Source of the DNA: Gemmatimonadaceae bacterium
GTDB taxonomy: Bacteria; Gemmatimonadota; Gemmatimonadetes; Gemmatimonadales; Gemmatimonadaceae
Reading direction: 5' to 3'
Assembly: GCA_051859245.1 (NCBI GenBank)
Contig: JBHYGA010000004.1
Coordinates: forward strand, 64,001-128,000
Length of the DNA: 64,000 bases
Shown here: positions 1-64,000 of the stretch, one piece after another
How positions within the stretch are numbered: position 1 is the first letter of the stretch
Layout of the letters: each line of letters begins with the position of its first letter
Notes under the pieces: generated by a model
The model's database searches: none
What the model was told of the DNA's origin: nothing
Seen by the model: only the letters and a program-made list of their open reading frames with translations
Translations under genes and position numbers: made by a program

Positions 1-74
1 AGCGCGCTCACTGCCCATTCGATTTCGTGATGGCGTGGCGCGACTGGGCGCGCCGTATCTGTGATGCGCCGCGC

Positions 75-512
75 TTACTTCTTGACGGTAATCCGAATTG
101 GCTTGGACACCAGATCGCGACTGATCACCTTGTGCTCGTGATCCGCGAGCACGGCACGCAGTGTGTATGTGCCGGGCGCGAGAGTGAGCGTGGTTTCAAT
201 CTGGCCGGCGCCAAAGTGCCGGTGCAACGAGTCGGCAGGAATCACCGCACCGTCGGCTGGCGCGTCGACGTTGATCAACACGTGGAAGTGTCCGGTACCC
301 TTGAGATTCACGCCGGCCGGTGCCACGCCGTAGTTCTTGAGTCCGAACTCGACCGGGAATGTGGTGCTGACCGTGGCGCCGTCGCGCGGTGTGCGTAGAG
401 AGATCTCAGGCTTGGCCGCTGGTGCGGCGGTCGTGCTGGCGGCCTGTGCGTGCCCAACGGCGCTCGAAGCAGCCAGCAGAAGCAGCGTTGCGAGTGAGAC
501 TCGTGCGATCAT
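75..512 (-). CDS. Secreted DUF4399-domain protein
   Basis: Signal peptide MIARVSLATLLLLAASSAVGHAQA; motifs GTGHFHVLIN, HFGAGQIET and LAPGTYTL typical of DUF4399. Start chosen at ATG 512. Confidence 0.8.
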   Translation of the reverse strand: MIARVSLATLLLLAASSAVGHAQAASTTAAPAAKPEISLRTPRDGATVSTTFPVEFGLKNYGVAPAGVNLKGTGHFHVLINVDAPADGAVIPADSLHRHFGAGQIETTLTLAPGTYTLRAVLADHEHKVISRDLVSKPIRITVKK

Positions 513-550
513 GTGGCGAAATCCTGTAGGAGCGAACTTGAATTGCGGCG

Positions 551-577
551 TACGTCGCACGCTGCGCCCGCGCGACA
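551..577 (-). promoter_or_regulatory. Candidate ECF promoter TGTCG-N18-CGTA (variant of TGTCG-N18-CGCA)
   Basis: Minus strand tgtcg cgcgggcgcagcgtgcga cgta, about 40 nt upstream of ATG 512; same spacing as the sites at 28962, 29631 and 63709. Confidence 0.35.
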
Positions 578-670
578 TACGTGCGATCTATCAATACGGA
601 TACCCCAAAGATAAAACGCCGGACACGATTCCTCGTGCCCGGCGCTCATTTTTCTCACTGGTCGAGCCGC

Positions 671-2242
671 TCAGTTGGGCAGCAGGCGCGTCTTCTCGAG
701 GAATACCTCGCGTCCCTTCCGCTCCAGCAGATACACGACACCGTTCGTTCCAAAGCCCGCGATGCTGCGACCGGCCGGCAACTGCACACGGTGCACCAGC
801 TCGCCCTTGCGGTTCACCACGTCATACGCGAGTCCAGCCGTTTCCGGCGCCGCCATGCCAGCCGGCAACATGCCCGCCGGAATCTGTCCACGCATATTGG
901 CCGGAATCATCGCCGACATCTGCGCGGCCAGCGTTGATGTCGTTGGCAGAATCCAGAGATTGCCATCTTTGTCGGCCAGCGTGCTGCCCGCGCGAATGGG
1001 CGGGAAGTAGTCAGGCAGGTAGCTCGCGTCCACCGGATCAAACGCCGGACGGAAACGACCGGCACCGCCGCTGGCGGCCATCATCTGCTGCGCACGCTCG
1101 GTCGCTTCTTTCGAGGCGGTCTTGAGCGAGTCCACAATCTTGTCCTTTTCTTCATCCGTGATGCGCTTCCAATCGAACGGAAGCGGCGCGGAGCGCTGCA
1201 CCGATCCATCGGGACCGATGTAATCAATGCGATAGTCCAGCACACGCACCACGGCGACCGTGCCGTCGGACAGCAAGGCCCAGTCATCATTCTGCGGCAG
1301 CGGATTCATCTTCACGCTCATCTGCGTGCCGCCATCTTCCGTGGCCTTCATTTCAATCTGCGGATTCGTGACACGCATGAACGCGACCGTGTCGGTCTTG
1401 CGTGTGTCGAAGTTCGCGCGAAGGATCGGTACCGAATCCGGCAGCGTGCGCTGATTGAAGGAACGCGTGCGACGCTCACCGTTCACCGTGATCTGCGCGC
1501 TGTTGTTGCCACCACCCGGGAAACGATCTTCCTGCACGGCCGCGACCTGACGACGAATCGCTTCGGCCGACTGCTGATTGGGATTGGCGGGCGCGGTAGC
1601 GCCGCGGCCACCTTGTCCACCCTGACCGGGCTGCGCGGTTTGTCCACCGCGACCGCCACCCGGGCCACCACCAGGACCGCCGCCTGCCATGCCCATCATG
1701 CCGGGCGTTCCGGCAAAACCACCGCCACCAAATCCGCCGCCGCCACCGCCACCTGTGCGATAGATCAAGCGACCTTCAGAATCAAACGCGTTCGAACCAA
1801 GGTTCGCGCTGGCCAGTTGATTGAGTTCATTCGAACGCGGCGCAGACATCACGCGCACCATCTCGCCGCGCGGATTGAGCACGAGCAGCGAAAGCGTGGC
1901 CGGATCAACAATGAGTGACGAGTCGGCGATGTACGGCAATAGACCGGCGTTGCGCTGACCGTATGGAATCGGCGCTTCGAGGGTGTCGGCAACCACCTTG
2001 GCGATCTTGAGATTCTCGTCGAACAACACGACCTGGCGGCGCATGCCATCGTTCACCAGTAGCGTGCCGTTGCTCAGCGCGCGCAGCATGTTCACGTTGC
2101 CGAGCGACTGTGCGGTCTTCGCCTCGACCGGTCCGAGCTTGCGCACCGGAATCGTGGGCGCCTTCGCCGCGGTTGAATCCTGCGCAGCCAACGGCGCTGC
2201 GAACAGCGCCATCGTCGCAAAGGAAAAAAGTGTCTTACGCAT
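671..2242 (-). CDS. Secreted hypothetical protein, beta-propeller-like with a Gly/Gln-rich insertion
   Basis: Signal peptide MRKTLFSFATMALFAAPLAAQ; C-terminal propeller-type motifs (ADKDGNLWI, YDVVNRKGEL, VQLPAG); long Gly-rich low-complexity insert. Confidence 0.75.
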   Translation of the reverse strand: MRKTLFSFATMALFAAPLAAQDSTAAKAPTIPVRKLGPVEAKTAQSLGNVNMLRALSNGTLLVNDGMRRQVVLFDENLKIAKVVADTLEAPIPYGQRNAGLLPYIADSSLIVDPATLSLLVLNPRGEMVRVMSAPRSNELNQLASANLGSNAFDSEGRLIYRTGGGGGGGFGGGGFAGTPGMMGMAGGGPGGGPGGGRGGQTAQPGQGGQGGRGATAPANPNQQSAEAIRRQVAAVQEDRFPGGGNNSAQITVNGERRTRSFNQRTLPDSVPILRANFDTRKTDTVAFMRVTNPQIEMKATEDGGTQMSVKMNPLPQNDDWALLSDGTVAVVRVLDYRIDYIGPDGSVQRSAPLPFDWKRITDEEKDKIVDSLKTASKEATERAQQMMAASGGAGRFRPAFDPVDASYLPDYFPPIRAGSTLADKDGNLWILPTTSTLAAQMSAMIPANMRGQIPAGMLPAGMAAPETAGLAYDVVNRKGELVHRVQLPAGRSIAGFGTNGVVYLLERKGREVFLEKTRLLPN

Positions 2243-2304
2243 AATGTTGACGGGCTCTGAAGAAGTAAACGACGTCCGATGAGTGAGCGTGTGAGGCGCG
2301 CGCA

Positions 2305-5300
2305 TTAGCGACCACCTCGGCCGCCGCCGCCACCGCCACCAAATCCACCACCGCCACCACCTCCGGCTGTGCCTGACCGAATGGCACGCAGCGAACGCGC
2401 GTCCATGAACGCGGCCAGCTGGGCGGGCAACAGGCGATACTGCTCTTCGGACAACAGTGATTTGATTTCCGGCACAATGCGCAGCAGCATGTCGACTGAC
2501 TGCTCACGACCCTTGCGGTACTTGTTGAACGCAATGTCGTGGTTGAAACGATCCGGCAATTCGGCAAACTCGCGGGCGATCGGCGCCCACACGGAATCGC
2601 TCTTGAGTACGTACCAGCGATTGAGCGTGGCCAAGCTATCGGCCTGCTTGCGCGTGAGCTTGAGCGTGTCGGACTGCTGCAGAATCTGCGCCATCGGGTT
2701 GAGCAGACCCGCGCTCACCGTACCACGCAACTGCTGCGCGCTCGGCTTGTTGCCAGGACGCGTGCGGCCGCGATCAAGCGTCTGCATGAGCGTCTGCCGT
2801 TCGCGCGTTGGGCCAATGTCGAACGTGAGCGACGCGGTGATCGACGTTGGCGAACGCACCGCATTCTGCTGCGGACGCGTGTTGCCAAAACGCTCGTTCA
2901 CTTCGTACGAGTATTCCTTGGTGAGCGGGTTGAAACCACGCACGTAGAGCAACTGGTCGTCGGCGATCGGCGTCTGACCCCAGCCCTTGAGGTTCTCTTC
3001 GCCGTTCACAAGGCGGTCAAGGCCACCGAGCGGGTTCTGCACGTTGAGGCTGAGGTTCGCGCGCTGCGGAAGGCCAACTTTGATGGAATTGAAGCTGATG
3101 AACAGGCTGCCACCGGAGGACCAAGGACGCTTGCAAGAGTTTCGCGCAGCAAGCTTGCCAAGCTGAGAAAGCAGGCACTCGCGCGCCTCACCCGTAGTGC
3201 TGGCGAGCAGCGCTTCCATGCCAGCGGCCAAGGCTGGATCTGCGGCCCGCGCGGGGTCGAAGATAAACGCGCGATCGTTGCTATAGCTGTCACCATTTAC
3301 ATCACCGGCAATACGCGGTGTGTACGGCGTCCCTGAGCGAAAGTTCATGCCATATCGAATCGTCACACGCTCAAAAAACTGACGACTTACGTTGAACTGA
3401 AACGCGTGACGCGAGAAGTTACCGGGGCCCCATTCACGCGACATTGGATCGCCAACGGTGCTTGAAAAACCATAGAACTGTTCGCGCACATCAGCCAGCA
3501 CGTAGTTCGCATTCCAGGAGAGTGCCGAATTGAACGCTACCGGGCTGAGCGAGATTGTGATCTGCTTGCTCTCGCTCGTGAGTCCGGACGTCTGCTGGGT
3601 GACACGACCAAACGCATCAACAACACGGGCTTCACGCCACGCCGTCTGGCCCGTGGTGGGCACAATCACAGACGGTGACACGTACACGGGGCGATTGCCT
3701 TCGCTGGCGAGCAAGAACTGCTGCACGCCCGGAAAGTTCAGGTCGATGCTGCCTGTCTGCGCGAGGTTGCGCGAGTACGTAGCGTCAATCGAGCTGCGGA
3801 AGCGGTTGCCAAGAATGGCACCGGCCCACTGCAGGTTCGTGCGCAATGAACGCTGCGCATTAAAGTTGTTGCCAAACAGCGTGACGTTCGGATTGCTGTT
3901 CGAGAATACTGTGCCGTTGGTTCCGTCGGCACAGGTGTTCGGAATGGTGCCCACGTCTACCTGATAGTCACTCCAGTTCGGCGACGGCGCCGCTTCACCA
4001 AAGCAGGTGAGCTGCTGCAATCCACTGGCCAGGCCCGTATTGTCGATGGCGCCCTGAATGAGCTGCGTATTGGGGGTGTTCTGGAAGATACCAATACCGC
4101 CGCGCACCACGGCACGCGGGGCGCGCACCATGCCCGGAATGAATGCGACCTGCGCATCCGTGCCATACGTCCACGAGAAACCAACACGCGGACTGACATA
4201 GAACCGGTTCGGGACCGCAGCATTGTCGAGGTTAAATGCCGACTGCACGAGCGGGTTCGCGGTCGGCCCCATCAGGAACTTGTTGCCGTCTACGCGTACA
4301 CCGTACTGGATCTGCACATCATTTACCGGACGCCACGCGTCGCCCAGCGACATCGCACCAACCACCTGGCTGCCGTTGCGGCGTCGCGGCGCGAGCTGAC
4401 GCGTGTACGAAGCCGGAATGCCCGCCTCAAGATCGGCCAGCGAGTTGAAGCTGAACGTGCCGAGTTCGTTCGTGGTGAAGTCCTGCCAGTAGCTCTCGTA
4501 GCGCAACTCACTCGTGAGTTTCACGCGATGACGATTGTCATTGCTGAACAATGAAATCGTATTCACGAGGCCAAGATTCGAGTTTCCACTCTGCGTGTTC
4601 GAGTTCGGACTGCCACCGAACGACAGATTGCGCACGCTGCCGGTGCCATTCTCGAGCGTGGAGTTCACGCGCACCGAGGCAGCGGGAAGAAACGCGAATG
4701 GATCCTGTCCGCTGCGGCTGATGCTCGCACCGAACGACGTCTCCGTGAGCGCACCAAACCAGCCGAGCAAACCACTCTGTCGTAGCTGCAGTGAGCCACT
4801 ATACGACAGGCTCTTACCCTGACGCGTAGGTGTGGAAAGCGCCGTACCACCGCCGCCACCAAAGCCACCGCCACCGCCGGCCGGCACCGACCGATTAAAG
4901 TTGCCCGACAACGCCAACGAGTACGTGTTGCCACGCGCCGAGTTGAGCGGTGTGAAGTCAAAGCTCGTGAGCATGCTGCCGCTCGTACGAATCGTCTGCC
5001 CCGGGAATCCCGCGATGTTCGCCGGCAGTCCCTGACCGCCGAGGATATCGAGGAAGCGCGCCACCGAGTCAACCGCAACACCCGCCGTGTTCAAACCAAG
5101 TGAGTTCGTATTCAGCAGCGTCTGCAAATCATTGAGACGGCGATCGAACTGGAAGGACCCGTTGTAGAACAGGCGATCAAACGAAATCGGACCAGACGCC
5201 GAACCACCGAGCGAGATATTCGTGTACTGCTGGCCCGTGGCGGCTGCTGCGCGATCGGTCCACTGCAATGACGGCGCCACCAGATTCGAGCTCAGCGAAC

Positions 5301-6039
5301 GACGCATGAAGTTGGAACCGGCACGCGTACGCAGCGAAATCTGACCACCAGAAAAACCACCGCGCGCGACATCGTACGGCGACGTGGAAAGCGATTGGAA
5401 CACGGCCGCATCACGCGGAATGTTCGTTTCGCCAAAGCCCAGACCATTGAGCTGCGTATTGTTCTGATCTCCGCCCAGGCCAAACACCGAGAACTGGTCA
5501 GCGCCGCCGTCGGCACCCGGAATGAGCTGCACACCCGGAATCGCTGACGCCATGGCTACCAGGTCGCCCATCTGTTCGGCCGAAAGCTGCGCCGCAGTCG
5601 CATCCGCGAGGTCGCGCTCGTTGCCACTCACGTCACCCACGGTATCACCGCGCGTTGCGGCCGCACGTGTGGTCACGGTCAGCGCATCGAGGTTCACGGC
5701 CGCCGGCGCCATGCGCGCGTCGGCAATCAGGATTTCCTGATCGGCGGTGCGCTTGACCTGATAGCGGCGCGGCGTGAGACCGATGGCATTAAAGCTCACC
5801 CAGTAATCGCCCTCACCACCTGGGAACGAGATGGTATAGCGACCATCGCGGCCCGAGGTGACTCGACGGCTGACCTGGCCGGTGAGCGTGGTGGCGGTCA
5901 CCGTCACGTTGGGAATACCTTGGCCATCCGGGCCCGTGATGCGTCCGCGGATGATATCGACGCCCTGAGCGGCTAGCGGTGACGCAAAGCCGAGGACGAG
6001 AAGCAGGGCCCCGAGGGCCAGAGATCGTAGAGTATGCAC
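2305..6039 (-). CDS. TonB-dependent/Oar-like outer-membrane receptor with N-terminal carboxypeptidase-regulatory-like domain and C-terminal helical extension
   Basis: Signal peptide, IRGRITGPDG start of the CarboxypepD_reg-like domain, plug-like N..QLNG and YDVARGGFSGG, SPRVGFSW, GDVNGD..NDRAFIF; 1244 aa. Confidence 0.85.
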   Translation of the reverse strand: MHTLRSLALGALLLVLGFASPLAAQGVDIIRGRITGPDGQGIPNVTVTATTLTGQVSRRVTSGRDGRYTISFPGGEGDYWVSFNAIGLTPRRYQVKRTADQEILIADARMAPAAVNLDALTVTTRAAATRGDTVGDVSGNERDLADATAAQLSAEQMGDLVAMASAIPGVQLIPGADGGADQFSVFGLGGDQNNTQLNGLGFGETNIPRDAAVFQSLSTSPYDVARGGFSGGQISLRTRAGSNFMRRSLSSNLVAPSLQWTDRAAAATGQQYTNISLGGSASGPISFDRLFYNGSFQFDRRLNDLQTLLNTNSLGLNTAGVAVDSVARFLDILGGQGLPANIAGFPGQTIRTSGSMLTSFDFTPLNSARGNTYSLALSGNFNRSVPAGGGGGFGGGGGTALSTPTRQGKSLSYSGSLQLRQSGLLGWFGALTETSFGASISRSGQDPFAFLPAASVRVNSTLENGTGSVRNLSFGGSPNSNTQSGNSNLGLVNTISLFSNDNRHRVKLTSELRYESYWQDFTTNELGTFSFNSLADLEAGIPASYTRQLAPRRRNGSQVVGAMSLGDAWRPVNDVQIQYGVRVDGNKFLMGPTANPLVQSAFNLDNAAVPNRFYVSPRVGFSWTYGTDAQVAFIPGMVRAPRAVVRGGIGIFQNTPNTQLIQGAIDNTGLASGLQQLTCFGEAAPSPNWSDYQVDVGTIPNTCADGTNGTVFSNSNPNVTLFGNNFNAQRSLRTNLQWAGAILGNRFRSSIDATYSRNLAQTGSIDLNFPGVQQFLLASEGNRPVYVSPSVIVPTTGQTAWREARVVDAFGRVTQQTSGLTSESKQITISLSPVAFNSALSWNANYVLADVREQFYGFSSTVGDPMSREWGPGNFSRHAFQFNVSRQFFERVTIRYGMNFRSGTPYTPRIAGDVNGDSYSNDRAFIFDPARAADPALAAGMEALLASTTGEARECLLSQLGKLAARNSCKRPWSSGGSLFISFNSIKVGLPQRANLSLNVQNPLGGLDRLVNGEENLKGWGQTPIADDQLLYVRGFNPLTKEYSYEVNERFGNTRPQQNAVRSPTSITASLTFDIGPTRERQTLMQTLDRGRTRPGNKPSAQQLRGTVSAGLLNPMAQILQQSDTLKLTRKQADSLATLNRWYVLKSDSVWAPIAREFAELPDRFNHDIAFNKYRKGREQSVDMLLRIVPEIKSLLSEEQYRLLPAQLAAFMDARSLRAIRSGTAGGGGGGGFGGGGGGGRGGR

Positions 6040-6203
6040 GGACGATTGGACGAGGACTTCGGCTGAGCGTTAAGGCATCTGGAAAAAGGTTCCGCTCAGC
6101 GCGTACGCAGCAGACGCAGACCACCCGCAAATCGTTGGGAGGCTTGCACTTCGCCGTTTTTCGTCCCCGCTGACATGCCGTTCGTCCCGCGGCATGTCCC
6201 GAC

Positions 6204-6935
6204 TCAGGCTCGGGGCGCTCGAGGCTCCAATTCCGAGCTGACATCCGACCCGGCACGCAGCATCTGCGTTCCCGTCTCACTGAAGCATGGAGCGGGGTGC
6301 GGGCCACGAAGCGAAATCTGAGCTCCCGCCACCTCCAGCCAGTTCCCTTCTGGCAGGCCGATCACACGCGACGTTGGGTTCAGCACCAGAAACTCCGCCA
6401 ATCGCTCTCGACGCGTCTCACCCCGAAAGCCGGGCGGATGCGCGTCGGTGAAGTGCGCGTTGATCTGAAAGTCGACCAACCCGAGCGCCGCGAAACCGTG
6501 TGGTGCGACGATGGGCATGTCGTTCGTGGTACTGATCGTTGGTCCGGCCACCACCGAGCCCGCGCTCCATCCTATATAAGGAACACCGAGCGCGACGCGG
6601 CTGCGGATGACCGCAAGCAGGTCGTGATACTGCAGGCGTTCGAGCAGCCGGAACGTGTTACCGCCTCCGATCACAATGCATTCGGCGCTGTGCACCGCAT
6701 CGCGCGGATCGGACGATTCGTGCACCGACTGCACGGTTACCCCGAGCCGCGCGAAAGCGGTGCGCACAAGCGCCGTGTATGCGTCGGCACTGATGGTGAC
6801 ACCGGCGTAGGGCACGAAGAGCGCGGATTGGGCCGTTCCCAGATGCGCACCGATGGCATCACGCGCGTGCTCCAGAAACCCGCCCTCGGCGTTTCGCGAA
6901 TTCGACAGGAGCAGCAGCTTGCGTAGTTGCGACAT
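6204..6935 (-). CDS. pepE: Dipeptidase E (peptidase S51)
   Basis: LLLLSNS, FVPYAGV, GGGNTF, GWSAG nucleophile motif, QINAHF, GETR.ERL.EF. Confidence 0.95.
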   Translation of the reverse strand: MSQLRKLLLLSNSRNAEGGFLEHARDAIGAHLGTAQSALFVPYAGVTISADAYTALVRTAFARLGVTVQSVHESSDPRDAVHSAECIVIGGGNTFRLLERLQYHDLLAVIRSRVALGVPYIGWSAGSVVAGPTISTTNDMPIVAPHGFAALGLVDFQINAHFTDAHPPGFRGETRRERLAEFLVLNPTSRVIGLPEGNWLEVAGAQISLRGPHPAPCFSETGTQMLRAGSDVSSELEPRAPRA

Positions 6936-6952
6936 CGTGTGGCGTGCCTCAG

Positions 6953-7543
6953 TCAGACGGGCGGAATGTGCGCGCGACTTGGCGCATGCGGCGCTTCATA
7001 CGCTGTGATGCGATCCAGCAAGCGGTTCACGTTGTCGTCGATGATGAGCATGTCGTGATGCGACGAGCGCACAAAACCTTCGGCAAACGCGTGGTCGAGG
7101 AATGCACCGAGCTGGTCGTAGTAGCCGGCCACATTCAGTAGCGCACACGGTTTGGCGTGAACGCCAATCTGCGCCCACGTCCACGCTTCGAACAACTCCT
7201 CCATCGTGCCGATGCCGCCCGGCAACGCAATGAAACCGTCGCTGAGCTCGGCCATGGTCGCCTTGCGCTCATGCATGGTGGCAGTGATGTGCAGCTCCGT
7301 CAGTGACTCGTGCGCCAACTCCCGATCGCGCATGAATGCGGGCAGCACGCCAATCGCGCGGCCGCCAGCGTTCAGCGTGGCATCGGCAACGGCACCCATG
7401 AGGCCCACTCGCGCGCCGCCGTACACGAGCGCAATGTTGCGTTGCGCCAAGGCCTCGCCGAGCGCACGCGCCGTCTCACGGTAAAGTGGGTGGCGACCGT
7501 CACGCGAGCCGCAGTACACGCAGAGCGCCTTCACTTCGTGCAT
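6953..7543 (-). CDS. LOG family protein (TIGR00730, nucleotide phosphoribohydrolase)
   Basis: CVYCGS, LVYGG..GLMG, MHERK and PGGIGTMEE signature. Confidence 0.93.
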   Translation of the reverse strand: MHEVKALCVYCGSRDGRHPLYRETARALGEALAQRNIALVYGGARVGLMGAVADATLNAGGRAIGVLPAFMRDRELAHESLTELHITATMHERKATMAELSDGFIALPGGIGTMEELFEAWTWAQIGVHAKPCALLNVAGYYDQLGAFLDHAFAEGFVRSSHHDMLIIDDNVNRLLDRITAYEAPHAPSRAHIPPV

Positions 7544-7688
7544 ATTATTTCACGGGTGGTGGAGGGTGATTGGGCAACGCGCGAATATCAACCGGAACGC
7601 GATCATGCGACATTGGAAGCTCGCACCTGTACACATATTTCGTGAAGGGCTCAGCGCGGAGCGGCGTCGCGCCTTGTCGCGCCGCGTC

Positions 7689-8924
7689 ATGTCCCGCCGC
7701 GCGAACGCTGCCTTGCTGATTCCGCTGGCCGCGCTCGGCGCTTGCGCCGGCACACCAGACACGCCATCGCGCGCCGTCGAGATCGCACCGATTGGCACGG
7801 TAGACGTGAGCGAGGTGCAGTTCCCCGGTGCCAGCACGCCGAATCTTGTGGTGGCGCCGAACGGTGCCGTGCATCTCACGTTCTCTGAGCGCGTCGACAG
7901 CACGACCAGTGCGCTGCGGTTTGCCACGTGGGAGAATGGTTTCTGGCGCGCACCGCGCGACATTGCACGCGGACTCGATTTTTTTGTGAACTGGGCGGAT
8001 TTTTCCAGCATGGCCGTGCTGGAGAACGGCGATCTTGCCGCGCACTGGCTGGAGCGCGAAGGCAAAGGCACATACGCGTACGGCGTGCGCATTGCCCGCT
8101 CACGCGACGGTGGTGAAACGTGGGAGACAGCGCGCACACCGCACGCGGACGGGCTGCTCGCTGAGCACGGGTTCGTTGCCCTGTGGCCCGTGGGGAATGA
8201 TGCGGTTGGTGCGGTGTGGCTCGATGGCCGCAAAACAGCCATGAAGGACAGCGCGCGCGAAATGACCCTGCGCACCGCAACGATCGGCCGCGAGACGGCA
8301 GCGATTCCCGAAGTGTTGCTCGACGCCCGCGTGTGTGATTGTTGTCAAACGAGCAGTGCGCGGGCGCGAAGCGGTCGTGTGATTGTGTACCGTGATCGCA
8401 CTGAGAATGAAGTGCGTGATATTGCGATTGTGCGTGAGCAGAACGGCGCGTGGAGTGAACCCGCGATTGTGCACAACGACAACTGGGTGTTTGACGCGTG
8501 TCCGGTGAACGGTCCCAGCGTGGCTGCGATTGGCGATACGGTCGTGGTGGCGTGGTTTACCGGGGCGCAGGACACCGCGCGTGTGCGCGTGGCAACGAGC
8601 ATTGACGGTGGGCAGTCGTTTGGCGCGCCGGTGCGCATCGACGATGGTGATCCACTCGGCCGTGTAACGGTACTGCTCGACGACGACGCGTTGCCGATTG
8701 TGCTGTGGATGGAACGAGTCACGGCTGATAGTGCGGCTGTTCGCGTGCGCCGTGTTGGACGGGATGGGTCATTGTCTGCTGCAACGACCGTGTCAGCGGG
8801 CGCCGGCAGCCGACGCAGTGGATTCCCGCGCATGGTACGCTCAGGTGATGCGCTGCTCTTTGCGTGGACGGTGCCGGGGGACAGCGTGCGCGTGCGTGTT
8901 GGTCGGGCGGCACTTCAGCCGTAG
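7689..8924 (+). CDS. BNR/Asp-box repeat (sialidase-like) lipoprotein
   Basis: Lipobox ALGAC; Asp-boxes SRDGGETW and SIDGGQSF; NWADF, CDCCQT and CPVNGP motifs. Confidence 0.8.
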   Translation: MSRRANAALLIPLAALGACAGTPDTPSRAVEIAPIGTVDVSEVQFPGASTPNLVVAPNGAVHLTFSERVDSTTSALRFATWENGFWRAPRDIARGLDFFVNWADFSSMAVLENGDLAAHWLEREGKGTYAYGVRIARSRDGGETWETARTPHADGLLAEHGFVALWPVGNDAVGAVWLDGRKTAMKDSAREMTLRTATIGRETAAIPEVLLDARVCDCCQTSSARARSGRVIVYRDRTENEVRDIAIVREQNGAWSEPAIVHNDNWVFDACPVNGPSVAAIGDTVVVAWFTGAQDTARVRVATSIDGGQSFGAPVRIDDGDPLGRVTVLLDDDALPIVLWMERVTADSAAVRVRRVGRDGSLSAATTVSAGAGSRRSGFPRMVRSGDALLFAWTVPGDSVRVRVGRAALQP

Positions 8925-8954
8925 CAACACGCACGCGGTGATTCTCGCCGCGGT

Positions 8955-11018
8955 TTAGAAGATTGCGTATTCTGGCGCCACCGTGGCGGCTCTTGCAGCA
9001 CGACCAGTGCCGCGCGATGCCGTGCCGCGCGAAGCCGTACCACGCGCATTCGGCTTAGCTGAAAGCTCAAATGCTCCCACCAGCTCGTTCATGGTCTCGG
9101 CCTGACTGGCGAGTTCTTCGGCCGCGCTCGCAGACTCTTCGGCGTTCGCGGCCACCTGCTGCGTCACGCCATTCATTTGTTCGATCGCCTGACTGATCTG
9201 CTCAATGCCCACGCGCTGTTGTTCGCTGGCCGAGGAGATTTCGGTGACCATCGTGCCAACCTGTTGTACCTGGCCATCAATCGCTTGCAACTGTGCGAGT
9301 ACGGCATCGTTCAGCGTGACACCGGCCTCCGCATTCTCCACCGCATTCTGAATCAGGTCAGCAGTCTGACGCGCGGCTTCGGCACTTCTTTTGGCGAGGC
9401 TGCGCACTTCTTCTGCGACCACGGCGAAACCGCGTCCACTGTCACCGGCTCGCGCGGCTTCAACCGCCGCGTTGAGCGCAAGCAGATTTGTCTGGAATGC
9501 AATCTCGTCAATCGTTTTCACAATGCGCGCCGTGTCATCACTGGACTGCTTGATGCGCCCGATTGCGGCCGTGAGCTGCTGCATGGAATGCACGCCTTGT
9601 TCGGACAGTTTGCGTGCGTCGTCGGCAAGCAACTTCGCTTCGCCGGAGGCCGCGCTGTTCTGTCGGGTCATGGAGCTCAGCTCGGTGAGACTCGACGCCA
9701 CTTCTTCGAGACTGCTCGCCTGCTCCGAAGAACTGGAGGCAAGGCTCTGACTTCCGTCCGCAATCTGCGCGGACGCGGCATGTACCTGTGTCGCGGCAGA
9801 CTGTACGTCACCGAGCGTGCGATCGAGTGCGGTGGCGGCGGTATTGAGCGCGCGTGCCAGCGCCGCGTGATCACCGTGATAGTGTTCCGGCATGCGCGCT
9901 GACAAGTCACGATCAGCGAGACGTTCCAGCGTGGTGCGCGCCGCGTTCACCGGTTCGAGCACAGCATCCAGCGTTGCGTTCATTCCTGCCACAAGATCAC
10001 GGAACGATCCGGTAAACTGATCTGCTGGCGCACGAACTGCCAGGCGACCGGTTGCTGCCGCGTCGGTCAGCGCCGCGGTTTCAGAATTCAGGCGGAGCAA
10101 TGTGCCGCGCAGCTGCACCATCGCGTTGCCGAGCACGTCTGCTTCACCGCGAACTTCAACGGTGCTCGTAAGCTGACCACGCGCCATTTCGCGTGCTGTT
10201 TCGGCAAGGGTTTGCTCGGCTTTCGCCATGGACTGCATGGCACCGGCAAGCGCCGCGACTTCATCACGCGCTGAGCCGCTCTCGATCGACACACCGGCGT
10301 CTCCCAAGGCGAGACGGTGTGCCGCTTGCGTCAGCTGCGCGAGTGGCGACGTGATGCTTGCGTAAATCGAGCGGGCAAGCCACGCGCCCGTAACCGCGGC
10401 AACCAGCCCGAATGCCGCGATGATCCACAGGCCGAGTGCGGCCGCAGCTTCGGCGCGGCGCGCTTCTTCGGCAACGAGTGCGTCCTTTGCTTTAATGAAG
10501 TTGGTGATGGCGCCGAGGTATGCGTCGAGCGACGGAAGCACTTCATCGTTGAGCATCGCATTTGATCGTTCGATGTCACCGAGCGCCCGCACCGCCGCCG
10601 CAGAATCGAACGCCGCAGCGTGGGCCTTCCGCAGCGCAACAATCTGCGTGACGGCGCGAAGACTCGCCGTGTCTGCGGCAATGCCTCGCACGCTGTCGCC
10701 TTGCAGCAACGAATCGATCAGTGTATACGCTTCGTTGATGTGCTTGCGGCCTTCGGCGACCTGAGCCGTCGCGCGCTCCGCCACTGGTCCGTCTGGCACC
10801 GCAAAGAGGGTGAGCTTGGCGCGCGCCGTCGAGTTCACCGCATCGATCAGTTGGTTCGCCGCTTTGGCTTTGTTGGCCACTTCAACGGTGGCAACGTGAA
10901 TCGTTTCACGGAGCGATTGTACTCGGATTGCAGCGACCGTCGCGATGATCACGATAAAGGCGATCAAGGCACCGAATCCGGCCATCAGACGCGTACGAAC
11001 AGTCATGGAGCGCAGCAT
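8955..11018 (-). CDS. Methyl-accepting chemotaxis protein (four-helix sensor, multiple HAMP domains)
   Basis: Two TM segments; [38 protein letters not shown] hairpin; C-terminal EYAIF. Confidence 0.95.
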
Positions 11019-11029
11019 TTCTTGTGTGT

Positions 11030-12499
11030 TCAGAACGTATAGGAGGTGCCCACGAAGCCCCAGCGCATCGTGGTATGAGGTGTTGACTGTTCCTTCAAAA
11101 ACTCACCTGGCAGCACCCAGGCATATCCGGCGATCACGCGCAGCTCGCGCGTAACCTTGAAGCTGCTGGTCAGGTCGATTTCATCGGCCACGTGTCGTGC
11201 GTCCGAGTTGCCGGCAGCGCGCCACAGCGCGTTCTGCTTGTTGTAGACACCGTCGGTGAGTTCACGACGATCGAATCGATGATACGCGGCGCGCAGGGCA
11301 GCTCGGCCAAACGGGTCAGCGGTTGCCACGATGCGCATCTCGCGCACATTCGGCCGACCCACAACGTCGGCATATCCACCGTGCGCGTGTGCCGCGGGCA
11401 CGAGCGAATGAAACGCTTCGGTGCGACCATCGTTGCGCGACCGATCACCGCTGGCCCAGTCCGTGGCGATCAACACTGCCGGAGCGCTCCAGGCACGACG
11501 CCACTGCACCTGCGTCTCCGCAACGGCAAACCACGCTCGCAGTGTTTCTGCGCCAACAGTTCCGCGTTGAATGGCACCCTCGCCTTCCACCGTCAGCTGC
11601 GGACTGCCCGCCCCAGGAAGTGCGCGCTTCCACACGGAGCGGCCACCAAATGTCAGACGGCGCTGCGAACGTGTCCCCTGTACATCGAGCTGATAGTGAT
11701 AGAGCGTCCACTGAGCCGGAATCCAGGCTGTTGGCGCAGCGAATGCCGTAGAACTCGATAGTTGCAACGCATGAAAACGCGTGGTGGTATCGGGCGTGTT
11801 GCGTGCGTCGGCGCGCACGACCATCGGACGAACAGATGCGGCCTCGACCAACAGCGCGCCGAACTCGGACTGCGCGCGCAGTCCCTGTGAACCGCGGCGC
11901 GTATTCGCCCAATCCGGAACCCCGACGAGTCGCTCTTTTCCGTACGCGATCTCCTGCCGACCCACGCGCACGAACGATTTGTTGTAACCGGCCTCGGCGA
12001 ACAGATTCTGTACGTCGTGTCGATCCGCATCCACCGAGCGAACACCGCCCGGCAAGTCGCGATGATAGACCTGCGCATCTCGCACTTCACCATAGAAGCG
12101 CGACCACGCGCCGTTGCCGCGTCCAAAGTGCAGATCGGCGTTCAGCGATACACGTGACTGCACGTGATCATCGTTCACCGTTGGATCGTGCTGAAACGCG
12201 CGCGATGATTCTTCACGCGCGCGTGCCTGCCCACCGAACGTGACCCACATACTCCCGTTGCTGTTGAGTGGGATGTACTTGAGTGGATCGGACCAGTGTC
12301 CACGAGTTTGCCGCTCATCCCAACGCTCGTCGAAGCGCATGCTTCGGGTGTCGGGGACTGCTGCAGGCTTGCGCGCTGCCGCAGGTGTAGCGGTTGTGTC
12401 GATGGCGACCGCGCGTCGCTCGCGCTTTTCTTGCGGTTTGCCAACCGCGGTGACTTGCTGCGCGTGCAGCGAGCTTGCAATGGCAATTAGCGCCGCCAT
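11030..12499 (-). CDS. Alginate export (AlgE-like) outer-membrane beta-barrel
   Basis: [40 protein letters not shown] motifs; C-terminal Phe. Start uncertain (12499 or further upstream). Confidence 0.85.
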
Positions 12500-12598
12500 C
12501 GAAAAGGCGGTGCGCTTTGCGCAGAAATGAATACAGTGGGAATAGTGAGACACAGTGCGTGAGTCGGGAGCGAAACGTGTTCTGCTTACCGAGCTCTT

Positions 12599-12626
12599 GT
12601 ATCGACACGCACGCTGCGTGACTTGA
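12599..12626 (-). promoter_or_regulatory. Sigma-28 (FliA)-like promoter TCAAG-N15-GTCGATAC
   Basis: Close to the FliA consensus TAAA/TCAAG-N14-15-GCCGATAA; lies upstream of the porin-MCP pair. Confidence 0.55.
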
Positions 12627-12657
12627 CTCACCGACCGTAACGTCTCTTCGACTATTC

Positions 12658-12684
12658 GTAAGTTGTTGAAAGAATAGAACTTAC
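12658..12684. promoter_or_regulatory. AT-rich inverted repeat GTAAGTT-N13-AACTTAC containing an IHF-like site
   Basis: 7-bp perfect arms; TAAGTTGTTGAAA matches YAANNNNTTGATW except at one position. Confidence 0.45.
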
Positions 12685-12703
12685 ACGACAGTCAGCGTTT
12701 ACG

Positions 12704-12719
12704 TGCAGAATCTCTGCCA
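12704..12719 (-). promoter_or_regulatory. Sigma-54-like -24/-12 element TGGCAGAGATTCTGCA
   Basis: TGGCA and TGCA with exact GG-N10-GC spacing, pointing toward the porin-MCP genes. Confidence 0.4.
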
Positions 12720-12783
12720 TGCCGGCGGTGAAACGGAATCGCCTCGTACGCAACGTCAACGACTGATGACACCAGTTCACGAA

Positions 12784-13374
12784 CTAGGCGATGTCAAGTC
12801 GGGCGAGCAGGCCCGTTTGCACCGCTGGCCACTCGTCACGAAGAATGCTGTACATCACGGTATCACGTACGGTACCGTCTCGACGCCGGAGATTGTGTCG
12901 AATCACACCGTCGCGCTTCGCGCCCAGTTTTTCGATGGCGCGCTGCGAGCGCACATTCAGAATGTCTGTTCTCAGACCGACCACGCCGCATTCAAGGGTG
13001 CGAAATGCGTGCTCCATGAGGAGCAACTTGCACGCCGGATTGATTCGCGTGCTGTGCACGCGCGCGGCGTACCACGTGTAACCGATTTCGACACGGTCTG
13101 CACTGGGAATGACATCATGGTAGCGCGTGGTTCCAATGATCTCATCGCGCACGAGATCACGAACGGCCCAGGGCAGCATGTGTCCGGCGCGAAATCCTTC
13201 CAGCGCCGTGTTGATGTATTCGAGTGTCTGGTGAGGCTCCGGTACCGACGTGTAGCGCAATTCCCAGAGCTGTCCGTCGCTGGCCGCTCGCGCGAGTGGT
13301 TCGGCGTGGGCCGGCTCCAATGGTTCAAGCCGTACCCCAAACCCCTCCAGCTGAAAGAGCGCCAGCGGCTGCAT
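12784..13374 (-). CDS. GNAT family N-acetyltransferase (RimJ/RimL-like)
   Basis: VRLEPL, IIGTTRY, VEIGYTW, N.RSQRAIEKLGAKRDGVIR, RDTVMYSIL.DEW. Confidence 0.92.
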   Translation of the reverse strand: MQPLALFQLEGFGVRLEPLEPAHAEPLARAASDGQLWELRYTSVPEPHQTLEYINTALEGFRAGHMLPWAVRDLVRDEIIGTTRYHDVIPSADRVEIGYTWYAARVHSTRINPACKLLLMEHAFRTLECGVVGLRTDILNVRSQRAIEKLGAKRDGVIRHNLRRRDGTVRDTVMYSILRDEWPAVQTGLLARLDIA

Positions 13375-13381
13375 GCGCCGT

Positions 13382-13573
13382 TCAGGAATCGGCGGGCGTT
13401 GTTTCGTCGTCGGCTTCTTCGCCTTCGGCGCCTTCCACGTATCCCTCTTCGCCTTCCTCAGGAAGTCCGGCTGCCTTGCGACGCGCGCGCTCTTCCTTCT
13501 TGGCTTCCTTCTTGTTCTTGCGATCCATCTCCTTCTTGCGTCGCTCGAAATCGTAGTTGGGCTTCCGTGCCAC
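13382..13573 (-). CDS. Small charged hypothetical protein (63 aa)
   Basis: GTG start after a GGAG RBS; MARKPNYDFERRKKE basic half and acidic tail; fills the gap exactly between tldE and the GNAT gene. Confidence 0.7.
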   Translation of the reverse strand: MARKPNYDFERRKKEMDRKNKKEAKKEERARRKAAGLPEEGEEGYVEGAEGEEADDETTPADS

Positions 13574-13695
13574 AGGGCAATACTCCGTTCAATGTCCTTT
13601 GTGTGAGGCACCAGGACACTGCGTCCCAAGGCACCGCGCTGCCGCGCTTGCGGTTCGTACGTGAAAACTAACCCGCGTGGCAGCGCCCTGCCGAT

Positions 13696-15087
13696 TCAGA
13701 CAGCGTCTGACAGGCTGGTGAAGTTGAAATCCCGTACTTTGATCGGCGGCATGACAAGGCTTCCGCCGCCGGCTGTGCGAACCGCTGCGCCTATGCCCTC
13801 GAGATTGTTGAGCATGAAGAGCGGTGAATCGTTGAAGCGAAAGTTCTTGATGGAACGCGCGATCTTGCCGTTTTCCACCAGAAATGTGCCATCGCGCGTG
13901 AGGCCAGTGTACAGGAGCGTCCGCTGATCCACGGCGCGAAGATACCAGAGACGTGTGACGAGAATGCCGCGCTCGGTAGACGCGATCATCGACTCGATCG
14001 TGTCACTGCCGCCGGCCAACCGCAGGGAGTTGGCGCCGCCAGTGGCCGGCTTTCCCTGCTTCTGCGCCCAAAACCGTGGATACGCCAGCTGTTTGAGTAC
14101 ACCGTTTTCAATCCACACCTGACGCGCCACGGGCATGCCGTCGCCATCGAACGGACTGCCGAGCACCAGCGGATCACGTGGATCCGATGAGAGCGTGACC
14201 CGTTCGTCGAGAATTTTCTCACCAACCTTTGTGCCGCCTGCCTTTGAGAACGCGGAGCGACCTTCGTCGGCCGAACGCGCCTGAAACGCGCCGCTGATTG
14301 AACTCACGATGTTCGCGGTCGCTTCCGGCTCAAAAATTACGGTGTAGCGACCGGGTTCAATGGCGACAGGGTTGCGCGAGCGACGTGCCTTGTCGATCGC
14401 CGCGGTAGCCACTGCGTTAAAGTCGAGCCGCGTCCAATCGTTGTCTTCGATAGCCACCCAGCCAGAGCCCGTGCCATCGTTGGTACGCGCGGTGAGCGAA
14501 TAGTTCGCGTTGGTGCTGCGATGATACGCAAACAATCCGGCGCTGTTGCCCAGCGCCGTGGCCGACGCGCTGCACACGATGTATCCGGCCACCGTGAGAT
14601 CGTTCGCGGCGCGTGCCGGAGCCAGCGCGGTAAGGGCAGCTTTCGCACGATCATCAGCGCTGAGTTCCGCCGTACTGTCGAACCAGGCCGAAACAGGCTC
14701 GTAGGTTTGCGCAGGCAACTCGCCCAGATATTCCGGATCTTCCGGGGCAAGTTTTGCGATGGCTTCAGACTGCTCGACTGCTCGCTTGAGTCCCGCGTCG
14801 GTTCGATCGTTGGTAACGACCGACGCTTTGCGTTTGCCAAACACACTCTGCACACGAATCGTGGTGTTCGTAGTGGCGCCAGAAGTGGTCATCTGATTGT
14901 CGGCAAATCGCAAATTGGTTTCGCGACCGCTTTGCACCGCAACGCTCACGGCATCTGCTTTGGACATACGCACCGTACGTTCAATCAGCGACTGCGCCTC
15001 ATCGCGTGAGATCACACTGTTGACGGCCAGTACACCATGAACTGCGAAATCGCGCAAGCGGCGAGGCGCTCCGAGATCGCCACTCAC
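13696..15087 (-). CDS. pmbA: TldE/PmbA family protein
   Basis: RFADNQMT, IEPGRYTVIFEP, PFDGDG, GLTRDGTF..ENG and NFRFNDSP motifs; no HExxxH; GTGA overlap with tldD. Confidence 0.85.
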   Translation of the reverse strand: MSGDLGAPRRLRDFAVHGVLAVNSVISRDEAQSLIERTVRMSKADAVSVAVQSGRETNLRFADNQMTTSGATTNTTIRVQSVFGKRKASVVTNDRTDAGLKRAVEQSEAIAKLAPEDPEYLGELPAQTYEPVSAWFDSTAELSADDRAKAALTALAPARAANDLTVAGYIVCSASATALGNSAGLFAYHRSTNANYSLTARTNDGTGSGWVAIEDNDWTRLDFNAVATAAIDKARRSRNPVAIEPGRYTVIFEPEATANIVSSISGAFQARSADEGRSAFSKAGGTKVGEKILDERVTLSSDPRDPLVLGSPFDGDGMPVARQVWIENGVLKQLAYPRFWAQKQGKPATGGANSLRLAGGSDTIESMIASTERGILVTRLWYLRAVDQRTLLYTGLTRDGTFLVENGKIARSIKNFRFNDSPLFMLNNLEGIGAAVRTAGGGSLVMPPIKVRDFNFTSLSDAV

Positions 15088-16712
15088 AGTGCACGCCCCG
15101 TATTGATCACGTTGATATTCTTGAAGCGCACCGGGGGACAGCCGTGACTCACCGCGTTGGCCTGTGACGGCTGACCTTTACCGTCATTGAACGTGCCACC
15201 GAACTCGTAGCTGGATTTTCCGCCGAGCATATCCATGGCGTTCCAGAAATCCGGCGTGCGCATTTGGTAAGCGACGTCTTTCAGCTGACCCACGATTTTT
15301 CCGCCCCTAATTTCGTAGCACAACTGCGCGCCGAACTGCGCGTTGTACCGCTGCTGATCAATGGAGTACGACGAACGCCCGATCATGGCGATGCCACGAT
15401 CCGTGGCCGCAATGAGATCGTTCCACGACAAATCCTGCGCACCGGGCTGGAGCGAAACATTTGGCATGCGCTGGAACTGCACATCCGCCCAACTCTGTGC
15501 GTACGAGCAGCCATGCGAACGTGGCTGCTGTCCGTTTTTTGTGTACCACCAGTCTAGCAGCGGCGCCTGTTCGCGTGTGGTCTGGAAATCGTTGAGGATG
15601 CCGTCTTTGACAATGTGAAAATCGTCGGGCTGCACACCGTCATCGTCATACCCGATGGTGGCAAGCGCGCCAACTTCTGAACGATTGCCAATCAGGTTCA
15701 TCATGGGCGGGCCGAGCTTGAGCGATCCCAGCACTTTCTCCGGCGGCGCCATGAAGCTCGTGCCCGCGTAGTTGGCTTCGTAGCCCATCACGCGATCGAG
15801 TTCGGTGGGATGCGCGAGCGATTCGTGAATGGTGAGGAACAGCTGCGACGGATGCAAAATGAGATCGTAGCGACCCACGTCGACCGGTTTGGCCGTGAGT
15901 TTTTCTGCCGCTTCTTCGCCCCACTTGGCGGCGTTGCCGACAACATCCGCTTCGAGTACGTATTCCCAACCGCGACCAGCCGGCTGCACCACTTCAGGAC
16001 CGCGCACCGCGACTTCGCCATTCGCTTGTGCGGTAACCGACAGCGTGACCCAGCTGCGCACGTAATCCTGAGTGATCACGGAGCCATCCGTATTCGCGTA
16101 GTTCCGCTCTTCCTTCACGAACGACAGCCCAGAGTTCACAAAGCGCACATTGCGCACTTTCTGCGCCTCGGCGTTCGCCTTGAGTAACAACCCGACTTTG
16201 TCTTCGAGCGAGACGGTGAACGGATCAATCGTGTACGCACTCCGCCACGTAGCATTGGGATGCGCCGGTGCTGGTGCGAGCGTGACACGTCTGTCCATCG
16301 CCACACGATTGGCTTTCGCAATTGCCGCGGCTTCCTGCGCCGCCCCACCAACGCCCGCTTTGGTGAGTTCCTGCGTGGCCGAGAAACCCCAGCATCCGTC
16401 AACCAATACACGCACGCCGCAGCCCATGGTGTCGCTTTCCACCACGTTCGTGACTTGTTGCTCGCGCGTATTCACCGAGTTGTTGCGATTGCGACCAATG
16501 CGCACATCAGCCCACGACGCACCAGCGCGCTTGGCCGCGTCGAGCGCTTCCATCATGAGCTCGCGCGTGGCGGGGTCAGTGTAGACCGGCGGCAGCGGAC
16601 GCAGCAGCGAGTGTGATCCGAACGCTGGCGCCGCGCGCAGCAGCTCCGGCCCAACGGCCAGTGCGCCAAGCGACACGCCACTGGTTTTCAGAAAATCGCG
16701 ACGGGATGTCAT
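15084..16712 (-). CDS. tldD: TldD family metalloprotease with Tat signal
   Basis: SRRDFLK twin-arginine; HESLAHPTELDR metal motif; RMPN; GKGQP..SHGCP. Confidence 0.9.
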   Translation of the reverse strand: MTSRRDFLKTSGVSLGALAVGPELLRAAPAFGSHSLLRPLPPVYTDPATRELMMEALDAAKRAGASWADVRIGRNRNNSVNTREQQVTNVVESDTMGCGVRVLVDGCWGFSATQELTKAGVGGAAQEAAAIAKANRVAMDRRVTLAPAPAHPNATWRSAYTIDPFTVSLEDKVGLLLKANAEAQKVRNVRFVNSGLSFVKEERNYANTDGSVITQDYVRSWVTLSVTAQANGEVAVRGPEVVQPAGRGWEYVLEADVVGNAAKWGEEAAEKLTAKPVDVGRYDLILHPSQLFLTIHESLAHPTELDRVMGYEANYAGTSFMAPPEKVLGSLKLGPPMMNLIGNRSEVGALATIGYDDDGVQPDDFHIVKDGILNDFQTTREQAPLLDWWYTKNGQQPRSHGCSYAQSWADVQFQRMPNVSLQPGAQDLSWNDLIAATDRGIAMIGRSSYSIDQQRYNAQFGAQLCYEIRGGKIVGQLKDVAYQMRTPDFWNAMDMLGGKSSYEFGGTFNDGKGQPSQANAVSHGCPPVRFKNINVINTGRAL

Positions 16713-16783
16713 GAGGTGGGGATGTTGCGAGAGAAGAGAGTATTACTGCAACTACGCTGCGACGGGCCCAATCGCTGCGGTCT

Positions 16784-18676
16784 TCACTGTTCCGACGCGA
16801 TGGTCTCGAGTTCTTCCCAGCGCGCCATGAGGCGTTCAATCTCCGATTCTACACGACTGAGCGCCTCACGCGCCGCAAGCACCGCTGCCGCGTCACGCAC
16901 CGTGGCCGGATCGGCCAGTGATTCGTAGCACTGACTGCGACTCGCTTCGGCGGCTTCGATCTGTGCCGGAAGTGCTGCAAGCTCGGATGTTTCCTTGAAC
17001 GTCAGCTTGCGCTTGCGCGTGGCGCGCGCCGGATTAGCCGGGGCGACTTTCGCGGGCTGCGGTCTGGTCGGTTCAGCCGGTACTGTGCGTTGGCGCACCC
17101 AATCACTGTAACCCCCAACGTATTCACGAACGATACCGCGCCCCTCGAACACCAGCGTGCTCGTGACCACCGCATCCAAAAATGCGCGGTCATGACTCAC
17201 CAGCAGCAGCGTTCCATTGAACTCGAGCAAACGATCTTCCAGCAGGTCCAGCGTCTCAACATCGAGATCGTTGGTGGGCTCGTCGAGCACCAGCAGATTG
17301 AACGAACGTGTGAACAATCGCGCAAGCAGCAGGCGGTTGCGCTCACCACCGGAAAGCGCGCGCACCGGGGTACGCGCACGCTCCGGACCAAACATGAAGT
17401 CCTGCAGATAGCTGTTCACATGTTTTCGATTGCCCGCGATCTCCACAAACTCGGCGCCGTCTGCAATGCTTGTGAACACGGTGGCGTCTGGATTCAGCTG
17501 ATCGCGCAACTGATCGAAGTAGGCGATTTCGAGATTCGTACCAATGCGAACGGTTCCCGCTTGCGGTTCCAACTCGCCGAGCAACAAACGAAGCAGGGTG
17601 GTTTTGCCAACGCCGTTGGGCCCAATGAGGCCGATGCGATCACCGCGCATGATGGTGCACGACACTTCGCGCGCAATCTCCTTGTCGCCATGCGAGAACC
17701 ACACACCGCGCGCCTCCACGACCAGCTTGCCGCTGCGCTCGGCTTCCTGCACCTGGAGTTTTGCCGTGCCGACGCGATCGCGCCGCGCTGAGCGTTCAAC
17801 GCGCATCGCTTCGAGTGAACGCACACGCCCTTCATTGCGTGTACGGCGAGCCTGAATACCGGTGCGGATCCACACCTCTTCTTCGGCCAGCCGGCGATCA
17901 AACTCAGCCCACTCCTTTGCTTCGGCGTGCAGCGCCGCGTCTTTGCGCTCCAGATAGAGATCGTAGTCGGCGCCCCAGTCGGACAGTTTGCCGCGGTCGA
18001 GCTCCACAATGCGCGTGGCAACACGTCGCAGGAACGCCCGATCGTGCGTGACAAAGATCAGCGTGAGGTTACGCTCGATCAGCCACGACTCCAGTAGCTC
18101 GATGGCCGCAATGTCGAGATGATTCGTTGGTTCGTCGAGCAGCAGCACGTCAGGCTCACGCACCAACGCGCGGGCAAGCAACGTCTGCCGCTTGCGCCCG
18201 CCGGAGGCCGCATCGAACATGGCATCAGGATCGAGTCCGAGCCGTTCGATCACGGTGCTCACGCGGTTGTTCACGTCCCACGCGCCGGCCACATCGATTG
18301 CCTGATGTAGTCGGTCGAGTTCCCGTAGGGCACGCTCGTCAGATCGCTGCGCCAGCTCGTGGCTGACATGGTGATACCTGGCGAGCAGCTCACCCACGGG
18401 GCCGAGCCCGCTCGCGACGACGTCAAAGACTGATCCGTCCAGATGATCCGGCACATCCTGCTGCAAACGCGAGACAGTGACCGTACCCTGCCGCACCACG
18501 TCGCCGCTGTCTGGCTGCATGGTGCCTTCGATCAACTGGAGCAGGGTGCTCTTCCCCGCGCCGTTACGGCCAAGCAGACAGACACGGTCGCCGCGTTCGA
18601 TAGCCAGATTGGCCTCGCGCAACACGGGTGGACCACCAAAGGCCATGGAAATGTTCTGGAGCGCGAGCAGGGCCAT
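16784..18676 (-). CDS. uup: ABC-F ATPase Uup
   Basis: Two Walker A motifs (GRNGAGKST, GPNGVGKTT), LDEPTN twice, WIRTGIQARRTRNEGRVR linker, C-terminal coiled coil ending RWEELE. Confidence 0.93.
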   Translation of the reverse strand: MALLALQNISMAFGGPPVLREANLAIERGDRVCLLGRNGAGKSTLLQLIEGTMQPDSGDVVRQGTVTVSRLQQDVPDHLDGSVFDVVASGLGPVGELLARYHHVSHELAQRSDERALRELDRLHQAIDVAGAWDVNNRVSTVIERLGLDPDAMFDAASGGRKRQTLLARALVREPDVLLLDEPTNHLDIAAIELLESWLIERNLTLIFVTHDRAFLRRVATRIVELDRGKLSDWGADYDLYLERKDAALHAEAKEWAEFDRRLAEEEVWIRTGIQARRTRNEGRVRSLEAMRVERSARRDRVGTAKLQVQEAERSGKLVVEARGVWFSHGDKEIAREVSCTIMRGDRIGLIGPNGVGKTTLLRLLLGELEPQAGTVRIGTNLEIAYFDQLRDQLNPDATVFTSIADGAEFVEIAGNRKHVNSYLQDFMFGPERARTPVRALSGGERNRLLLARLFTRSFNLLVLDEPTNDLDVETLDLLEDRLLEFNGTLLLVSHDRAFLDAVVTSTLVFEGRGIVREYVGGYSDWVRQRTVPAEPTRPQPAKVAPANPARATRKRKLTFKETSELAALPAQIEAAEASRSQCYESLADPATVRDAAAVLAAREALSRVESEIERLMARWEELETIASEQ

Positions 18677-18758
18677 CGGTGCGGTCTGGAGGGATCGGAT
18701 TATGAGATTGTGCCTCCCGCGCTCGCGCGCGGGCCGTCCCACAAGATATCCTGAAGAC

Positions 18759-19952
18759 ATGTGTCATCGACTGCCGACTGCGCTGATTCGTCCGCTGAGT
18801 GCCTGGTTCAGCCTGGGCTGGGCAGTGCTGATCACCGCGCCGCTGTTGTTTGCGCCGCTGACTGGCATCTCGCCGCTCTCGGCCCAGGCAACGGCCACGC
18901 CAATCACGCGCGTGAGTGCGCTTTCGAACACCGAGTTCGCACGCACGATCTCGGAGCTGTCAGAGGCGGGCGGCTACTTTGACACCGACAACCTGATTTC
19001 CAACGAGCGCAGCTATTTGCACGTGATGGACCAGCTCGACCGGCTGCAAGTGCGCGGCGGCGCGTACATCGGTGTAGGGCCGGATCAGAGTTACTCGTAT
19101 ATCGCACGGACACGTTCAGAACTCGCGTTCCTGCTGGACATTCGCCGCGACAATCTGTTGCAGCACGTGTTGTTCAAGGCGTTGTTCGCCGAAGCCCGAA
19201 CGCGCGCTGAGTACCTTGCGCTGTGGCTCGGCCGGCCGGTCGTGTTTTCCGTACAGCGCGATGCGGCCCTCTCGATTGACGCGCTGCTCGAACAGCTGGA
19301 GCGCACGCCTGCCACCAACGAAAGTCGCAGTGCCGCGCAGCGTGCGGTGCGCGCTCAGATTGCTCGCATGGGACTTTCGTTGTCTGCGGACGACATGGCA
19401 ACGATTGCGCGATTCCATGACACATTCATGTCGCAGGGGCTCGCGCTGCGGTTCACGTCTATCGGTCGTGCTCCGCGCCCCTACTATCCAACACTGCGCG
19501 ACCTGCTGCGTGAAACCGATCGTGCCGGTCGACAGGCGAACTATCTCGCGTCGGAGGCAGACTTTCAGTATCTGAAGGAGCTGCACCATCGCAACCTGAT
19601 CATTCCGATTGTCGGCGATCTTGCGGGCCCGAAAGCGGTTGCCGGAGCCGGCAGATTCGTGCGTGAGCGAGGACTTGTGGTGAGCGTGCTCTACGCGTCA
19701 AACGCCGAAGACTACGTGATGCGTGATGGTGGCTTCGCACGCTACGTGCAGAATGTGGCATCGTTGCCGCGCGCGTCGAACAGCGTGATGATCCGCAGCT
19801 GGTTTGGCGGGCCCGGCACACATCCGCACGAAGTGCCGGGTTATTTCAGCGTGCAGCTGCTGCAAACGATGGATGCCTTTATGCAGGCGTCGAAGGCCGA
19901 TGTGCAGTGGGGCTATCGTGCGTTGGTGTTCTCACCGCATGTCGTGCCGTGA
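18759..19952 (+). CDS. Secreted hypothetical protein, possible SAM-dependent Rossmann-like fold
   Basis: Long signal region ending LSAQA; FDTDNLISNE, YIGVGPDQ, LDIRRDN, GDLAG, LYASN motifs. Confidence 0.7.
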   Translation: MCHRLPTALIRPLSAWFSLGWAVLITAPLLFAPLTGISPLSAQATATPITRVSALSNTEFARTISELSEAGGYFDTDNLISNERSYLHVMDQLDRLQVRGGAYIGVGPDQSYSYIARTRSELAFLLDIRRDNLLQHVLFKALFAEARTRAEYLALWLGRPVVFSVQRDAALSIDALLEQLERTPATNESRSAAQRAVRAQIARMGLSLSADDMATIARFHDTFMSQGLALRFTSIGRAPRPYYPTLRDLLRETDRAGRQANYLASEADFQYLKELHHRNLIIPIVGDLAGPKAVAGAGRFVRERGLVVSVLYASNAEDYVMRDGGFARYVQNVASLPRASNSVMIRSWFGGPGTHPHEVPGYFSVQLLQTMDAFMQASKADVQWGYRALVFSPHVVP

Positions 19953-19958
19953 GCGCAC

Positions 19959-20852
19959 TCAGGACTTCAACAACCCACGCAGCGTCGTCGCGCTATCGTA
20001 TTCGATATCGTACAGCAGCCATGCGTTGTTGATACGCTCCATGACGTATCGCACGTCGGTAGCACGGAAGGCATCGCGAAACGTCACGCGCACGCGAGAC
20101 ATCGCGCCGTCTGTTTGCCAGCCGTTTACCACAAACCGTGTGGGATATTCCTGCGCATTGGTGAACGGATCGCCATTGATCGCTGGCGGTTCATCCGCTG
20201 GCACCGGCTTCGCGAAATACGCTTGCATGTCCAGCCAGAGTGTTGGCGACAACAGCGCGCGTTTCTGTTCGGCCCGCGTGCGATCAAACGCCAAGTCTCC
20301 CGCAAAATGCGCTTCAAGTAATTCCTGCACCGCGACTGCCGCAGGTTCCGCAGTTGGCGCACGCACCAACGTGAGGATCCGGTTATCGATCGCGACGAGC
20401 ATGGAGACCGAATCCACCCGAACGAAATCGAAACCGCCGGTTGAACAGGTGAGCCGCACCGCGGGTGCCGGCAGCTGCCCAATGCCAAGGTCAGCCGCAA
20501 GCCTCGCGTCTGACAGTCCACCCTCAAACAGTCCCTCGGCGGGCAGCTCGACGAGCGTGTGATCCACACCGCTGCACGAGAGCACACCCGGCCCTTCAAC
20601 ACGTGCACTGTCAAACGCCAGCGTTTGACCGACATATGAACTCGCGGGCGACGCGAGAGCAGTGTCCGTGACCCACGGCGCACGTACCGCCCTCGCGATC
20701 CGCCACTCGCCGGAAAAATCCGGGAGTGGCGGGGACACCGCAACCGAGTCAACAACGCCAGCATCGGCTGGCACATCTTCCGGCGCGCGATCACAGGCCG
20801 CGAGCAACAACACGCTGCCGACCGCATACATCGCGGTTTTACACCACGACAT
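19959..20852 (-). CDS. Lipoprotein with DUF3828-like C-terminal domain
   Basis: GGAGG RBS before ATG 20852; lipobox LLLAAC; PP.INGDPFTNAQE and W..YDIEY motifs. Confidence 0.7.
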   Translation of the reverse strand: MSWCKTAMYAVGSVLLLAACDRAPEDVPADAGVVDSVAVSPPLPDFSGEWRIARAVRAPWVTDTALASPASSYVGQTLAFDSARVEGPGVLSCSGVDHTLVELPAEGLFEGGLSDARLAADLGIGQLPAPAVRLTCSTGGFDFVRVDSVSMLVAIDNRILTLVRAPTAEPAAVAVQELLEAHFAGDLAFDRTRAEQKRALLSPTLWLDMQAYFAKPVPADEPPAINGDPFTNAQEYPTRFVVNGWQTDGAMSRVRVTFRDAFRATDVRYVMERINNAWLLYDIEYDSATTLRGLLKS

Positions 20853-22704
20853 ACGCCTCCATCGCGAAGTACTCCGCCAGTCCGAGACGGTCGAGCAAGG
20901 CCGCGGTTTCCTTGTTGCGCGCGTCAACACGCTGCCAAAACTCACGATCATCCTGGCCTGGGAACGGTGCCGAGTCTTTCTGCGACTGGTGTTTGAAGAT
21001 GGCCTGAATCTTGAGACGCAGTTCGTCCTGCGAAATTGGCACAAGCCACGTGGCTTCGGTGACCGGCCACTCCTGCCACGCGCCGCGATACAACCACACT
21101 TCCGGTCGTACAAACGACGCGTCCTCGATGAGCAGTTCTTCGAGCGCGCGCTCCACCGCTTCTTTGCACATGCGATGCGTGCCATGCGGATCGGACAAGT
21201 CACCCGCCACAAAAATCTGGTCGGGCGAGATCTCGCGCAGCAACGCCTTCACGATGTCCACGTCGGCTTTGCCGATCGGATCCTTGCGCACCTTGCCCGT
21301 CTGGTAAAACGGCAGATCAAGAAAACGCGCGGCCTTGCTCGAGAGTCCGATGGTTTCAATACCAGACACCGCTTCTGCCTCGCGAATCACGCGCTTGATA
21401 TCCTGCACCTCCGGGCTGTCCACATCGCCCGCTTTCTTGGACGCGAGGAACGTGAGCACGCGCTCGCGCACCGCTTCAATCGCGGCGACATCAAGCTGTT
21501 GATCGCGCGCCAGTCGCACGAGGAAATCAACGTGACGACGCACATCGTGATCAAACACGGCAATATTGCCGCTCGTCATGTAGGCCACGGTGATGTCATT
21601 CTCGTTGAGCACCAGCTTGCGGAGAATGCCGCCCATCGAGATCACATCGTCATCGGGGTGCGGCGAGAAGCAGATAATCTTCTTGCCCGACACCAGCTTG
21701 GAGCGTCCGCGAATACGCGAGCCCAGCGTATTGAAGATCAATCCGTTCACATCGCCCGCCGTGCCGTGCTGCGCGAGCAGCGACGACAGATGGTACTCCG
21801 CGTAGTCACGCTCGGTGAGCTTGAGGATCGCCTTCCCCGCCGTACGCGAGAGCCACACGACCGCGCGCAGTGTGAGGTCGGGAGTCCACTGCACTTCATC
21901 AATCAGCCACGGCGTCGCAATGCGTGTGAGTTCAGCGGCGGCTGCGTCGTCAACATAGAACGTCGTGCCGCCGTGGCGCTGCAGGAACGTGGCCGCGACA
22001 TCTACCGCGATCTCACCTTCCACCGCGCGCTTCACGATTGCCGCTTTGTGTTCGCCGGTAGCGAGCAGGGCAATCTCACGCGCCGCGAGAATGGTGGCCA
22101 CACCCATCGTGATGGCTTCGCGCGGCACGTGTTCTTCGCCAAAAAAGTCCGCGGCCGCGTCACGGCGCGTGACCATATCGAGCGCGATCATTCGCGTGCG
22201 CGAATCGGCACCTGAACCGGGTTCGTTAAACCCGATGTGTCCCGTTTTACCAATGCCGAGCAGCTGAAAATCAATGCCGCCAGCGCGTTCGATCGCCGCC
22301 TCGTACTCGGCGACGTGCGCATCAAGTCCGTCGCGCGGCACGCTGCCGGACGGGATGTGCACATTCTCCGGCTTGATATCGATGTGCGAGAACAGGTTCT
22401 CCCACATGTAGCGATGGTACGCATGCACGCTGTCGGGCGGCATGGGATAGTACTCATCGAGATTGAACGTGGTCACATGCTGAAACGACAAACCCTCGTC
22501 GCGATGCATGCGAATCAGCTCGCGATACACACCAATGGGCGTAGATCCGGTGGCGAGACCGAGTACACAAGTCTTGCCCTCGCCCGCCTTCTGGCGCACC
22601 AGCGCGCCGATACGCGCCGCCACGAGCCGCGCGATATCGTCATGATCAGGGACAACAACTACGGGAATTCGTTCGCGTGTGGTCGAGTGCGTAGGGGAGT
22701 TCAC
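20839..22704 (-). CDS. nagB: Glucosamine-6-phosphate deaminase, long form with PIG-L-like domain
   Basis: VLGLATGSTP, FNLDEY, GHIGFNEPGS; C-terminal SPHPDDDVISMGG, DPHGTH and IFKHQSQKD. Confidence 0.95.
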   Translation of the reverse strand: MNSPTHSTTRERIPVVVVPDHDDIARLVAARIGALVRQKAGEGKTCVLGLATGSTPIGVYRELIRMHRDEGLSFQHVTTFNLDEYYPMPPDSVHAYHRYMWENLFSHIDIKPENVHIPSGSVPRDGLDAHVAEYEAAIERAGGIDFQLLGIGKTGHIGFNEPGSGADSRTRMIALDMVTRRDAAADFFGEEHVPREAITMGVATILAAREIALLATGEHKAAIVKRAVEGEIAVDVAATFLQRHGGTTFYVDDAAAAELTRIATPWLIDEVQWTPDLTLRAVVWLSRTAGKAILKLTERDYAEYHLSSLLAQHGTAGDVNGLIFNTLGSRIRGRSKLVSGKKIICFSPHPDDDVISMGGILRKLVLNENDITVAYMTSGNIAVFDHDVRRHVDFLVRLARDQQLDVAAIEAVRERVLTFLASKKAGDVDSPEVQDIKRVIREAEAVSGIETIGLSSKAARFLDLPFYQTGKVRKDPIGKADVDIVKALLREISPDQIFVAGDLSDPHGTHRMCKEAVERALEELLIEDASFVRPEVWLYRGAWQEWPVTEATWLVPISQDELRLKIQAIFKHQSQKDSAPFPGQDDREFWQRVDARNKETAALLDRLGLAEYFAMEAYVVV

Positions 22705-22750
22705 GTGCGATCAGATCGGATGGGTCGGCGGGACGCGGGGCTGGAGTGCC

Positions 22751-23188
22751 CTAGCGGGTGCCGAACATGTAGCCATTAAGGTACTGAATGGTGGACTCGT
22801 GCTCAGCTACACGGAAGGCGAGCATGTCACCAATTGTCACAACGCCGTATACGGTCTGCTCGTCGGCCACCGGCAAGTGGCGGATCCGGCGGGTGGTCAT
22901 CACGGCGCTGCATTCGTCGAGCTTGGTGTTGGGCAGGCAGGTAATGACATCGCGGGTCATCACTTCTGACACGGGCGTGGTTTTTGGATCCCGGCCGGCC
23001 ACCACGACGCGGCGCAAGATGTCCCGCTCCGTGAAGACGCCGAGCAGGTTCTTGCCTTCGTCCACGATGAGCAGACCGCCCACCCCGCGCTCATTCATGA
23101 GCTCGGCGGCCTGAAAGACGGTCGCCGAGGGGACGATGGAGACAACGGCGGTACCCTTTCGGGCGAGAATGTCGCGAACTGTTGGCAT
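22751..23188 (-). CDS. CBS domain pair protein
   Basis: AGGAG RBS; GVFTERDI, VSEVMTRDV, RIRHLPV, GVVTIGD. Confidence 0.92.
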   Translation of the reverse strand: MPTVRDILARKGTAVVSIVPSATVFQAAELMNERGVGGLLIVDEGKNLLGVFTERDILRRVVVAGRDPKTTPVSEVMTRDVITCLPNTKLDECSAVMTTRRIRHLPVADEQTVYGVVTIGDMLAFRVAEHESTIQYLNGYMFGTR

Positions 23189-23240
23189 GGTGAAACTCCT
23201 GAGAAAAGAATGCGGCCCGAGCCGAAGCCGAGCGATAGCG

Positions 23241-23978
23241 TCAGCGCGTGAGCCCGTACACGATGTAGTTGGTGGCAAACTTGTAGGCGTCGTTGGACAG
23301 GTTCACCGGGTACCACCCCTCGCCAGACCACTCCATGTAGTCGCCAATGTCGTTGTTGTAATTGATGATCACCATCAGCCGGCGCGACGGGTCATTGTTC
23401 TCATAGATCCCGAGATATTCCGCGCGCGCGCCCGGCGTGCCAGGGTGATTCATCCCCTCAAGCGAGGCGATGGAAAAGAATGAGTGAAAAATGGGATGAT
23501 CCACCGTGAGCGGAACGATTTGCGCATCCGGCAGCACGTAGCGCATGGCGCGCTCGAACTGAGCCCACTGATTGAGCAGGAAATCGTCGACAATCAGGAA
23601 TCCTCCCTTCTGCAACCATTTGCGCAGTCCGTCTGCTTCGCTGTCATCAGGATACCAGTAGCCCGGCTCCGACAGATAGGCGATCGGATAGCGAGACAGC
23701 TCTGGATCGTTCATGTCGAGCACGTTGCTTTCTGTCACGTGCGGATGAACCGTAGACAGATCATTCAGAATCGTCATGAAGTTGCGCTCCATGGCGGGGT
23801 AGTCGAATGACCAGCCCGGATGTCCCTGATACCGCAGACGCGCGAACGTGAACTTCCCGTCGTAGGGGGCGTTGGGTTCTACGTACTGATACCGCCGCTG
23901 TGAATCCGCGTGACCGGCGGAGAACACAACGGCCGCAAGCGCTACGAGCAGCGCTCTGCTTCGCGTGAAACACGTCAC
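23241..23978 (-). CDS. Secreted DUF4159-domain protein
   Basis: FTFARLRY, W..DYP, YPIAY..EPG.W, GGFLIVDDF, HPIFHSFF, NYIVYGLT. Start chosen at the GTG overlapping the upstream stop. Confidence 0.85.
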   Translation of the reverse strand: MTCFTRSRALLVALAAVVFSAGHADSQRRYQYVEPNAPYDGKFTFARLRYQGHPGWSFDYPAMERNFMTILNDLSTVHPHVTESNVLDMNDPELSRYPIAYLSEPGYWYPDDSEADGLRKWLQKGGFLIVDDFLLNQWAQFERAMRYVLPDAQIVPLTVDHPIFHSFFSIASLEGMNHPGTPGARAEYLGIYENNDPSRRLMVIINYNNDIGDYMEWSGEGWYPVNLSNDAYKFATNYIVYGLTR

Positions 23979-24544
23979 GCGGATGCGTTGTATGCGGTTC
24001 GTAACCACTGCAGGAGCTCGCCGTCAATTTCTCCAACCGAGCTAAGCCGCAACTTGTAGTTGCACATGCCGCCAGGTGGAATTGCAAGTAAACGATCAGT
24101 GGCGTCAACGCCCTTCATGTTGAAGCCGATTTCAATCTTGTCCCTGGTGGCGGGTCCCACGGTCGCGAACTGCTTACTGCGTCGCAAACTCACGTACGTT
24201 TTCTTTGGCGCATGTTCGAACGGTCCGAACGCGCTGATCGCATTAATGATTGCGTCATGCAGGGGACGTAGCGCGGACTTCGGACCGGTGTAGATCGTGT
24301 CCAGGATGTCATCAACGGCCTTGCCTTCCGCCATCGCATCGCCGTGCGACTGCATCGCCATGTGCACGAGCGTATTGGCGTCGCCGTGCCCCATCCCGAG
24401 CTGCTGCTTGAGCATCGCCACTTTCTCACCATGCTTGCTCAACCCGCTCGCCTGAATGATCGCCGAGAGTTCGGCGATCGACTTGCCAGTGCGCTTCTCG
24501 ATATTGGCCATTTGTGTGGCCACGGCCTGCGCCAGATCAGCCAT
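23975..24544 (-). CDS. DUF4287/DUF5655-domain protein
   Basis: GGAGG RBS; NIEKRTGK, GMGHGDAN, PKKTYVSLRR.KQFA, WLR.AY. Confidence 0.88.
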   Translation of the reverse strand: MADLAQAVATQMANIEKRTGKSIAELSAIIQASGLSKHGEKVAMLKQQLGMGHGDANTLVHMAMQSHGDAMAEGKAVDDILDTIYTGPKSALRPLHDAIINAISAFGPFEHAPKKTYVSLRRSKQFATVGPATRDKIEIGFNMKGVDATDRLLAIPPGGMCNYKLRLSSVGEIDGELLQWLRTAYNASA

Positions 24545-24775
24545 GCGGCCTCCGGTCGGGAATGGGGCACGAACGCGGGGAGCGTCTGAGGGGGGATGGG
24601 AAGCATGCGCCCTGCGGCAGCACCCGTCAACGTGCCGCTGGAAACCAGCGGCGCGCGTCGAGGGCAACGCACATATTCCGGGGACGAGTCGCGAAGGCCA
24701 CCCCTGCGCGCTTGCCCACCCGCCACGAAGCCGTCGCGTCGTATCGTCCGCTCACCTGCCCGTTGGATCATTCCC

Positions 24776-26881
24776 ATGAGCCACACTCCTCCGCCTGCCA
24801 CGACCCGCCACTGGCGCCGCGTGGTCTCCTCGTCTGTTCTTGCACTGGCGTTCGCTGCACACGCAGCGTCCGCGCAGGCAGGACGTCCGTTTACCGACGC
24901 TGATGTGATGCGCCTGGCCGCCGTGGGCGGCGTCGCGATGTCGCCGAGCGGCGATCGCGTGCTGTACACCGTGTCCGCGTGGGAACATCCCGCAGCACGC
25001 GGTGACACCGCGCTTGGCGATCGACATGAACGGCGCGCACACATCTGGATGGTGCCGTACTCAGGTGGATCAGCCCGACAGCTCACCACCGGCGAACGGG
25101 GCGAGTCGCAGCCGCAGTGGTCGCCAGACGGCGAGCGCATTTCGTTCGTAGCCGCACGAGGTTCCGGCACGGGCGAAGATGCACCGAAAGCACAATTGTG
25201 GCTGTTGCCCGTGGACGGCGGCGAAGCCACACAGCTCACCACCGCGCGCGATGGCGTCGTGGCGTATGCATGGTCGCCCGATGGTGGGCAGATCGCCTAT
25301 CTCACGCCAGACACATTGTCGCGCGACGCGGAAGCGCGCACGCGTCGTCGTGATGATCCCAAAGTGTACGAAGGCGATTTTCGATTGAATCACATCTGGG
25401 TGATTGATGTGGCCACGAAGCAGGCGCGCAAAATCACCAGTGGCACGTTCACCGTGCGCGGCGCGCCCTCGTGGTCTCCGGATGGTCGTTCACTCGCGTT
25501 CGATGCCTCGCCAACACCATTGATTCGTGATGAGCGACGTGACGCCTACGTCGTGGATGTGGCCTCGGCGCGCATTGATCGGATTACCTCAACGTCTGAC
25601 GTCGAATCCACACCGCAGTTCTCTCCGGACGGCAAGTTGCTCGCGTTTACGCAACTGGCGCACGAATGGAAAGCAAATGCAGACGGCATCATGCCGCGCA
25701 CGTTGCGTAATGCTCGGCTCATCACGTACGACGTTGCGACACGGCAAAGCACCGACCACGCCGTGCGCACGTTCGATGTGAGCCCAGGCCAGCCACGCTG
25801 GTCGCCTAACGGACGCGAAATCTGGTTCACTGCCTCGGATCGTGTGTGGCAGTCGCTCTATAGCTACGACGTGGCCGCCAGGAGCTATCGAAAGGTCACG
25901 AGTGACGTACTTGTGAACGGCGTGTCGGCCAGTCGCGATGGATCCAAACTGGCGTTTATTCTCGACACGCCCGCATGGCCTGGCGAAGTGCATGTGTCAG
26001 ACGCGAGCGGCGCAGCACCCAAGCGCATCACGAACACCAATCCGTGGCTTTCGGACGTCGCGATTGGTCGCAGTGAAGTGATCACGTGGAAGAGCAAGGA
26101 TGGTACGCCGGTTGAAGGCGTGTTGCTTCTACCTGCCAACTACACCACCGGTAGCAAAGTACCGTTGCTCGTCTCCGCGCACGGCGGACCAACGGCCGCG
26201 CACACGAATGGATTCAAGGGCAGCTCAAGCCCCGGACAAACCTGGGCGTCGCGTGGCTGGGCGGTGCTGTATCCCAATCCACGCGGCTCCACGGGCTACG
26301 GCGAATCCTTTATGCGCGGCAACATTCGCGACTGGGGCGGCGGCGACTATCGCGACATCATGAGTGGAGTCGATGACGTGATTCGACGCGGCATCGCTGA
26401 TTCGTCACGCATGGCATTTGAGGGCTGGAGCTACGGTGGCTACATGACCTCGTGGGTTGTTTCACAGACGGGCCGTTTCAAAGCCGCCATGATGGGCGCG
26501 GGTTTGCCGTCACTGCTGAGCATGGCCGGCACCACGGACATTCCCGGCTACATCAGCACGTTCTTCAACGGCGCACCGCAGTTCGACGGCAGTCTGGTCA
26601 ATGCGAACATCAAGTTCTATCTCGAGCGTTCGGCCGTGAGTTACACCGATCGTGTCACCACACCGTTGCTGATTCTACACGGCGCCAACGACGAACGTGT
26701 CCCGATCGGACAGCCCATGGAGTTCTACCGCGCACTCAAAGATCGCGGTAAGACCACGGAGCTTGTTTTCTATCCCCGTGAAGGCCACGGCCTCTCCGAG
26801 TACTACCATCAACTCGATCGCATGAAACGCGAATACGAATGGATGGCGCGATACACACTGCGCACCACCACGCTGCAGTAG
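24776..26881 (+). CDS. S9 family peptidase (prolyl oligopeptidase/acylaminoacyl peptidase-like), secreted
   Basis: PD40 WSPDG repeats; HGGP, NPRGSTGYG, GWSYGG, HG..D.RVP and YPREGH catalytic motifs. Confidence 0.93.
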   Translation: MSHTPPPATTRHWRRVVSSSVLALAFAAHAASAQAGRPFTDADVMRLAAVGGVAMSPSGDRVLYTVSAWEHPAARGDTALGDRHERRAHIWMVPYSGGSARQLTTGERGESQPQWSPDGERISFVAARGSGTGEDAPKAQLWLLPVDGGEATQLTTARDGVVAYAWSPDGGQIAYLTPDTLSRDAEARTRRRDDPKVYEGDFRLNHIWVIDVATKQARKITSGTFTVRGAPSWSPDGRSLAFDASPTPLIRDERRDAYVVDVASARIDRITSTSDVESTPQFSPDGKLLAFTQLAHEWKANADGIMPRTLRNARLITYDVATRQSTDHAVRTFDVSPGQPRWSPNGREIWFTASDRVWQSLYSYDVAARSYRKVTSDVLVNGVSASRDGSKLAFILDTPAWPGEVHVSDASGAAPKRITNTNPWLSDVAIGRSEVITWKSKDGTPVEGVLLLPANYTTGSKVPLLVSAHGGPTAAHTNGFKGSSSPGQTWASRGWAVLYPNPRGSTGYGESFMRGNIRDWGGGDYRDIMSGVDDVIRRGIADSSRMAFEGWSYGGYMTSWVVSQTGRFKAAMMGAGLPSLLSMAGTTDIPGYISTFFNGAPQFDGSLVNANIKFYLERSAVSYTDRVTTPLLILHGANDERVPIGQPMEFYRALKDRGKTTELVFYPREGHGLSEYYHQLDRMKREYEWMARYTLRTTTLQ

Positions 26882-26885
26882 CGCA

Positions 26886-27055
26886 GTTCCCCTTTAAAAT
26901 CTTTTGCTCTTCTTCGTGTCTTCTGTGCCTTTGTGTCTTCCCTCCGCAGTTCTCCCAGCATTAGGAGCATCTGGGCAATGAAGCCTGACGCTCTCCTGGC
27001 GCGGAGAGAACTGCGGAGGGAAGACACAAAGGCACAAAGGACACAAAAACTGCGA
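26886..27055. repeat. Palindromic intergenic element, copy 1
   Basis: 31-bp perfect inverted arms 26924-26954/27006-27036 around a 51-nt core; homologous to 45567-45751; sits between convergent stop codons. Confidence 0.9.
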
Positions 27056-28252
27056 TCAAGAGACTGAACTTGAAAAGACGAAGAGGAGCACTGCGCCTGC
27101 GACTGAAGAGATCACTGCCCAGATCGGCGACGTGCGCGCGAGTACAAGCAGGCCGAGCAGCGCGAGTATTGCGTCGTTGATGTTGTGAACGGCACTCGTC
27201 AGTACTGGATCGTAAAGCGCCGCCGTGAGAATCCCCACCACGGCGGCGTTGATCCCGGCGATGACGCGCGTAGCGCGAGGAAAGGCGCGCAGTTGCGACC
27301 ACGCGGGTAACACCGCGATGAGCAGCAGAAATCCGGGTGTGAAGATGGCAAGTAGTGCCACCAGCGACGCAAGCACGAGATGCGCACCTGATGCGGCACC
27401 CATGTAGGCGGCCACGGAGAACAGTGGACCGGGAACGGCTTGCGCGGCGCCGTAACCGAGCATGAATGATTCGGCCGACATCCAACCCGTGTTGACCAGC
27501 GATTGTTCGAGCAGTGGCAGCACCACATGCCCACCGCCGAACACAAGCGCACCAGCGCGATAGAACGCCGCCGCGATACCGGGCACAGAAGGCGCGCTGG
27601 TCGACCAGAAGAGCGCCAGGCTCAAGCCAACCACAAAGAGCACCGCCGCCGTGCGTGATGTGCGGGGACTGATCGCGAGCGTTGGTGCGGACATGTCCGA
27701 ACCGTTTGCATCCGCGCACACGAGCCAGCCCGCAATCGCGCCAATCGCAATCACGAAAAGCTGCCCCCACGCGGTGCCCAGTTGCAGCACGATCGCTGCG
27801 GCAAGTATCGCGATGATCACTCGCTGCACATCGGGGGTCATGGTACGCACCATGCGCCACACGGCGTGTGCGACAATCACGACCGCTGAGATCTTCAGGC
27901 CGTGCAGCACGGCTGTACCGACTCCACGATCCAGCGCGGCTGCGTAACGCGCGAGCAACAACAGTGCCACAGCCGACGGCGTCGTGAACGCCACAAACGC
28001 GGCCAGCGCACCCTGCCATCCGGCACGCATCCAACCGATCGCAAACCCCAACTGGCTGCTCGCCGGACCCGGTAGCAACTGGCAGACCGCCAACAGTTGT
28101 GCAAACTGTGCGTCGGTAAGCCAGCGTCGCCGCACCACAAAGGCCTCGTGCATGTAGCCGAGGTGTGCGATGGGACCGCCAAACGACGTGAGTCCGAGCC
28201 GTAGAAACGCGACAAAGACGGAGCGAGCGGATTCCTGCGCAGGAACGTGCAT
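27056..28252 (-). CDS. chrA: Chromate efflux transporter (long-chain CHR)
   Basis: FLRLGLTSFGGPIAHLG, CQLLPGPASSQLG, LVFGGGHVVLP, AQAVPGPLF. Confidence 0.93.
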   Translation of the reverse strand: MHVPAQESARSVFVAFLRLGLTSFGGPIAHLGYMHEAFVVRRRWLTDAQFAQLLAVCQLLPGPASSQLGFAIGWMRAGWQGALAAFVAFTTPSAVALLLLARYAAALDRGVGTAVLHGLKISAVVIVAHAVWRMVRTMTPDVQRVIIAILAAAIVLQLGTAWGQLFVIAIGAIAGWLVCADANGSDMSAPTLAISPRTSRTAAVLFVVGLSLALFWSTSAPSVPGIAAAFYRAGALVFGGGHVVLPLLEQSLVNTGWMSAESFMLGYGAAQAVPGPLFSVAAYMGAASGAHLVLASLVALLAIFTPGFLLLIAVLPAWSQLRAFPRATRVIAGINAAVVGILTAALYDPVLTSAVHNINDAILALLGLLVLARTSPIWAVISSVAGAVLLFVFSSSVS

Positions 28253-28358
28253 CGCCAATGCTAGGTAATTGGCAGGGTCCGGCGCGAGGGGTACGTTCCT
28301 CGCACAACCGGAGTCCCCGACTTTCTCTCACACCGGCATTCGCCGCTACCGAGCTCGC

Positions 28359-28859
28359 ATGACTCGTCGAAATCAGATCGCTGCCCTGCTCACCGTGATT
28401 TCACTTGGCGTGTTAGTCCCAGGACTGACGCGACCGGTCCTCACCATTTCCGCATCGATCTCCATTCTTGGGAACACACGCGAGATCTTCCGTGAAACGC
28501 AGAGCATCGTGGAGAGCGTGCGCAATCTGTTTGAGTCGGGCAACGTGTTTGTCGGATCACTCATCCTGCTCTTCAGTATTCTGGTGCCACTGATCAAGGC
28601 CGTGCTGCTCGGCATAGTACTTTTGACCCAGAAACCCGCGACGCGCGATGCGCTGGCGCGTGTAGTGCGTTCAATCAGCAAGTGGTCCATGGCCGATGTG
28701 TTTGTGGTCGGCATTTTCATTGCGTTCATGGCCGCCAACGCGCTCGACAATCTCGATGCAGTGGCCGGAGAAGGGCTCTACTACTTTGCCGCGTATTGCC
28801 TGATCTCTAATCTGGCGTTTCAGTTCCTGAGTGTGCCGTCGACCATGCGAAACAGCTAG
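28359..28859 (+). CDS. pqiA: Paraquat-inducible protein A family (single domain)
   Basis: LFSILVP.IK, SKWSMADVFVV, GLYYFAAYC. Confidence 0.82.
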   Translation: MTRRNQIAALLTVISLGVLVPGLTRPVLTISASISILGNTREIFRETQSIVESVRNLFESGNVFVGSLILLFSILVPLIKAVLLGIVLLTQKPATRDALARVVRSISKWSMADVFVVGIFIAFMAANALDNLDAVAGEGLYYFAAYCLISNLAFQFLSVPSTMRNS

Positions 28860-28961
28860 TCGGAATTTTTTGTCTCCGTCTGTAGCCCGGAAATCGTCAC
28901 CGTGGACAGGCTGTTCGTCCCGTTCCGCTGGCAACTGTCCCATGGTTGAATCCTGAACGTG

Positions 28962-28988
28962 TGTCGGGCGTATCTGACTTCGTGCGCA
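28962..28988 (+). promoter_or_regulatory. Candidate ECF promoter TGTCG-N18-CGCA
   Basis: tgtcg ggcgtatctgacttcgtg cgca, 56 nt before ATG 29045; same motif at 29631 and 63709. Confidence 0.6.
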
Positions 28989-29044
28989 GAGTGATGTGCG
29001 TACGAAACCCCGACGCGTAAAGCATCCACATTCAGGAGGTCAGC

Positions 29045-29533
29045 ATGTTGTTTCTTACCCTTACGTCGGCCGCGATGATCGCCGCCACGCCAATCGCTCC
29101 CGTTTCGCCAAGCGTGCCGGTGTGCGCTCCGGCCGCAACCGCCAGCGTTGCCAACCCACATCTGTTGAACGCACGTGCTGCCATCGCGAAGGGCGATGTT
29201 GCCACGGCGCGTCGCGAGTTCCGCTTTGCAACCATCGTGGATCGCGATGAAGGATGCCTGCCGGTCGAATCGTCCAACGGTCTTGCGTCGCTGCTTTTTG
29301 CGCAGTCGCAAAAGATTGAGGCTGCCGAAGTCATGCAGGAACTCGCCGACGAGGCTGCAAAAAGCGGTGATATCAATGTAGAAGCGCGTGCGCTGGTTTC
29401 GGCCACCTGGCTGCGCCTTGAAGCCGGTGACAAGCTTTCCGCCAAAGTCGGCGTGCGTCGTCTCCGCGAGATCGCAAAAGAGAACGGACTGACGTCCGAC
29501 ACGCGTGCATTGCTGAAGGAAAGCCTCGGATGA
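29045..29533 (+). CDS. Secreted all-helical (TPR-like) hypothetical protein
   Basis: AGGAGG RBS; signal peptide; helical repeats (AIAKGDVATARREF, GDINVEARAL). Confidence 0.75.
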   Translation: MLFLTLTSAAMIAATPIAPVSPSVPVCAPAATASVANPHLLNARAAIAKGDVATARREFRFATIVDRDEGCLPVESSNGLASLLFAQSQKIEAAEVMQELADEAAKSGDINVEARALVSATWLRLEAGDKLSAKVGVRRLREIAKENGLTSDTRALLKESLG

Positions 29534-29630
29534 CACGCAACTCACCAGACGCGGCGCGCTGAGCTGTCGCTCGCTTGCCGCGTCTGGTGCGCGAGGGTGT
29601 AGCACGCCGCGAAAGTCGTCGCCGCTTACG

Positions 29631-29657
29631 TGTCGTGATGTGCAGGTGAAGGACGCA
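29631..29657 (+). promoter_or_regulatory. Candidate ECF promoter TGTCG-N18-CGCA
   Basis: tgtcg tgatgtgcaggtgaagga cgca, upstream of the TPR gene at 29726. Confidence 0.6.
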
Positions 29658-29725
29658 TCTCTGGTTGAGTTCTGTAGTGCACCGATTCTTCGTTTATGTG
29701 CACGTCATTTCCGCCAGAGGTTTGC

Positions 29726-31318
29726 ATGTCTGCCCTATCACTCCTGCTCGCGTTCACGCTATCGGTCACACCCGTCGACAGCGTACCACTCTACAACAAT
29801 CTCGGCGATCACGAATACGCGATCAGCACGAGCACCCCACTGGCCCAGAAATATTTCAATCAGGGCCTGCGTCTCTACTACGCGTTTAATCACGCCGAAG
29901 CCATTCGTGCGTTCCGCGAAGCTCAGCGCCTTGATGCTGGCTGCGCCATGTGCTTCTGGGGTGAAGCGTTGTCGTGGGGACCGAACATCAACTTGCCGAT
30001 GGACTCGGCGTCGCATGTCTCCGCTTTCGCTGCGATTGCGCGAGCGCGAGAAGCGGTTGGACCGTACACCACCGCAACGGAACGCGCGCTGATCAAGGCG
30101 CTCTCGGCGCGATACGATAGCTCGTCGCAGCGCACACGCGCAGTACTCGATTCCGCGTACACGAGCGCCATGCGCGATCTGAACAATCGTCTGCCGAACG
30201 ACCCGGAGATCGCGGTGCTGTACGCCGAGTCCGAGATGACGCTGCGTCCGTGGAGCTACTGGACCCCGAAGCGCACCCTGCAGCCCGGTATTGCGCGTGC
30301 TGTGAAGCAGCTGGAGAAGGTGATGCGCCAGAACAACCGGCATCCGGGCGCCTGTCACTTTTTCATTCACGCGGTGGAAGCCGTACAGCCGGAGCGTGCG
30401 GTCGCGTGCGCGGAGCGCCTCGCGTCACTGATGCCGGGCGCAGGACATCTCGTGCATATGCCCGGACACATCTACATCCGGGTGGGTCGCTACGCCGATG
30501 CGATCAGCGCCAATGAACATGCGGTACACGCCGACGAATCGTACATTCGCGATCAGCGACCGGGCGTGGGCATGTACACGATGGGTTACTACCCGCACAA
30601 CTACGATTTCCTGGCGTTTGCCGCATCCATGATGGGCAACAAGGCGCAGTCGATTGCCGCAGCTGACAAGCTGCGCGATCTCACGTCTGTCGAAATGATG
30701 AGCGTGCCGGGGATGGGCTTCCTGCAGCACCATGGAACGCGCGCGCTGCAAATGCGTGTACGCTTCGGTGCGTGGGCTGAGATTCTACAGGCACCAGCAC
30801 CGGATACCGCGCATCACCACGCGCGCGCGATGTGGCACTACGCGCACGGTCGTGCACTGGTCTCCACTGGTCAGATTGACGCCGCCGCGAAAGACCTCGC
30901 CGCCGTGCGGCGCATCATGGAGCTGCCATTGCTGCGCGACATGCGTCTTGAGTTCAATACGTCGTACACTGTGCTGCGCGTGGCCGAACAAGTGCTCGCC
31001 GGTACGATTGCCTCAGCGCGCGGCCAACACAACGACGCCGTCGCCTTCCTCACGAACGCCGTAGAGTACGAGGACGCCTTGAACTACGGCGAACCGCCGG
31101 AATGGTCGGTGCCAACACGTCAGGATCTCGGCGCCGCGTTGATGGCGGCTAATCGGCACGTCGAGGCCGCGCGCGTGTTCCGCGCCGACCTCGAACGGTT
31201 TCCGAAGAATGCCGCGTCAGTGACTGGGCTGGAGCAGGCACTCCGCGCCCAGGGACGCGTGGCTGAAGCTGATCATGTGAAGAAAACGGGTGACCACGTC
31301 CGCCTCAGAGCCAAGTAA
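29726..31318 (+). CDS. Secreted TPR-repeat protein
   Basis: AGAGG RBS; AQKYFNQGL..YAFNHAEA, WGPNIN, HPGACHFFIHAVE, GHLVHMPGHIY, YYPHNYDF, YGEPPEW. Confidence 0.85.
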   Translation: MSALSLLLAFTLSVTPVDSVPLYNNLGDHEYAISTSTPLAQKYFNQGLRLYYAFNHAEAIRAFREAQRLDAGCAMCFWGEALSWGPNINLPMDSASHVSAFAAIARAREAVGPYTTATERALIKALSARYDSSSQRTRAVLDSAYTSAMRDLNNRLPNDPEIAVLYAESEMTLRPWSYWTPKRTLQPGIARAVKQLEKVMRQNNRHPGACHFFIHAVEAVQPERAVACAERLASLMPGAGHLVHMPGHIYIRVGRYADAISANEHAVHADESYIRDQRPGVGMYTMGYYPHNYDFLAFAASMMGNKAQSIAAADKLRDLTSVEMMSVPGMGFLQHHGTRALQMRVRFGAWAEILQAPAPDTAHHHARAMWHYAHGRALVSTGQIDAAAKDLAAVRRIMELPLLRDMRLEFNTSYTVLRVAEQVLAGTIASARGQHNDAVAFLTNAVEYEDALNYGEPPEWSVPTRQDLGAALMAANRHVEAARVFRADLERFPKNAASVTGLEQALRAQGRVAEADHVKKTGDHVRLRAK

Positions 31319-31329
31319 CGGTCGAGTGC

Positions 31330-33648
31330 TTATTTGAACCGCATGCCATTGGGTGCAACAAAACCTTTGGTCGGGACCACCGGGGGTTTGGTTGCAACAG
31401 GTCTGGACACGGGCTTCGTCGCTGATGGCGACGGGGCCCGTTTTTCCGATGGGGCACCGGCGCTGGCGTCGGCAGGCGCCTTGCTGCGCATGCCCCCGCC
31501 ATCGGTACGCATACTGAGCGCAATGCGATTTCTCGGCAGATCAATGCTTTGCACCGTGACCTTCACGCGCTGTCCAACTTTGACGGCGTCGTTCGGATCC
31601 TTGATGTAGCGATCCGACAACTGGCTCACATGCACGAGCCCGTCCTGATGCACACCAATATCCACGAACGCACCAAACGCCACGATATTGGTGACGACTC
31701 CTTCGAGCACCATGCCCGGCACGAGATCTTGCGGCTTCTGCACATCGTCGCGGAACGCAGGCGGTTCAAAGGCACTGCGTGGATCGCGACCGGGCTTGCG
31801 CAGCTCATCGGCAATGTCGACCAGCGTCGGCATGCCGACATCGTCAGAGACGTACTGCGTGAGCTTGAGCTGTCCAACCAGCGCTTCGTTGCCCACGATC
31901 GATGCGACATCAACACCAAGATCCTTTGCCATGCGCTCAACCAGCGCGTAGCGCTCGGGGTGGACACCGCTCGCATCAAGCGGGTGTGCACCTCCGCGAA
32001 CGCGGAGAAATCCTGCCGCCTGCTCAAACGCCTTGGCACCCAGACGCGGCACTTCCTTGAGTTCAGCGCGTGATCGCAACCCGCCGCGTGAATCACGCAG
32101 CGACACAATCGCCTGTGCCAGCGACGGGCCAATGCCCGCCACATACGAAAGCAACGCGGCAGATGCCGTATTCACTTCTACGCCAACACGATTCACACAT
32201 GACATCACCGTGTCATCCAGTCGCGATTTCAAACGCGGTTGATTGACATCATGCTGATACTGACCCACGCCGATGCTCTTGGGATCGATCTTCACGAGCT
32301 CCGCGAGAGGGTCCTGCAAGCGACGGGCGATGGACACGGCGCCGCGCAACGACACGTCGAGCTCCGGGAACTCCGCGCGCGCGATGTCGCTGGCCGAGTA
32401 TACGCTGGCGCCCGCTTCGCTCACCACCACCACCTGCGGTACGGGCGGGTCGAGTTCACGCAACGACGCTTTGACCAGCGTTTCGGTTTCACGACTGGCC
32501 GTGCCGTTGCCAACAGCAATCAGGTCTGGCGTAAATCGCTGGACGAGCGCGCGCACCGCACCGGCAAATCGATCTTCCTGATGCAAGTACAAGGTGTCGG
32601 TGTGCACCAACGCACCCGTTGCACTCACCACCGCAACTTTCACGCCGGTACGAAAGCCCGGATCGAATCCGATCACGCGCTTCTCGCCTGCGGGTGCAGA
32701 CAACAGCAGCTGTTCCAGATTGCGTCCAAAGATCACGATCGCTTCATCATCAGCGCGCGTCTTGAGCTCAACCCGAAGCTCCACTTCAATCGCAGAAGCA
32801 AGCAGTCGTTTGTACGCATCGGCGGCAACCAGCGTGAGCTGCGTGTGCGCACGGCGCTCCTCCGTCAGTTCGCGCGTCAGACGCCCCACAATCTGCTCGG
32901 CCGGTGCCACGACTTGCCACTGCAGTTCACCCTCGGCTTCGCCGCGACGAATCGCCAGCATGCGATGGCTCGGAATAGTGCCCAGCGCTTCTTCAAAGTC
33001 GAAATAGTCCTTGAAGCGCGACGCATCGCTGGCCTTGCCCGTCATCACCACGCTTTTCACGCGGCCCTGCGCACGCGTGAGCTCGCGCACCCAGCCGCGA
33101 ACCACCGCGTCTTCGGCCACCTGCTCCGACAAAATGTCGCGCGCGCCCTGCAGCGCCGCAGCTACGTCCGGCACTTCGTCGTTCACGAACGTGGCCGCGA
33201 GTGCGTCGACCGCCGCGTCATCAACGGTTCCGTTCCACACTTGCTCCGCCAGCGGACCAAGTCCGCGTTCGCGCGCAATCATGGCACGCGTGCGCCGCTT
33301 GGGCTTGAACGGGAGATACAAATCTTCAAGCGCCTGCTTGCTGTCGGCTTTCAGGATGGTTGCCCGCAACGCGTCATCCAGCTTGCCCTGCTCCTCGATG
33401 CTGCGCAGAATCGCGGCGCGGCGATCCTCCATTTCGGTGAGGTATGCCGATCGCTCCTGCACGTCGCGCAGCTGTACTTCATCGAGCCCACCGGTTGCCT
33501 CTTTGCGATATCGGGCGATGAAGGGCAGCGTATTGCCTTCATCGAACAGCGCCAGCGTGTCCCGGACCTGCGCCGGCGTCAGCGAGAGTTCACGGGCCAC
33601 GCGCGCGACGATATCGGCGGCGGTTGGGGACGAAAGGACAGCGGGCAT
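31330..33648 (-). CDS. tex: Tex family RNA-binding transcriptional accessory protein
   Basis: TLPFIARYRKEATG, DPGFRTG.K, GASVYSAS, RRLQDPLAELVKIDPKSIGVGQYQHD; C-terminal S1 domain. Confidence 0.96.
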   Translation of the reverse strand: MPAVLSSPTAADIVARVARELSLTPAQVRDTLALFDEGNTLPFIARYRKEATGGLDEVQLRDVQERSAYLTEMEDRRAAILRSIEEQGKLDDALRATILKADSKQALEDLYLPFKPKRRTRAMIARERGLGPLAEQVWNGTVDDAAVDALAATFVNDEVPDVAAALQGARDILSEQVAEDAVVRGWVRELTRAQGRVKSVVMTGKASDASRFKDYFDFEEALGTIPSHRMLAIRRGEAEGELQWQVVAPAEQIVGRLTRELTEERRAHTQLTLVAADAYKRLLASAIEVELRVELKTRADDEAIVIFGRNLEQLLLSAPAGEKRVIGFDPGFRTGVKVAVVSATGALVHTDTLYLHQEDRFAGAVRALVQRFTPDLIAVGNGTASRETETLVKASLRELDPPVPQVVVVSEAGASVYSASDIARAEFPELDVSLRGAVSIARRLQDPLAELVKIDPKSIGVGQYQHDVNQPRLKSRLDDTVMSCVNRVGVEVNTASAALLSYVAGIGPSLAQAIVSLRDSRGGLRSRAELKEVPRLGAKAFEQAAGFLRVRGGAHPLDASGVHPERYALVERMAKDLGVDVASIVGNEALVGQLKLTQYVSDDVGMPTLVDIADELRKPGRDPRSAFEPPAFRDDVQKPQDLVPGMVLEGVVTNIVAFGAFVDIGVHQDGLVHVSQLSDRYIKDPNDAVKVGQRVKVTVQSIDLPRNRIALSMRTDGGGMRSKAPADASAGAPSEKRAPSPSATKPVSRPVATKPPVVPTKGFVAPNGMRFK

Positions 33649-33818
33649 GGGGCGTCGTGCGTAGGCAAGTCGAGTGAAGCAGGCGCGAGCACAGCCAGAA
33701 CTGCGCGCGCGGTGGCGAGGGCGCATATTGTGCCGAGCCGCTCGCGCGGGCAACGGCTTGACTTCCCCCGCGCATCGATCTTACCACGTCCGTATCCCAC
33801 CTCCGGAGAGTCATCCGC

Positions 33819-36419
33819 ATGCAGTTCCCGAGTTCGCCGAGCGCCATTCGCGCCTCGCGTTTTCCGCGTTTTACCACCTCGGCCGCACTCGCGGCGATGT
33901 GCGCAGCGTTCGCTCTGCCGGTCGCCGAGTCGCACGCGCAACCGCCATCGCTGCTGCCACCGCCCACACAAACGGTGCGTGTCAATCGCGCGAACTGGAC
34001 GCTGGCGGATCGTTTCAGCGTCGCGAACATGCGCAATCTCGCCTTCAGCACATCAGTGGCGCCTCGCTGGCTCGGTGAAACGGATTCGATGTTCTACAAC
34101 TGGCGCGACAAGAATGGCGGCACGTTCTACCTCGTAGTACCGACCACGCGTACCAAGCGTCCGCTCTTCGATCATGTGAAGCTCGCCGAAGAACTCTCGC
34201 GTTTGCATCGCAAACCGTACGAACCGGGAAAGTTGCCATTCACCACGCTCAACTTCACGAAAGACCACAAGAAGATTCGTTTCCAGGTGGATTCCACGCG
34301 CTACGAGTGGAATCTGGCCGCAGAAACGCTCTCCAGCCTTGGGATCTGGCGTCGCGACTCGGTAGCCGTGGACGAAGAACGCGAGCAGGGCGGTGGTGGT
34401 GGCGGACAAGGTGGACCCGGCGGCGCTCCCGAGTTCCGCAACTTTTCGCCCGACAGCACCGCGTTCGCCTTCGCGCGCGACCACAACCTGTTCGTGGTGG
34501 ACGTGAAAACCGGCGACACCGTGCAGCTGAGCACCGACGGTGCGAAGGACTACAGCTTTGGTTTTCGCGATACATCGACCACCAATCAACAACAGCAGCA
34601 GGACGACGATCAGCAGGACAATCAGAACACGCAGGGACAGCAAAGCCGCAGCCGCGATCCACGCGTGCGCGCCAGCGTGAGCTGGTCGCCGGATTCGCGT
34701 TCGTTCACCGTGCAGCGCAACGATTCGCGCAAAGTGAAGGAATTGTATTTGGTGAACGTACTGTCGAACCCGCGGCCAACGCTGAGCTCGTACAAGTACT
34801 CCATGCCGGGCGAAGCAGATGTGAGCCAGCAGGAGCTGTTCGTGTACACGCGCGGCGAGAAGACGCTGCGCAAGGTGCCCGTGGACAAGTGGAAAGATCA
34901 GCGCGTGAGCAACGTGCACTGGCCTGTCAAATCGGAAACGTTCCGACTGGTGCGACGCGATCGGTTGCAGCGCAACATGGAGCTGGTGGAAGTGAACACG
35001 GCCACGTTGGCCATGAAAACGCTGCTGACCGAGTCCGTTGAGAATGCGTTTCTTGAAATTCAGCCGGTGCGTTACGTCACGCGTGGTGGCGATTTTGTCT
35101 GGTTCTCCGAGCGCAGCGGCTGGGGTCACTACTATCTGTACAGTCATGATGGTACGTACAAGCGTCCGCTGACCAGCGGCATGTGGCGCGCCGAGAATGT
35201 GGTGGAGCAGGACACGGTGCGCGGCACGATGTTCATCAGTGGTGTAGGACGCGAGCCGGGACCGAACCCGTACCTGCGTCATACCTACCGCATGAACGGT
35301 GACGGTTCCGGCTTCACGCATGTCACGCCTGGCGCCTACGATCACGCAACGCGCGTGTCACCCACCAAGCGATTCATTGTTGACAACTACTCGCGCTCCG
35401 ACACGATTCCCGTTGCCGTCGTGCGCGATGCGGCCACGGGTCGCGTGGTGATGCCGCTGGAAGTAATGGATGACTCGCGCATTCGTGAAATGGGCTGGTC
35501 GCCACCAGTGCCGTTCACCACCAAAGCCGCCGATGGAACCACCGACATCTACGGCAACATGTGGAAGCCCGCCGACTTTGATTCCACCAAGAAGTATCCG
35601 ATCATTGCGTACGTGTATCCGGGTCCGCAAACTGAACAGGTCACAAGCGGATTCAGCACCGGCGGTGTGATGCAGCAGTTGGCGCAGCTGGGCTTTGTCG
35701 TGATTCAGATTGGAAACCGTGGTGGCACACCGCAGCGCTCCAACGCCTATCACAGCTTCGGCTACTACAACCTGCGCGACTACGCGTTGGCTGACAAAAA
35801 GACGGGTATCGAGCAGCTCGCCGCACGCCATTCATTCATCGACATTGATCGCGTGGGCATTTACGGTCACTCCGGTGGTGGTTTCCTTACGGCGGCCGCA
35901 CTCATGTTGCCGCCGTACAATGATTTCTTCAAAGTGGGTGTGTCGTCGGCCGGCAATCACGACAACAACATTTACAATCAGAACTGGAGTGAGCAGCACC
36001 ATGGACTGCGCGTGATCACCGAGCGTCGCGACACCACCCAGCGTGGTCGCACGAATGGCGGGAACGGTGGCGCGCGCACGCAGACGCAGACGCAGGGACG
36101 CAACGGCGCACGTGTCGTCGCAGTGGATGATTCCACGCGCTACGAAATCCGCGTACCCACGAACGCGGAGCTCGCGGAGAACCTGAAAGGCAAGCTGCTG
36201 CTCGTGCACGGCGACATGGACAACAACGTGCACCCCGGCAATACCATTCGTCTCGTCGACGCGCTCATCAAAGCCAACAAGCGCTTCGACATGATGATGC
36301 TGCCGGGCCAAGCGCACGGCTTCGGGCCCATGCAGCCGTACTTCAATCGCATGCTCATGGAATACTTCGCCGAGCACCTCATGGGCGATTACTACCGCGC
36401 CACGGCCGAGATTCGCTAA
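33819..36419 (+). CDS. S9B dipeptidyl-peptidase IV-like peptidase, secreted
   Basis: DPP IV N-terminal propeller; YPGP, GHSGGG, HGDMDNNVHP, QAHGF. Confidence 0.92.
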   Translation: MQFPSSPSAIRASRFPRFTTSAALAAMCAAFALPVAESHAQPPSLLPPPTQTVRVNRANWTLADRFSVANMRNLAFSTSVAPRWLGETDSMFYNWRDKNGGTFYLVVPTTRTKRPLFDHVKLAEELSRLHRKPYEPGKLPFTTLNFTKDHKKIRFQVDSTRYEWNLAAETLSSLGIWRRDSVAVDEEREQGGGGGGQGGPGGAPEFRNFSPDSTAFAFARDHNLFVVDVKTGDTVQLSTDGAKDYSFGFRDTSTTNQQQQQDDDQQDNQNTQGQQSRSRDPRVRASVSWSPDSRSFTVQRNDSRKVKELYLVNVLSNPRPTLSSYKYSMPGEADVSQQELFVYTRGEKTLRKVPVDKWKDQRVSNVHWPVKSETFRLVRRDRLQRNMELVEVNTATLAMKTLLTESVENAFLEIQPVRYVTRGGDFVWFSERSGWGHYYLYSHDGTYKRPLTSGMWRAENVVEQDTVRGTMFISGVGREPGPNPYLRHTYRMNGDGSGFTHVTPGAYDHATRVSPTKRFIVDNYSRSDTIPVAVVRDAATGRVVMPLEVMDDSRIREMGWSPPVPFTTKAADGTTDIYGNMWKPADFDSTKKYPIIAYVYPGPQTEQVTSGFSTGGVMQQLAQLGFVVIQIGNRGGTPQRSNAYHSFGYYNLRDYALADKKTGIEQLAARHSFIDIDRVGIYGHSGGGFLTAAALMLPPYNDFFKVGVSSAGNHDNNIYNQNWSEQHHGLRVITERRDTTQRGRTNGGNGGARTQTQTQGRNGARVVAVDDSTRYEIRVPTNAELAENLKGKLLLVHGDMDNNVHPGNTIRLVDALIKANKRFDMMMLPGQAHGFGPMQPYFNRMLMEYFAEHLMGDYYRATAEIR

Positions 36420-36446
36420 CGAGGCCAGTGCGCCAGGTCACACACG

Positions 36447-36483
36447 AACGCGGCCGGTTGTCTGATAGACAACCGGCCGCGTT
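36447..36483 (+). terminator. Intrinsic terminator hairpin
   Basis: Perfect 17-bp stem aacgcggccggttgtct-gat-agacaaccggccgcgtt about 28 nt after the stop; only a short T tail. Confidence 0.7.
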
Positions 36484-36719
36484 TCGCATGTCCTGCACCG
36501 GCAAGCACTTCCGCTTCGCTCCCGGCGCTCCGGTGGAGCGCCGGCACTACCCTCGTCGCCCAGAGTCGGAAAGCCGAATCGGGCAGGCCATTCATCAGGT
36601 ACCCCAAGAATGCGTCTGAGGTGTCATCTTGGCGTCATCATCCCTTGCAGTTGCGAAAGCACACGGCCACGTGCAGCGTGAGAGTTCCCACCGGCCCGTT
36701 TCTCGGCTCACGCCACGCC

Positions 36720-38501
36720 ATGACCACTTCAACGCCTTCTGCGGCCCCATGCGGGGCTCGACGCCACGCGCTGGTGCGATACCTCGCCATCGCGATGGTG
36801 ACCAGTTCGCTGGCCGTAGCGCCAACCCTCGCACAGGTCGTCGGTGCGCCGACTGCCCTGGCACCTGCGCTTCGCGAGGCTGCCGATAGTGTGGTTGCGC
36901 TATCACGCGGTTCCGCTGGCACCGTGGGGACCGCAGAGCAAGCCGACCAACTCCGTTCCGTGCAATGGCACCGCACGGATCGCATTGTGGCCATGCTTCG
37001 CGAGATCGACCCCAGCACCCTGCGAACGCGCAACGAGCAGCTGCTCTTTGACAACGTGCGGGAAACGCTGGCCGGCAGTGTTGCCGGCCGGACGTGTCGC
37101 ATGCACCTCTGGTATGCGCCGAATCCGTTTGCCGGTTGGCACATCAACGCGTCGAACTGGGCTCGCAACGTAGCGGTTGGTGACTCGGCATCCCGAGAGC
37201 ATGCGCTCGCGGCGCTGCGCGCCATTGCAAGTGCGGTGCAGCTCGAACGTGCGATGTTGCAACGCGGGCTCGACAGCGGCGTCGTCTCAAGTCAACAAGT
37301 GATCGCAGTTGCCATCCGGCAGTTCAACGATCTCATGCCGGAAGACGCACTCGCGTCTCCGCTTGCCGCCCCGCTCACACGCGATACATCACGCGCATTT
37401 ACTGCCGAGTTTCTGAGCGTACTGCGTGAGCGCGTGTATCCGGTCGCTCGCGAGTACACCACCTGGCTTGAAACGCATTATCTGCCGCGTGCACGACGCG
37501 ACGGCTCTTTGCGTACGCTTGAGAACGCCGGCGACTGCTATCGCGCCACAATGCGCGAGCGTACATCGTCAGACGCCGATCCCGAACTGCTCATGCAGGA
37601 ATCGCGCAGCGAGATTGATCGCATTACGCGTGCGCTTGCACCCATGATGCAGCGTCTCACGAATACCAACGTGTCGGACGGGGTGCGCGTGCTCAAGTCA
37701 GATGCACGCTTCACCTTTGCGTCGCGAGACAGCATACTCGCCGCGTATCGCACGGTCACAGAGCGTGCCGCAACGCGGATCGATCGTGTCATGGCCGGCT
37801 TCTTGGCGGAATCCGTCGTGGTGACTCCGTATCCCGAGTTTCAGGAGCGCGCTGGTCTGCCACCGAGCTATCAGCGTGCTCCGGATGATCGCAGCCGACC
37901 AGCGTGGTTTCTGATCAACCTCGCGAGACCCGAGCGAATGGCCGTCGCCAACGCCGTCGCACACGAGGCGTACCCGGGTCACCATTTACAACGCATCGCT
38001 GCGGCGCAGGCTACGAACATTCACCCGGTCATGCGCACCCTGAACGTGAGTGCATTCACTGAGGGATGGGGCATCTATGCCGAAGACCTCGGCGCGGAGA
38101 TGGGGTTGTACACCACGCCACTCGACAGTGTCGGACATCTCGTACATTTGCTCGACGTGGCCGTAGCGTATTATCTCGACGCCGGCACGCACATCAAAGG
38201 CTGGGACCGCAACACGCTTATCGATTCCATGTATGTGCTCGGCGGCCGCACACGTGCGCAAGCCGCGGACTACGCCGACCGGCACGCGGCAACGCCCGGA
38301 CAACTGGCCACGTACTACGTGGGCTATCGCGTGATTCGTTCCGCACGCGCGCGCGCCGAGGCGGCGCTTGGTGCAAAGTTCAGTTTGCCGCACTTCAATC
38401 GTGAAGTGGTGCGTCACGGCACCATCACACTGGCATCGCTCGGATCGAACATTGACGCATGGATCGCCAGTCAACGCGCCACTTCAGAGGGCTCACCATG
38501 A
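36720..38501 (+). CDS. DUF885 family protein (probable zinc metallopeptidase), secreted
   Basis: HEAYPGHHLQ, EGWGIYAE, PGQLATYYVG, G.KF....F motifs. Confidence 0.88.
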   Translation: MTTSTPSAAPCGARRHALVRYLAIAMVTSSLAVAPTLAQVVGAPTALAPALREAADSVVALSRGSAGTVGTAEQADQLRSVQWHRTDRIVAMLREIDPSTLRTRNEQLLFDNVRETLAGSVAGRTCRMHLWYAPNPFAGWHINASNWARNVAVGDSASREHALAALRAIASAVQLERAMLQRGLDSGVVSSQQVIAVAIRQFNDLMPEDALASPLAAPLTRDTSRAFTAEFLSVLRERVYPVAREYTTWLETHYLPRARRDGSLRTLENAGDCYRATMRERTSSDADPELLMQESRSEIDRITRALAPMMQRLTNTNVSDGVRVLKSDARFTFASRDSILAAYRTVTERAATRIDRVMAGFLAESVVVTPYPEFQERAGLPPSYQRAPDDRSRPAWFLINLARPERMAVANAVAHEAYPGHHLQRIAAAQATNIHPVMRTLNVSAFTEGWGIYAEDLGAEMGLYTTPLDSVGHLVHLLDVAVAYYLDAGTHIKGWDRNTLIDSMYVLGGRTRAQAADYADRHAATPGQLATYYVGYRVIRSARARAEAALGAKFSLPHFNREVVRHGTITLASLGSNIDAWIASQRATSEGSP

Positions 38502-39631
38502 ACAACCGTCGTGATTTTCTGCGCGCGTCCGCTCTGCTTGGCGGCGCCGCGCTCACCCGTGGTCTGCTGCCGCGCGTCGATCTGTTGAACGTTGTGCCAA
38601 CGCGCCCTGCAGCACGCGCACTCAAAGTGCTGGTACTTGGTGGCACCGGATTTATCGGACCGCACCTAGTGCGTCATCTCGTCGCGCGCGGGCACACGGT
38701 GTCCATTTTCACACGCGGCCGACGAGAAGCCGAACTGCCACAGTCCGTAGAGCGCCTCGTGGGCGACCGCGACGCGAAAGACGCCAACGGAAATCTCGCC
38801 GGCGACTACACCGCGCTGGCCGATCGCCGCTGGGATTTTGTATTCGACGACTCGGCGAACAACCCCGCCTGGGTGCAGCAATCCACGGAAGTACTGCGCA
38901 ACGCGGTCACGCGCTACCTGTTCGTATCGTCCACCGGCGTGTTCTATCCGTATCGCACCGTTGACATTACCGAGTCAACGCCGGTGCGCATGAGCATGAC
39001 GGAAGAAGCAGCGGACTCCTTCGGCGTCAACAAGTCCATCGCCGAAGCACGCACACGAGACGTATTTGGAGATCGCGCAATTGTGGTGCGTCCCACGTAC
39101 ATCGTCGGTCCTGGTGATGGCAGCGATCGATTTACGTACTGGCCCGTTCGACTTGCGCGCGGCGGCGAGGTGCTCGCGCCCGGCAAGCCTACTGATCGTT
39201 CACAGTTCATTGACGTGCGCGATCTGGCCGAGTTCATGGTGCACATTGCGGAGACCGGCGCAACGGGCACGTTCAATGTGGCGGGCCCCAGGGACACACT
39301 GACCTTCCCCGAGTTTCTCAACGCCGCGCGCGCCGCGATCAGTACACCAAGCACTCTCACGTGGGTGGACGACTACGATTTCCTCACGGAACAGAAGTTG
39401 ACCTTCGCCTGTCCGTGGGGTTTGCCGCGCGGCGATGTGCTTGGCATGATGGCCATCAGTCCGGCCAAGGCGATCGCCGCAGGCCTTACGTATCGCCCAA
39501 TCGAACGCACCGTGCGAGATACGCTGGCGTGGTGGAATACGCTCCCCGCTGATCGTCAGGCGCGCAATCGATTTGTGCTCACGGCGGAGCGGGAAGCCGA
39601 GATCCTCGCGGCGTGGAAGGCGCGGCGCTGA
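38498..39631 (+). CDS. NAD-dependent epimerase/dehydratase family protein with Tat signal
   Basis: NNRRDFLR; VLVLGGTGFIG; RPTYIVGPGD..DRFTYWP; QFIDVRDLA; ATGA overlap with the DUF885 gene. Confidence 0.88.
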   Translation: MNNRRDFLRASALLGGAALTRGLLPRVDLLNVVPTRPAARALKVLVLGGTGFIGPHLVRHLVARGHTVSIFTRGRREAELPQSVERLVGDRDAKDANGNLAGDYTALADRRWDFVFDDSANNPAWVQQSTEVLRNAVTRYLFVSSTGVFYPYRTVDITESTPVRMSMTEEAADSFGVNKSIAEARTRDVFGDRAIVVRPTYIVGPGDGSDRFTYWPVRLARGGEVLAPGKPTDRSQFIDVRDLAEFMVHIAETGATGTFNVAGPRDTLTFPEFLNAARAAISTPSTLTWVDDYDFLTEQKLTFACPWGLPRGDVLGMMAISPAKAIAAGLTYRPIERTVRDTLAWWNTLPADRQARNRFVLTAEREAEILAAWKARR

Positions 39632-39772
39632 CCCGTCAGCACGCCAAAGGTACCCGCCTCAACCAGCGTGGTCGCTGCCGCGTATTTTTCAGGCGGTGCA
39701 TTTTGCCGCAGGCCTGACCTCATGGGCCGTGAGCCTCTGAAGTCGCTGTCCACTCATTTGGAGTCGCTGTCT

Positions 39773-41914
39773 ATGGTTCCGTCCGCTCTGCAGACGCTAG
39801 CTCACGCACGCGCCGCCCGCAGCCGCATTTACGCGGCGCTCCTGATGTCCGCAGCCGCGACGGCGTTACCGGCGGGTCTGCGTGCGCAGGACCGCCTGCC
39901 CTTCATGCCGGGCTACGCGCAGTTTCAGAAAATGCGCGGCGAGATCCCGAACGCGGTGCGTTCCGGCGCCATCACGCCAGTGTGGGAAGCAGACGGTCGC
40001 AGCTTCACCTACACCGCCGACGGCAAGCGCATGCGCTTTGACATCGCGTCGCGGTCGGCATCAGAAGCTCCGGCTGCCGGCGCGAATGGTGGTGCACGTG
40101 GCCCGGGTGGCCCGCGGGTGGAACGCGGACGTCAGGCCGAAGTCGCCTACACAGCGGACAGTGCACGCCGCGCGGTGCACCGTGATCGCAATCTGTACGT
40201 GCTCAATAAAGACGGAAGCGATGAACGCGCCGTGACGACCGATGGCAGCGCAGACAAGCGCATCAAGTACGGCACCGCCAGCTGGGTGTACGGCGAAGAA
40301 CTGGCACAAACCACCGCGATGTGGTGGTCACCTGACGGCAGCAAACTCGCGTACTATCGTTTTGATGAATCGCCGGTGCAGGACTATTTCCTGCAGCTGT
40401 CGCAGACAAAGATTCAGAGCACCATGGATACCGAAGCGTATCCCAAAGCGGGCAGCGCCAATCCGGTGGTTGATCTGTTCGTGTACGATGTTGCCACGAA
40501 CAAAAGTGTGCGCATTGATGTGCGCAGTGGCGCACCGTTTACCGACAGCACGGTTGGCCACTACGTCTATCGTGTGGGTTGGACACCAGACGGCAGCGCG
40601 ATCACGTTCAATCGCACCAACCGCCGGCAGAACGTGATGGAGTTTACAAGCTGCAGTCCAGCGAGCGGCGCGTGCCGTGCGATCGTGCGCGAAGAGTGGC
40701 TCGCCAGCTGGACCGACAATCGCCCCGACATTCGCTGGCTGGCCGACAATCAGCGTTTCATCTGGACATCAGAGCGCAACGGCTTCAAGAACTACTATCT
40801 GTATCACATGGACGGGCGGTTGCTCTCAACGCTCACGTCACACCCGTTCGAAGTGGCCGGCATTACGCGCGTGGATGAAAAAGCCGGACAGATGTGGTAC
40901 ATGGCGCGCAGCGGTGACAATCATATGAAGCTGCAGTTGCACCGCGTGTCGCTCTCGGGCAAGAACGACGTGCGTCTCACTGATCCGGCGTTCAATCACA
41001 CGGTCAATGTTTCGCCCGACGGCAAATACTTTGTTGATGTCGCACAAACGCACAACACGCCACCGGTGTCATCTGTTCGTGATGCCAACGGCAAGCTGGT
41101 CAAAGAACTGCTGCAAAGTGATGTGAGCAAAGCCACGGCACTCGGACTCAAGCCGGTGGAAATGTTCACCTTCAAAGCGGCTGACGGCGTGACCGAACTG
41201 CACGGCATGTTGCACAAGCCGAGCAACTTTGATCCGAGCAAGAAATATCCGGTGCTCGTGAGTGTGTACGGCGGCCCCGCCACCAACGGTGCACGCGAAA
41301 CGTTCAGTACACCCAACGCACTCACCGAATACGGTTTCCTTGTGCTCACGCTCGATGCACGCAGCGCGGCCGGTCGTGGCAAGAAATTCCTCGACGCGAT
41401 CTACGAAAGACTCGGCACCGTGGAAATTGACGACTTCGCGGCCGGCGTTCGCGAAATCGCCAAGCGTCCGTACGTTGATGGATCACGCGTTGGCGTGTTC
41501 GGCACATCGTACGGCGGTTACGCATCGGCCATGGCCCTGCTGCGTCACCCCGATGTATTTCACGCGGCCGCAGCCAGCAGCTCGGTCACCGATTGGCGTC
41601 ACTACGACACCATCTACACCGAACGCTACATGTACACGCCGCAGGCCAACGCGGCCGGTTACGATGCCGGTTCGGCGATGACCTACGCCGACAAGCTCAA
41701 AGGCCGTCTCATGATTTTCTACGGCACGGCCGACAACAACGTGCACCCGTCGAACAGCATGCAGCTCATCCAGGCCCTGCAGCGCGCCGGCAAGAGCTTC
41801 GATGTGCAGGTGGGACCGGATGTTGGCCACGCGGGACTGTCGCAGCCGCGCATGATGGAGTTCTTTATTGAACACCTCGTGCTGCCGCGCGCCGGCAACA
41901 CCGCCAGCAACTAG
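39773..41914 (+). CDS. S9B dipeptidyl-peptidase IV family peptidase, secreted
   Basis: WVYGEEL, WWSPDG, YPKAG, VYGGP, GTSYGG, DW..YDTIYTERYM, GTADNNVH. Confidence 0.93.
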   Translation: MVPSALQTLAHARAARSRIYAALLMSAAATALPAGLRAQDRLPFMPGYAQFQKMRGEIPNAVRSGAITPVWEADGRSFTYTADGKRMRFDIASRSASEAPAAGANGGARGPGGPRVERGRQAEVAYTADSARRAVHRDRNLYVLNKDGSDERAVTTDGSADKRIKYGTASWVYGEELAQTTAMWWSPDGSKLAYYRFDESPVQDYFLQLSQTKIQSTMDTEAYPKAGSANPVVDLFVYDVATNKSVRIDVRSGAPFTDSTVGHYVYRVGWTPDGSAITFNRTNRRQNVMEFTSCSPASGACRAIVREEWLASWTDNRPDIRWLADNQRFIWTSERNGFKNYYLYHMDGRLLSTLTSHPFEVAGITRVDEKAGQMWYMARSGDNHMKLQLHRVSLSGKNDVRLTDPAFNHTVNVSPDGKYFVDVAQTHNTPPVSSVRDANGKLVKELLQSDVSKATALGLKPVEMFTFKAADGVTELHGMLHKPSNFDPSKKYPVLVSVYGGPATNGARETFSTPNALTEYGFLVLTLDARSAAGRGKKFLDAIYERLGTVEIDDFAAGVREIAKRPYVDGSRVGVFGTSYGGYASAMALLRHPDVFHAAAASSSVTDWRHYDTIYTERYMYTPQANAAGYDAGSAMTYADKLKGRLMIFYGTADNNVHPSNSMQLIQALQRAGKSFDVQVGPDVGHAGLSQPRMMEFFIEHLVLPRAGNTASN

Positions 41915-41963
41915 AAAACGAGACCCGTGTGACCGCCGGACGATCTCAGGGGTTATCACTGCC

Positions 41964-42518
41964 ATGACCCCCACCGATGCCCAGATCGTTCGGCGCGTCC
42001 TGGGCGGTGACACGGAGGCCTTCCGGGGCCTCGTGGACCGCTACCACGACGACGCCGTGCGATACGCCACCCACCTGCTCGGCGACCACGCCGAAGCGGA
42101 AGACGCCGTTCAGGACACGTTCCTGCGCGCCTACCGCTACCTGGCGAGCTACCAGGAGCAGGACAAGTTTCGGGCGTGGCTCTGGCGCATTCTCGTGAAT
42201 CGCTGCCGTACGCGCCTCTCCGACCGTGCGCGACGCCCGGAACCGCGCGATTCGGCCGTCATCACCCAGCTCGTCGACGCCAACGCCGCCGCCCCTGACC
42301 ACGACCTCGACCGCGCCTTTTTGCGCGACGAGCTCGCTCAGGCGCTCGCCACCCTGCCCGCGGATCAACGCGAGGCGGTGGTGTTGCATTTCACGGAGGG
42401 GCTCTCCTATCCGGAAATGTCCGCCGTGACCGGCACCGGCGTGTCGGCGCTCAAAATGCGGGTCCATCGGGCCTGCGATCGACTGCGTACTCTGCTCTCG
42501 GATGTGATCCATGGCTGA
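41964..42518 (+). CDS. ECF RNA polymerase sigma factor
   Basis: GDTEAF..LVDRY, EAEDAVQDTFLRAY, FRAWLWRILVN; region 4 LP.DQREA..L...EGLSY.EM. Confidence 0.93.
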   Translation: MTPTDAQIVRRVLGGDTEAFRGLVDRYHDDAVRYATHLLGDHAEAEDAVQDTFLRAYRYLASYQEQDKFRAWLWRILVNRCRTRLSDRARRPEPRDSAVITQLVDANAAAPDHDLDRAFLRDELAQALATLPADQREAVVLHFTEGLSYPEMSAVTGTGVSALKMRVHRACDRLRTLLSDVIHG

Positions 42519-43200
42519 CGCCAATACGCCCCTGCTTCCGACCGAGCTTGAGGCCGCCTTCCGGCAGGCCGCGCCGGTTGATCAGGCCCGACGCGCCCGT
42601 TCGATCGACGCAATCATGGCGACGGTCACCACGCTACCCGCCCCGCGCCGCTGGTCATTGCCACCGTCCATGACCCGCTGGCGTCGCCGTGGCATGCTGG
42701 CGCCCGCCGGTGGCCTGGCCGTGACCGCCCTGATGGCCCTCTGGATGGGCGTCACTGCCCTCACCGATGTCTTCCAGCGGGGCTCATCGGCCGTGCTGGC
42801 CCGGGCCGAGTTCATTGGGGATACCGTGATCGCCCGTCTGGTCCCGGTGGTGGACGAAACACGTCTCGTGCGGGCGGGGGGCATGGCAGCCGCCCTCCAT
42901 GATACTTTGTACGACACGATGCGCATCGTCCGGTTCGCCCTGCGGGCACCGGAGGCGTCGCAGGTTACGTTGGTCGGCGCGGCGCCTGCCAATGTACCCG
43001 ATGCGCAGGAGTCCCGGATTTCGGTGGCGCGCGACATTGCCAGCGGACTCTGGGAAATGCGGACCGTACTGCCTCGCGATGCGGTGGCCAGTGCATTCGC
43101 ATTCGTGGTGGACGACGCGCAACGGATTCCGGTGCGCTCTCCAATGACTGTGCACTCCGTGTGGACACGCGAACAGGCATTGGGCGACACCGCGTTCTGA
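42511..43200 (+). CDS. Putative anti-sigma factor, single TM with degenerate CBM48/isoamylase early-set domain
   Basis: Overlaps the sigma stop; TM segment; VRFALRAPEASQVTLVG...GLW...AFVVD pattern. Confidence 0.7.
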   Translation: MADANTPLLPTELEAAFRQAAPVDQARRARSIDAIMATVTTLPAPRRWSLPPSMTRWRRRGMLAPAGGLAVTALMALWMGVTALTDVFQRGSSAVLARAEFIGDTVIARLVPVVDETRLVRAGGMAAALHDTLYDTMRIVRFALRAPEASQVTLVGAAPANVPDAQESRISVARDIASGLWEMRTVLPRDAVASAFAFVVDDAQRIPVRSPMTVHSVWTREQALGDTAF

Positions 43201-43229
43201 TCGCCCTTCTTCGTCTTCGTTCCTACAAC

Positions 43230-45566
43230 ATGTCTGAAACTGCTTCGCTCTGGCGCGGGCGCACGGCGCTCCTGGCCGCGCTCTCAGCGCTCACGCTTCT
43301 TATTGGCTACGGCGACCTGTGGCGCGGTGGCACCTCGATCTCGGCGCTGTGTCTTGCCATTGCATACGCTGGGTTGATTCCGGCCACGCTGATGTCGTTT
43401 GGCAAAGGTGAGTCAACAACACCCCGCGCCGACGAACGCTTCGCGAATGCGCCGTGGATACCAGCCGGCGTTGTTGCGCTCGCTTTGTTTCTGCTCTACG
43501 CGTTTACGCTCGGGCCGAGCACGGCCATGTGGGACACGAGCGAGTTCATTACGGCGGCCAAAGTTTTTGGTGTACCGCATCCGCCGGGCAACCCGGTGTT
43601 CGTCATTCTGGCGCACGCGTTTGGGTTGTTGCCGCTGCCTGTTGAGTATGGCGCACGCATCAATCTGCTCGCGGCCGTAACGAGCGCACTTTCGGCTGGT
43701 CTGTGGTTCCTGGTGGCAGATGGTGTGATGCGCACGTGGATCACGATCAAGTGGGCGCGCATCATGGCGTCGTCCACGGCCGTGCTCATCGGTGGTACCG
43801 CGTTCACGGTTTGGAATCAGAGCGTCGTGAACGAAAAAGTGTACTCGGTGGCGCTGCTCGGAGTCGCGGCCGTGAGCTGGCTCATGTTGCGCTGGAGCGA
43901 CTCACCTGACAAACCATCATCTGATCGTTACCTGCTCACAGCAGCCTATCTGATCGGACTCGGCTACGCGAATCATCCGGCCGGTTTTCTTCCGCTGCCC
44001 GCGGTTGGCTTGATTGTTCTGATGCGTCAGCCGTCGGTGCTGCTGCGCTGGCGCTTGCTGCTTGGTACGCTTGCGGTGGCGATTGTTGGCCTCACGCCGT
44101 TTGTTGTCATGCCGATTCGCGCGGCGCACGAACCGTACCTCAACAGCGGTGGTGTGTCAGCGTGTACCGACGGCATCAATGTGTCGTGTACGTTCAGCGC
44201 GGAGACATATCGTCGCGTGAAGGCGCACATTGACCGCGAACAGTATTCCGGTCACAACGTAGCGGAACGCAAGGCGCCGCTTACCGCGCAGTTCGGCATG
44301 TTCTGGCTGTACTTCAAGTGGCAGTGGTTCCGCGACGCGTACGGACAGGCACCGCAAGCACAGTCGTTGCTCGCGCTGCTCTTCTTCACGCTCGGCATTG
44401 TTGGCGGTGTGACACACTTCAGACGAGACCGACGAACATTCTGGTACGTGGGCGGACTCATGTTTACGCTCACGATCGCGCTCGTTGTGTATCTCAATTT
44501 CAAGTACGGACATTCGCAGGCGCCGGAACTTGGCAACAGCGTTGACCGCGAAGTGCGTGATCGAGACTACTTCTACTTGTGGACGTTCTCTCTGTGGGGA
44601 CTGTGGGCCGCGCTCGGACTCACCACACTGTGGGCATCGCTCGCTTCGCGACTGGGTGGTACCGGCGCTGTTTCAGATCGTGGACTTCGGTTGGCCACGC
44701 CGATCCTGTTGCTGGCCCTAATTCCTCTCGTTACCAACGCGATTGACGCGCCGCGCAACAAACACACGTTCACACGTGAATGGGCGCGCGACCTGCTCAA
44801 CTCGGTGGAGCCGTACGGCATTCTCATCACGAACGGCGACAACGATTCATTCCCGCTCTGGTACGCACAGGCGGTTGAAGGTGTGCGTCGTGACGTGATG
44901 GTTGCTGTCGTGCCGTACCTCGGCACCGAGTGGTACGCCCATCAGTTGCAGAACCGCAAGATCGAACCGTACGACAAGGAAGCAGGCCCGGCGCGTTATC
45001 GCGATCGTGAGTGGCCCATGCCAACCAAGCAGCTGTTGCCGCTCACGCGCGAAGAGATCGACGGCATTCCCCCGGTCGTCGGCTTGTCACAGCCACAGCG
45101 TTTTGTGCACGACGGCATGGACGTGACGATCAATCTCGACATGCTCATGCGCGACGAGCAGCTCGTGCTCTACATGATCAAGCACTCGTATCCCGAGCGC
45201 GGCATGTTCTTCTCGTTCGGCGGCTACGCATCACGCCTCGGCTTCGGCGACCACATTGTGAACTACGGTCTCGCGCAGAAGCTGGTGAGCACGCGGCCGG
45301 AACCGTCGCTGGCCTTCATCCCGCTGCGCGGCAACGAAGTGCTCGACGTGGAAGCCACGAAATCATTGTGGTCCGAGTACCGCGGTATGGACGCGCTGAT
45401 CGCCGAAAACGGTTGGGTCGACGACGCCTCGGCCGGCATTCCGGTGCTCTACCTGATCACTGGCCAATACCTCGCCGGTTCACTCGAAGCCGCCGGCGAC
45501 TCCATCGCCGCCGAAAAGATCCTCGCCAAGGTCGACACGATGGCGCAGCGTTCACGGATTCGATAA
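43230..45566 (+). CDS. DUF2723 / TMEM260-like GT-C glycosyltransferase (putative protein O-mannosyltransferase)
   Basis: WDTSEF, GVPHPPGNP.F, W.QS...E.VY, REVRDRDYFY, NGDNDSFPLWYAQ.VEGVRRDV; many TM segments. Confidence 0.85.
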   Translation: MSETASLWRGRTALLAALSALTLLIGYGDLWRGGTSISALCLAIAYAGLIPATLMSFGKGESTTPRADERFANAPWIPAGVVALALFLLYAFTLGPSTAMWDTSEFITAAKVFGVPHPPGNPVFVILAHAFGLLPLPVEYGARINLLAAVTSALSAGLWFLVADGVMRTWITIKWARIMASSTAVLIGGTAFTVWNQSVVNEKVYSVALLGVAAVSWLMLRWSDSPDKPSSDRYLLTAAYLIGLGYANHPAGFLPLPAVGLIVLMRQPSVLLRWRLLLGTLAVAIVGLTPFVVMPIRAAHEPYLNSGGVSACTDGINVSCTFSAETYRRVKAHIDREQYSGHNVAERKAPLTAQFGMFWLYFKWQWFRDAYGQAPQAQSLLALLFFTLGIVGGVTHFRRDRRTFWYVGGLMFTLTIALVVYLNFKYGHSQAPELGNSVDREVRDRDYFYLWTFSLWGLWAALGLTTLWASLASRLGGTGAVSDRGLRLATPILLLALIPLVTNAIDAPRNKHTFTREWARDLLNSVEPYGILITNGDNDSFPLWYAQAVEGVRRDVMVAVVPYLGTEWYAHQLQNRKIEPYDKEAGPARYRDREWPMPTKQLLPLTREEIDGIPPVVGLSQPQRFVHDGMDVTINLDMLMRDEQLVLYMIKHSYPERGMFFSFGGYASRLGFGDHIVNYGLAQKLVSTRPEPSLAFIPLRGNEVLDVEATKSLWSEYRGMDALIAENGWVDDASAGIPVLYLITGQYLAGSLEAAGDSIAAEKILAKVDTMAQRSRIR

Positions 45567-45751
45567 TCCCCTAAGTTCTTTGCAGTTTTCGTGTTCTTCG
45601 TGCTTTTGTGTCCTTCCCGCCGCAGTTCCCCCAGCATTAGGAGCATCTGGGCTTAGCAGCCAGACGCTCTCCTAGTGCAAGGGAACTGCGGCGGGAAGGA
45701 CACAAAAGCACGAAGGACACGAAGAAGAGCAACAGACTTTTTTTGGGGAAC
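45567..45751. repeat. Palindromic intergenic element, copy 2
   Basis: 35-bp perfect inverted arms 45596-45630/45681-45715 around a 50-nt core whose first 22 nt are identical to copy 1; between convergent stop codons. Confidence 0.9.
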
Positions 45752-45756
45752 GGCGC

Positions 45757-46710
45757 TTACGGTGCGACAGCGATGCCGCGGATTGGAGTGGTGTTGGCTA
45801 CGCCACCGACCGGGAAGAGCGAGCCGCTCTGCAGATTCACTACGTAGAGCATTGAGCCGGTAAAGCCGCTTCCCGTAGTGAGTGTGGCGTAAGCGGTGCC
45901 AGTGTTGCCGGCGATATCAAAGCCAACGTCGCCCGTCGTGTTTACACCGAGTGGGCCGACCGTGGTGACCACTCCGTTATTGGGATCAGCGAGCGTGACA
46001 AGGGCATCGCGCGCGAAATCGATCGCGTACAGAACCGTTGTTGTCGCACCTGACACGCTGTTCGTGTACGCCGTACCACCAATGCTTGGTGTGCTGAGTG
46101 TACCCGGATCACCGAGTGCGTAGGTGAGTGCACCGTCCACTACCGCCACTGTACCATCTGTTGCGCCACCAAGACGCGGCACGAGACGCAGGTTCTGATT
46201 CAGGTTGCCGTGCAAGCGAATGCGATTCGGCACCGGATTGAAATCAAAGCCAAAACGCGTTCCTGCGAGCGCCGGCGTGAACGGCGTCGTGCCAACGGCT
46301 GTTGCCGCACCGCTCATCGTGTCGAGTGTGTAGATGCGGCTCGATGAACCAATCGCGTACAACCGTCCGTCCACCGGACCAAAATCAATGCCTTCCACTT
46401 TTTCGTTGGCCACGAGACCGGTGATCGCAACGCGACGACCAATCTGATCCGGACGCAGCGCGCCGAACGTGATCAGCATGTTCATGCTGTCCACGGCGTA
46501 AATCGTACGACCGTTGTTGTTGCCGGGCGCGCCAGCGGGGCCGCCGGGGCCAGCAGGGCCCGCCGGACCACCCGGACCCGTGGGGCCGGGAACGCCCGGT
46601 GTGCCTTGTGGACCCGTCGGACCTTCGGGCCCCGTTTCACCTTCGCACGCCATCGCCGAGAGGCAGAGGCCGAGCGTGAACAATCGAGTTGACCAGGACG
46701 AACGATGCAT
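45757..46710 (-). CDS. Collagen-like DUF4394-domain lipoprotein
   Basis: GGGAGG RBS; lipobox SAMAC; 14 Gly-X-Y triplets; GIDF.P.DG.LY, FDFNPV.NRIR, AYTNS, GFDI motifs. Confidence 0.85.
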
Positions 46711-46805
46711 GACGAAGGCCTCCCTGTCGCAGTGCGACAATGCCGTGACGTGAACGAGCCAACGCTCGCACGCCTGCGGGCGCGCGAGTGTTCCGGGATT
46801 GGCTG

Positions 46806-46832
46806 TACGTCAGGTCATGCAGAACCGGATCT
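46806..46832 (-). promoter_or_regulatory. SigK/ECF18-19-type promoter AGATCC-N17-CGTA
   Basis: Minus strand agatcc ggttctgcatgacctga cgtac; matches the two promoters at 48085-48164. Confidence 0.6.
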
Positions 46833-46917
46833 GTCAGATCCGATTTGCTGACGTCACTGTGATGCAGCGCACGCGACACACGATCATTGACCGGTGCACC
46901 CGACACGCCCATACTCA

Positions 46918-47130
46918 ATGGATGACGCTCTCTCTTTTCCTCAACGCGGCACGCCTGTGAAAGGCGGCAAGAACGGCGCGGGCCGCCCGCGTCCAGCGAC
47001 CAAGGTTGAACCGACATCGCGGAAAGTCACCAAGAGTGCGAGCCGCGGGACGCCCAAGCGCGACTACGGGGCGATCGAGCGCGAAGTGCCCGTGCGCGCG
47101 CCCGATTCCAAGCCACCCAAACGCAAGTAG
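46918..47130 (+). CDS. Possible small basic protein
   Basis: Lys/Arg/Pro-rich ORF whose stop lies 1 nt before the next ATG; no recognisable domain; start uncertain. Confidence 0.35.
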   Translation: MDDALSFPQRGTPVKGGKNGAGRPRPATKVEPTSRKVTKSASRGTPKRDYGAIEREVPVRAPDSKPPKRK

Positions 47131-47131
47131 C

Positions 47132-47404
47132 ATGTCACGCGCTTTCCTTCGTGACGACGCCGAAGGAGAGATGCCTCGGCGCAACTACGATCTGCCACCG
47201 CGAGACGATCCGGGTTATGATCGGGCTGCGGCACGCGCGTTGCTTGAAGCGGCGCGTGTTGGAGAGACGCAGCTCGCCGAACGTGCGACGGGTTATTACT
47301 GGGGCGAGCCATTGCTGCGTTCGTACGTGGAGGAGATGCTGGTCGCCGCCGAAAAGGCTGGCGACGACCGGCTCGAACAAGTGGCGCGGCGGTATCTGAC
47401 GTAG
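47132..47404 (+). CDS. Small hypothetical protein (90 aa)
   Basis: Protein-like helical composition; N-terminus MSRAFLRDD. Confidence 0.7.
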   Translation: MSRAFLRDDAEGEMPRRNYDLPPRDDPGYDRAAARALLEAARVGETQLAERATGYYWGEPLLRSYVEEMLVAAEKAGDDRLEQVARRYLT

Positions 47405-47467
47405 TCACCCGGTGCCTTTGATGTACAACCCGAGGCGAAACGCGTTCACTCCACGTGTTTGCGCTGC

Positions 47468-48019
47468 TTAGTCCCGACGCGTCACCGCACCGTACTCGGT
47501 ACCGACATTGTCCGGCATCAGCACCCGATCAATCACGTGCACCACACCGTTGCTGGCTGGAATATCGGCAATGCGTACCGTCGCGTCGTTAATGCGCAGC
47601 GTGCCGTTGTTCGATCGGATGCGAAGCGGCTCACCCGCGACCGTATTCGCTGAACGCACCGTGCGAGCCTGCGCTGCCGATACGCGTCCGGCCACCACGT
47701 GATACGTGAGAATGGTGCGCAGCTGCTCGCGGTTCTCCGGCTGCAGCAAGTCACTCACGGTGTTTGCGGGCAATCGCGAAAACGCGTCGTCTGTTGGTGC
47801 AAACAGTGTGAACGGTCCGCGACCGAGCAACGTTTGCGTGAGTCCCGCCGCCTCAACCGCCGCGAGTAGCGTGTTGAAGAGGCCAGCCTCTTTCGCGACC
47901 TGCGGAATGCTTGGAGACGCGGGCGCGGTCGAGCGTGCGGGGTGTTGCGCCTGAGCCTTGAGCGGAAATGCGAATGTGATGGCGGTGGTAACGAGGGCAG
48001 CAGCGATGCGACGGTTCAT
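47468..48019 (-). CDS. Secreted fasciclin (FAS1) domain protein, MPT70/83-like
   Basis: GGAG RBS; signal peptide; GPFTLFAPTDDAF, ILTYHVV, NGVVHVIDRVL.P. Confidence 0.93.
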   Translation of the reverse strand: MNRRIAAALVTTAITFAFPLKAQAQHPARSTAPASPSIPQVAKEAGLFNTLLAAVEAAGLTQTLLGRGPFTLFAPTDDAFSRLPANTVSDLLQPENREQLRTILTYHVVAGRVSAAQARTVRSANTVAGEPLRIRSNNGTLRINDATVRIADIPASNGVVHVIDRVLMPDNVGTEYGAVTRRD

Positions 48020-48084
48020 GACTGGCTCCAGGATGGTGACGGGTTGACCGATCCACACGCGGGATCTTGTGGGGACGCGGTGCA

Positions 48085-48113
48085 GTTCGTTTCTCAGGAG
48101 CCATCTGGATGCA
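48085..48113 (-). promoter_or_regulatory. SigK-type promoter TGCATCC-N17-CGAAC for the fasciclin gene
   Basis: Minus strand tgcatcc agatggctcctgagaaa cgaac. Confidence 0.7.
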
Positions 48114-48136
48114 GTCAGGAGGCTTCTCAGAGACCG

Positions 48137-48164
48137 TGCATCCGGGTAACCCTCGCCGTCGAAC
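48137..48164 (+). promoter_or_regulatory. SigK-type autoregulatory promoter TGCATCC-N16-CGAAC
   Basis: tgcatcc gggtaaccctcgccgt cgaac, 8 nt before GTG 48173. Confidence 0.7.
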
Positions 48165-48172
48165 ACTCCGTA

Positions 48173-48820
48173 GTGAATCCAAACACTCCCCTCGCGCGGT
48201 CGCATCTGACATTGGTGACCACGACTGACTCAACTGTTGCGGCGTCCACCGCGCCGCTGTTGCCACGCGTCGCCAACGGCGATGAGTTTGCCGTGCGCGA
48301 AGTGGTCGCGCGTTACGGCCCGCTGATCTGGTCACTCGTGCGTCGCTGGTCACCAGACACAAATGACGCCGAAGACGCCGTGCAGGATGTGTTCGTTGAT
48401 CTGTGGCGAAGCGCCGCGCGATTTGACGCAACACGATCTACGGAAGCCGGTTTTGTTGCCATGGTGACCCGTCGACGTTTGATCGACCGACTGCGCAAGC
48501 GGCAACGCGCCATCGAGTTTGAACCACTCTCTGAAAACGTCGATATGGCGGTGGATCAGGAACCTGATATCGATCGCGGCGTGCGCATTGAACGCGCTCG
48601 TGAGGCGTTGCGCGCGCTGCCGCCAGCGCAGCGCACCATGCTCGAGCTCTCACTGCTGCACGGCCGCACACACGATGAAATCGCGCGCGAGACCAACACG
48701 CCGCTCGGCACGGTCAAGTCACACATTCGACGCGGACTGCAACGCGCGCGTGATCTGCTCGCCAACGATTCAAGTAGCAATGCAACATCAGTACGCGATG
48801 TGGACGGTGATCCGTTATGA
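48173..48820 (+). CDS. ECF sigma factor, SigK-like
   Basis: DAEDAVQDVFVDLWRSAARFD, RRRLIDRLR, G.TH.EIA.....PLGTVKSHIRRGL. Start is GTG 48173 (possibly leaderless) or 48215. Confidence 0.93.
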   Translation: MNPNTPLARSHLTLVTTTDSTVAASTAPLLPRVANGDEFAVREVVARYGPLIWSLVRRWSPDTNDAEDAVQDVFVDLWRSAARFDATRSTEAGFVAMVTRRRLIDRLRKRQRAIEFEPLSENVDMAVDQEPDIDRGVRIERAREALRALPPAQRTMLELSLLHGRTHDEIARETNTPLGTVKSHIRRGLQRARDLLANDSSSNATSVRDVDGDPL

Positions 48821-49599
48821 ACACTCCAGGTGATAGCATGCACGATCCATCAGATTCTCAGCGTCCACCACACTCGGCAGACGAAACACACGAGCTGTTG
48901 CTTGGCGAGCTGACGGCCGCACTCGCGGCCGAAGCGTCATCGCCACTCGACGCGCTGCCGGAGTCCGCGTCGGCGCGCGCCGTGCACGTGGGCGAAGCGA
49001 TGGTGCGTGCGCAGAATGCGGCGCGCGGTGTTACGCCGGTGCGTGGCGTTTCCAGTGGTGAGCCGGTGCGCTTGGCAGATGCGCGCACAGGATCGGGCGT
49101 GCGCACCTTCGCTGCGTGGAGTGGCTGGTTGGCCGCGGCGGCAATGCTGGCCGTTGTTGTGCGTGAACCACGTGAAATCGTTGCGCCGTTGCCCGTTGTT
49201 TCAACCGCCGCCATGCTGCACGACTCGCTCGCGGCGTCAGACAGTTCGTCGGTGCAACTGGCGTGGACAGCCACCGGTGATTCCACCGCGCTCGCCGCCG
49301 AGGGCGATGTCGTGTGGAGTGGCGGCGCGCAGCGTGGTGTGATGCGCATTGTCGGTCTCGCGCCCAACGACCGCAGCAAGTGGCAGTATCAGCTCTGGAT
49401 CTTCGACAAAAAACGTGACCAGCGTTATCCGGTCGACGGCGGCGTGTTCGACATTCCGGCCGGCAGCCGCGAGGTGTATGTGCCAATCGACGCGCGTGTG
49501 CCCGTTGATGAAGCGACGCTGTTTGCGGTGACGATTGAGCCGGCTGGCGGTGTGGTGGTATCAACGCGTGAGCGTATTGCGTTGACGGCGGGGTTGTAG
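48817..49599 (+). CDS. Anti-sigma-K factor RskA family
   Basis: ATGA overlap with the sigma gene; TM W.GWLAAAA; YQLWI and FAVTIEPAGG RskA motifs. Confidence 0.88.
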   Translation: MNTPGDSMHDPSDSQRPPHSADETHELLLGELTAALAAEASSPLDALPESASARAVHVGEAMVRAQNAARGVTPVRGVSSGEPVRLADARTGSGVRTFAAWSGWLAAAAMLAVVVREPREIVAPLPVVSTAAMLHDSLAASDSSSVQLAWTATGDSTALAAEGDVVWSGGAQRGVMRIVGLAPNDRSKWQYQLWIFDKKRDQRYPVDGGVFDIPAGSREVYVPIDARVPVDEATLFAVTIEPAGGVVVSTRERIALTAGL

Positions 49600-49604
49600 A
49601 CGCG

Positions 49605-50861
49605 TTAGTTCACACCCACCAGGCGGAACCTCGCGACTTGCGGCTCGCCGTTGGCGCCCTGCACCACCGCCCACACGGCGCTGCGCGTGAAGACGGGCGC
49701 CGGCCGATTTCCAAACTCCTCCGGCACAGCAACGGTCCCGAGAAACGTGCCGTCTTCTTCGAAGACGTCGAACGTGCGCCGCTCGGTGTAGCGCAGAACG
49801 ACGCCGTTGTCGTCGGTCTCGGGCGTAGCACGTTCAACTGCAGCGCCGGCACGCAGTACCCACACACGACCGTCCTTCGCGGCGAACAGTTGTTCGAAAG
49901 CAGGTTTGGTATCCGGAATGGGCACACCGTTCCACGTCCACGAGGAATCGAGCCAACGCATGCCTGCAGTGACGCGTTCAGTTTCCTGCGCGCGTTCGTT
50001 GTCTGCAACACGTTCGGCCGGTACATCGCGTTCGATCCGAAGCAGGCGCTGTGGTTGCTGCAGGGTGATGCGATACGCATCCGAGTTGCCAGACACGAAG
50101 TAGCCGCGCGGATGCCAGGCCCACTGCGATGACGTCGTCCACGGCACCGGCAAACTCGCGTTGTTATTCCCTCGGCGCGCGGTGACTTGTTCGCGTGCAG
50201 CGCTTTGCACAGGCAGTGCGAGCGTGTCGATCACGGCACCGTTTGGCGCAATGCGCACTAGGGCCATGGCTACGTTGTTGATGTCGGTGATTTCACGCGA
50301 TGGTTGCAGCGTGAGCAGCGTATCACCATTCACGAACAGCGGCTCTCGCGATCTCCACTGTCCCGAGATCACAGACCATGTGGCAGTCGGCGTGCCGTCG
50401 GGCGAAAACTTCTGCATTCGCGCATTGCCCGGATCACGCGCCACAACATCCCCATTCGAAAGCACCGCGAGCCCCGCGTCTGGCGACCGAAACTCTCCGG
50501 GCCCTGCGCCATCGCGTCCCCAGTCGGCGAGGTGCACACCGGTGCTGTCGTACACACTAACGCTTCGCGCCTGTCCATCAAGCACGAGCAGACGACCACT
50601 CGCGTCGACGGCAATCGCATTGATGCTGCCAAACATGTAGCGTTCATCGCCGTCTTCCACGCCGATGGTCAGGTCGCGGACGAGCGCGGCAGAGTCACCC
50701 CACGTTGATCCTGAGATGGTGCGCACAACCGTCGTGTCACCGCGCCGGGTGCGGGATTGTACCAGTTCCTTGGAAACGGCAGTGTCTGACGGCTGGCAGG
50801 CGAGCGTCAGAGCGGCGACGGCGAGCGCAACGACTCGGGTGTACGGAAAGACGTGATTCAC
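49605..50861 (-). CDS. 6-bladed beta-propeller lipoprotein
   Basis: Lipobox LTLAC; IGVEDGDERYMFG, WGRDGAGPGEF, DGRVWV, FDVFEEDGTFLG.V. Confidence 0.82.
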   Translation of the reverse strand: MNHVFPYTRVVALAVAALTLACQPSDTAVSKELVQSRTRRGDTTVVRTISGSTWGDSAALVRDLTIGVEDGDERYMFGSINAIAVDASGRLLVLDGQARSVSVYDSTGVHLADWGRDGAGPGEFRSPDAGLAVLSNGDVVARDPGNARMQKFSPDGTPTATWSVISGQWRSREPLFVNGDTLLTLQPSREITDINNVAMALVRIAPNGAVIDTLALPVQSAAREQVTARRGNNNASLPVPWTTSSQWAWHPRGYFVSGNSDAYRITLQQPQRLLRIERDVPAERVADNERAQETERVTAGMRWLDSSWTWNGVPIPDTKPAFEQLFAAKDGRVWVLRAGAAVERATPETDDNGVVLRYTERRTFDVFEEDGTFLGTVAVPEEFGNRPAPVFTRSAVWAVVQGANGEPQVARFRLVGVN

Positions 50862-52006
50862 CTGGTCAACGCAACCGGCTTCTCCAACGCAGTCCACGTA
50901 CAGCCTTCAGACGAAACCATGAATCGTCGCTGCGTTGCGCGCACCGTGCCATCATCGTGCACCGTACGCGCAAGCAGCAGCACGGTATCGCCGCTGAACA
51001 CAACGCGTGCGAGATCCACGGACGGAAACCGAATCGGCTCGTCAACACACGCTCGGCTGAGGTCAGCCGAGACAATGCTCGCCCAGTACGTCGTGTTTGA
51101 GTACTCCACTTGTGTAGGCGCTTGCACAAAGTCGGTATCCGCGTGCACCACGAGATAGCTGCCGTCCGACAACTGCGTTACACCCATGGAGAGTGACGCG
51201 AGAAAACGATCCGTCTCGGCCGTAAGCGCGGCATTTTGTTCAATCAGGTCAGCCGGCACACCGAGTCGCTGTCGACGCGGCAGCGTCACAAACGACTGCG
51301 CCACACCGGCGGCATCAGTGACATACAGTCGATTGTCCGACGGCATGAGCGCGACCCAGCCATCGCCGTGTGGTGCCAGCGACGGCTCGCCACCGCGTGA
51401 ATACGCCGAGGTACTTTGCGCAATCAGCGTCGGCGCTGCGCCCCACCGATCAAGCGAATCGGTAGCAAGCACCCATCGAACGAATGGCTGCGCATCGAGC
51501 GTGACCGGCATGAACACCGTGTCGCCGCGAATACGCCACTGCTGTCCCGCGAAGAACCGGAATGGCATGGGCACTTCGCGTTGCAACGTACCGTCGGCGA
51601 TGCGAAGCACCACGATTCTGTTGCGCTGCGGATCCATACCGGCGAGCAACGTGTCGCCCGGCAGTGGGATAATCGCCGAGACACGACCGAACTCACCCGG
51701 CCCGCCGCCTGGTCTGCCGAGCGCTCGGACCAGCTCACCGCTGGGCGAGAAATGCAGCGCCGTCGTGCGAAAATCGAGCAGTATGGAGCCGTCTGCGAGC
51801 ACCGCCTGCGTGCGCCCGTTCAGGAACGGCATGGTGTCCGGAATGGCGAGTTCCGTGCTGTCGAGTTGCGTAACGAGCGGCGATTCGCGCGGCGGTGCCT
51901 CAGGACCGCAGGCTACGATCGTCGACGTCAAGAGCGCCGTCGTGGTCACGCGAAGCGCCGGTCTGTTGCACCGCCCTCGTCTGCGCAAATGGCCTGCGAG
52001 CGTCAT
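50858..52006 (-). CDS. Beta-propeller-like lipoprotein
   Basis: Lipobox IVAC; LGRPGGGPGEF; LPGDTLL. Start may be downstream of 52006. Confidence 0.75.
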   Translation of the reverse strand: MTLAGHLRRRGRCNRPALRVTTTALLTSTIVACGPEAPPRESPLVTQLDSTELAIPDTMPFLNGRTQAVLADGSILLDFRTTALHFSPSGELVRALGRPGGGPGEFGRVSAIIPLPGDTLLAGMDPQRNRIVVLRIADGTLQREVPMPFRFFAGQQWRIRGDTVFMPVTLDAQPFVRWVLATDSLDRWGAAPTLIAQSTSAYSRGGEPSLAPHGDGWVALMPSDNRLYVTDAAGVAQSFVTLPRRQRLGVPADLIEQNAALTAETDRFLASLSMGVTQLSDGSYLVVHADTDFVQAPTQVEYSNTTYWASIVSADLSRACVDEPIRFPSVDLARVVFSGDTVLLLARTVHDDGTVRATQRRFMVSSEGCTWTALEKPVALTR

Positions 52007-52083
52007 GTTTGCATGGCTTGAGCGAGGTGCAAAACGAAAGGTGCCAGTTGTACACGAACCTTCGGAACAACTCAGCGGTCACT

Positions 52084-53133
52084 TCACGTCCGAAGGCGAC
52101 GCGGAACAACAACCCTCGCCTTGGTGGCACCCCGACTATCCACGACCAGCAAGTGTGTTTCATCCTTCTCACTTGCGACAGCGAGCTCCACCCACATCTC
52201 GCTGTTCGGGCCGCCTGTAAACCGCGTGAAATGCGGGAGCGTGGTGGGAAGGTTGGAGCGCGCATACATGGCGCGCACCCGTTCGCGTGCGGCGTCACTC
52301 GTCGCGTTTTCCAGCGCTGCGGCGCGACGAGTTTCGACAATCCCTGGAGTGAGCGCAGCTGGTGCATTCGAAAGCCGCAGCGTACGCTCGGTTGCACCAT
52401 TCACGTTCACCACGCGGATTGCACCAGTGCGTGCGTTGCCAATCCAGAATGAGTTGCCCGAAACGCCCGTCACGAGCAAACTGCCGAACGCAGAACCCAC
52501 GATGCCCGGTTCACCATTCGCCGCGGCATAGCCAAACATCTCCAGCGACGGCACCGAGCCTATCGACACCCAGCGCTTCGTAACGCCTGTTGAGTACACA
52601 CCAAGCGGCAGCGAATCAACGCGAGACTGACCAGCACCGAGTGGCGCAACAACGCGGAATCCGCCTACCGCCGCCAGTACATGCCCACTCGGCGTCCGAA
52701 GCAGCGGATTCAGCGACGCGGGCGCTCCCGGTGCACCACCCAGCGCGAATCGCGATGTGCCGCCGTTGAGCGTGAAGACGTGAACTTGCGCCGTTCCCGG
52801 CGGTTGCTCCAGAACGAACACACTGTCGGCCGACGTACTGACCGCAAAGTTGCGCGCGTCGAACTCACCCGGACCACGTCCGCGTCTGCTGCGTCTGGCC
52901 ACGAATGCGCCGTTGGCGTCAAACACGCGCACTTCGTTCACGCTGCCATCAACAACGATCAGATGTCCCGTTTGCAAACGACCGGAGATCGCGCGAGAGA
53001 AGATCGTCTCGTCCTTCGCGTCGCTTCCGAGTGTGCTAGTTGGCGTGCGCGATACATGCCAGGATGGCTGCGCGCTGAGTTGCTTGGACACGGCCAGCGC
53101 CGCCAGTACGGAAATCACTGCGAGCTGTCGCAT
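52084..53133 (-). CDS. 6-bladed beta-propeller-like secreted protein, possibly C-terminally truncated
   Basis: Signal peptide; VRVFDANG, RRGRGPGEF, LP..LP.F, EMWV; ends abruptly at VVVPRRLRT. Confidence 0.7.
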   Translation of the reverse strand: MRQLAVISVLAALAVSKQLSAQPSWHVSRTPTSTLGSDAKDETIFSRAISGRLQTGHLIVVDGSVNEVRVFDANGAFVARRSRRGRGPGEFDARNFAVSTSADSVFVLEQPPGTAQVHVFTLNGGTSRFALGGAPGAPASLNPLLRTPSGHVLAAVGGFRVVAPLGAGQSRVDSLPLGVYSTGVTKRWVSIGSVPSLEMFGYAAANGEPGIVGSAFGSLLVTGVSGNSFWIGNARTGAIRVVNVNGATERTLRLSNAPAALTPGIVETRRAAALENATSDAARERVRAMYARSNLPTTLPHFTRFTGGPNSEMWVELAVASEKDETHLLVVDSRGATKARVVVPRRLRT

Positions 53134-53358
53134 GAGAATAGTCGTGAGTGACGAGAGTCTTCGATGGGCGATCAGGCCGCAACGAGGAAAGCCCTCCGCA
53201 GACGCTATTCCCCTGCACATACTCTGTCCAGCCTGACAGCGAGCATATCCGCGACGGGCGATTGACTATCGATTCAGCTTGCGACAGGTGCCCTTGACGC
53301 CCCCGCTCCCGCACGGAACTTCCCCGCCATACCCGTTCCCTGCCTCGGAGCTATACGC

Positions 53359-56300
53359 ATGCAACTTGTTCGCCGTTTGACGCTCGCCCTCGCAACACTC
53401 GCGCTCGCCACCACACCACTTGCCGCACAACCCGGCGTACGCGGCTTCTACCAACACCCAACACTGCACGGCGAAATCATCGTGTTCGCGGCCGAAGGCG
53501 ATTTGTGGCAAGTCCCCGCCACCGGCGGGCTCGCCCGTCGCCTTACCTCACACCCCGCCGAAGAATCACATCCGGTTGTCTCACCCGACGGCACCACGCT
53601 CGCCTTCACCGCGCGCTACGAAGGGCAAACGGAGGTGTACACCATGCCACTCTCCGGCGGACTGCCCACGCGTCGCACGTGGGAAGGTGAAGCGTCACTC
53701 GCTACCGCGTTCACACCAAACGGTGAACTGGTCTACACGACTACGAAATACAGCGGCATTCCCAAACCGCAAATGGTGCGCATGAACCTGAGCGATCACG
53801 TGCGCACACTCATTCCACTCGCCGGCGCGAGTGAAGGCCACTACGACGCAAGTGGACGCGCGCTCTATTTTGTGCGCCCTCACTTTCACAACAACGTCAC
53901 CAAGCGCTACACCGGCGGCTCGGCGCGCAATGTGTGGGTGTTTCGCGACGGCGCGACAGAAGCACAACGCGTGACACCCGAGTGGCGCGGCGAATCGCAC
54001 ACCCCACTCTGGTTCAACGCGCGCGTGTATTTCGTCACCGATCGCGACGGCACCATGAACATCTGGTCTGTCACCGAAAGCGGCGGCGACCTGCAGCAAC
54101 ACACACGGCACAGCGGATGGGATGTCATCCGTCCGTCCATGCACAACGGACGCATTGTGTATCAGAACGGCGCCGATCTCTGGCTGCTCGACACGCGCAC
54201 CAACAACACGCAGCGCGTCGACATCACGATCGCCTCAGACCTGGATCAGCTACGCCAGCGCTGGGTGAGTGAACCGCTGCAATATTTGTCATCAGCGCAT
54301 CTGTCGCCCACGGGCGATCGTGTGGTGCTCACATCTCGCGGACGCGTATTCGTCGCGCCCGCCGGTCCCGGCCGACTTGTACGTGCCTCGCTCAAGGATT
54401 CCGTTCGCTACCGCGACGCCGTGTTCATGCCCGACGGCAAATCGCTGCTCGCACTCTCCGACGAACGCGGTGAACTGGAGTTTGCGAGTGTGCCCGCCAA
54501 CGGTGTTGGCACCGACAGCTTGCTCACACGCGACGGCACCGTGCTGCGTTTTGAAGGCACACCCAGCCCCGACGGTGCGTGGATTACCTGGGCCGACAAC
54601 AACAACGACTTCCATCTGCGCAACCTGCGCACCGGTGAAGTGCGCAAACTCAATCTCAACACCGAAGGCGTTGGCGATCGCAGCTGGTCACCCGACAGTC
54701 GTTACCTCGTGTGGGAGCACGTGGAACGCAACACGTTCACGCGTCTCATGCTGTACGATGTAGCCGCCAATCGCTCCACGCCGCTCACGAGCGATCGTGT
54801 CAACTCGTTCAGCGCGGCCTGGGATCCCAAAGGCGACTTCCTCTACTTTCTCTCCGACCGAAATCTGCGCACCAGCGTCGGATCACCGTGGGGCGCGCGC
54901 CAACCCGATCCGTATTTCGATAAACAGATCGAGATCTACCAGCTCGCGCTGCGCACCGGTGTTCGTTCACCATTCCGCGCCCCCGACGAACTGCACGCGG
55001 CCACCGACACCGCCGCACGACCAGCCAACAGCACAACCGCACCCGCCGCCCGACCAACCGCACGTCCCGACATTCGCATCGACACCGCGAACATCATGCG
55101 GCGCATTGACCGCGTGCCCGTACCGGCCGGCAACTACTCGCAGCTCTATACCAACGCCGACGCACTCTTCTATCTCGCGCGCGGCGAATCACGCACTGAT
55201 GTACACGCGCTGCGACGCGCGCACAAAGCTGAAGCGGTACCTATTGTAGAAGGCGCGCGAACCCTCGAACTCTCGCGTGACGGCAAGAAACTGCTCGTGC
55301 GACGCGCCGATGCACTGCACGTAGTCGACGCACGCGCCGTCAAACCCGGCAACATTGCCGATTCACGCGTGGACCTCTCCGGCTGGCGTTTTGCCATCGA
55401 TGTGCGCGACGATTGGCGCCAGCTCTTCACCGACGCGTGGCGCCTTGAACGCGACTACTTCTACGATCCAGGATTCCACGGCATCGACTGGGCCGCCACG
55501 CTCGCCAAACACCAGCCGCTCGTTGAACGCATCACCACGCGTCAGGAACTCTCCGTCCTCATCGGCTGGATGGTGGGCGAACTTTCCGCCCTGCACACCT
55601 CGGTTGGCGGCGGCGACCTGCGCCGAGCGCCCGACATTGTCAACACCGCATCTCTTGGCGCACATCTCGTGCGCGAACCCGCCCGCGGCGGGTATCGCAT
55701 TGCGCGCATCTACGAAGCAGATCCCGACTATCCGGACCAGCGCGCACCACTCGCCGATCCGTATCTCGACATTGCAGCCGGCGATGTGATCACCGCCGTA
55801 AACGGCGTGCGCACACTCGACGCACCGGACATTGGCGAACTGCTGCGCGATCAAACCGGCAAACAGGTGCTGCTCACCATCGCACGCGGCAGCAACACAC
55901 GCGATGTGGTCACAACACCCATCGGCAACGAAAGCAATCTGCGCTACACCGACTGGGAACTCTCCCGTCGTCGCACGGTGGAAGCTGCGAGCAACAACAC
56001 CATGGGGTACGTGCATCTGCGCGCCATGGGAGCGGACGATGTGAATCAGTGGTACCGAGAGTTTTATCCGGCGTTCAACCGACAGGGCCTGATCATTGAC
56101 GTGCGTCAGAATCGCGGCGGTAACATTGATTCGTTCATTCTCGACAAACTCATGCGCAAAGCGTGGATGTACTGGAAGGGTCGCGCCGCTGAGCCCACAT
56201 GGAACATGCAGTACGCATTCCGTGGTCACATGGTGGTGCTCGTTGACGCCGAAACCGCGTCAGATGGTGAAGCCTTTGCCGATGGATTCCGCCGGCTTGG

Positions 56301-56616
56301 CATGGGCGTGGTGATCGGCACACGCACGTGGGGCGGCGAAATCTGGTTGAGCGGTGTGAACACACTAACTGACGGCGGTGTGGCTCGCGCGCCGATGACC
56401 GGTGTGTACGGCCCCGAGGGCAAGTGGCTCATTGAGCAGATCGGGGTGATTCCCGATATCGAAGTGGACAACCTGCCGCACGCCACCTTCAACGGAAAAG
56501 ACGCGCAGCTCGAAGCCGCGATCGCGCACCTGAAACAGAAAATCGCCGAGGATCCCCGGGAGGTCCCAAAGCCCCCGGCGTATCCACGCGTGGCGTTTCC
56601 CTATCCGCCGCGCTAG
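53359..56616 (+). CDS. Tricorn-like S41 peptidase, secreted
   Basis: GGAG RBS; PD40 propellers, PDZ-like DVITAVNG, GYVHL, IIDVR.N.GG, ASDGE, GTRTWGG. Confidence 0.95.
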   Translation: MQLVRRLTLALATLALATTPLAAQPGVRGFYQHPTLHGEIIVFAAEGDLWQVPATGGLARRLTSHPAEESHPVVSPDGTTLAFTARYEGQTEVYTMPLSGGLPTRRTWEGEASLATAFTPNGELVYTTTKYSGIPKPQMVRMNLSDHVRTLIPLAGASEGHYDASGRALYFVRPHFHNNVTKRYTGGSARNVWVFRDGATEAQRVTPEWRGESHTPLWFNARVYFVTDRDGTMNIWSVTESGGDLQQHTRHSGWDVIRPSMHNGRIVYQNGADLWLLDTRTNNTQRVDITIASDLDQLRQRWVSEPLQYLSSAHLSPTGDRVVLTSRGRVFVAPAGPGRLVRASLKDSVRYRDAVFMPDGKSLLALSDERGELEFASVPANGVGTDSLLTRDGTVLRFEGTPSPDGAWITWADNNNDFHLRNLRTGEVRKLNLNTEGVGDRSWSPDSRYLVWEHVERNTFTRLMLYDVAANRSTPLTSDRVNSFSAAWDPKGDFLYFLSDRNLRTSVGSPWGARQPDPYFDKQIEIYQLALRTGVRSPFRAPDELHAATDTAARPANSTTAPAARPTARPDIRIDTANIMRRIDRVPVPAGNYSQLYTNADALFYLARGESRTDVHALRRAHKAEAVPIVEGARTLELSRDGKKLLVRRADALHVVDARAVKPGNIADSRVDLSGWRFAIDVRDDWRQLFTDAWRLERDYFYDPGFHGIDWAATLAKHQPLVERITTRQELSVLIGWMVGELSALHTSVGGGDLRRAPDIVNTASLGAHLVREPARGGYRIARIYEADPDYPDQRAPLADPYLDIAAGDVITAVNGVRTLDAPDIGELLRDQTGKQVLLTIARGSNTRDVVTTPIGNESNLRYTDWELSRRRTVEAASNNTMGYVHLRAMGADDVNQWYREFYPAFNRQGLIIDVRQNRGGNIDSFILDKLMRKAWMYWKGRAAEPTWNMQYAFRGHMVVLVDAETASDGEAFADGFRRLGMGVVIGTRTWGGEIWLSGVNTLTDGGVARAPMTGVYGPEGKWLIEQIGVIPDIEVDNLPHATFNGKDAQLEAAIAHLKQKIAEDPREVPKPPAYPRVAFPYPPR

Positions 56617-56692
56617 TTATCGGGAGAGCCCTATCCAAGCACGGGCGTTTCCATCCGGACGCCCGTCCCCCCGCGTGTTGGAGCACCCTTCC

Positions 56693-57895
56693 ATGACCGC
56701 ACCCACTGCCCCGCAGCTGTCGCTCGACACTCTGCAGCACGGCGCCACGGCATTACGTAATCAGGTAATTGCCTGGCGGCGCCATTTGCATCAGCATCCG
56801 GAAGTCTCGTTCAACGAACATGGCACGGCGCAGTACATCCATGATGTGCTGTCTGCGCTGCCGAATCTCAACATCTCGCGTCCAACGGCTACGAGTGTTG
56901 TTGCACGTCTGGTTGGACGCGACGCGGGTCGCACCATCGCGGTGCGCGCGGATATTGACGCGCTCCCGATTGAAGAAGAAGCCGACGTACCGTGGCGTTC
57001 ACAAAACCGCGGCGCCATGCACGCGTGCGGACACGACGGACACACCGCCATCGCGCTCGGCCTTGCCACGCTGCTCTCAGCGCATCGTGATCAACTCGCA
57101 GGTGAAGTCCGATTCGTTTTTCAGCACGCTGAAGAGCTCGCACCCGGTGGCGCGGAAGAGTTGGTGAACGCAGGCGTGATGGACGGCGTGGACGAAGTGA
57201 TCGGATTGCATCTGTGGGCCTCCATGCCAACCGGTCGCATGGGCCTGATCAGCGGTCCGGCCATGGCCGCCCCTGACACGTTCCAGTGCACCATTACCGG
57301 TAAAGGTGGACACGCTGCGATCCCGCACGACACCGTCGATCCGATCGCGATCGGTGCACAGGTCGTGACGGCGCTACAGCAAGTGGTATCACGTATGGTC
57401 GATCCGCTTGATCCGTGCGTGGTGTCGATCACGCAGTTCATTGCCGGTACCGCGTTCAACGTGATCCCCAACTCGGCGTATCTCTCGGGTACCGTACGCA
57501 CGTTCAATGCTGAACTACGCAAGCAGATTCCGCAGCGTATGGAGCGATTGATTCGCGGCATTGTCGAAGGATTTGGCGCCACCTGTGAGTTCACGTACGA
57601 GCTTGGATATCGGCCGGTAGTCAATGATCCGGCACTCACGGCAAGACTCACCGATGTCGCCGCACGAACATTCGGCGAAAACGCAATAGAACCAATGCGA
57701 CCCAGCATGGGCGGCGAAGATTTTTCAGCGTATCAACAACGGGCCCCTGGCGTCTTCGCGTTCATCGGCGCGGGCAATGTGCCGGAAGGCATCACCTTTC
57801 CGCATCACCATCCGCGCTTCAGCATCGACGAACGCTCGCTCGACATCGGACTGCGCTACATGGTGGCCGCCACGCACGACTTGCTCACTGCGTGA
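56693..57895 (+). CDS. M20D amidohydrolase
   Basis: RRHLHQHPE, RADIDALP, MHACGHDGH, FQHAEE, GKGGHAA, GGEDF, HHPRF. Confidence 0.93.
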   Translation: MTAPTAPQLSLDTLQHGATALRNQVIAWRRHLHQHPEVSFNEHGTAQYIHDVLSALPNLNISRPTATSVVARLVGRDAGRTIAVRADIDALPIEEEADVPWRSQNRGAMHACGHDGHTAIALGLATLLSAHRDQLAGEVRFVFQHAEELAPGGAEELVNAGVMDGVDEVIGLHLWASMPTGRMGLISGPAMAAPDTFQCTITGKGGHAAIPHDTVDPIAIGAQVVTALQQVVSRMVDPLDPCVVSITQFIAGTAFNVIPNSAYLSGTVRTFNAELRKQIPQRMERLIRGIVEGFGATCEFTYELGYRPVVNDPALTARLTDVAARTFGENAIEPMRPSMGGEDFSAYQQRAPGVFAFIGAGNVPEGITFPHHHPRFSIDERSLDIGLRYMVAATHDLLTA

Positions 57896-58143
57896 CCAGC
57901 GAGCCACATACCAGCCGACCGTGGCGATGGCTTGCTGCGCTCCCCGCCACGGGCATTGTCATGGCCCCGTTCGTTGCCAACCGCGTCGAGCCGTTTGTAC
58001 TCGGCCTGCCGTTTTTGCTTGCGTTCATTACCGGCTGGGTGTTGGTCACCTCAGCGGTGATGGCGCTGATTTTCATACTCGACGAGCGCGCGGACGCACG
58101 AGCGAATACACTCGCTGACCAAGGCGTCAACCACCGCGCATGA
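57892..58143 (+). CDS. DUF3311 small membrane protein
   Basis: PF.ANRVEP.VLGLPF...W motif; translationally coupled to both neighbours. Confidence 0.85.
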   Translation: MTSEPHTSRPWRWLAALPATGIVMAPFVANRVEPFVLGLPFLLAFITGWVLVTSAVMALIFILDERADARANTLADQGVNHRA

Positions 58144-59591
58144 TCATCTCACTCTCGCTGCTCGGCTTCACACTGTTGCTCGCACTCGGCCTCTGCGTCA
58201 GCAAAGCGCGCAACATGTCGCTCGAACAGTGGAGTGTAGGCGGACGCGGCTTTGGCACGATGCTCGTGTTCCTGCTGCTCGCCGGCGAGATCTACACCAC
58301 GTTCACGTTTCTCGGCGGCAGCGGCTGGGCATACGGAAAAGGTGCGCCCGCGTTTTACATCATTGCGTATGGTTCCATTGCGTACATCATGTCGTACTGG
58401 CTGCTGCCGGCCATCTGGCGACGCGCGACCGAATGGCGCGTCGTCTCGCAAGCCGAGTTCTTTGCCAAAGCCTACAACTCACGCGCTCTCGGCAATGTCG
58501 TGGCGATTGTCAGCGTGATTGCCCTGATTCCCTATCTCGTCCTGCAACTCAAGGGACTCGGCATCATTGTTTCCGAGTCGTCGTACGGTGCAATCAGCAC
58601 CACAATGGCCATCTGGATTGGTACCGCCGCGGTGGTCACGTACGTGGTACTCGCCGGCATTCACGGCTCCGCCATGACCGCCGCCATCAAAGACGTGCTC
58701 GTGCTCGTTGTGGTCGTAGGACTTGGCATTGCACTGCCTGTGTCGTTGCACGGCGGAATCGGCCCGATGTTTGAACAGATCGCGCGCGAACGTCCTGAGT
58801 TTCTCACGCTGCCGGCGCAGGGGCTGTCACCAACCTGGTTCATGAGCACAGTGCTGCTCACCGTGTGCGGATTCTACATGTGGCCGCATACGTTTGGCTC
58901 AGTTTTTTCGGCAAAAGACGCGCGTGTTTTCAAGCGCAATGCGGCGCTGATGCCGCTGTATCAACTCATCTTGCTGTTTGTGTTTTTCGTGGGTTTTGCC
59001 GCACTGCTGAGTGTGCCGGGTCTGGAAGGGAGCGACGCCGATCTGGCGCTACTTCGCATCACACGCGAGACCTACGGACCGTTTGTCGTGGGCATCGTAG
59101 GCTCCGCAGGCTTGCTCACTGCGCTTGTCCCTGGATCCATGATTCTCATGGCCACGGCCACACTGCTGGCACGCATGCTGCGGCCTACCGTGAACGGCGC
59201 CGGCGGCGCATCCATCACATTTGCGCGCCTGCTCGTACCGGTCGTGGCGGCAGTTGCCTTGTTCTTCACGTTTCGTGGCGGCGACACACTGGTCACGTTG
59301 CTGCTGATGGGCTACGCACTCGTCACGCAGCTGTTTCCGGCGCTGATCTCCGCGTTGTGGCCGAAAGCGCGCGTCACCGCAGCGGGCGCGATCAGCGGAA
59401 TACTTGTGGGCGTGGCCGTGGTTGGCATTGTAACGCTATCGGGTACCACCGTGGCAACACTGCTGCCGAGTTGGCCTGTGTATGTGACTGACCTGAACAT
59501 CGGCGCCTTGGCGCTGCTGCTCAACATCGTCACCATGTTTGTGGTCAGTCGCGTTGCGGGGCGGCGCGTACTCGCCGCGCAGCCCGCGTAA
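58140..59591 (+). CDS. Sodium:solute symporter family protein
   Basis: W.VGGRGFG, GEIYTTFTFLGGSGWAY, GFYMWPH; about 13 TM segments. Confidence 0.93.
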   Translation: MIISLSLLGFTLLLALGLCVSKARNMSLEQWSVGGRGFGTMLVFLLLAGEIYTTFTFLGGSGWAYGKGAPAFYIIAYGSIAYIMSYWLLPAIWRRATEWRVVSQAEFFAKAYNSRALGNVVAIVSVIALIPYLVLQLKGLGIIVSESSYGAISTTMAIWIGTAAVVTYVVLAGIHGSAMTAAIKDVLVLVVVVGLGIALPVSLHGGIGPMFEQIARERPEFLTLPAQGLSPTWFMSTVLLTVCGFYMWPHTFGSVFSAKDARVFKRNAALMPLYQLILLFVFFVGFAALLSVPGLEGSDADLALLRITRETYGPFVVGIVGSAGLLTALVPGSMILMATATLLARMLRPTVNGAGGASITFARLLVPVVAAVALFFTFRGGDTLVTLLLMGYALVTQLFPALISALWPKARVTAAGAISGILVGVAVVGIVTLSGTTVATLLPSWPVYVTDLNIGALALLLNIVTMFVVSRVAGRRVLAAQPA

Positions 59592-60209
59592 CTAGAAAAT
59601 TCGTTCCGCTTCTTCCGCGCGAAACAACACCGCATCACGCTCGAGCAACGCGCGGCTGCCTTCGTCGAGTGGTTCACGGCGATTGGACGGCGCACCAACG
59701 TCTACGAACAGCGTTTTGAGCGCCGCCCGCTGCGCTTCGTCGTACGAGAGCGCTTGCGGCGTCACAGCCAGCGCGCGCAGCCACGCACCCACGATCGGAT
59801 GTGCCAACACACTGCTGCGTCCTTCCGCCGTGGACTCAGCGACCGCACGTGCCAGCTCAGCGAGACACTGACTCACGGCAACAAGCGCCTTACGCTCCAC
59901 TTCGTTGGCCGGTTCGCCAGCCAACAGTGCCCGCGCTGCCTGCGCGCGGGCGCGCAGCAGACTCATGTCGTCAAAGAAGCGCAGCAGTTCATTCACACGG
60001 CGCACAGACGCGCGTTGCGCCACGCGCTGCTGCATCAACCGGAAACCCAGAAAGCCAACCGTAAGCAGTGATGCGATCAACAGCGCCCGCGTGGCGCCCT
60101 GAATTGCGCCCGTGGCCATGCCCTGCATAAGCGGCAGCACCACGCTGATGGTCGCGCTGAGCAACAGCAGGCGATAAAGCGGGCGCGACTTTCGTTGTGT
60201 GATGGCCAT
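59592..60209 (-). CDS. Hypothetical membrane protein
   Basis: Two N-terminal hydrophobic segments followed by a helical domain; fills the gap downstream of the kinase. Confidence 0.65.
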   Translation of the reverse strand: MAITQRKSRPLYRLLLLSATISVVLPLMQGMATGAIQGATRALLIASLLTVGFLGFRLMQQRVAQRASVRRVNELLRFFDDMSLLRARAQAARALLAGEPANEVERKALVAVSQCLAELARAVAESTAEGRSSVLAHPIVGAWLRALAVTPQALSYDEAQRAALKTLFVDVGAPSNRREPLDEGSRALLERDAVLFRAEEAERIF

Positions 60210-60315
60210 GACGAGGCGGGACGAGATAGAGGCCCGCCGAAGCGCGGGCTTTCCGGAAGGACGACCCAGCGGTGTGGCGCGGAACAGCAGCGCATCACGC
60301 GACCGGCCCGCTTCG

Positions 60316-63060
60316 TTACGGAATCAGTCTCGCGACGTCCGCATCAGCGCGGATCGGGGAAAAGTCTCGTACCGTTTCGCTCGGAAACCATGGCCAGCGC
60401 GTGTACCCCTCGCGCTGCGCTTGCTCCAGCAGGGATGCGGCACGCGCCGATTCGCCGCGAACGGCCGCCATACGCGCGAGGAACGTGGTGTATTCTCCGC
60501 GCGCATATCTCGGCGGGGCCCCGAGCGCTCGCTGCGCTTCCGCGTGGCGATTCAGTCGCGTGAGCACAACGGCGTGCCAGCCACGGTAGCGCAAACGATC
60601 GGGAAAGAGCGTAACCAGCTCACGATAGATGCGCTCCGCTTCACGATCATTGCCCAGTTGGTACTCCGCGTTGCCAAGCCACGCCAGCACGCCACGGTCT
60701 TCCGGTTCGAGTGCCTGACGTTCACGCAGCCATCGCACCGCTTTGCTAAAGTATGCGTTAGCCCGCGCCGTATCCTGCTTCTCCAATCGCGCTTCTCCGG
60801 CCACCACGAGTGCCGCGCCGTACGACCAGTACACATCGGCTGGCAATCGGGAGAGTGAATCGAGCAGCAAATCGACCTGCGCAAGTTTTCCACCGGCAAC
60901 AAGGGCGCGTACGGCAAAGATTTCGGCCGCTCGGTTCTGCGGATAGCGTCGACGCATCTGCGTGGCGGCGACGAACTCGGCATCATGCTGGCCAAGCAGG
61001 TGATGCGCGTGCGCAATTTGCGTCCAGTACGACGACCAGCCGCGCATGAGTCCGCGATCCGGATCAACCCCTTCCAGGGCCGCGAGTGCTTCTTTCGGCC
61101 GATTCATGGCCAGTGCGTGATGCGCCACGCTGTATTCAGCGCGCAATCCGGGCGAAATCGAAGCCGCTGTTCGAATGGCCTGCAGCGCGCGCTCACCATC
61201 ACTCTGCAGCAGCGCACTGAGATGTGTGGTCATGGCGTCGGCGTACGGCGTGAGTCGTGTTCGCCGTGCTTGCAGCATACTCACGAGCGTATCCGTCCAT
61301 TCGAGTTCGCCGGTATTCCAATGTCCCATCGCGGCAAAAATGAGCGGCGCCAGAAACGTCGTGTCGCGTGCGTACGCTGCACGTAACTCGGTTGCGGCTG
61401 CGCTGTACTGCTGGCCAGTGTACAGCTCAAGGCCACGATCGAACGAGCGATACGCTTCGTACGTTGGTGGGACCTGCCCGATCGCTGATGGCGCAAGCAC
61501 ACGATCGTCGAGCTGCAAGGCCACAAAACCTTGCAATCGATCGCGCATCATTCGCATGAGCAACGAAAGCGAATCGCGATGTGCTTCGAGTGCGGGAAGC
61601 GCACCAAGGCTGCGGCGCTGTCGTGCGTCATTCACCGCCAGCTGCACACGAATTGAGTCGCCCACCAGATAGTAACTGCCACTCACGACCGTTGCAGCCG
61701 CTGCTTCACGCGCCAGCGCGGTGACGACATCAAATGATACGGCGTCATCAGATTGCTCGGCGGCTGAACGCACGCTCGCCCACGGTACCACGGTCACCGC
61801 ACCGGTCTCTTCCAGCCCTTGCGTGAGCCAATCGCTGGCCAATCGCCCCCACACGGTGAGTGTGGAGTCGCCCGTTTCATTCTGCAGTGGCGCGACAGCC
61901 ACCGGCATGGGCAATCGCTCATTGCTCACTACAGGCACATCGCGCGATTGCCACCACGCCGACGCGCCCGCACCGATCAGCGCCAATGTACCAACCGCAA
62001 ACAGCACGCGCGAGCGTGAACGCGGCGGCACCTGCACCTGCGTGACCGCGTGCGATGCGCCACTCATCGCGTCGAGTGCGGATACAATCTCCCGCGCCGA
62101 TGACGGTCGATCCGCCGCGTCAATCGACAGACATCGGTTGATCAGATCTGCCAGCGTGACCGGAACCGTGCGTTCATCGAGTGCACCGCGCTCCGCGATG
62201 CCCGCGAGTGTTTCTGTCGCGACGAGTCCCCACGCATACACATCGGAGCGTTCGTCAACGCGTTGACCCGACGCCTGCTCCGGCGACATATACCCGGGCG
62301 TGCCAATCGCGTGACCCGCGTCTGTTTCGTGACGAAGGCGCGCACCACCCTGAGATGCCGCGCGCTTGGCCACACCAAAGTCGAGCAGATACGCATGCCC
62401 GCCCGCACAAAGAATATTGTCGGGCTTGAGATCGCGATGAATCACGCCGCGGCTGTGCGAGTGCGCGAGCGCATCCGCTACATCGCGCAACAGTGGAATC
62501 CCCTCACTCATCGGCAATGCGCCGCGCGCGTGCAACCGCTCGCGCAGCGTCTCGCCGTCGATGTGTGGCATCACGTAGTACAGCAGTCCGTCCGCATCGC
62601 CGGAATCAATCAGCGCGAGAATATGCGGATGTGACAGTCGCGCCGCGATGCGCACTTCCTCGTGGAAGCGACGCGCGCCAAACGCACGTGCAACCACCGG
62701 GTCGAGCACCTTGATCACAACGTTGCGATCGTGCTTGAGTTCACGCGCCAGAAACACCGTCGCCATGCCGCCGCGACCGAGTGTTCGTGAGATCACGTAG
62801 CGGTCATGCAGCGCCGGCCGCAGACGCTCAAGCAATGTGTCGCCCTGCGGCACGGGTTGTGCCACCTGTTTGTCCAGCACACCGAAGGGTTCATCGTGCG
62901 CCGCGAGCATGCGCAGCAAATCATCACGCAACGATTGATCATGCGACGTACGTTCGGTCACCCACGCGGACCGCTCGACCGGATCGAGATCAATCGCGTG
63001 ATCAAACAGGTCAGCGAGCTGGCGCCAACGATTCGGCGCGTCGCCGTCTTGCGCAGCCAC
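60316..63060 (-). CDS. Hanks-type Ser/Thr protein kinase with TM, TolB-N/FlgO-like and TPR extracytoplasmic domains
   Basis: LGRGGMATVF, VVIK, HRDLKPDN, DFG, GTPGYMSPEQ; TM; VAVAPLQNETGD; TPRs. GTG start 2 nt after the sigma stop. Confidence 0.93.
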   Translation of the reverse strand: MAAQDGDAPNRWRQLADLFDHAIDLDPVERSAWVTERTSHDQSLRDDLLRMLAAHDEPFGVLDKQVAQPVPQGDTLLERLRPALHDRYVISRTLGRGGMATVFLARELKHDRNVVIKVLDPVVARAFGARRFHEEVRIAARLSHPHILALIDSGDADGLLYYVMPHIDGETLRERLHARGALPMSEGIPLLRDVADALAHSHSRGVIHRDLKPDNILCAGGHAYLLDFGVAKRAASQGGARLRHETDAGHAIGTPGYMSPEQASGQRVDERSDVYAWGLVATETLAGIAERGALDERTVPVTLADLINRCLSIDAADRPSSAREIVSALDAMSGASHAVTQVQVPPRSRSRVLFAVGTLALIGAGASAWWQSRDVPVVSNERLPMPVAVAPLQNETGDSTLTVWGRLASDWLTQGLEETGAVTVVPWASVRSAAEQSDDAVSFDVVTALAREAAAATVVSGSYYLVGDSIRVQLAVNDARQRRSLGALPALEAHRDSLSLLMRMMRDRLQGFVALQLDDRVLAPSAIGQVPPTYEAYRSFDRGLELYTGQQYSAAATELRAAYARDTTFLAPLIFAAMGHWNTGELEWTDTLVSMLQARRTRLTPYADAMTTHLSALLQSDGERALQAIRTAASISPGLRAEYSVAHHALAMNRPKEALAALEGVDPDRGLMRGWSSYWTQIAHAHHLLGQHDAEFVAATQMRRRYPQNRAAEIFAVRALVAGGKLAQVDLLLDSLSRLPADVYWSYGAALVVAGEARLEKQDTARANAYFSKAVRWLRERQALEPEDRGVLAWLGNAEYQLGNDREAERIYRELVTLFPDRLRYRGWHAVVLTRLNRHAEAQRALGAPPRYARGEYTTFLARMAAVRGESARAASLLEQAQREGYTRWPWFPSETVRDFSPIRADADVARLIP

Positions 63061-63062
63061 GG

Positions 63063-63665
63063 TCAGCCGCCTTCGCGCCCGTGTTCGGTCGCGTTTCCTG
63101 CCGTGAGCGAGGCGTGCAACCACGCACGCGCTTTCGCCCAGTCGCGCTGCACTGTACGCGTTGTCACGTTGAGCGCCTGCGCGATCTCTTCTTCCGTGCA
63201 GCCGGCAAAGAATCGCAGCTCCACCACCTGACGCAGACGCTCATCCTGCGCACCGAGGAGCGTGAGTGCGTCATCAAGCGCAATCAGTTCATCCGGCGAC
63301 ACTGCAGGCTCTCCATCGGGAACAGTCAGGAACGGTTCAGCCTTGTGCGCCGTGCGTCGACGTCGAGCATTGTCAACGAGGACCTGTCGCATGGCACGGG
63401 CCGCGATCGCCAGAAAGTGCGCGCGGTTGGCGCTCTCGGGCGCTGATCGTGCAAACAGCTTGAGGTACGCTTCATGCACGAGCGCGGTTGGCTGCAACGT
63501 GTGACCAGGCGCTTCGCGACCGAGCAAACGATTGGCAATCTGTCGCAGCTCGTCGTACACGAGCGGGTACAGTTCTTCGCGCGCGTGATGATCTCCCTGC
63601 CGTACTCGGTCAAGGAGAAGCGTGACGTGACCGCTGGCCGCAGATTCGTCGGGGAGTGACGGCAT
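63063..63665 (-). CDS. ECF sigma factor, TIGR02999/ECF43 type
   Basis: VYDELRQIA, HTLQPTALVHEAY, HFLAIAARAMRQVLVD.AR, VELRFFAG, TVQRDWAKARAWL. Confidence 0.93.
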   Translation of the reverse strand: MPSLPDESAASGHVTLLLDRVRQGDHHAREELYPLVYDELRQIANRLLGREAPGHTLQPTALVHEAYLKLFARSAPESANRAHFLAIAARAMRQVLVDNARRRRTAHKAEPFLTVPDGEPAVSPDELIALDDALTLLGAQDERLRQVVELRFFAGCTEEEIAQALNVTTRTVQRDWAKARAWLHASLTAGNATEHGREGG

Positions 63666-63708
63666 GGCATCGGGGGCGACGTGTCTGAACCGTTCAGTCG
63701 GGGCGACA

Positions 63709-63735
63709 TGTCGGGATTTCCGGACACGAACCGCA
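63709..63735 (+). promoter_or_regulatory. Candidate ECF promoter TGTCG-N18-CGCA
   Basis: tgtcg ggatttccggacacgaac cgca in the divergent region next to the sigma gene; TGTCG is half of the palindrome CGACATGTCG. Confidence 0.6.
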
Positions 63736-63769
63736 ATATATGTAGTTCACCCGAGCCCACACCACCTCC

Positions 63770-64000
63770 ATGTTCACCAGCATCTGCCGTCCTGATCAAT
63801 CCAGCCGACTGGTACGATATATGCTGTGTAGCGTGGTGGCGATCGCGCCGGGTTCCGTGTCCGACGTCATGCCACTGTATCGTGATCTTGGCGATCATCG
63901 GTACGTCATCACCACGGCGAATCCACTGGCGCAGCGCTATTTCGATCAGGGCATGCGACTCGCCTGGGCGCTCGAGCGCGTGGAGGCGCGGCGCTCCTTC
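63770..64000 (+). CDS. TPR-repeat protein, 5' part only (paralog of 29726-31318; runs off the window)
   Basis: Hand translation (absent from the ORF track): MFTSICRPDQSSRLVRYMLCSVVAIAPGSVSDVMPLYRDLGDHRYVITTANPLAQRYFDQGMRLAWALERVEARRSF, which aligns with VPLYNNLGDHEYAISTSTPLAQKYFNQGLRLYYAFNHAEAIRAF. Confidence 0.85.
   Translation, partial: MFTSICRPDQSSRLVRYMLCSVVAIAPGSVSDVMPLYRDLGDHRYVITTANPLAQRYFDQGMRLAWALERVEARRSF

Follow-up and report, generated by a model that had tools for sequence, protein, structure and literature searches.

As far as its published account goes, the Ssn-NTS/SRM system ties a small single-domain nuclease gene spatially to a hairpin-forming repeat, which is also dispersed gene-less in the genome, and many enzyme–repeat pairs carry their own variants (PMC11893778). 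In the accessible text on REPIN-RAYT systems, extragenic doublets inverted around a variable spacer (bioRxiv 10.1101/2021.07.10.451892) accompany a single-copy monophyletic enzyme gene that lies in one extragenic space alongside its own repeat population; inheritance is vertical and turnover slow. Head–head and tail–tail dimers, common heterodimers and variable spacers are described for the GTAG/CGTC REP elements in the part of that paper available (PMC3733652). The repeat family presented here shares all of these traits, and it also has the terminal inverted repeats and the lack of coding capacity of MITEs. The GxxExxY/PDDEXK_3 proteins, one of which adjoins this family, are widespread; in the accessible part of the survey, they are of unknown function and underwent multiple transfers (PMC3424549).

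The window elements and the repeat family

The window, i.e., the whole stretch of 64,000 nucleotides that was analysed, contains two copies of the element, both without an assigned strand. Copy 1 (26882..27055, 174 nt) fills the entire gap between an S9 prolyl oligopeptidase family gene (24596..26881, plus strand) and a chromate transporter family gene (27056..28258, minus strand). Copy 2 (45567..45756, 190 nt) likewise fills the gap between a TMEM260-like gene (43161..45566, plus strand) and a DUF4394 gene (45757..46740, minus strand), so the placement between convergent stop codons reported in the earlier note was confirmed, as were the perfect inverted arms of 31 bp and 35 bp and the four substitutions and one indel separating the copies.

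Both copies have the inside-out layout (A), in which the arms point head-in. Copy 1, which has an ortholog in the closest relative of the source genome (G002), carries its X end on the left and its Y end on the right. It consists of an X-type arm end, a family-wide terminal variant (26902..26915, minus strand), and, on the plus strand, the pyrimidine-rich left perfect arm of 31 bp (26924..26954), a core of 51 nt formed by two arm extensions facing each other (26955..27005), the purine-rich right perfect arm of 31 bp with CACRAA words (27006..27036) and a Y-type arm end (27045..27053). A TGAAG word is located at 26979..26983 (plus strand), at offset −34 relative to the arm anchor. Copy 2 has the Y end on the left and the X end on the right; its parts, all on the plus strand, are the left perfect arm of 35 bp (45596..45630), a core of 50 nt (45631..45680), the right perfect arm of 35 bp, where the starts of the CACRAA words are spaced 8 and 9 nt (45681..45715), and an X-type arm end (45721..45744) followed by a run of seven T.

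The 22-mer with which both cores begin is present without mismatches at 26955 and 45631; no third site exists in the window at up to three mismatches, and two matches were obtained in none of 100 shuffles. It is not part of a separate core, as had been thought, because it continues the family arm, and in the opposite layout (B, arms head-out) it sits outside the hairpin. The description of the stems as fully compensated is valid within the maximal perfect arms only, since copy 1 has unmirrored differences just outside them. As for the proposed hairpin of the core itself, folding of the core alone as DNA gave a modest signal for copy 2 (z −2.4), whereas core 1 is unstructured (z +1.7). Among four DNA sequencing runs, coverage of the element came solely from the probable source run.

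In the source genome (G000), the family comprises 22 loci, namely eight of layout A, eleven of layout B and three partial ones, which bears out the suggestion of a dispersed, non-autonomous REPIN-like family without coding capacity. One of 23 BLAST loci, C4:293k, was left out because of its other arm class. The arm is about 85–110 nt long, contains three CACRAA words and is itself non-palindromic (z from +0.25 to +1.18 for four single arms folded as DNA), which speaks against membership among the REP elements. Doublets, some of them damaged, account for 19 of the 22 loci, every one intergenic, and the X/Y combination of ends was found in 14 of 16 intact doublets. Every copy sits behind at least one stop codon. 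The neighbouring genes (38 proteins and the four window neighbours) are functionally unrelated; one of them encodes endonuclease I, apparently incidentally. Exact arm words did not occur in metagenome contigs (two patterns) or in viral contigs.

Searching with the window element gave 58 matches in G000, 47 in G002, two in G014 and none in 38 other genomes. Other species of the genus have hairpins of their own: the G004 hairpin has 33 matches in G004, 25 in G006, ten in G005, seven in G002, two in G000 and one each in G013 and G003; the G013 hairpin has 34 in G013, three in G005 and one in G003; and all 61 matches of the G003 hairpin are in G003. Since the loci and genomes are related, such counts are not independent. 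At the 3′ end of the TMEM260-like gene, G004, G005 and G013 carry their own hairpin classes, and one orthologous site is occupied by the window-element class in G000 and by a different class in G002.

Both window sites are filled in G002, and the copy 1 site is empty in G006, G005 and G003, which means that the element was gained or lost there at some time. The empty sites of farther relatives are too diverged to show target-site duplications, and no clean insertion site was found. The ortholog-site check in G002 covered five of seven unmatched class-1 loci, two of them uninformative (C4:971k and C8:11k were left out); it revealed neither a target-site duplication nor any locus cleanly filled in one of G000 and G002 and empty in the other, and the differences resemble collapse or deletion with remnants. 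The MITE-like jumping with clean empty sites that had been envisaged thus gained no support from the closest relative.

The origin of the matched stems

The core of copy 1 has the same orientation in its G002 ortholog, whereas that of copy 2 is inverted there (alignment score of 80 flipped and 25 unflipped); flipped cores were found in two of six orthologous G000/G002 pairs. Mirrored columns make up 10 of 276 in orthologous pairs. Single-arm changes outnumber mirrored ones (27 versus 10), and over 14 doublets, 42 non-consensus positions are in one arm only and 21 in both. Arms differ less within loci than between loci (3.0 versus 4.8; permutation p 0.0001), and the arm variant longer by 1 nt is found in 20 of 31 G002 arms versus 3 of 37 G000 arms. 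G-U pairs are not favoured in the stems; at tandem loci, a small sample, nine A-C and five G-U mismatches were counted on the transcribed strand.

Taken together, these observations mean that copying at the DNA level explains the apparently compensated stems better than selection on RNA, and the matched stems are likely kept by DNA copying, not by RNA function. The earlier proposal of arm-to-arm conversion is borne out by the counts of single-arm and mirrored changes and by the orthologous pairs. This calls for caution in RNA discovery, as long stems can owe their seemingly perfect covariation to DNA copying, which was exposed here by core inversion and species-wide sweeps.

The GxxExxY gene beside recR

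The link to GxxExxY genes suggested in the earlier note proved correct: one copy of the family sets in where an intact GxxExxY gene beside recR has its stop codon. The product belongs to the PD-(D/E)XK nucleases (PDDEXK_3; 114 bits versus cut-offs of 35 and 22 for TIGR04256 and PF13366) and retains the E, D and E-x-K residues; in 43 alignment rows, E31, Y34 and D71 are invariant, and E81 and K83 are conserved in at least 90%. The TGAAG word of this copy, at offset −33, contains the stop codon of the gene, and the offset of the word is shared by 7 of 39 arms, among them five of the eight A cores.

The recR-side gene is present in a fixed position at 8 of 13 genus loci, and these genes form one clade (support 98/90) in a tree without the loci of G021 and G014. 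In all four species tested, a B copy of the species' own arm class, its genome-wide repeat, lies behind it. The orthologs share 52–63% identity with the G000 protein, and behind each lies a different repeat class, so that cognate specificity could be assayed directly in vitro, as it was for Ssn-NTS. Across phyla, inverted flanks (score of at least 15) were found at 53 of 74 GxxExxY loci versus 1 of 131 control windows. From the repeat side, CACGAA-class words start a GxxExxY gene or its remnant at 2 of 23 loci. GxxExxY genes occur in 11 of 14 other genus genomes, and the arm class of copies 1 and 2 occurs only in G002 and as two weak matches in G014. No GxxExxY gene was found in G002 despite its 47 matches to the element; as its contig breaks off within the recR-side hairpin and also lacks the upstream block (an assembly gap), this absence is uninformative and does not count against a link.

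Among the observations that count against a nuclease partnership are the narrow spread of this arm class compared with that of GxxExxY in the genus, the arm pair at the recR-side gene, which is downstream only, not on both sides, and contact with a GxxExxY gene at only 1 of 22 family loci. A search lying outside supplements and most subscription journals found no published description of a GxxExxY–repeat association.

A model of the protein based on 43 aligned sequences (the query and 42 of 79 loci) reached a pLDDT of 91.9, compared with 47 for a single-sequence model, and gave modest matches to the PD-(D/E)XK fold (best Z 8.1); by predicted fold, Cas4 and Holliday-junction resolvases come closest. 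A search by sequence found no relative of GxxExxY with a solved structure. GxxExxY proteins could become a source of small nucleases that act site-specifically on single-stranded DNA or hairpins.

Explanations and known systems

The best explanation, to which we assign a probability of roughly 0.6, is that this gene-less inverted-doublet family of 22 loci is kept uniform by DNA-level copying and is a target of the GxxExxY nuclease. Layout B would be the gene-flanking arm pair after loss of the gene, and layout A would be the same unit turned inside-out, made where two arms come together at their outer ends. GxxExxY would nick or cut the long hairpin or cruciform. Template-switch repair could then copy the partner arm, giving mirrored changes and core inversion, or another locus, giving genome-wide sweeps; alternatively, repair could collapse the hairpin or, rarely, seed a new 3′-end site. 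The copies are old and mostly inherited, and effects on transcript ends, if any, would be secondary. A bolder version, which we offer tentatively, sees in GxxExxY a domesticated nuclease, specific for hairpins or cruciforms, which rewrites and spreads its own species-specific repeats, the third enzyme-plus-repeat replicator after RAYT and Ssn and one of the PD-(D/E)XK type; the A copies of the window might then be circular permutations arising via a rod-shaped circular or tandem intermediate.

Alternatively, the host's own replication and repair, through template switching at long inverted repeats and ordinary gene conversion, could suffice to maintain and reshape the family; GxxExxY would then be a passenger or the ancestral origin of the arms, now inactive on them. 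Template switching is described, in the accessible text, as needing no dedicated enzyme to produce mirrored changes and inverted loops (PMC8794818), most sites were inherited and decay through collapse, and although an internal stop disrupts the second GxxExxY gene of G000, the neighbouring repeat class keeps 14 triple words. We consider this unlikely, however, as the recR-side gene is intact at the eight of 13 loci with the dominant class of the species behind it in the four tested, and passive decay hardly accounts for whole-class replacement at orthologous sites and the cross-phylum link.

Functional RNA hairpins, acting as bidirectional terminators or 3′ stabilisers under purifying selection on pairing, would fit the setting of the loci, 13 of 22 of which are between convergent genes and none between divergent ones (40 of 274 each in the background, by heuristic gene calls). 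They would also fit the very stable RNA folds (z of −10.8 and −14.6 for copies 1 and 2; equally stable shuffles 0 of 200) and the T run after copy 2. Nevertheless, Rfam (4227 families, gathering score) has no match in the window, and terminator and promoter scans made no call on either element, the T run included. The structured RNA of the earlier note is improbable, given that cores are inverted between relatives, mirrored indels occur, A-C exceeds G-U in the small tandem sample, and arm sequence is fully replaced between species at one gene end, with unrelated genes flanking the family. Another alternative is that a DDE or Y1 (RAYT) transposase mobilised the family as a classical MITE or REPIN, GxxExxY being a chance neighbour. 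This would match the size, terminal inverted arms, dispersion and intergenic position, and the copy 1 site lacking the element in three relatives points to past gain or loss. This is highly improbable: the monomer is non-palindromic, neither target-site duplications nor clean empty alleles were seen against G002, and none of the 38 neighbouring proteins and four window neighbours is a transposase. The suspected RAYT/HUH partner was not found, PF01797 (Y1_Tnp) having no match in the 99.87% complete genome and matching in 6 of 14 controls. The IVS four-helix-bundle protein was rejected as a partner: the genome has one gene for it, and the repeat on its flanks is a different, unrelated one.

Compared with the accessible descriptions of known systems, the family differs from each. 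Template switching at hairpins, in which mirrored changes and loop inversion are simultaneous, as here, was described for short rRNA stems with loops of 4–8 nt, whereas cores of about 50 nt are flipped here (PMC8794818), and it leaves copying between loci unexplained. The recR-side gene clearly belongs to GxxExxY/PDDEXK_3; the available text on this family mentions no associated repeats, and its genes are scattered elsewhere but fixed at two loci in this genus (PMC3424549). The GTAG/CGTC REP monomer is a stem-loop, while the arm here forms none and has no terminal GTAG/CGTC tag by eye; Gemmatimonas and CACGAA do not occur in that paper (PMC3733652). The REPIN monomer is a palindrome of about 14 bp, which the arm lacks, and REPINs are about 100 nt long with hundreds of copies, whereas the present elements measure 170–220 nt and number in the tens; the single-locus, monophyletic and vertically inherited enzyme is here GxxExxY, not RAYT. 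Ssn (SsnA), for which domestication was proposed (PMC11893778), is a GIY-YIG nuclease that cleaves ssDNA bearing its repeat site-specifically, whereas GxxExxY is a predicted PD-(D/E)XK (PDDEXK_3) nuclease, and no GIY-YIG nuclease is among the 38 neighbouring proteins. The Ssn-NTS/SRM repeat is a short palindrome with hundreds of copies, while about 22 copies exist here of a long asymmetric arm with three spaced words that pairs only as a doublet. By analogy, the family appears to work like REPIN-RAYT or Ssn-NTS, being a member of neither.

Two palindromes and their repeat family

Both palindromic elements of the window are present as the earlier note described them. Copy 1 (26882..27055) has perfect arms of 31 bp (26924-26954 and 27006-27036) around a core of 51 nt, and copy 2 (45567..45756) has perfect arms of 35 bp (45596-45630 and 45681-45715) around a core of 50 nt. 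The 22-mer common to both copies occurs exactly twice in the window and in 0 of 100 shuffles. Each element wholly occupies the gap between two convergent stop codons, and the flanking genes are unrelated. The window also contains a CCACCG-rich low-complexity repeat in four copies (1719-1753, 2306-2364, 4847-4881), the minus strand of which codes for a glycine-rich sequence.

The elements belong to a real repeat family. Arm searches of the genome (G000; 4.7 Mb, 11 contigs) yielded 23 loci, one of which was set aside as another arm class. The 22 remaining loci comprise eight with the head-in layout of the window copies (A), eight intact and three damaged copies with outward-facing arms and an A/T-richer spacer (B), and three partial copies. 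The family unit is a single arm bearing three CACRAA words, the starts of which are 8 and 9 nt apart; a lone arm does not fold (z +0.25 to +1.18). The 22-mer, previously taken for the start of the core, proved to be a continuation of the arm, lying within the core in A and outside the hairpin in B. The other end of the arm is variant X or Y, with one of each in 14 of the 16 intact doublets. The same arm thus has the 22-mer stretch inside or outside, with X and Y ends paired, which suggests that A and B are a single unit turned inside out by some inferred route. According to heuristic gene calls, convergent genes flank 13 of the 22 loci and tandem genes the other nine, with no locus in a divergent gap, while convergent and divergent gaps each account for 40 of 274 in a 400 kb background. 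No shared function was found among the genes neighbouring the repeats. Ahead of a B copy on contig C4 (C4:359700-359770), a 16-nt stretch from the outer extension of the arm occurs in five tandem copies.

A third arm class, with CGCGAA words, has X and Y ends in common with the others. It is minor in G000 (C4:293556-293730, C5:189562-189647), dominant in the genomes G004 and G006, and present in the closest relative, G002, at loci L095, L101, L105, L111, and L233; at L101, it is nested within a core of the window class. The sole IVS four-helix-bundle gene of G000 (TIGR02436; C1:950k, L237:1190-2080) is flanked on each side by a long hairpin that belongs to a further, separate repeat family.

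The GxxExxY gene beside recR

Two GxxExxY genes and no Y1/RAYT gene were found in G000. The intact gene (C5:414187-414675) adjoins recR and ends within a B copy, where the arm word TGAAG contains its TGA stop. Of 39 arms, seven have this word at offset -33/-34, including window copy 1 and five of the eight A cores. At the recR loci of G013 (L039) and G003 (L037), the GxxExxY frame likewise enters a hairpin, and the repeat supplies the C-terminal residues and the stop there too. In the intact protein, the family motif is conserved along with the D and E-x-K residues, and its predicted structure (pLDDT 91.9) matches PD-(D/E)XK nucleases. Cas4 SSO0001 and Hjc resolvases lead the Foldseek matches (best E 3.8e-4); VIA-align gave Z 8.1 and rmsd 3.1 over 95 aligned residues with BpuSI, and Z 7.6 and rmsd 4.1 over 103 with SSO0001. 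These modest scores point to the fold of the modelled protein, not to its function. The second gene (C5:417028-417369, L001) has one internal stop and adjoins a different repeat class with CGCAGAG words, of which contigs C4 and C5 hold 14 triple-word sites. Within the genus, the orthologs of this second gene make up another clade with a fixed locus (support 96/83).

Of 41 related genomes, 24 gave a GxxExxY match; one genome in this count is unpublished, and none of the claims made here depends on it. Across phyla, both flanks were available for 74 of 79 GxxExxY loci, and inverted flanks scoring at least 15 were found at 53 of these 74 loci, many of them related, against 1 of 131 control windows. 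A search from the repeat side, covering 401 genomes of the phylum, detected the degenerate triple word in 13. At two of the 23 triple-word loci outside G000, a GxxExxY gene or remnant starts at the word, while several more loci are B-type doublets without the gene.

The recR-side gene is present at 8 of 13 genus loci and forms one clade (support 98/90). The hairpins behind it differ in arm sequence among species and have similar X and Y ends. Each tested hairpin matches chiefly in its own genome, the matches not being equivalent to copy numbers: the window element in G000 (58), G002 (47), G014 (2), and none of 38 other genomes; the G004 hairpin in G004 (33), G006 (25), G005 (10), G002 (7), G000 (2), G013 and G003 (1 each), and none of eight others; the G013 hairpin in G013 (34), G005 (3), and G003 (1); and the G003 hairpin in G003 alone (61). 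At site 2, behind the TMEM260-like gene, G004, G005, and G013 have differing hairpin classes, which in G004 and G013 are those behind their own recR-side genes; in G006 the hairpin is absent. At this 3' end, the hairpin is complete in G004 (C220, L076), whereas the closely related G006 (C71, L077) has the outer ends only, a near-precise gain or loss. No GxxExxY gene was detected in G002, whose contig breaks off within the hairpin next to recR and lacks the block upstream of it.

Inheritance and rewriting of the copies

The flanks in G002 are ~73-96% identical, and the element or its collapsed remnant is found at 15 of 22 sites, including both window sites. The copies are old and mostly inherited, with slow turnover. 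Two of the six orthologous A pairs have an inverted core, namely window copy 2 (score 80 vs. 25) and C1:716k (84 vs. 48). Among 276 arm columns of these pairs, 27 have a change in a single arm and 10 a change shared by both arms of one species; by a hand estimate, chance would give about one both-arm coincidence. Within G000, partner arms differ at 3.0 positions, compared with 4.8 between loci (p 0.0001), and 21 non-consensus positions are common to both arms while 42 are not. An arm variant one base longer has swept through G002 (20 of 31 arms, compared with 3 of 37 in G000, the arms of one locus not being independent), and this genome-wide difference points to copying between loci.

The site 1 element is absent in G006 (a 26-nt gap), G005, and G003. 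At C4:359k, G000 has the window class in B layout, whereas the CGCGAA class occupies this site in G002, in A layout. The hairpin is absent from G002 at C4:1057k, where an outer inverted remnant persists. Some G000 remnants are full copies in G002. These site differences among genomes indirectly suggest that the family may be mobile. In G002 (C37:30025-31558, L098), a 383-codon open frame is enclosed by a pair of B-type copies that are nearly identical and point the same way. Since different genes lie between partial arms at the same site in G000 (C8:51.1-53.8k), the repeats may promote gene exchange or loss.

A proposed mechanism and known systems

We consider the family to be the repeat partner of GxxExxY, with a probability of roughly 0.6. 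The data show the association with the gene, the inheritance of the copies, the core flips, and the sweeps. In the proposed mechanism, the enzyme would bind and cut the hairpin or cruciform; repair would then copy, flip, or collapse the repeat copies, and might occasionally seed new ones. Maintenance by the host alone seems rather unlikely. Template switching is reported (PMC8794818) to yield mirrored changes and loop inversions; on the other side stand the inverted flanks at GxxExxY loci.

Selection on a transcribed RNA is improbable. The folding z-scores are -10.8 for copy 1 and -14.6 for copy 2, and an Rfam search with the window elements gave no matches. At tandem loci, the transcribed strand has nine A-C and five G-U mismatches, so RNA-type tolerance is not apparent in this small sample. 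A classical transposase, with which the site differences might also agree, is the least probable of these explanations. The site comparisons with G002 revealed neither a clean empty allele nor a target duplication.

PF13366, the family of GxxExxY, is listed as of function unknown in PMC3424549. The literature searches, which reached neither supplementary files nor the bulk of subscription papers, turned up no description of GxxExxY-linked repeats. REPs are already known to occur in head-head, tail-tail, and heterodimer arrangements (PMC3733652). As far as the corresponding excerpts describe them, Ssn-NTS (PMC11893778) and REPIN-RAYT (10.1101/2021.07.10.451892) work in a similar way to the window family, which is a member of neither: its enzyme differs from that of Ssn-NTS, and both its enzyme and its monomer structure differ from those of REPIN-RAYT.

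Follow-up and report, generated by a model that had tools for sequence, protein, structure and literature searches.

The nine-base pattern TGTCG-N18-CGCA probably serves as the -35/-10 promoter through which an ECF43-type sigma factor controls a small regulon. We analysed it in a 64,000-nucleotide stretch of a Gemmatimonadaceae genome (hereafter the window; the genome is G000), which encodes the sigma factor at 63063-63665, its neighbouring kinase, and two paralogous TPR genes, TPR1 and TPR2 (Table 1). Its sequence, spacing, orientation and position are all conserved, and in other genera it co-occurs with adjacent sigma/kinase pairs.

Table 1 Features of the window, with the hydrolase operon outside it in the last line.
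Feature	Position	Strand	Remarks
CGTA variant before DUF4399 gene	551-577	-	38 nt to likely start, ATG 512
Motif before 162-aa helical gene	28962..28988	+	Exact match; 56 nt to ATG 29045
Helical protein, 162 aa	29045..29533	+	N-terminus signal-like; next gene is TPR2; possible target
Motif before TPR2	29631..29657	+	Exact match
TPR2	29696..31318	+	540 aa from ATG 29696; TPR1 paralog
Hanks-type Ser/Thr kinase, 935 aa	60316..63123	-	+1 of sigma gene, overlapping its 3' end
ECF43-type sigma, 200 aa	63063..63665	-	PF07638 Sigma70_ECF, E 5e-47, residues 13-187
Motif before TPR1	63709..63735	+	Exact match; 34 nt from end to ATG 63770
TPR1, 5' part	63770..64000	+	Continues to window-equivalent 65506 (578 aa, L001:3770-5506)
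Alpha/beta hydrolase heading operon	G000:C4:271502-272530		Motif at C4:272508-272534

Motif sites in the window

The four sites named in a preliminary description of this DNA, three exact motifs and one CGTA variant, are all present. The claimed distance of 34-68 nt to the start codon also holds, with 34, 56 and 38 nt before the ATGs of TPR1, the helical gene and TPR2, or 68 nt for TPR2 if translation begins at ATG 29726, which would give a signal-like N-terminus; in relatives the motif ends 30-118 nt before the likely start. For the DUF4399 gene, ATG 512 is the signal-peptide start as judged by eye. In the TPR1 site, the proposed -35 box occupies 63709-63713 and the proposed -10 box 63732-63735, within the 104-nt gap that separates TPR1 from the divergent sigma gene. 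CGCATC and GGTTGAG are found downstream in the TPR2 site, and the spacer of the helical-gene site overlaps a conserved block, CGTATCTGAC.

TPR1 starts with a hydrophobic segment, and its only Pfam matches are TPR repeats. In its AlphaFold model (pLDDT 85) it folds as an all-alpha TPR superhelix, for which the PDB offers generic TPR matches only. TPR2 is its sole paralog in the genome (29% identity, E 5e-58). TPR proteins of this family recur beside Ser/Thr kinases even where a sigma gene is absent (L005, L033, L043, L076).

The preliminary description was right about the three matches in promoter position but overlooked three further exact ones, all antisense within genes, at 33342 (+), 36007 (-) and 40521 (-). 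Six exact matches compare with 2.94 expected, a count reached in 8 of 100 shuffles, and the single CGTA variant compares with 0.64 expected. As a post-hoc control, we counted 5-mer-N14-20-4-mer patterns common to at least three of the window's 44 upstream regions: there are eight different ones, and 32 other 44-gene windows on contig C1 hold 8.3 on average. Both counts place the three promoter-position matches at chance level in one window, and the earlier argument that they exceed chance does not hold. The genome-wide check gave no intergenic enrichment either, with 20 of 184 exact matches (10.9%) lying between genes against an intergenic fraction of 9.7%, itself a crude estimate from our own gene caller. 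The signal reaches significance only across genomes, not inside one window.

Conservation across genera

We judge the motif to be real because it is conserved across genera with negative controls, and not because of window statistics. An exact copy lies on the coding strand 100-400 nt upstream of TPR homologues in 6 of 29 family loci from other genera, where the distance is measured from conserved residue 35 and our own locus is excluded. Seven control patterns, the N17 and N19 spacings, the reversed orientation and the CGTA variant are each found in 0 of the 29, while one-base variants of the motif give 0 or 1 match. The 30 family loci, now with our own, span 127 kb and contain only three other exact matches on both strands together. 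The expected number is 0.11 against six observed, and the corresponding Poisson probability of 2e-9 is overstated, as relatives are not independent. In a further set of 80 loci the motif is present in four, all among the 22 titled Gemmatimonadota; the same upstream test gave 0 of 58 in loci from other phyla.

The divergent locus L036 is orthologous to ours: its sigma is 61% identical, the motif has the same position and orientation, and the two TPR1 sites share TGTCGGGA...CCGCAA. Five more loci (L011, L016, L017, L020, L025) carry the motif before a TPR homologue in the same position and orientation. TPR2 falls among 11 TPR genes that form one clade (support 99). In four of them an exact motif lies no more than 400 nt upstream (wTPR2, L027, L051 and L144, the last being the second TPR copy of G018). 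Among other members of the clade, L096 has an exact motif at -347, L024 a one-mismatch form, and L023 a more distant upstream copy that precedes a fused hydrolase. The TPR2 motif is kept in G053, a genome of the same genus (L027/L143; protein 71% identical), and in L051, with a spacer that is not alignable.

Could the pattern be a short GC-rich string of nine bases that recurs by chance in a genome of 62% G+C? The window and genome-wide counts would fit this, but the conservation of the TPR1, TPR2 and hydrolase sites across genera, with its negative controls, lies far beyond chance, and recent transfer with alignable spacers is excluded, since the spacers at the TPR1 and TPR2 loci, which come from different genera, cannot be aligned. 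Chance is thus refuted for TPR1 and TPR2 and is extremely improbable as an account of the motif as a whole, although it remains the best reading of several individual sites described below. We conclude from these sequence comparisons that the motif is a genuine conserved element with fixed orientation and spacing upstream of both TPR paralogs, and the claim that both are targets is supported by their homologues in other genera. That 23 of the 29 family TPR loci are without the motif counts against a promoter of this regulon.

The element has the layout of an ECF-type bipartite promoter: two short boxes, a spacing of N18 only, a fixed orientation to the gene and a free spacer. Written out more fully, the motif reads purine-TGTCG, N18 and CGCA, with T, G or A as the next base. 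We infer a promoter role, and an operator for a DNA-binding regulator is very unlikely. An operator would suit the loosely inverted relation of TGTCG and CGCA (TGCG on the other strand), the stretch (G)ATGAG or TGTAG that follows CGCA by about 6-10 nt in many sites, and the conserved block overlapped by the helical-gene site. It agrees poorly with the strict orientation (the reversed pattern is also absent from all 80 further loci), the rigid spacing, the freely varying spacer and a location tens of nucleotides before start codons, with a sigma gene adjoining and a partial match to the group-level ECF43 prediction discussed below.

An ECF43-type sigma factor with a Ser/Thr kinase

The sigma and the kinase carry the hallmarks of ECF43 systems. 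The sigma scores 205 bits against TIGR02999 (cut-off 126), and a Sigma70_ECF domain replaces the separate sigma-2 and sigma-4 Pfam domains, a trait listed for ECF43 in the supplement of PMC7826278. In region 2.2, GHTLQPTALVHEAY, the acidic DAED patch is replaced by uncharged Ser/Thr residues including a threonine: QPTA occupies residues 58-61, with T60 as the proposed phospho-acceptor, and the ECF43 consensus given in PMC13147305 is QTTA. The kinase at +1 has a Pkinase domain (109-309, E 1e-39), one putative membrane helix (a hydrophobic segment near residues 383-401, judged by eye) and TPR matches at 628-847, in its C-terminal sensor region. Full-length orthologs with 42-45% identity are found in L036, L142, L150 and L151. 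We detected no anti-sigma domain among the neighbours of the sigma. Besides the kinase and TPR1, these include a membrane-like protein of 205 aa that has no Pfam or NCBIfam match and is not kept in L149-L151.

Iyer 2020 is reportedly the primary paper on the EcfP/PknT system. According to the reviews PMC8999054 and PMC8103513, EcfP/PknT of Vibrio parahaemolyticus is an ECF43 system. Region 2.2 of its sigma is devoid of the acidic DAED patch and contains a threonine (STTA in EcfP, QPTA here), the neighbouring gene codes for a Hanks-type membrane kinase, and no anti-sigma is described; the sigma is modelled as intrinsically inactive until phosphorylated, which by analogy may apply here. The Vibrio system belongs to another phylum, whereas ours is placed in Gemmatimonadota by the record titles of its relatives. 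EcfP targets, in the same reviews, are polymyxin-resistance genes, and the targets proposed here are TPR-family proteins and an alpha/beta hydrolase. EcfK/PknS of Xanthomonas citri, as described in PMC13147305, likewise pairs an ECF43 sigma with a transmembrane kinase, much of which lies outside the cytoplasm, and the conserved region 2.2 threonine is T51 in EcfK and T60 here. EcfK differs in keeping one acidic residue (QATE). It needs a second phosphosite, T106, in the linker, and it controls a type VI secretion system; genes for such a system were not seen in the gene calls around the present sigma.

Which sigma factor reads the element

At eight of the loci that carry the motif, a sigma/kinase pair lies no more than 3 kb away (G000, L011, L016, L017/L142, L020/L135, L025, L036, L023/L172), in three arrangements with the TPR gene: divergent, co-directional TPR-sigma-kinase, and convergent. 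In the sigma tree, seven of these sigmas fall into two clades (support 95/90 and 100/98). Neither is part of the 22-row clade (90/88) in which most other paralogs are found, and another four rows make up a clade of their own. The element thus stands beside sigmas that group apart from most paralogs. As it usually lies beside a kinase-controlled sigma in other genera, it is most likely a promoter read by that sigma. In G000 the reader would probably be the sigma at 63063-63665, as the preliminary description held, although the genome has seven strong ECF43-type (PF07638) sigmas.

The element could be a real ECF-type promoter read by another of these paralogs, or by several, its link to this sigma being positional; we consider this unlikely. 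The region-4 recognition helices of the seven look alike by eye, so that a shared specificity is possible. Exact motifs also precede operons of other paralogs (G000, C4:272508-272534; L139 in G056), and G053 keeps the TPR2 motif while no ortholog of the sigma, the kinase sensor or TPR1 was found in its assembly (98% complete, 370 contigs); both observations count against the sigma at 63063-63665 as sole reader. Against a different reader speak the eight loci and the tree described above. Moreover, the one TPR-adjacent sigma of another clade (L003) is without the motif, a promoter-like motif occurs only at L139 among 20 other sigma/kinase loci (L123-L141; L134 has one elsewhere), and the single ECF43-type sigma of G019 at E<=1e-15 is the TPR-adjacent one.

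In supplementary file 1 of PMC7826278 (ECF classification 2.0), the ECF43 prediction is made at the level of the group, with GTC in -35 and CAG in -10, and ECF42 is described there with a similar -35, TGTCGAT; both points would suit another reader. All 17 sites contain GTC, a consequence of collecting them through an exact TGTCG match. CAG at -10, that is, G after CGCA, occurs in five of the 17, with T following in nine and A in three (tallied by hand), and the -10 is here CGCAT more often than CAG. Compared with the group prediction, the motif is longer, more defined and tied to named target families; the ECF43 set of that classification is proteobacterial only, whereas our motif comes from Gemmatimonadota.

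Many ECF sigmas are autoregulated, but here the loci differ in this respect. The divergent G000 locus has no motif upstream of the sigma's own operon, and where TPR, sigma and kinase follow each other on one strand (L011, L142), the motif lies upstream of the sigma operon. In three loci with orthologous sigma/kinase genes and no TPR gene nearby (L149, L150, L151), some 6 kb of sequence contains no exact copy of the motif, and the sigma is therefore probably not autoregulated in general.

Further candidate targets

The helical protein has only a weak TPR_16 match (E 6e-4, below cut-off) and no NCBIfam match. Its homologues lie upstream of TPR2 in L027/L143 and L051 (53-57% identity). As a target, it is upheld in part: the motif is kept in L051, but in G053, of the same genus, TGTCG and CGCA are lost while the conserved block is retained.

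Outside the window, the motif heads an operon (G000:C4:264917-272530) in which the gene for an alpha/beta hydrolase is accompanied by those for a beta-helix protein and for another ECF43-type sigma and kinase. Hydrolase homologues have the motif upstream in three of nine family loci (G049, G031, G032), besides G000. The hydrolase is fused to a TPR gene or lies next to one in L014, L023, L047, L085 and L173, and such pairings occur in several phyla. From this pattern, we propose the operon as a further conserved candidate target.

The DUF4399 gene, named in the preliminary description for its variant site, is not supported as a target, as its orthologues carry the motif at 0 of 10 loci. Its site and the three intragenic matches are best read as chance, and so are a PAP2-like site (motif in 0 of 4) and a PLP-decarboxylase site (0 of 2 close orthologues).

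Proposed circuit

In the circuit that we favour, the membrane kinase would use its C-terminal TPR region to sense a cue outside the cytoplasm and would phosphorylate T60 in QPTA. Other sigmas carry an acidic core-binding patch at this place. The sigma, once charged, would bind core RNA polymerase, and transcription would begin a few bases after CGCA. Its targets would be the divergently oriented TPR1 gene next to it, TPR2 at a distance of 34 kb, the hydrolase operon and probably the small helical gene, with the products presumably exported.

The circuit may exceed this linear path from kinase to sigma to target, with a sigma cascade and feedback on the sensor, although we consider this unlikely. 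A cascade is conceivable because the motif-headed C4 operon encodes a second sigma and kinase, so that one phospho-activated sigma might switch on a second sigma/kinase pair. As for feedback, the TPR protein and the hydrolase might together act in the envelope as a module that binds to the TPR sensor region of the kinase itself. Overall, the circuit would be of a kind already known, newly traced in Gemmatimonadota, a phylum that has received little study; if the feedback is real, the TPR/hydrolase module would fill the role that an anti-sigma has in ordinary ECF systems.

Frequency of the motif in the genome

A bipartite motif, TGTCG-N18-CGCA, had been proposed as a -35/-10 pair before three genes of the window, with a CGTA variant before a DUF4399 gene, and all four sites were recovered. 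The accompanying argument, that three matches in promoter position are beyond chance, does not hold. The window contains six exact matches against 2.94 expected, and six or more were obtained in 8 of 100 shuffles. The genome (4.70 Mb, 62% G+C) contains 184, and the counts with N12, N15, N21 and N24 are close to the N18 count, which we attribute to a codon-period effect. Twenty of the 184 matches (10.9%) are intergenic, as compared to 9.7% of the genome according to a crude ORF-based gene caller made for this analysis, and the exact motif thus shows no genome-wide intergenic enrichment. Because the pattern had been picked after the sequences were seen, all shared patterns were counted: eight of the form 5-mer-N14-20-4-mer, the motif among them, are common to at least three of the window's 44 upstream regions, and 32 other 44-gene windows of contig C1 gave a mean of 8.3. 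With all these counts at chance level inside the genome, the within-window statistics are not valid ground for believing the motif. A position-weight scan of the genome (≥18 bits) gave 11 matches, six of them intergenic, an enrichment that is modest and partly circular because three of those are training sites.

Features discussed in the text (window positions unless a genome, contig or locus is given; G, genome; C, contig; L, locus; G000, the window's own genome)
Feature	Position	Strand	Remarks
Motif, helical protein gene	28962	+	Ends 56 nt ahead of start of 162-aa gene (29045-29533)
Motif, TPR2	29631	+	Ends 38 (or 68) nt ahead of start (540 aa, 29696-31318)
Motif, TPR1	63709	+	Ends 34 nt ahead of start (63770)
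TPR1	L001:3770-5506	+	578 aa; extends beyond window end
CGTA variant	551-577	-	DUF4399 gene
Further exact matches	33342, 36007, 40521		Antisense, intragenic
Motif, alpha/beta hydrolase	G000:C4:272508-272534	-	About 52 nt before signal-peptide start
Sigma	63063-63665	-	ECF43-type
Kinase	60316-63123	-	Hanks-type
Inverted repeat CTGAAC-C-GTTCAG	63685-63697		Between sigma start and TPR1 motif
Palindrome CGACATGTCG	63704-63713		Contains TPR1 -35 box
Block CGTATCTGAC	28969-28978; L143:6021-6030; L051:21-30		Kept in three genomes
Weaker PF07638 frame	41868-42518	+	G000:C4:105979-106482, E 1e-9
Weaker PF07638 frame	about 48449-48760	+	C4:112449-112760, E 3e-5
Motif, beta-lactamase-family gene	L178:2504-2530 (G000:C4:1074504-1074530)	-	Exact; 180 nt upstream of PF00144 gene
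PAP2-like gene	G000:C1:393846		
PLP-decarboxylase gene	G000:C6:175069		

Conservation upstream of TPR homologs

TPR1 and TPR2 are the sole paralogs of each other in G000 (29% identity, E 5e-58). Sixty other genera of the same family were searched, and homologs of ~35% identity in 29 genomes gave, with our own, 30 family loci. Measured on the coding strand from conserved TPR residue 35, the exact motif lies 163-264 nt upstream in six of the 29 other loci (L011, L016, L017, L020, L025, L027), against 0.11 expected (Poisson 2e-9, a value overstated because the relatives are not independent); it is absent in the remaining 23. Only three other exact matches occur on either strand of the 30 loci (127 kb, own included). 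Each of seven other patterns shared in the window gave 0/29, and no match upstream of TPR homologs was obtained with N17 or N19 spacers, the reversed orientation, the CGTA variant or most one-base variants. The variant TGGCG matched once, in L024, the only one of the 30 loci with a one-mismatch form, so that these forms show no enrichment. In a wider set of 80 loci from all phyla, the upstream window contained the motif in four (L032, L036, L051, L096), of which L032 and L096 are less certain, since the site there stands well away from the probable start or may fall within a coding frame; sorted by title, this corresponds to 4 of 22 Gemmatimonadota loci versus 0 of 58 others. Genome G018 carries the motif at both TPR copies (L025, L144), L144 being the one positive among five second copies fetched. 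Motif-bearing genes fall in at least four separate places of the TPR tree. Both boxes are invariant across sites gathered by exact match, and the spacers are unalignable. Conservation upstream of TPR orthologs, proposed as a check, was thus borne out, and on sequence evidence the motif is a real, conserved, promoter-like element.

A consensus was derived from 17 hand-collected sites. A purine precedes TGTCG in 15, the following base is never A, and CGCA is followed by T (9), G (5) or A (3), never by C; (G)ATGAG or TGTAG often occurs 6-10 nt beyond CGCA. Compared with the ECF43 group prediction given in the PMC7826278 supplement (GTC at -35, CAG at -10), TGTCG fits, the GTC being fixed by the way the sites were collected, and CGCA(G) fits partly, CAG being found in 5 of the 17.

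The TPR family itself is large: its relatives number at least 591 and are spread over many phyla. Pfam and NCBIfam returned TPR repeats only, and an atlas search TPR clusters without names. When the PDB was searched by sequence and by fold, nothing but generic TPR scaffolds came up (TM 0.2-0.42); PA4667 (LbcA) matches over one TPR stretch only. The protein is modelled as an all-alpha TPR superhelix (pLDDT 85) with generic matches only. Export is suggested by N-terminal hydrophobic segments and a lipobox-like LTAGC, seen by eye in the L003 homolog. Ser/Thr kinase genes adjoin TPR-family genes in L005, L033, L043 and L076, with no sigma gene between or beside them, which suggests a link between TPR protein and kinase that is independent of sigma.

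A hydrolase operon as a proposed further target

An exact motif also precedes an alpha/beta hydrolase gene of G000. Behind this gene, on its strand, follow genes for a beta-helix protein, a second ECF43-type sigma and a kinase. The motif lies upstream of hydrolase homologs in three of nine family loci (G049 L168, G031 L172, G032 L176), and the hydrolase is fused to or adjoins TPR genes in L014/L171, L023/L172, L047, L085 and L173. For these two reasons, we regard the hydrolase as another candidate target supported by conservation, with a functional tie to the TPR protein.

The two are paired or fused not only in Gemmatimonadota but also in one Nitrospiraceae MAG and one genome of Mesorhizobium. 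A single 857-aa open frame of G031 comprises hydrolase and TPR, and G023 has hydrolase, hydrolase and TPR in a row.

The sigma/kinase pair

The sigma factor divergent from TPR1 matches PF07638 (E 5e-47) and TIGR02999, and reads GHTLQPTALVHEAY, with T60 at the position of the QTTA described for ECF43 sigmas in PMC13147305. The +1 gene encodes a Hanks kinase of 935 aa, in which the kinase domain is followed by a single hydrophobic segment (by eye) and by TPR repeats towards the C-terminus. Such a pair lies within 3 kb of eight motif-bearing loci in three arrangements: divergent (G000, L016, L025, L036, L023/L172), TPR-sigma-kinase on one strand (L011, L017/L142) and convergent (L020/L135). In a tree of 33 sigmas, which leaves out that of G031, the seven motif-locus sigmas fall in two clades (95/90, 100/98), both outside a 22-row clade (90/88) with most other paralogs; four more rows form a separate clade. 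The sole TPR-adjacent sigma of another clade (L003, from the unpublished genome G034), a single control, has no motif. The motif is likewise absent from the four TPR loci beside a kinase but without sigma (0/4). In G019, the ECF43-type sigma next to the TPR gene is the only one of its type at E≤1e-15. Other findings count against a link between motif and sigma: the motif is missing within about 6 kb of sigma/kinase orthologs that have no TPR gene close by, G000 has seven sigma paralogs whose region-4 helices look alike by eye, and the assembly of G053 (98% complete, 370 contigs) gave no ortholog of sigma, kinase sensor or TPR1 but keeps the TPR2 motif.

Regarding autoregulation, the 104-nt gap between the sigma gene and TPR1 contains no motif in the sigma's orientation, and none was found upstream of the sigmas in L149-L151. 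In L011 and L142, which have TPR, sigma and kinase in that order on one strand, the motif does precede the sigma's operon. In the sigma orthologs L149 and L151 (G036, G051), CTATATT lies 15-25 nt ahead of the start codon and may act as a -10 of the housekeeping type, which would leave the leader very short; it is absent from the G000 sigma. The gap also holds an inverted repeat, and the TPR1 -35 box lies in a perfect palindrome, so that TGTCG can be read on both strands; the palindrome is absent from ortholog L036. These repeats could be where a regulator binds, or the -35 could act in both directions. Exact motifs occur inside the sigma genes of L025 (3494, +) and L036 (3381, -), on the sigma coding strand upstream of the kinase, at differing codon positions in these orthologous loci; the window sigma has no such exact match. 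They could be chance occurrences or an internal kinase promoter. Two weaker PF07638 frames in the window may be other ECF-type sigma genes.

Doubtful and rejected members

The DUF4399 site, put forward as a regulon member, is rejected: none of 10 ortholog loci, same-genus G053 included, has TGTC-N17-21-CG[CT]A or GTCG-N16-20-CG[CT]A within 260 nt upstream. The PAP2-like gene (motif in 0/4 homolog loci) and the PLP-decarboxylase gene (0/2 close orthologs) are unsupported; a distant paralog of the latter (L167) has a match 740 nt upstream. The helical-gene site is a mixed case, kept in L051 but reduced in G053 to the spacer block CGTATCTGAC, without either box. Together with an upstream TGAAT, this block could form a separate promoter-like element, TGAAT-N19-TATCTG. 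The L178 motif is followed by CGCATC and GATGAGG.

Discussion

Most likely, as judged from these comparisons, the motif is the promoter that the kinase-activated ECF43-type sigma recognises, and its core targets would be TPR1, TPR2 and the alpha/beta-hydrolase operon. Of the pathway outlined in the preliminary description, conservation supports the motif and co-occurrence the sigma/kinase pair; the DUF4399 site and the chance argument are lost. The mechanism would be that of the kinase-activated sigma models published for EcfP/PknT (PMC8999054, PMC8103513) and EcfK/PknS (PMC13147305), applied here by analogy. This kind of circuit is already known; the present instance is new. As far as the reviews cover them, kinase-activated ECF43 sigmas have been worked on in few Proteobacteria only, and target promoters are given for no other phyla. 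A literature search, with subscription journals largely outside its reach, found no publication on an ECF sigma with a threonine kinase in Gemmatimonadetes.

The promoter candidate purine-TGTCG-N18-CGCA is now tied to one ECF43-type sigma group in Gemmatimonadota and to two linked target families with unassigned functions, one of them the widespread TPR protein of ~540 aa, the other the alpha/beta hydrolase. The outcome is a small testable regulon and a handle on the role of a large uncharacterised TPR family.
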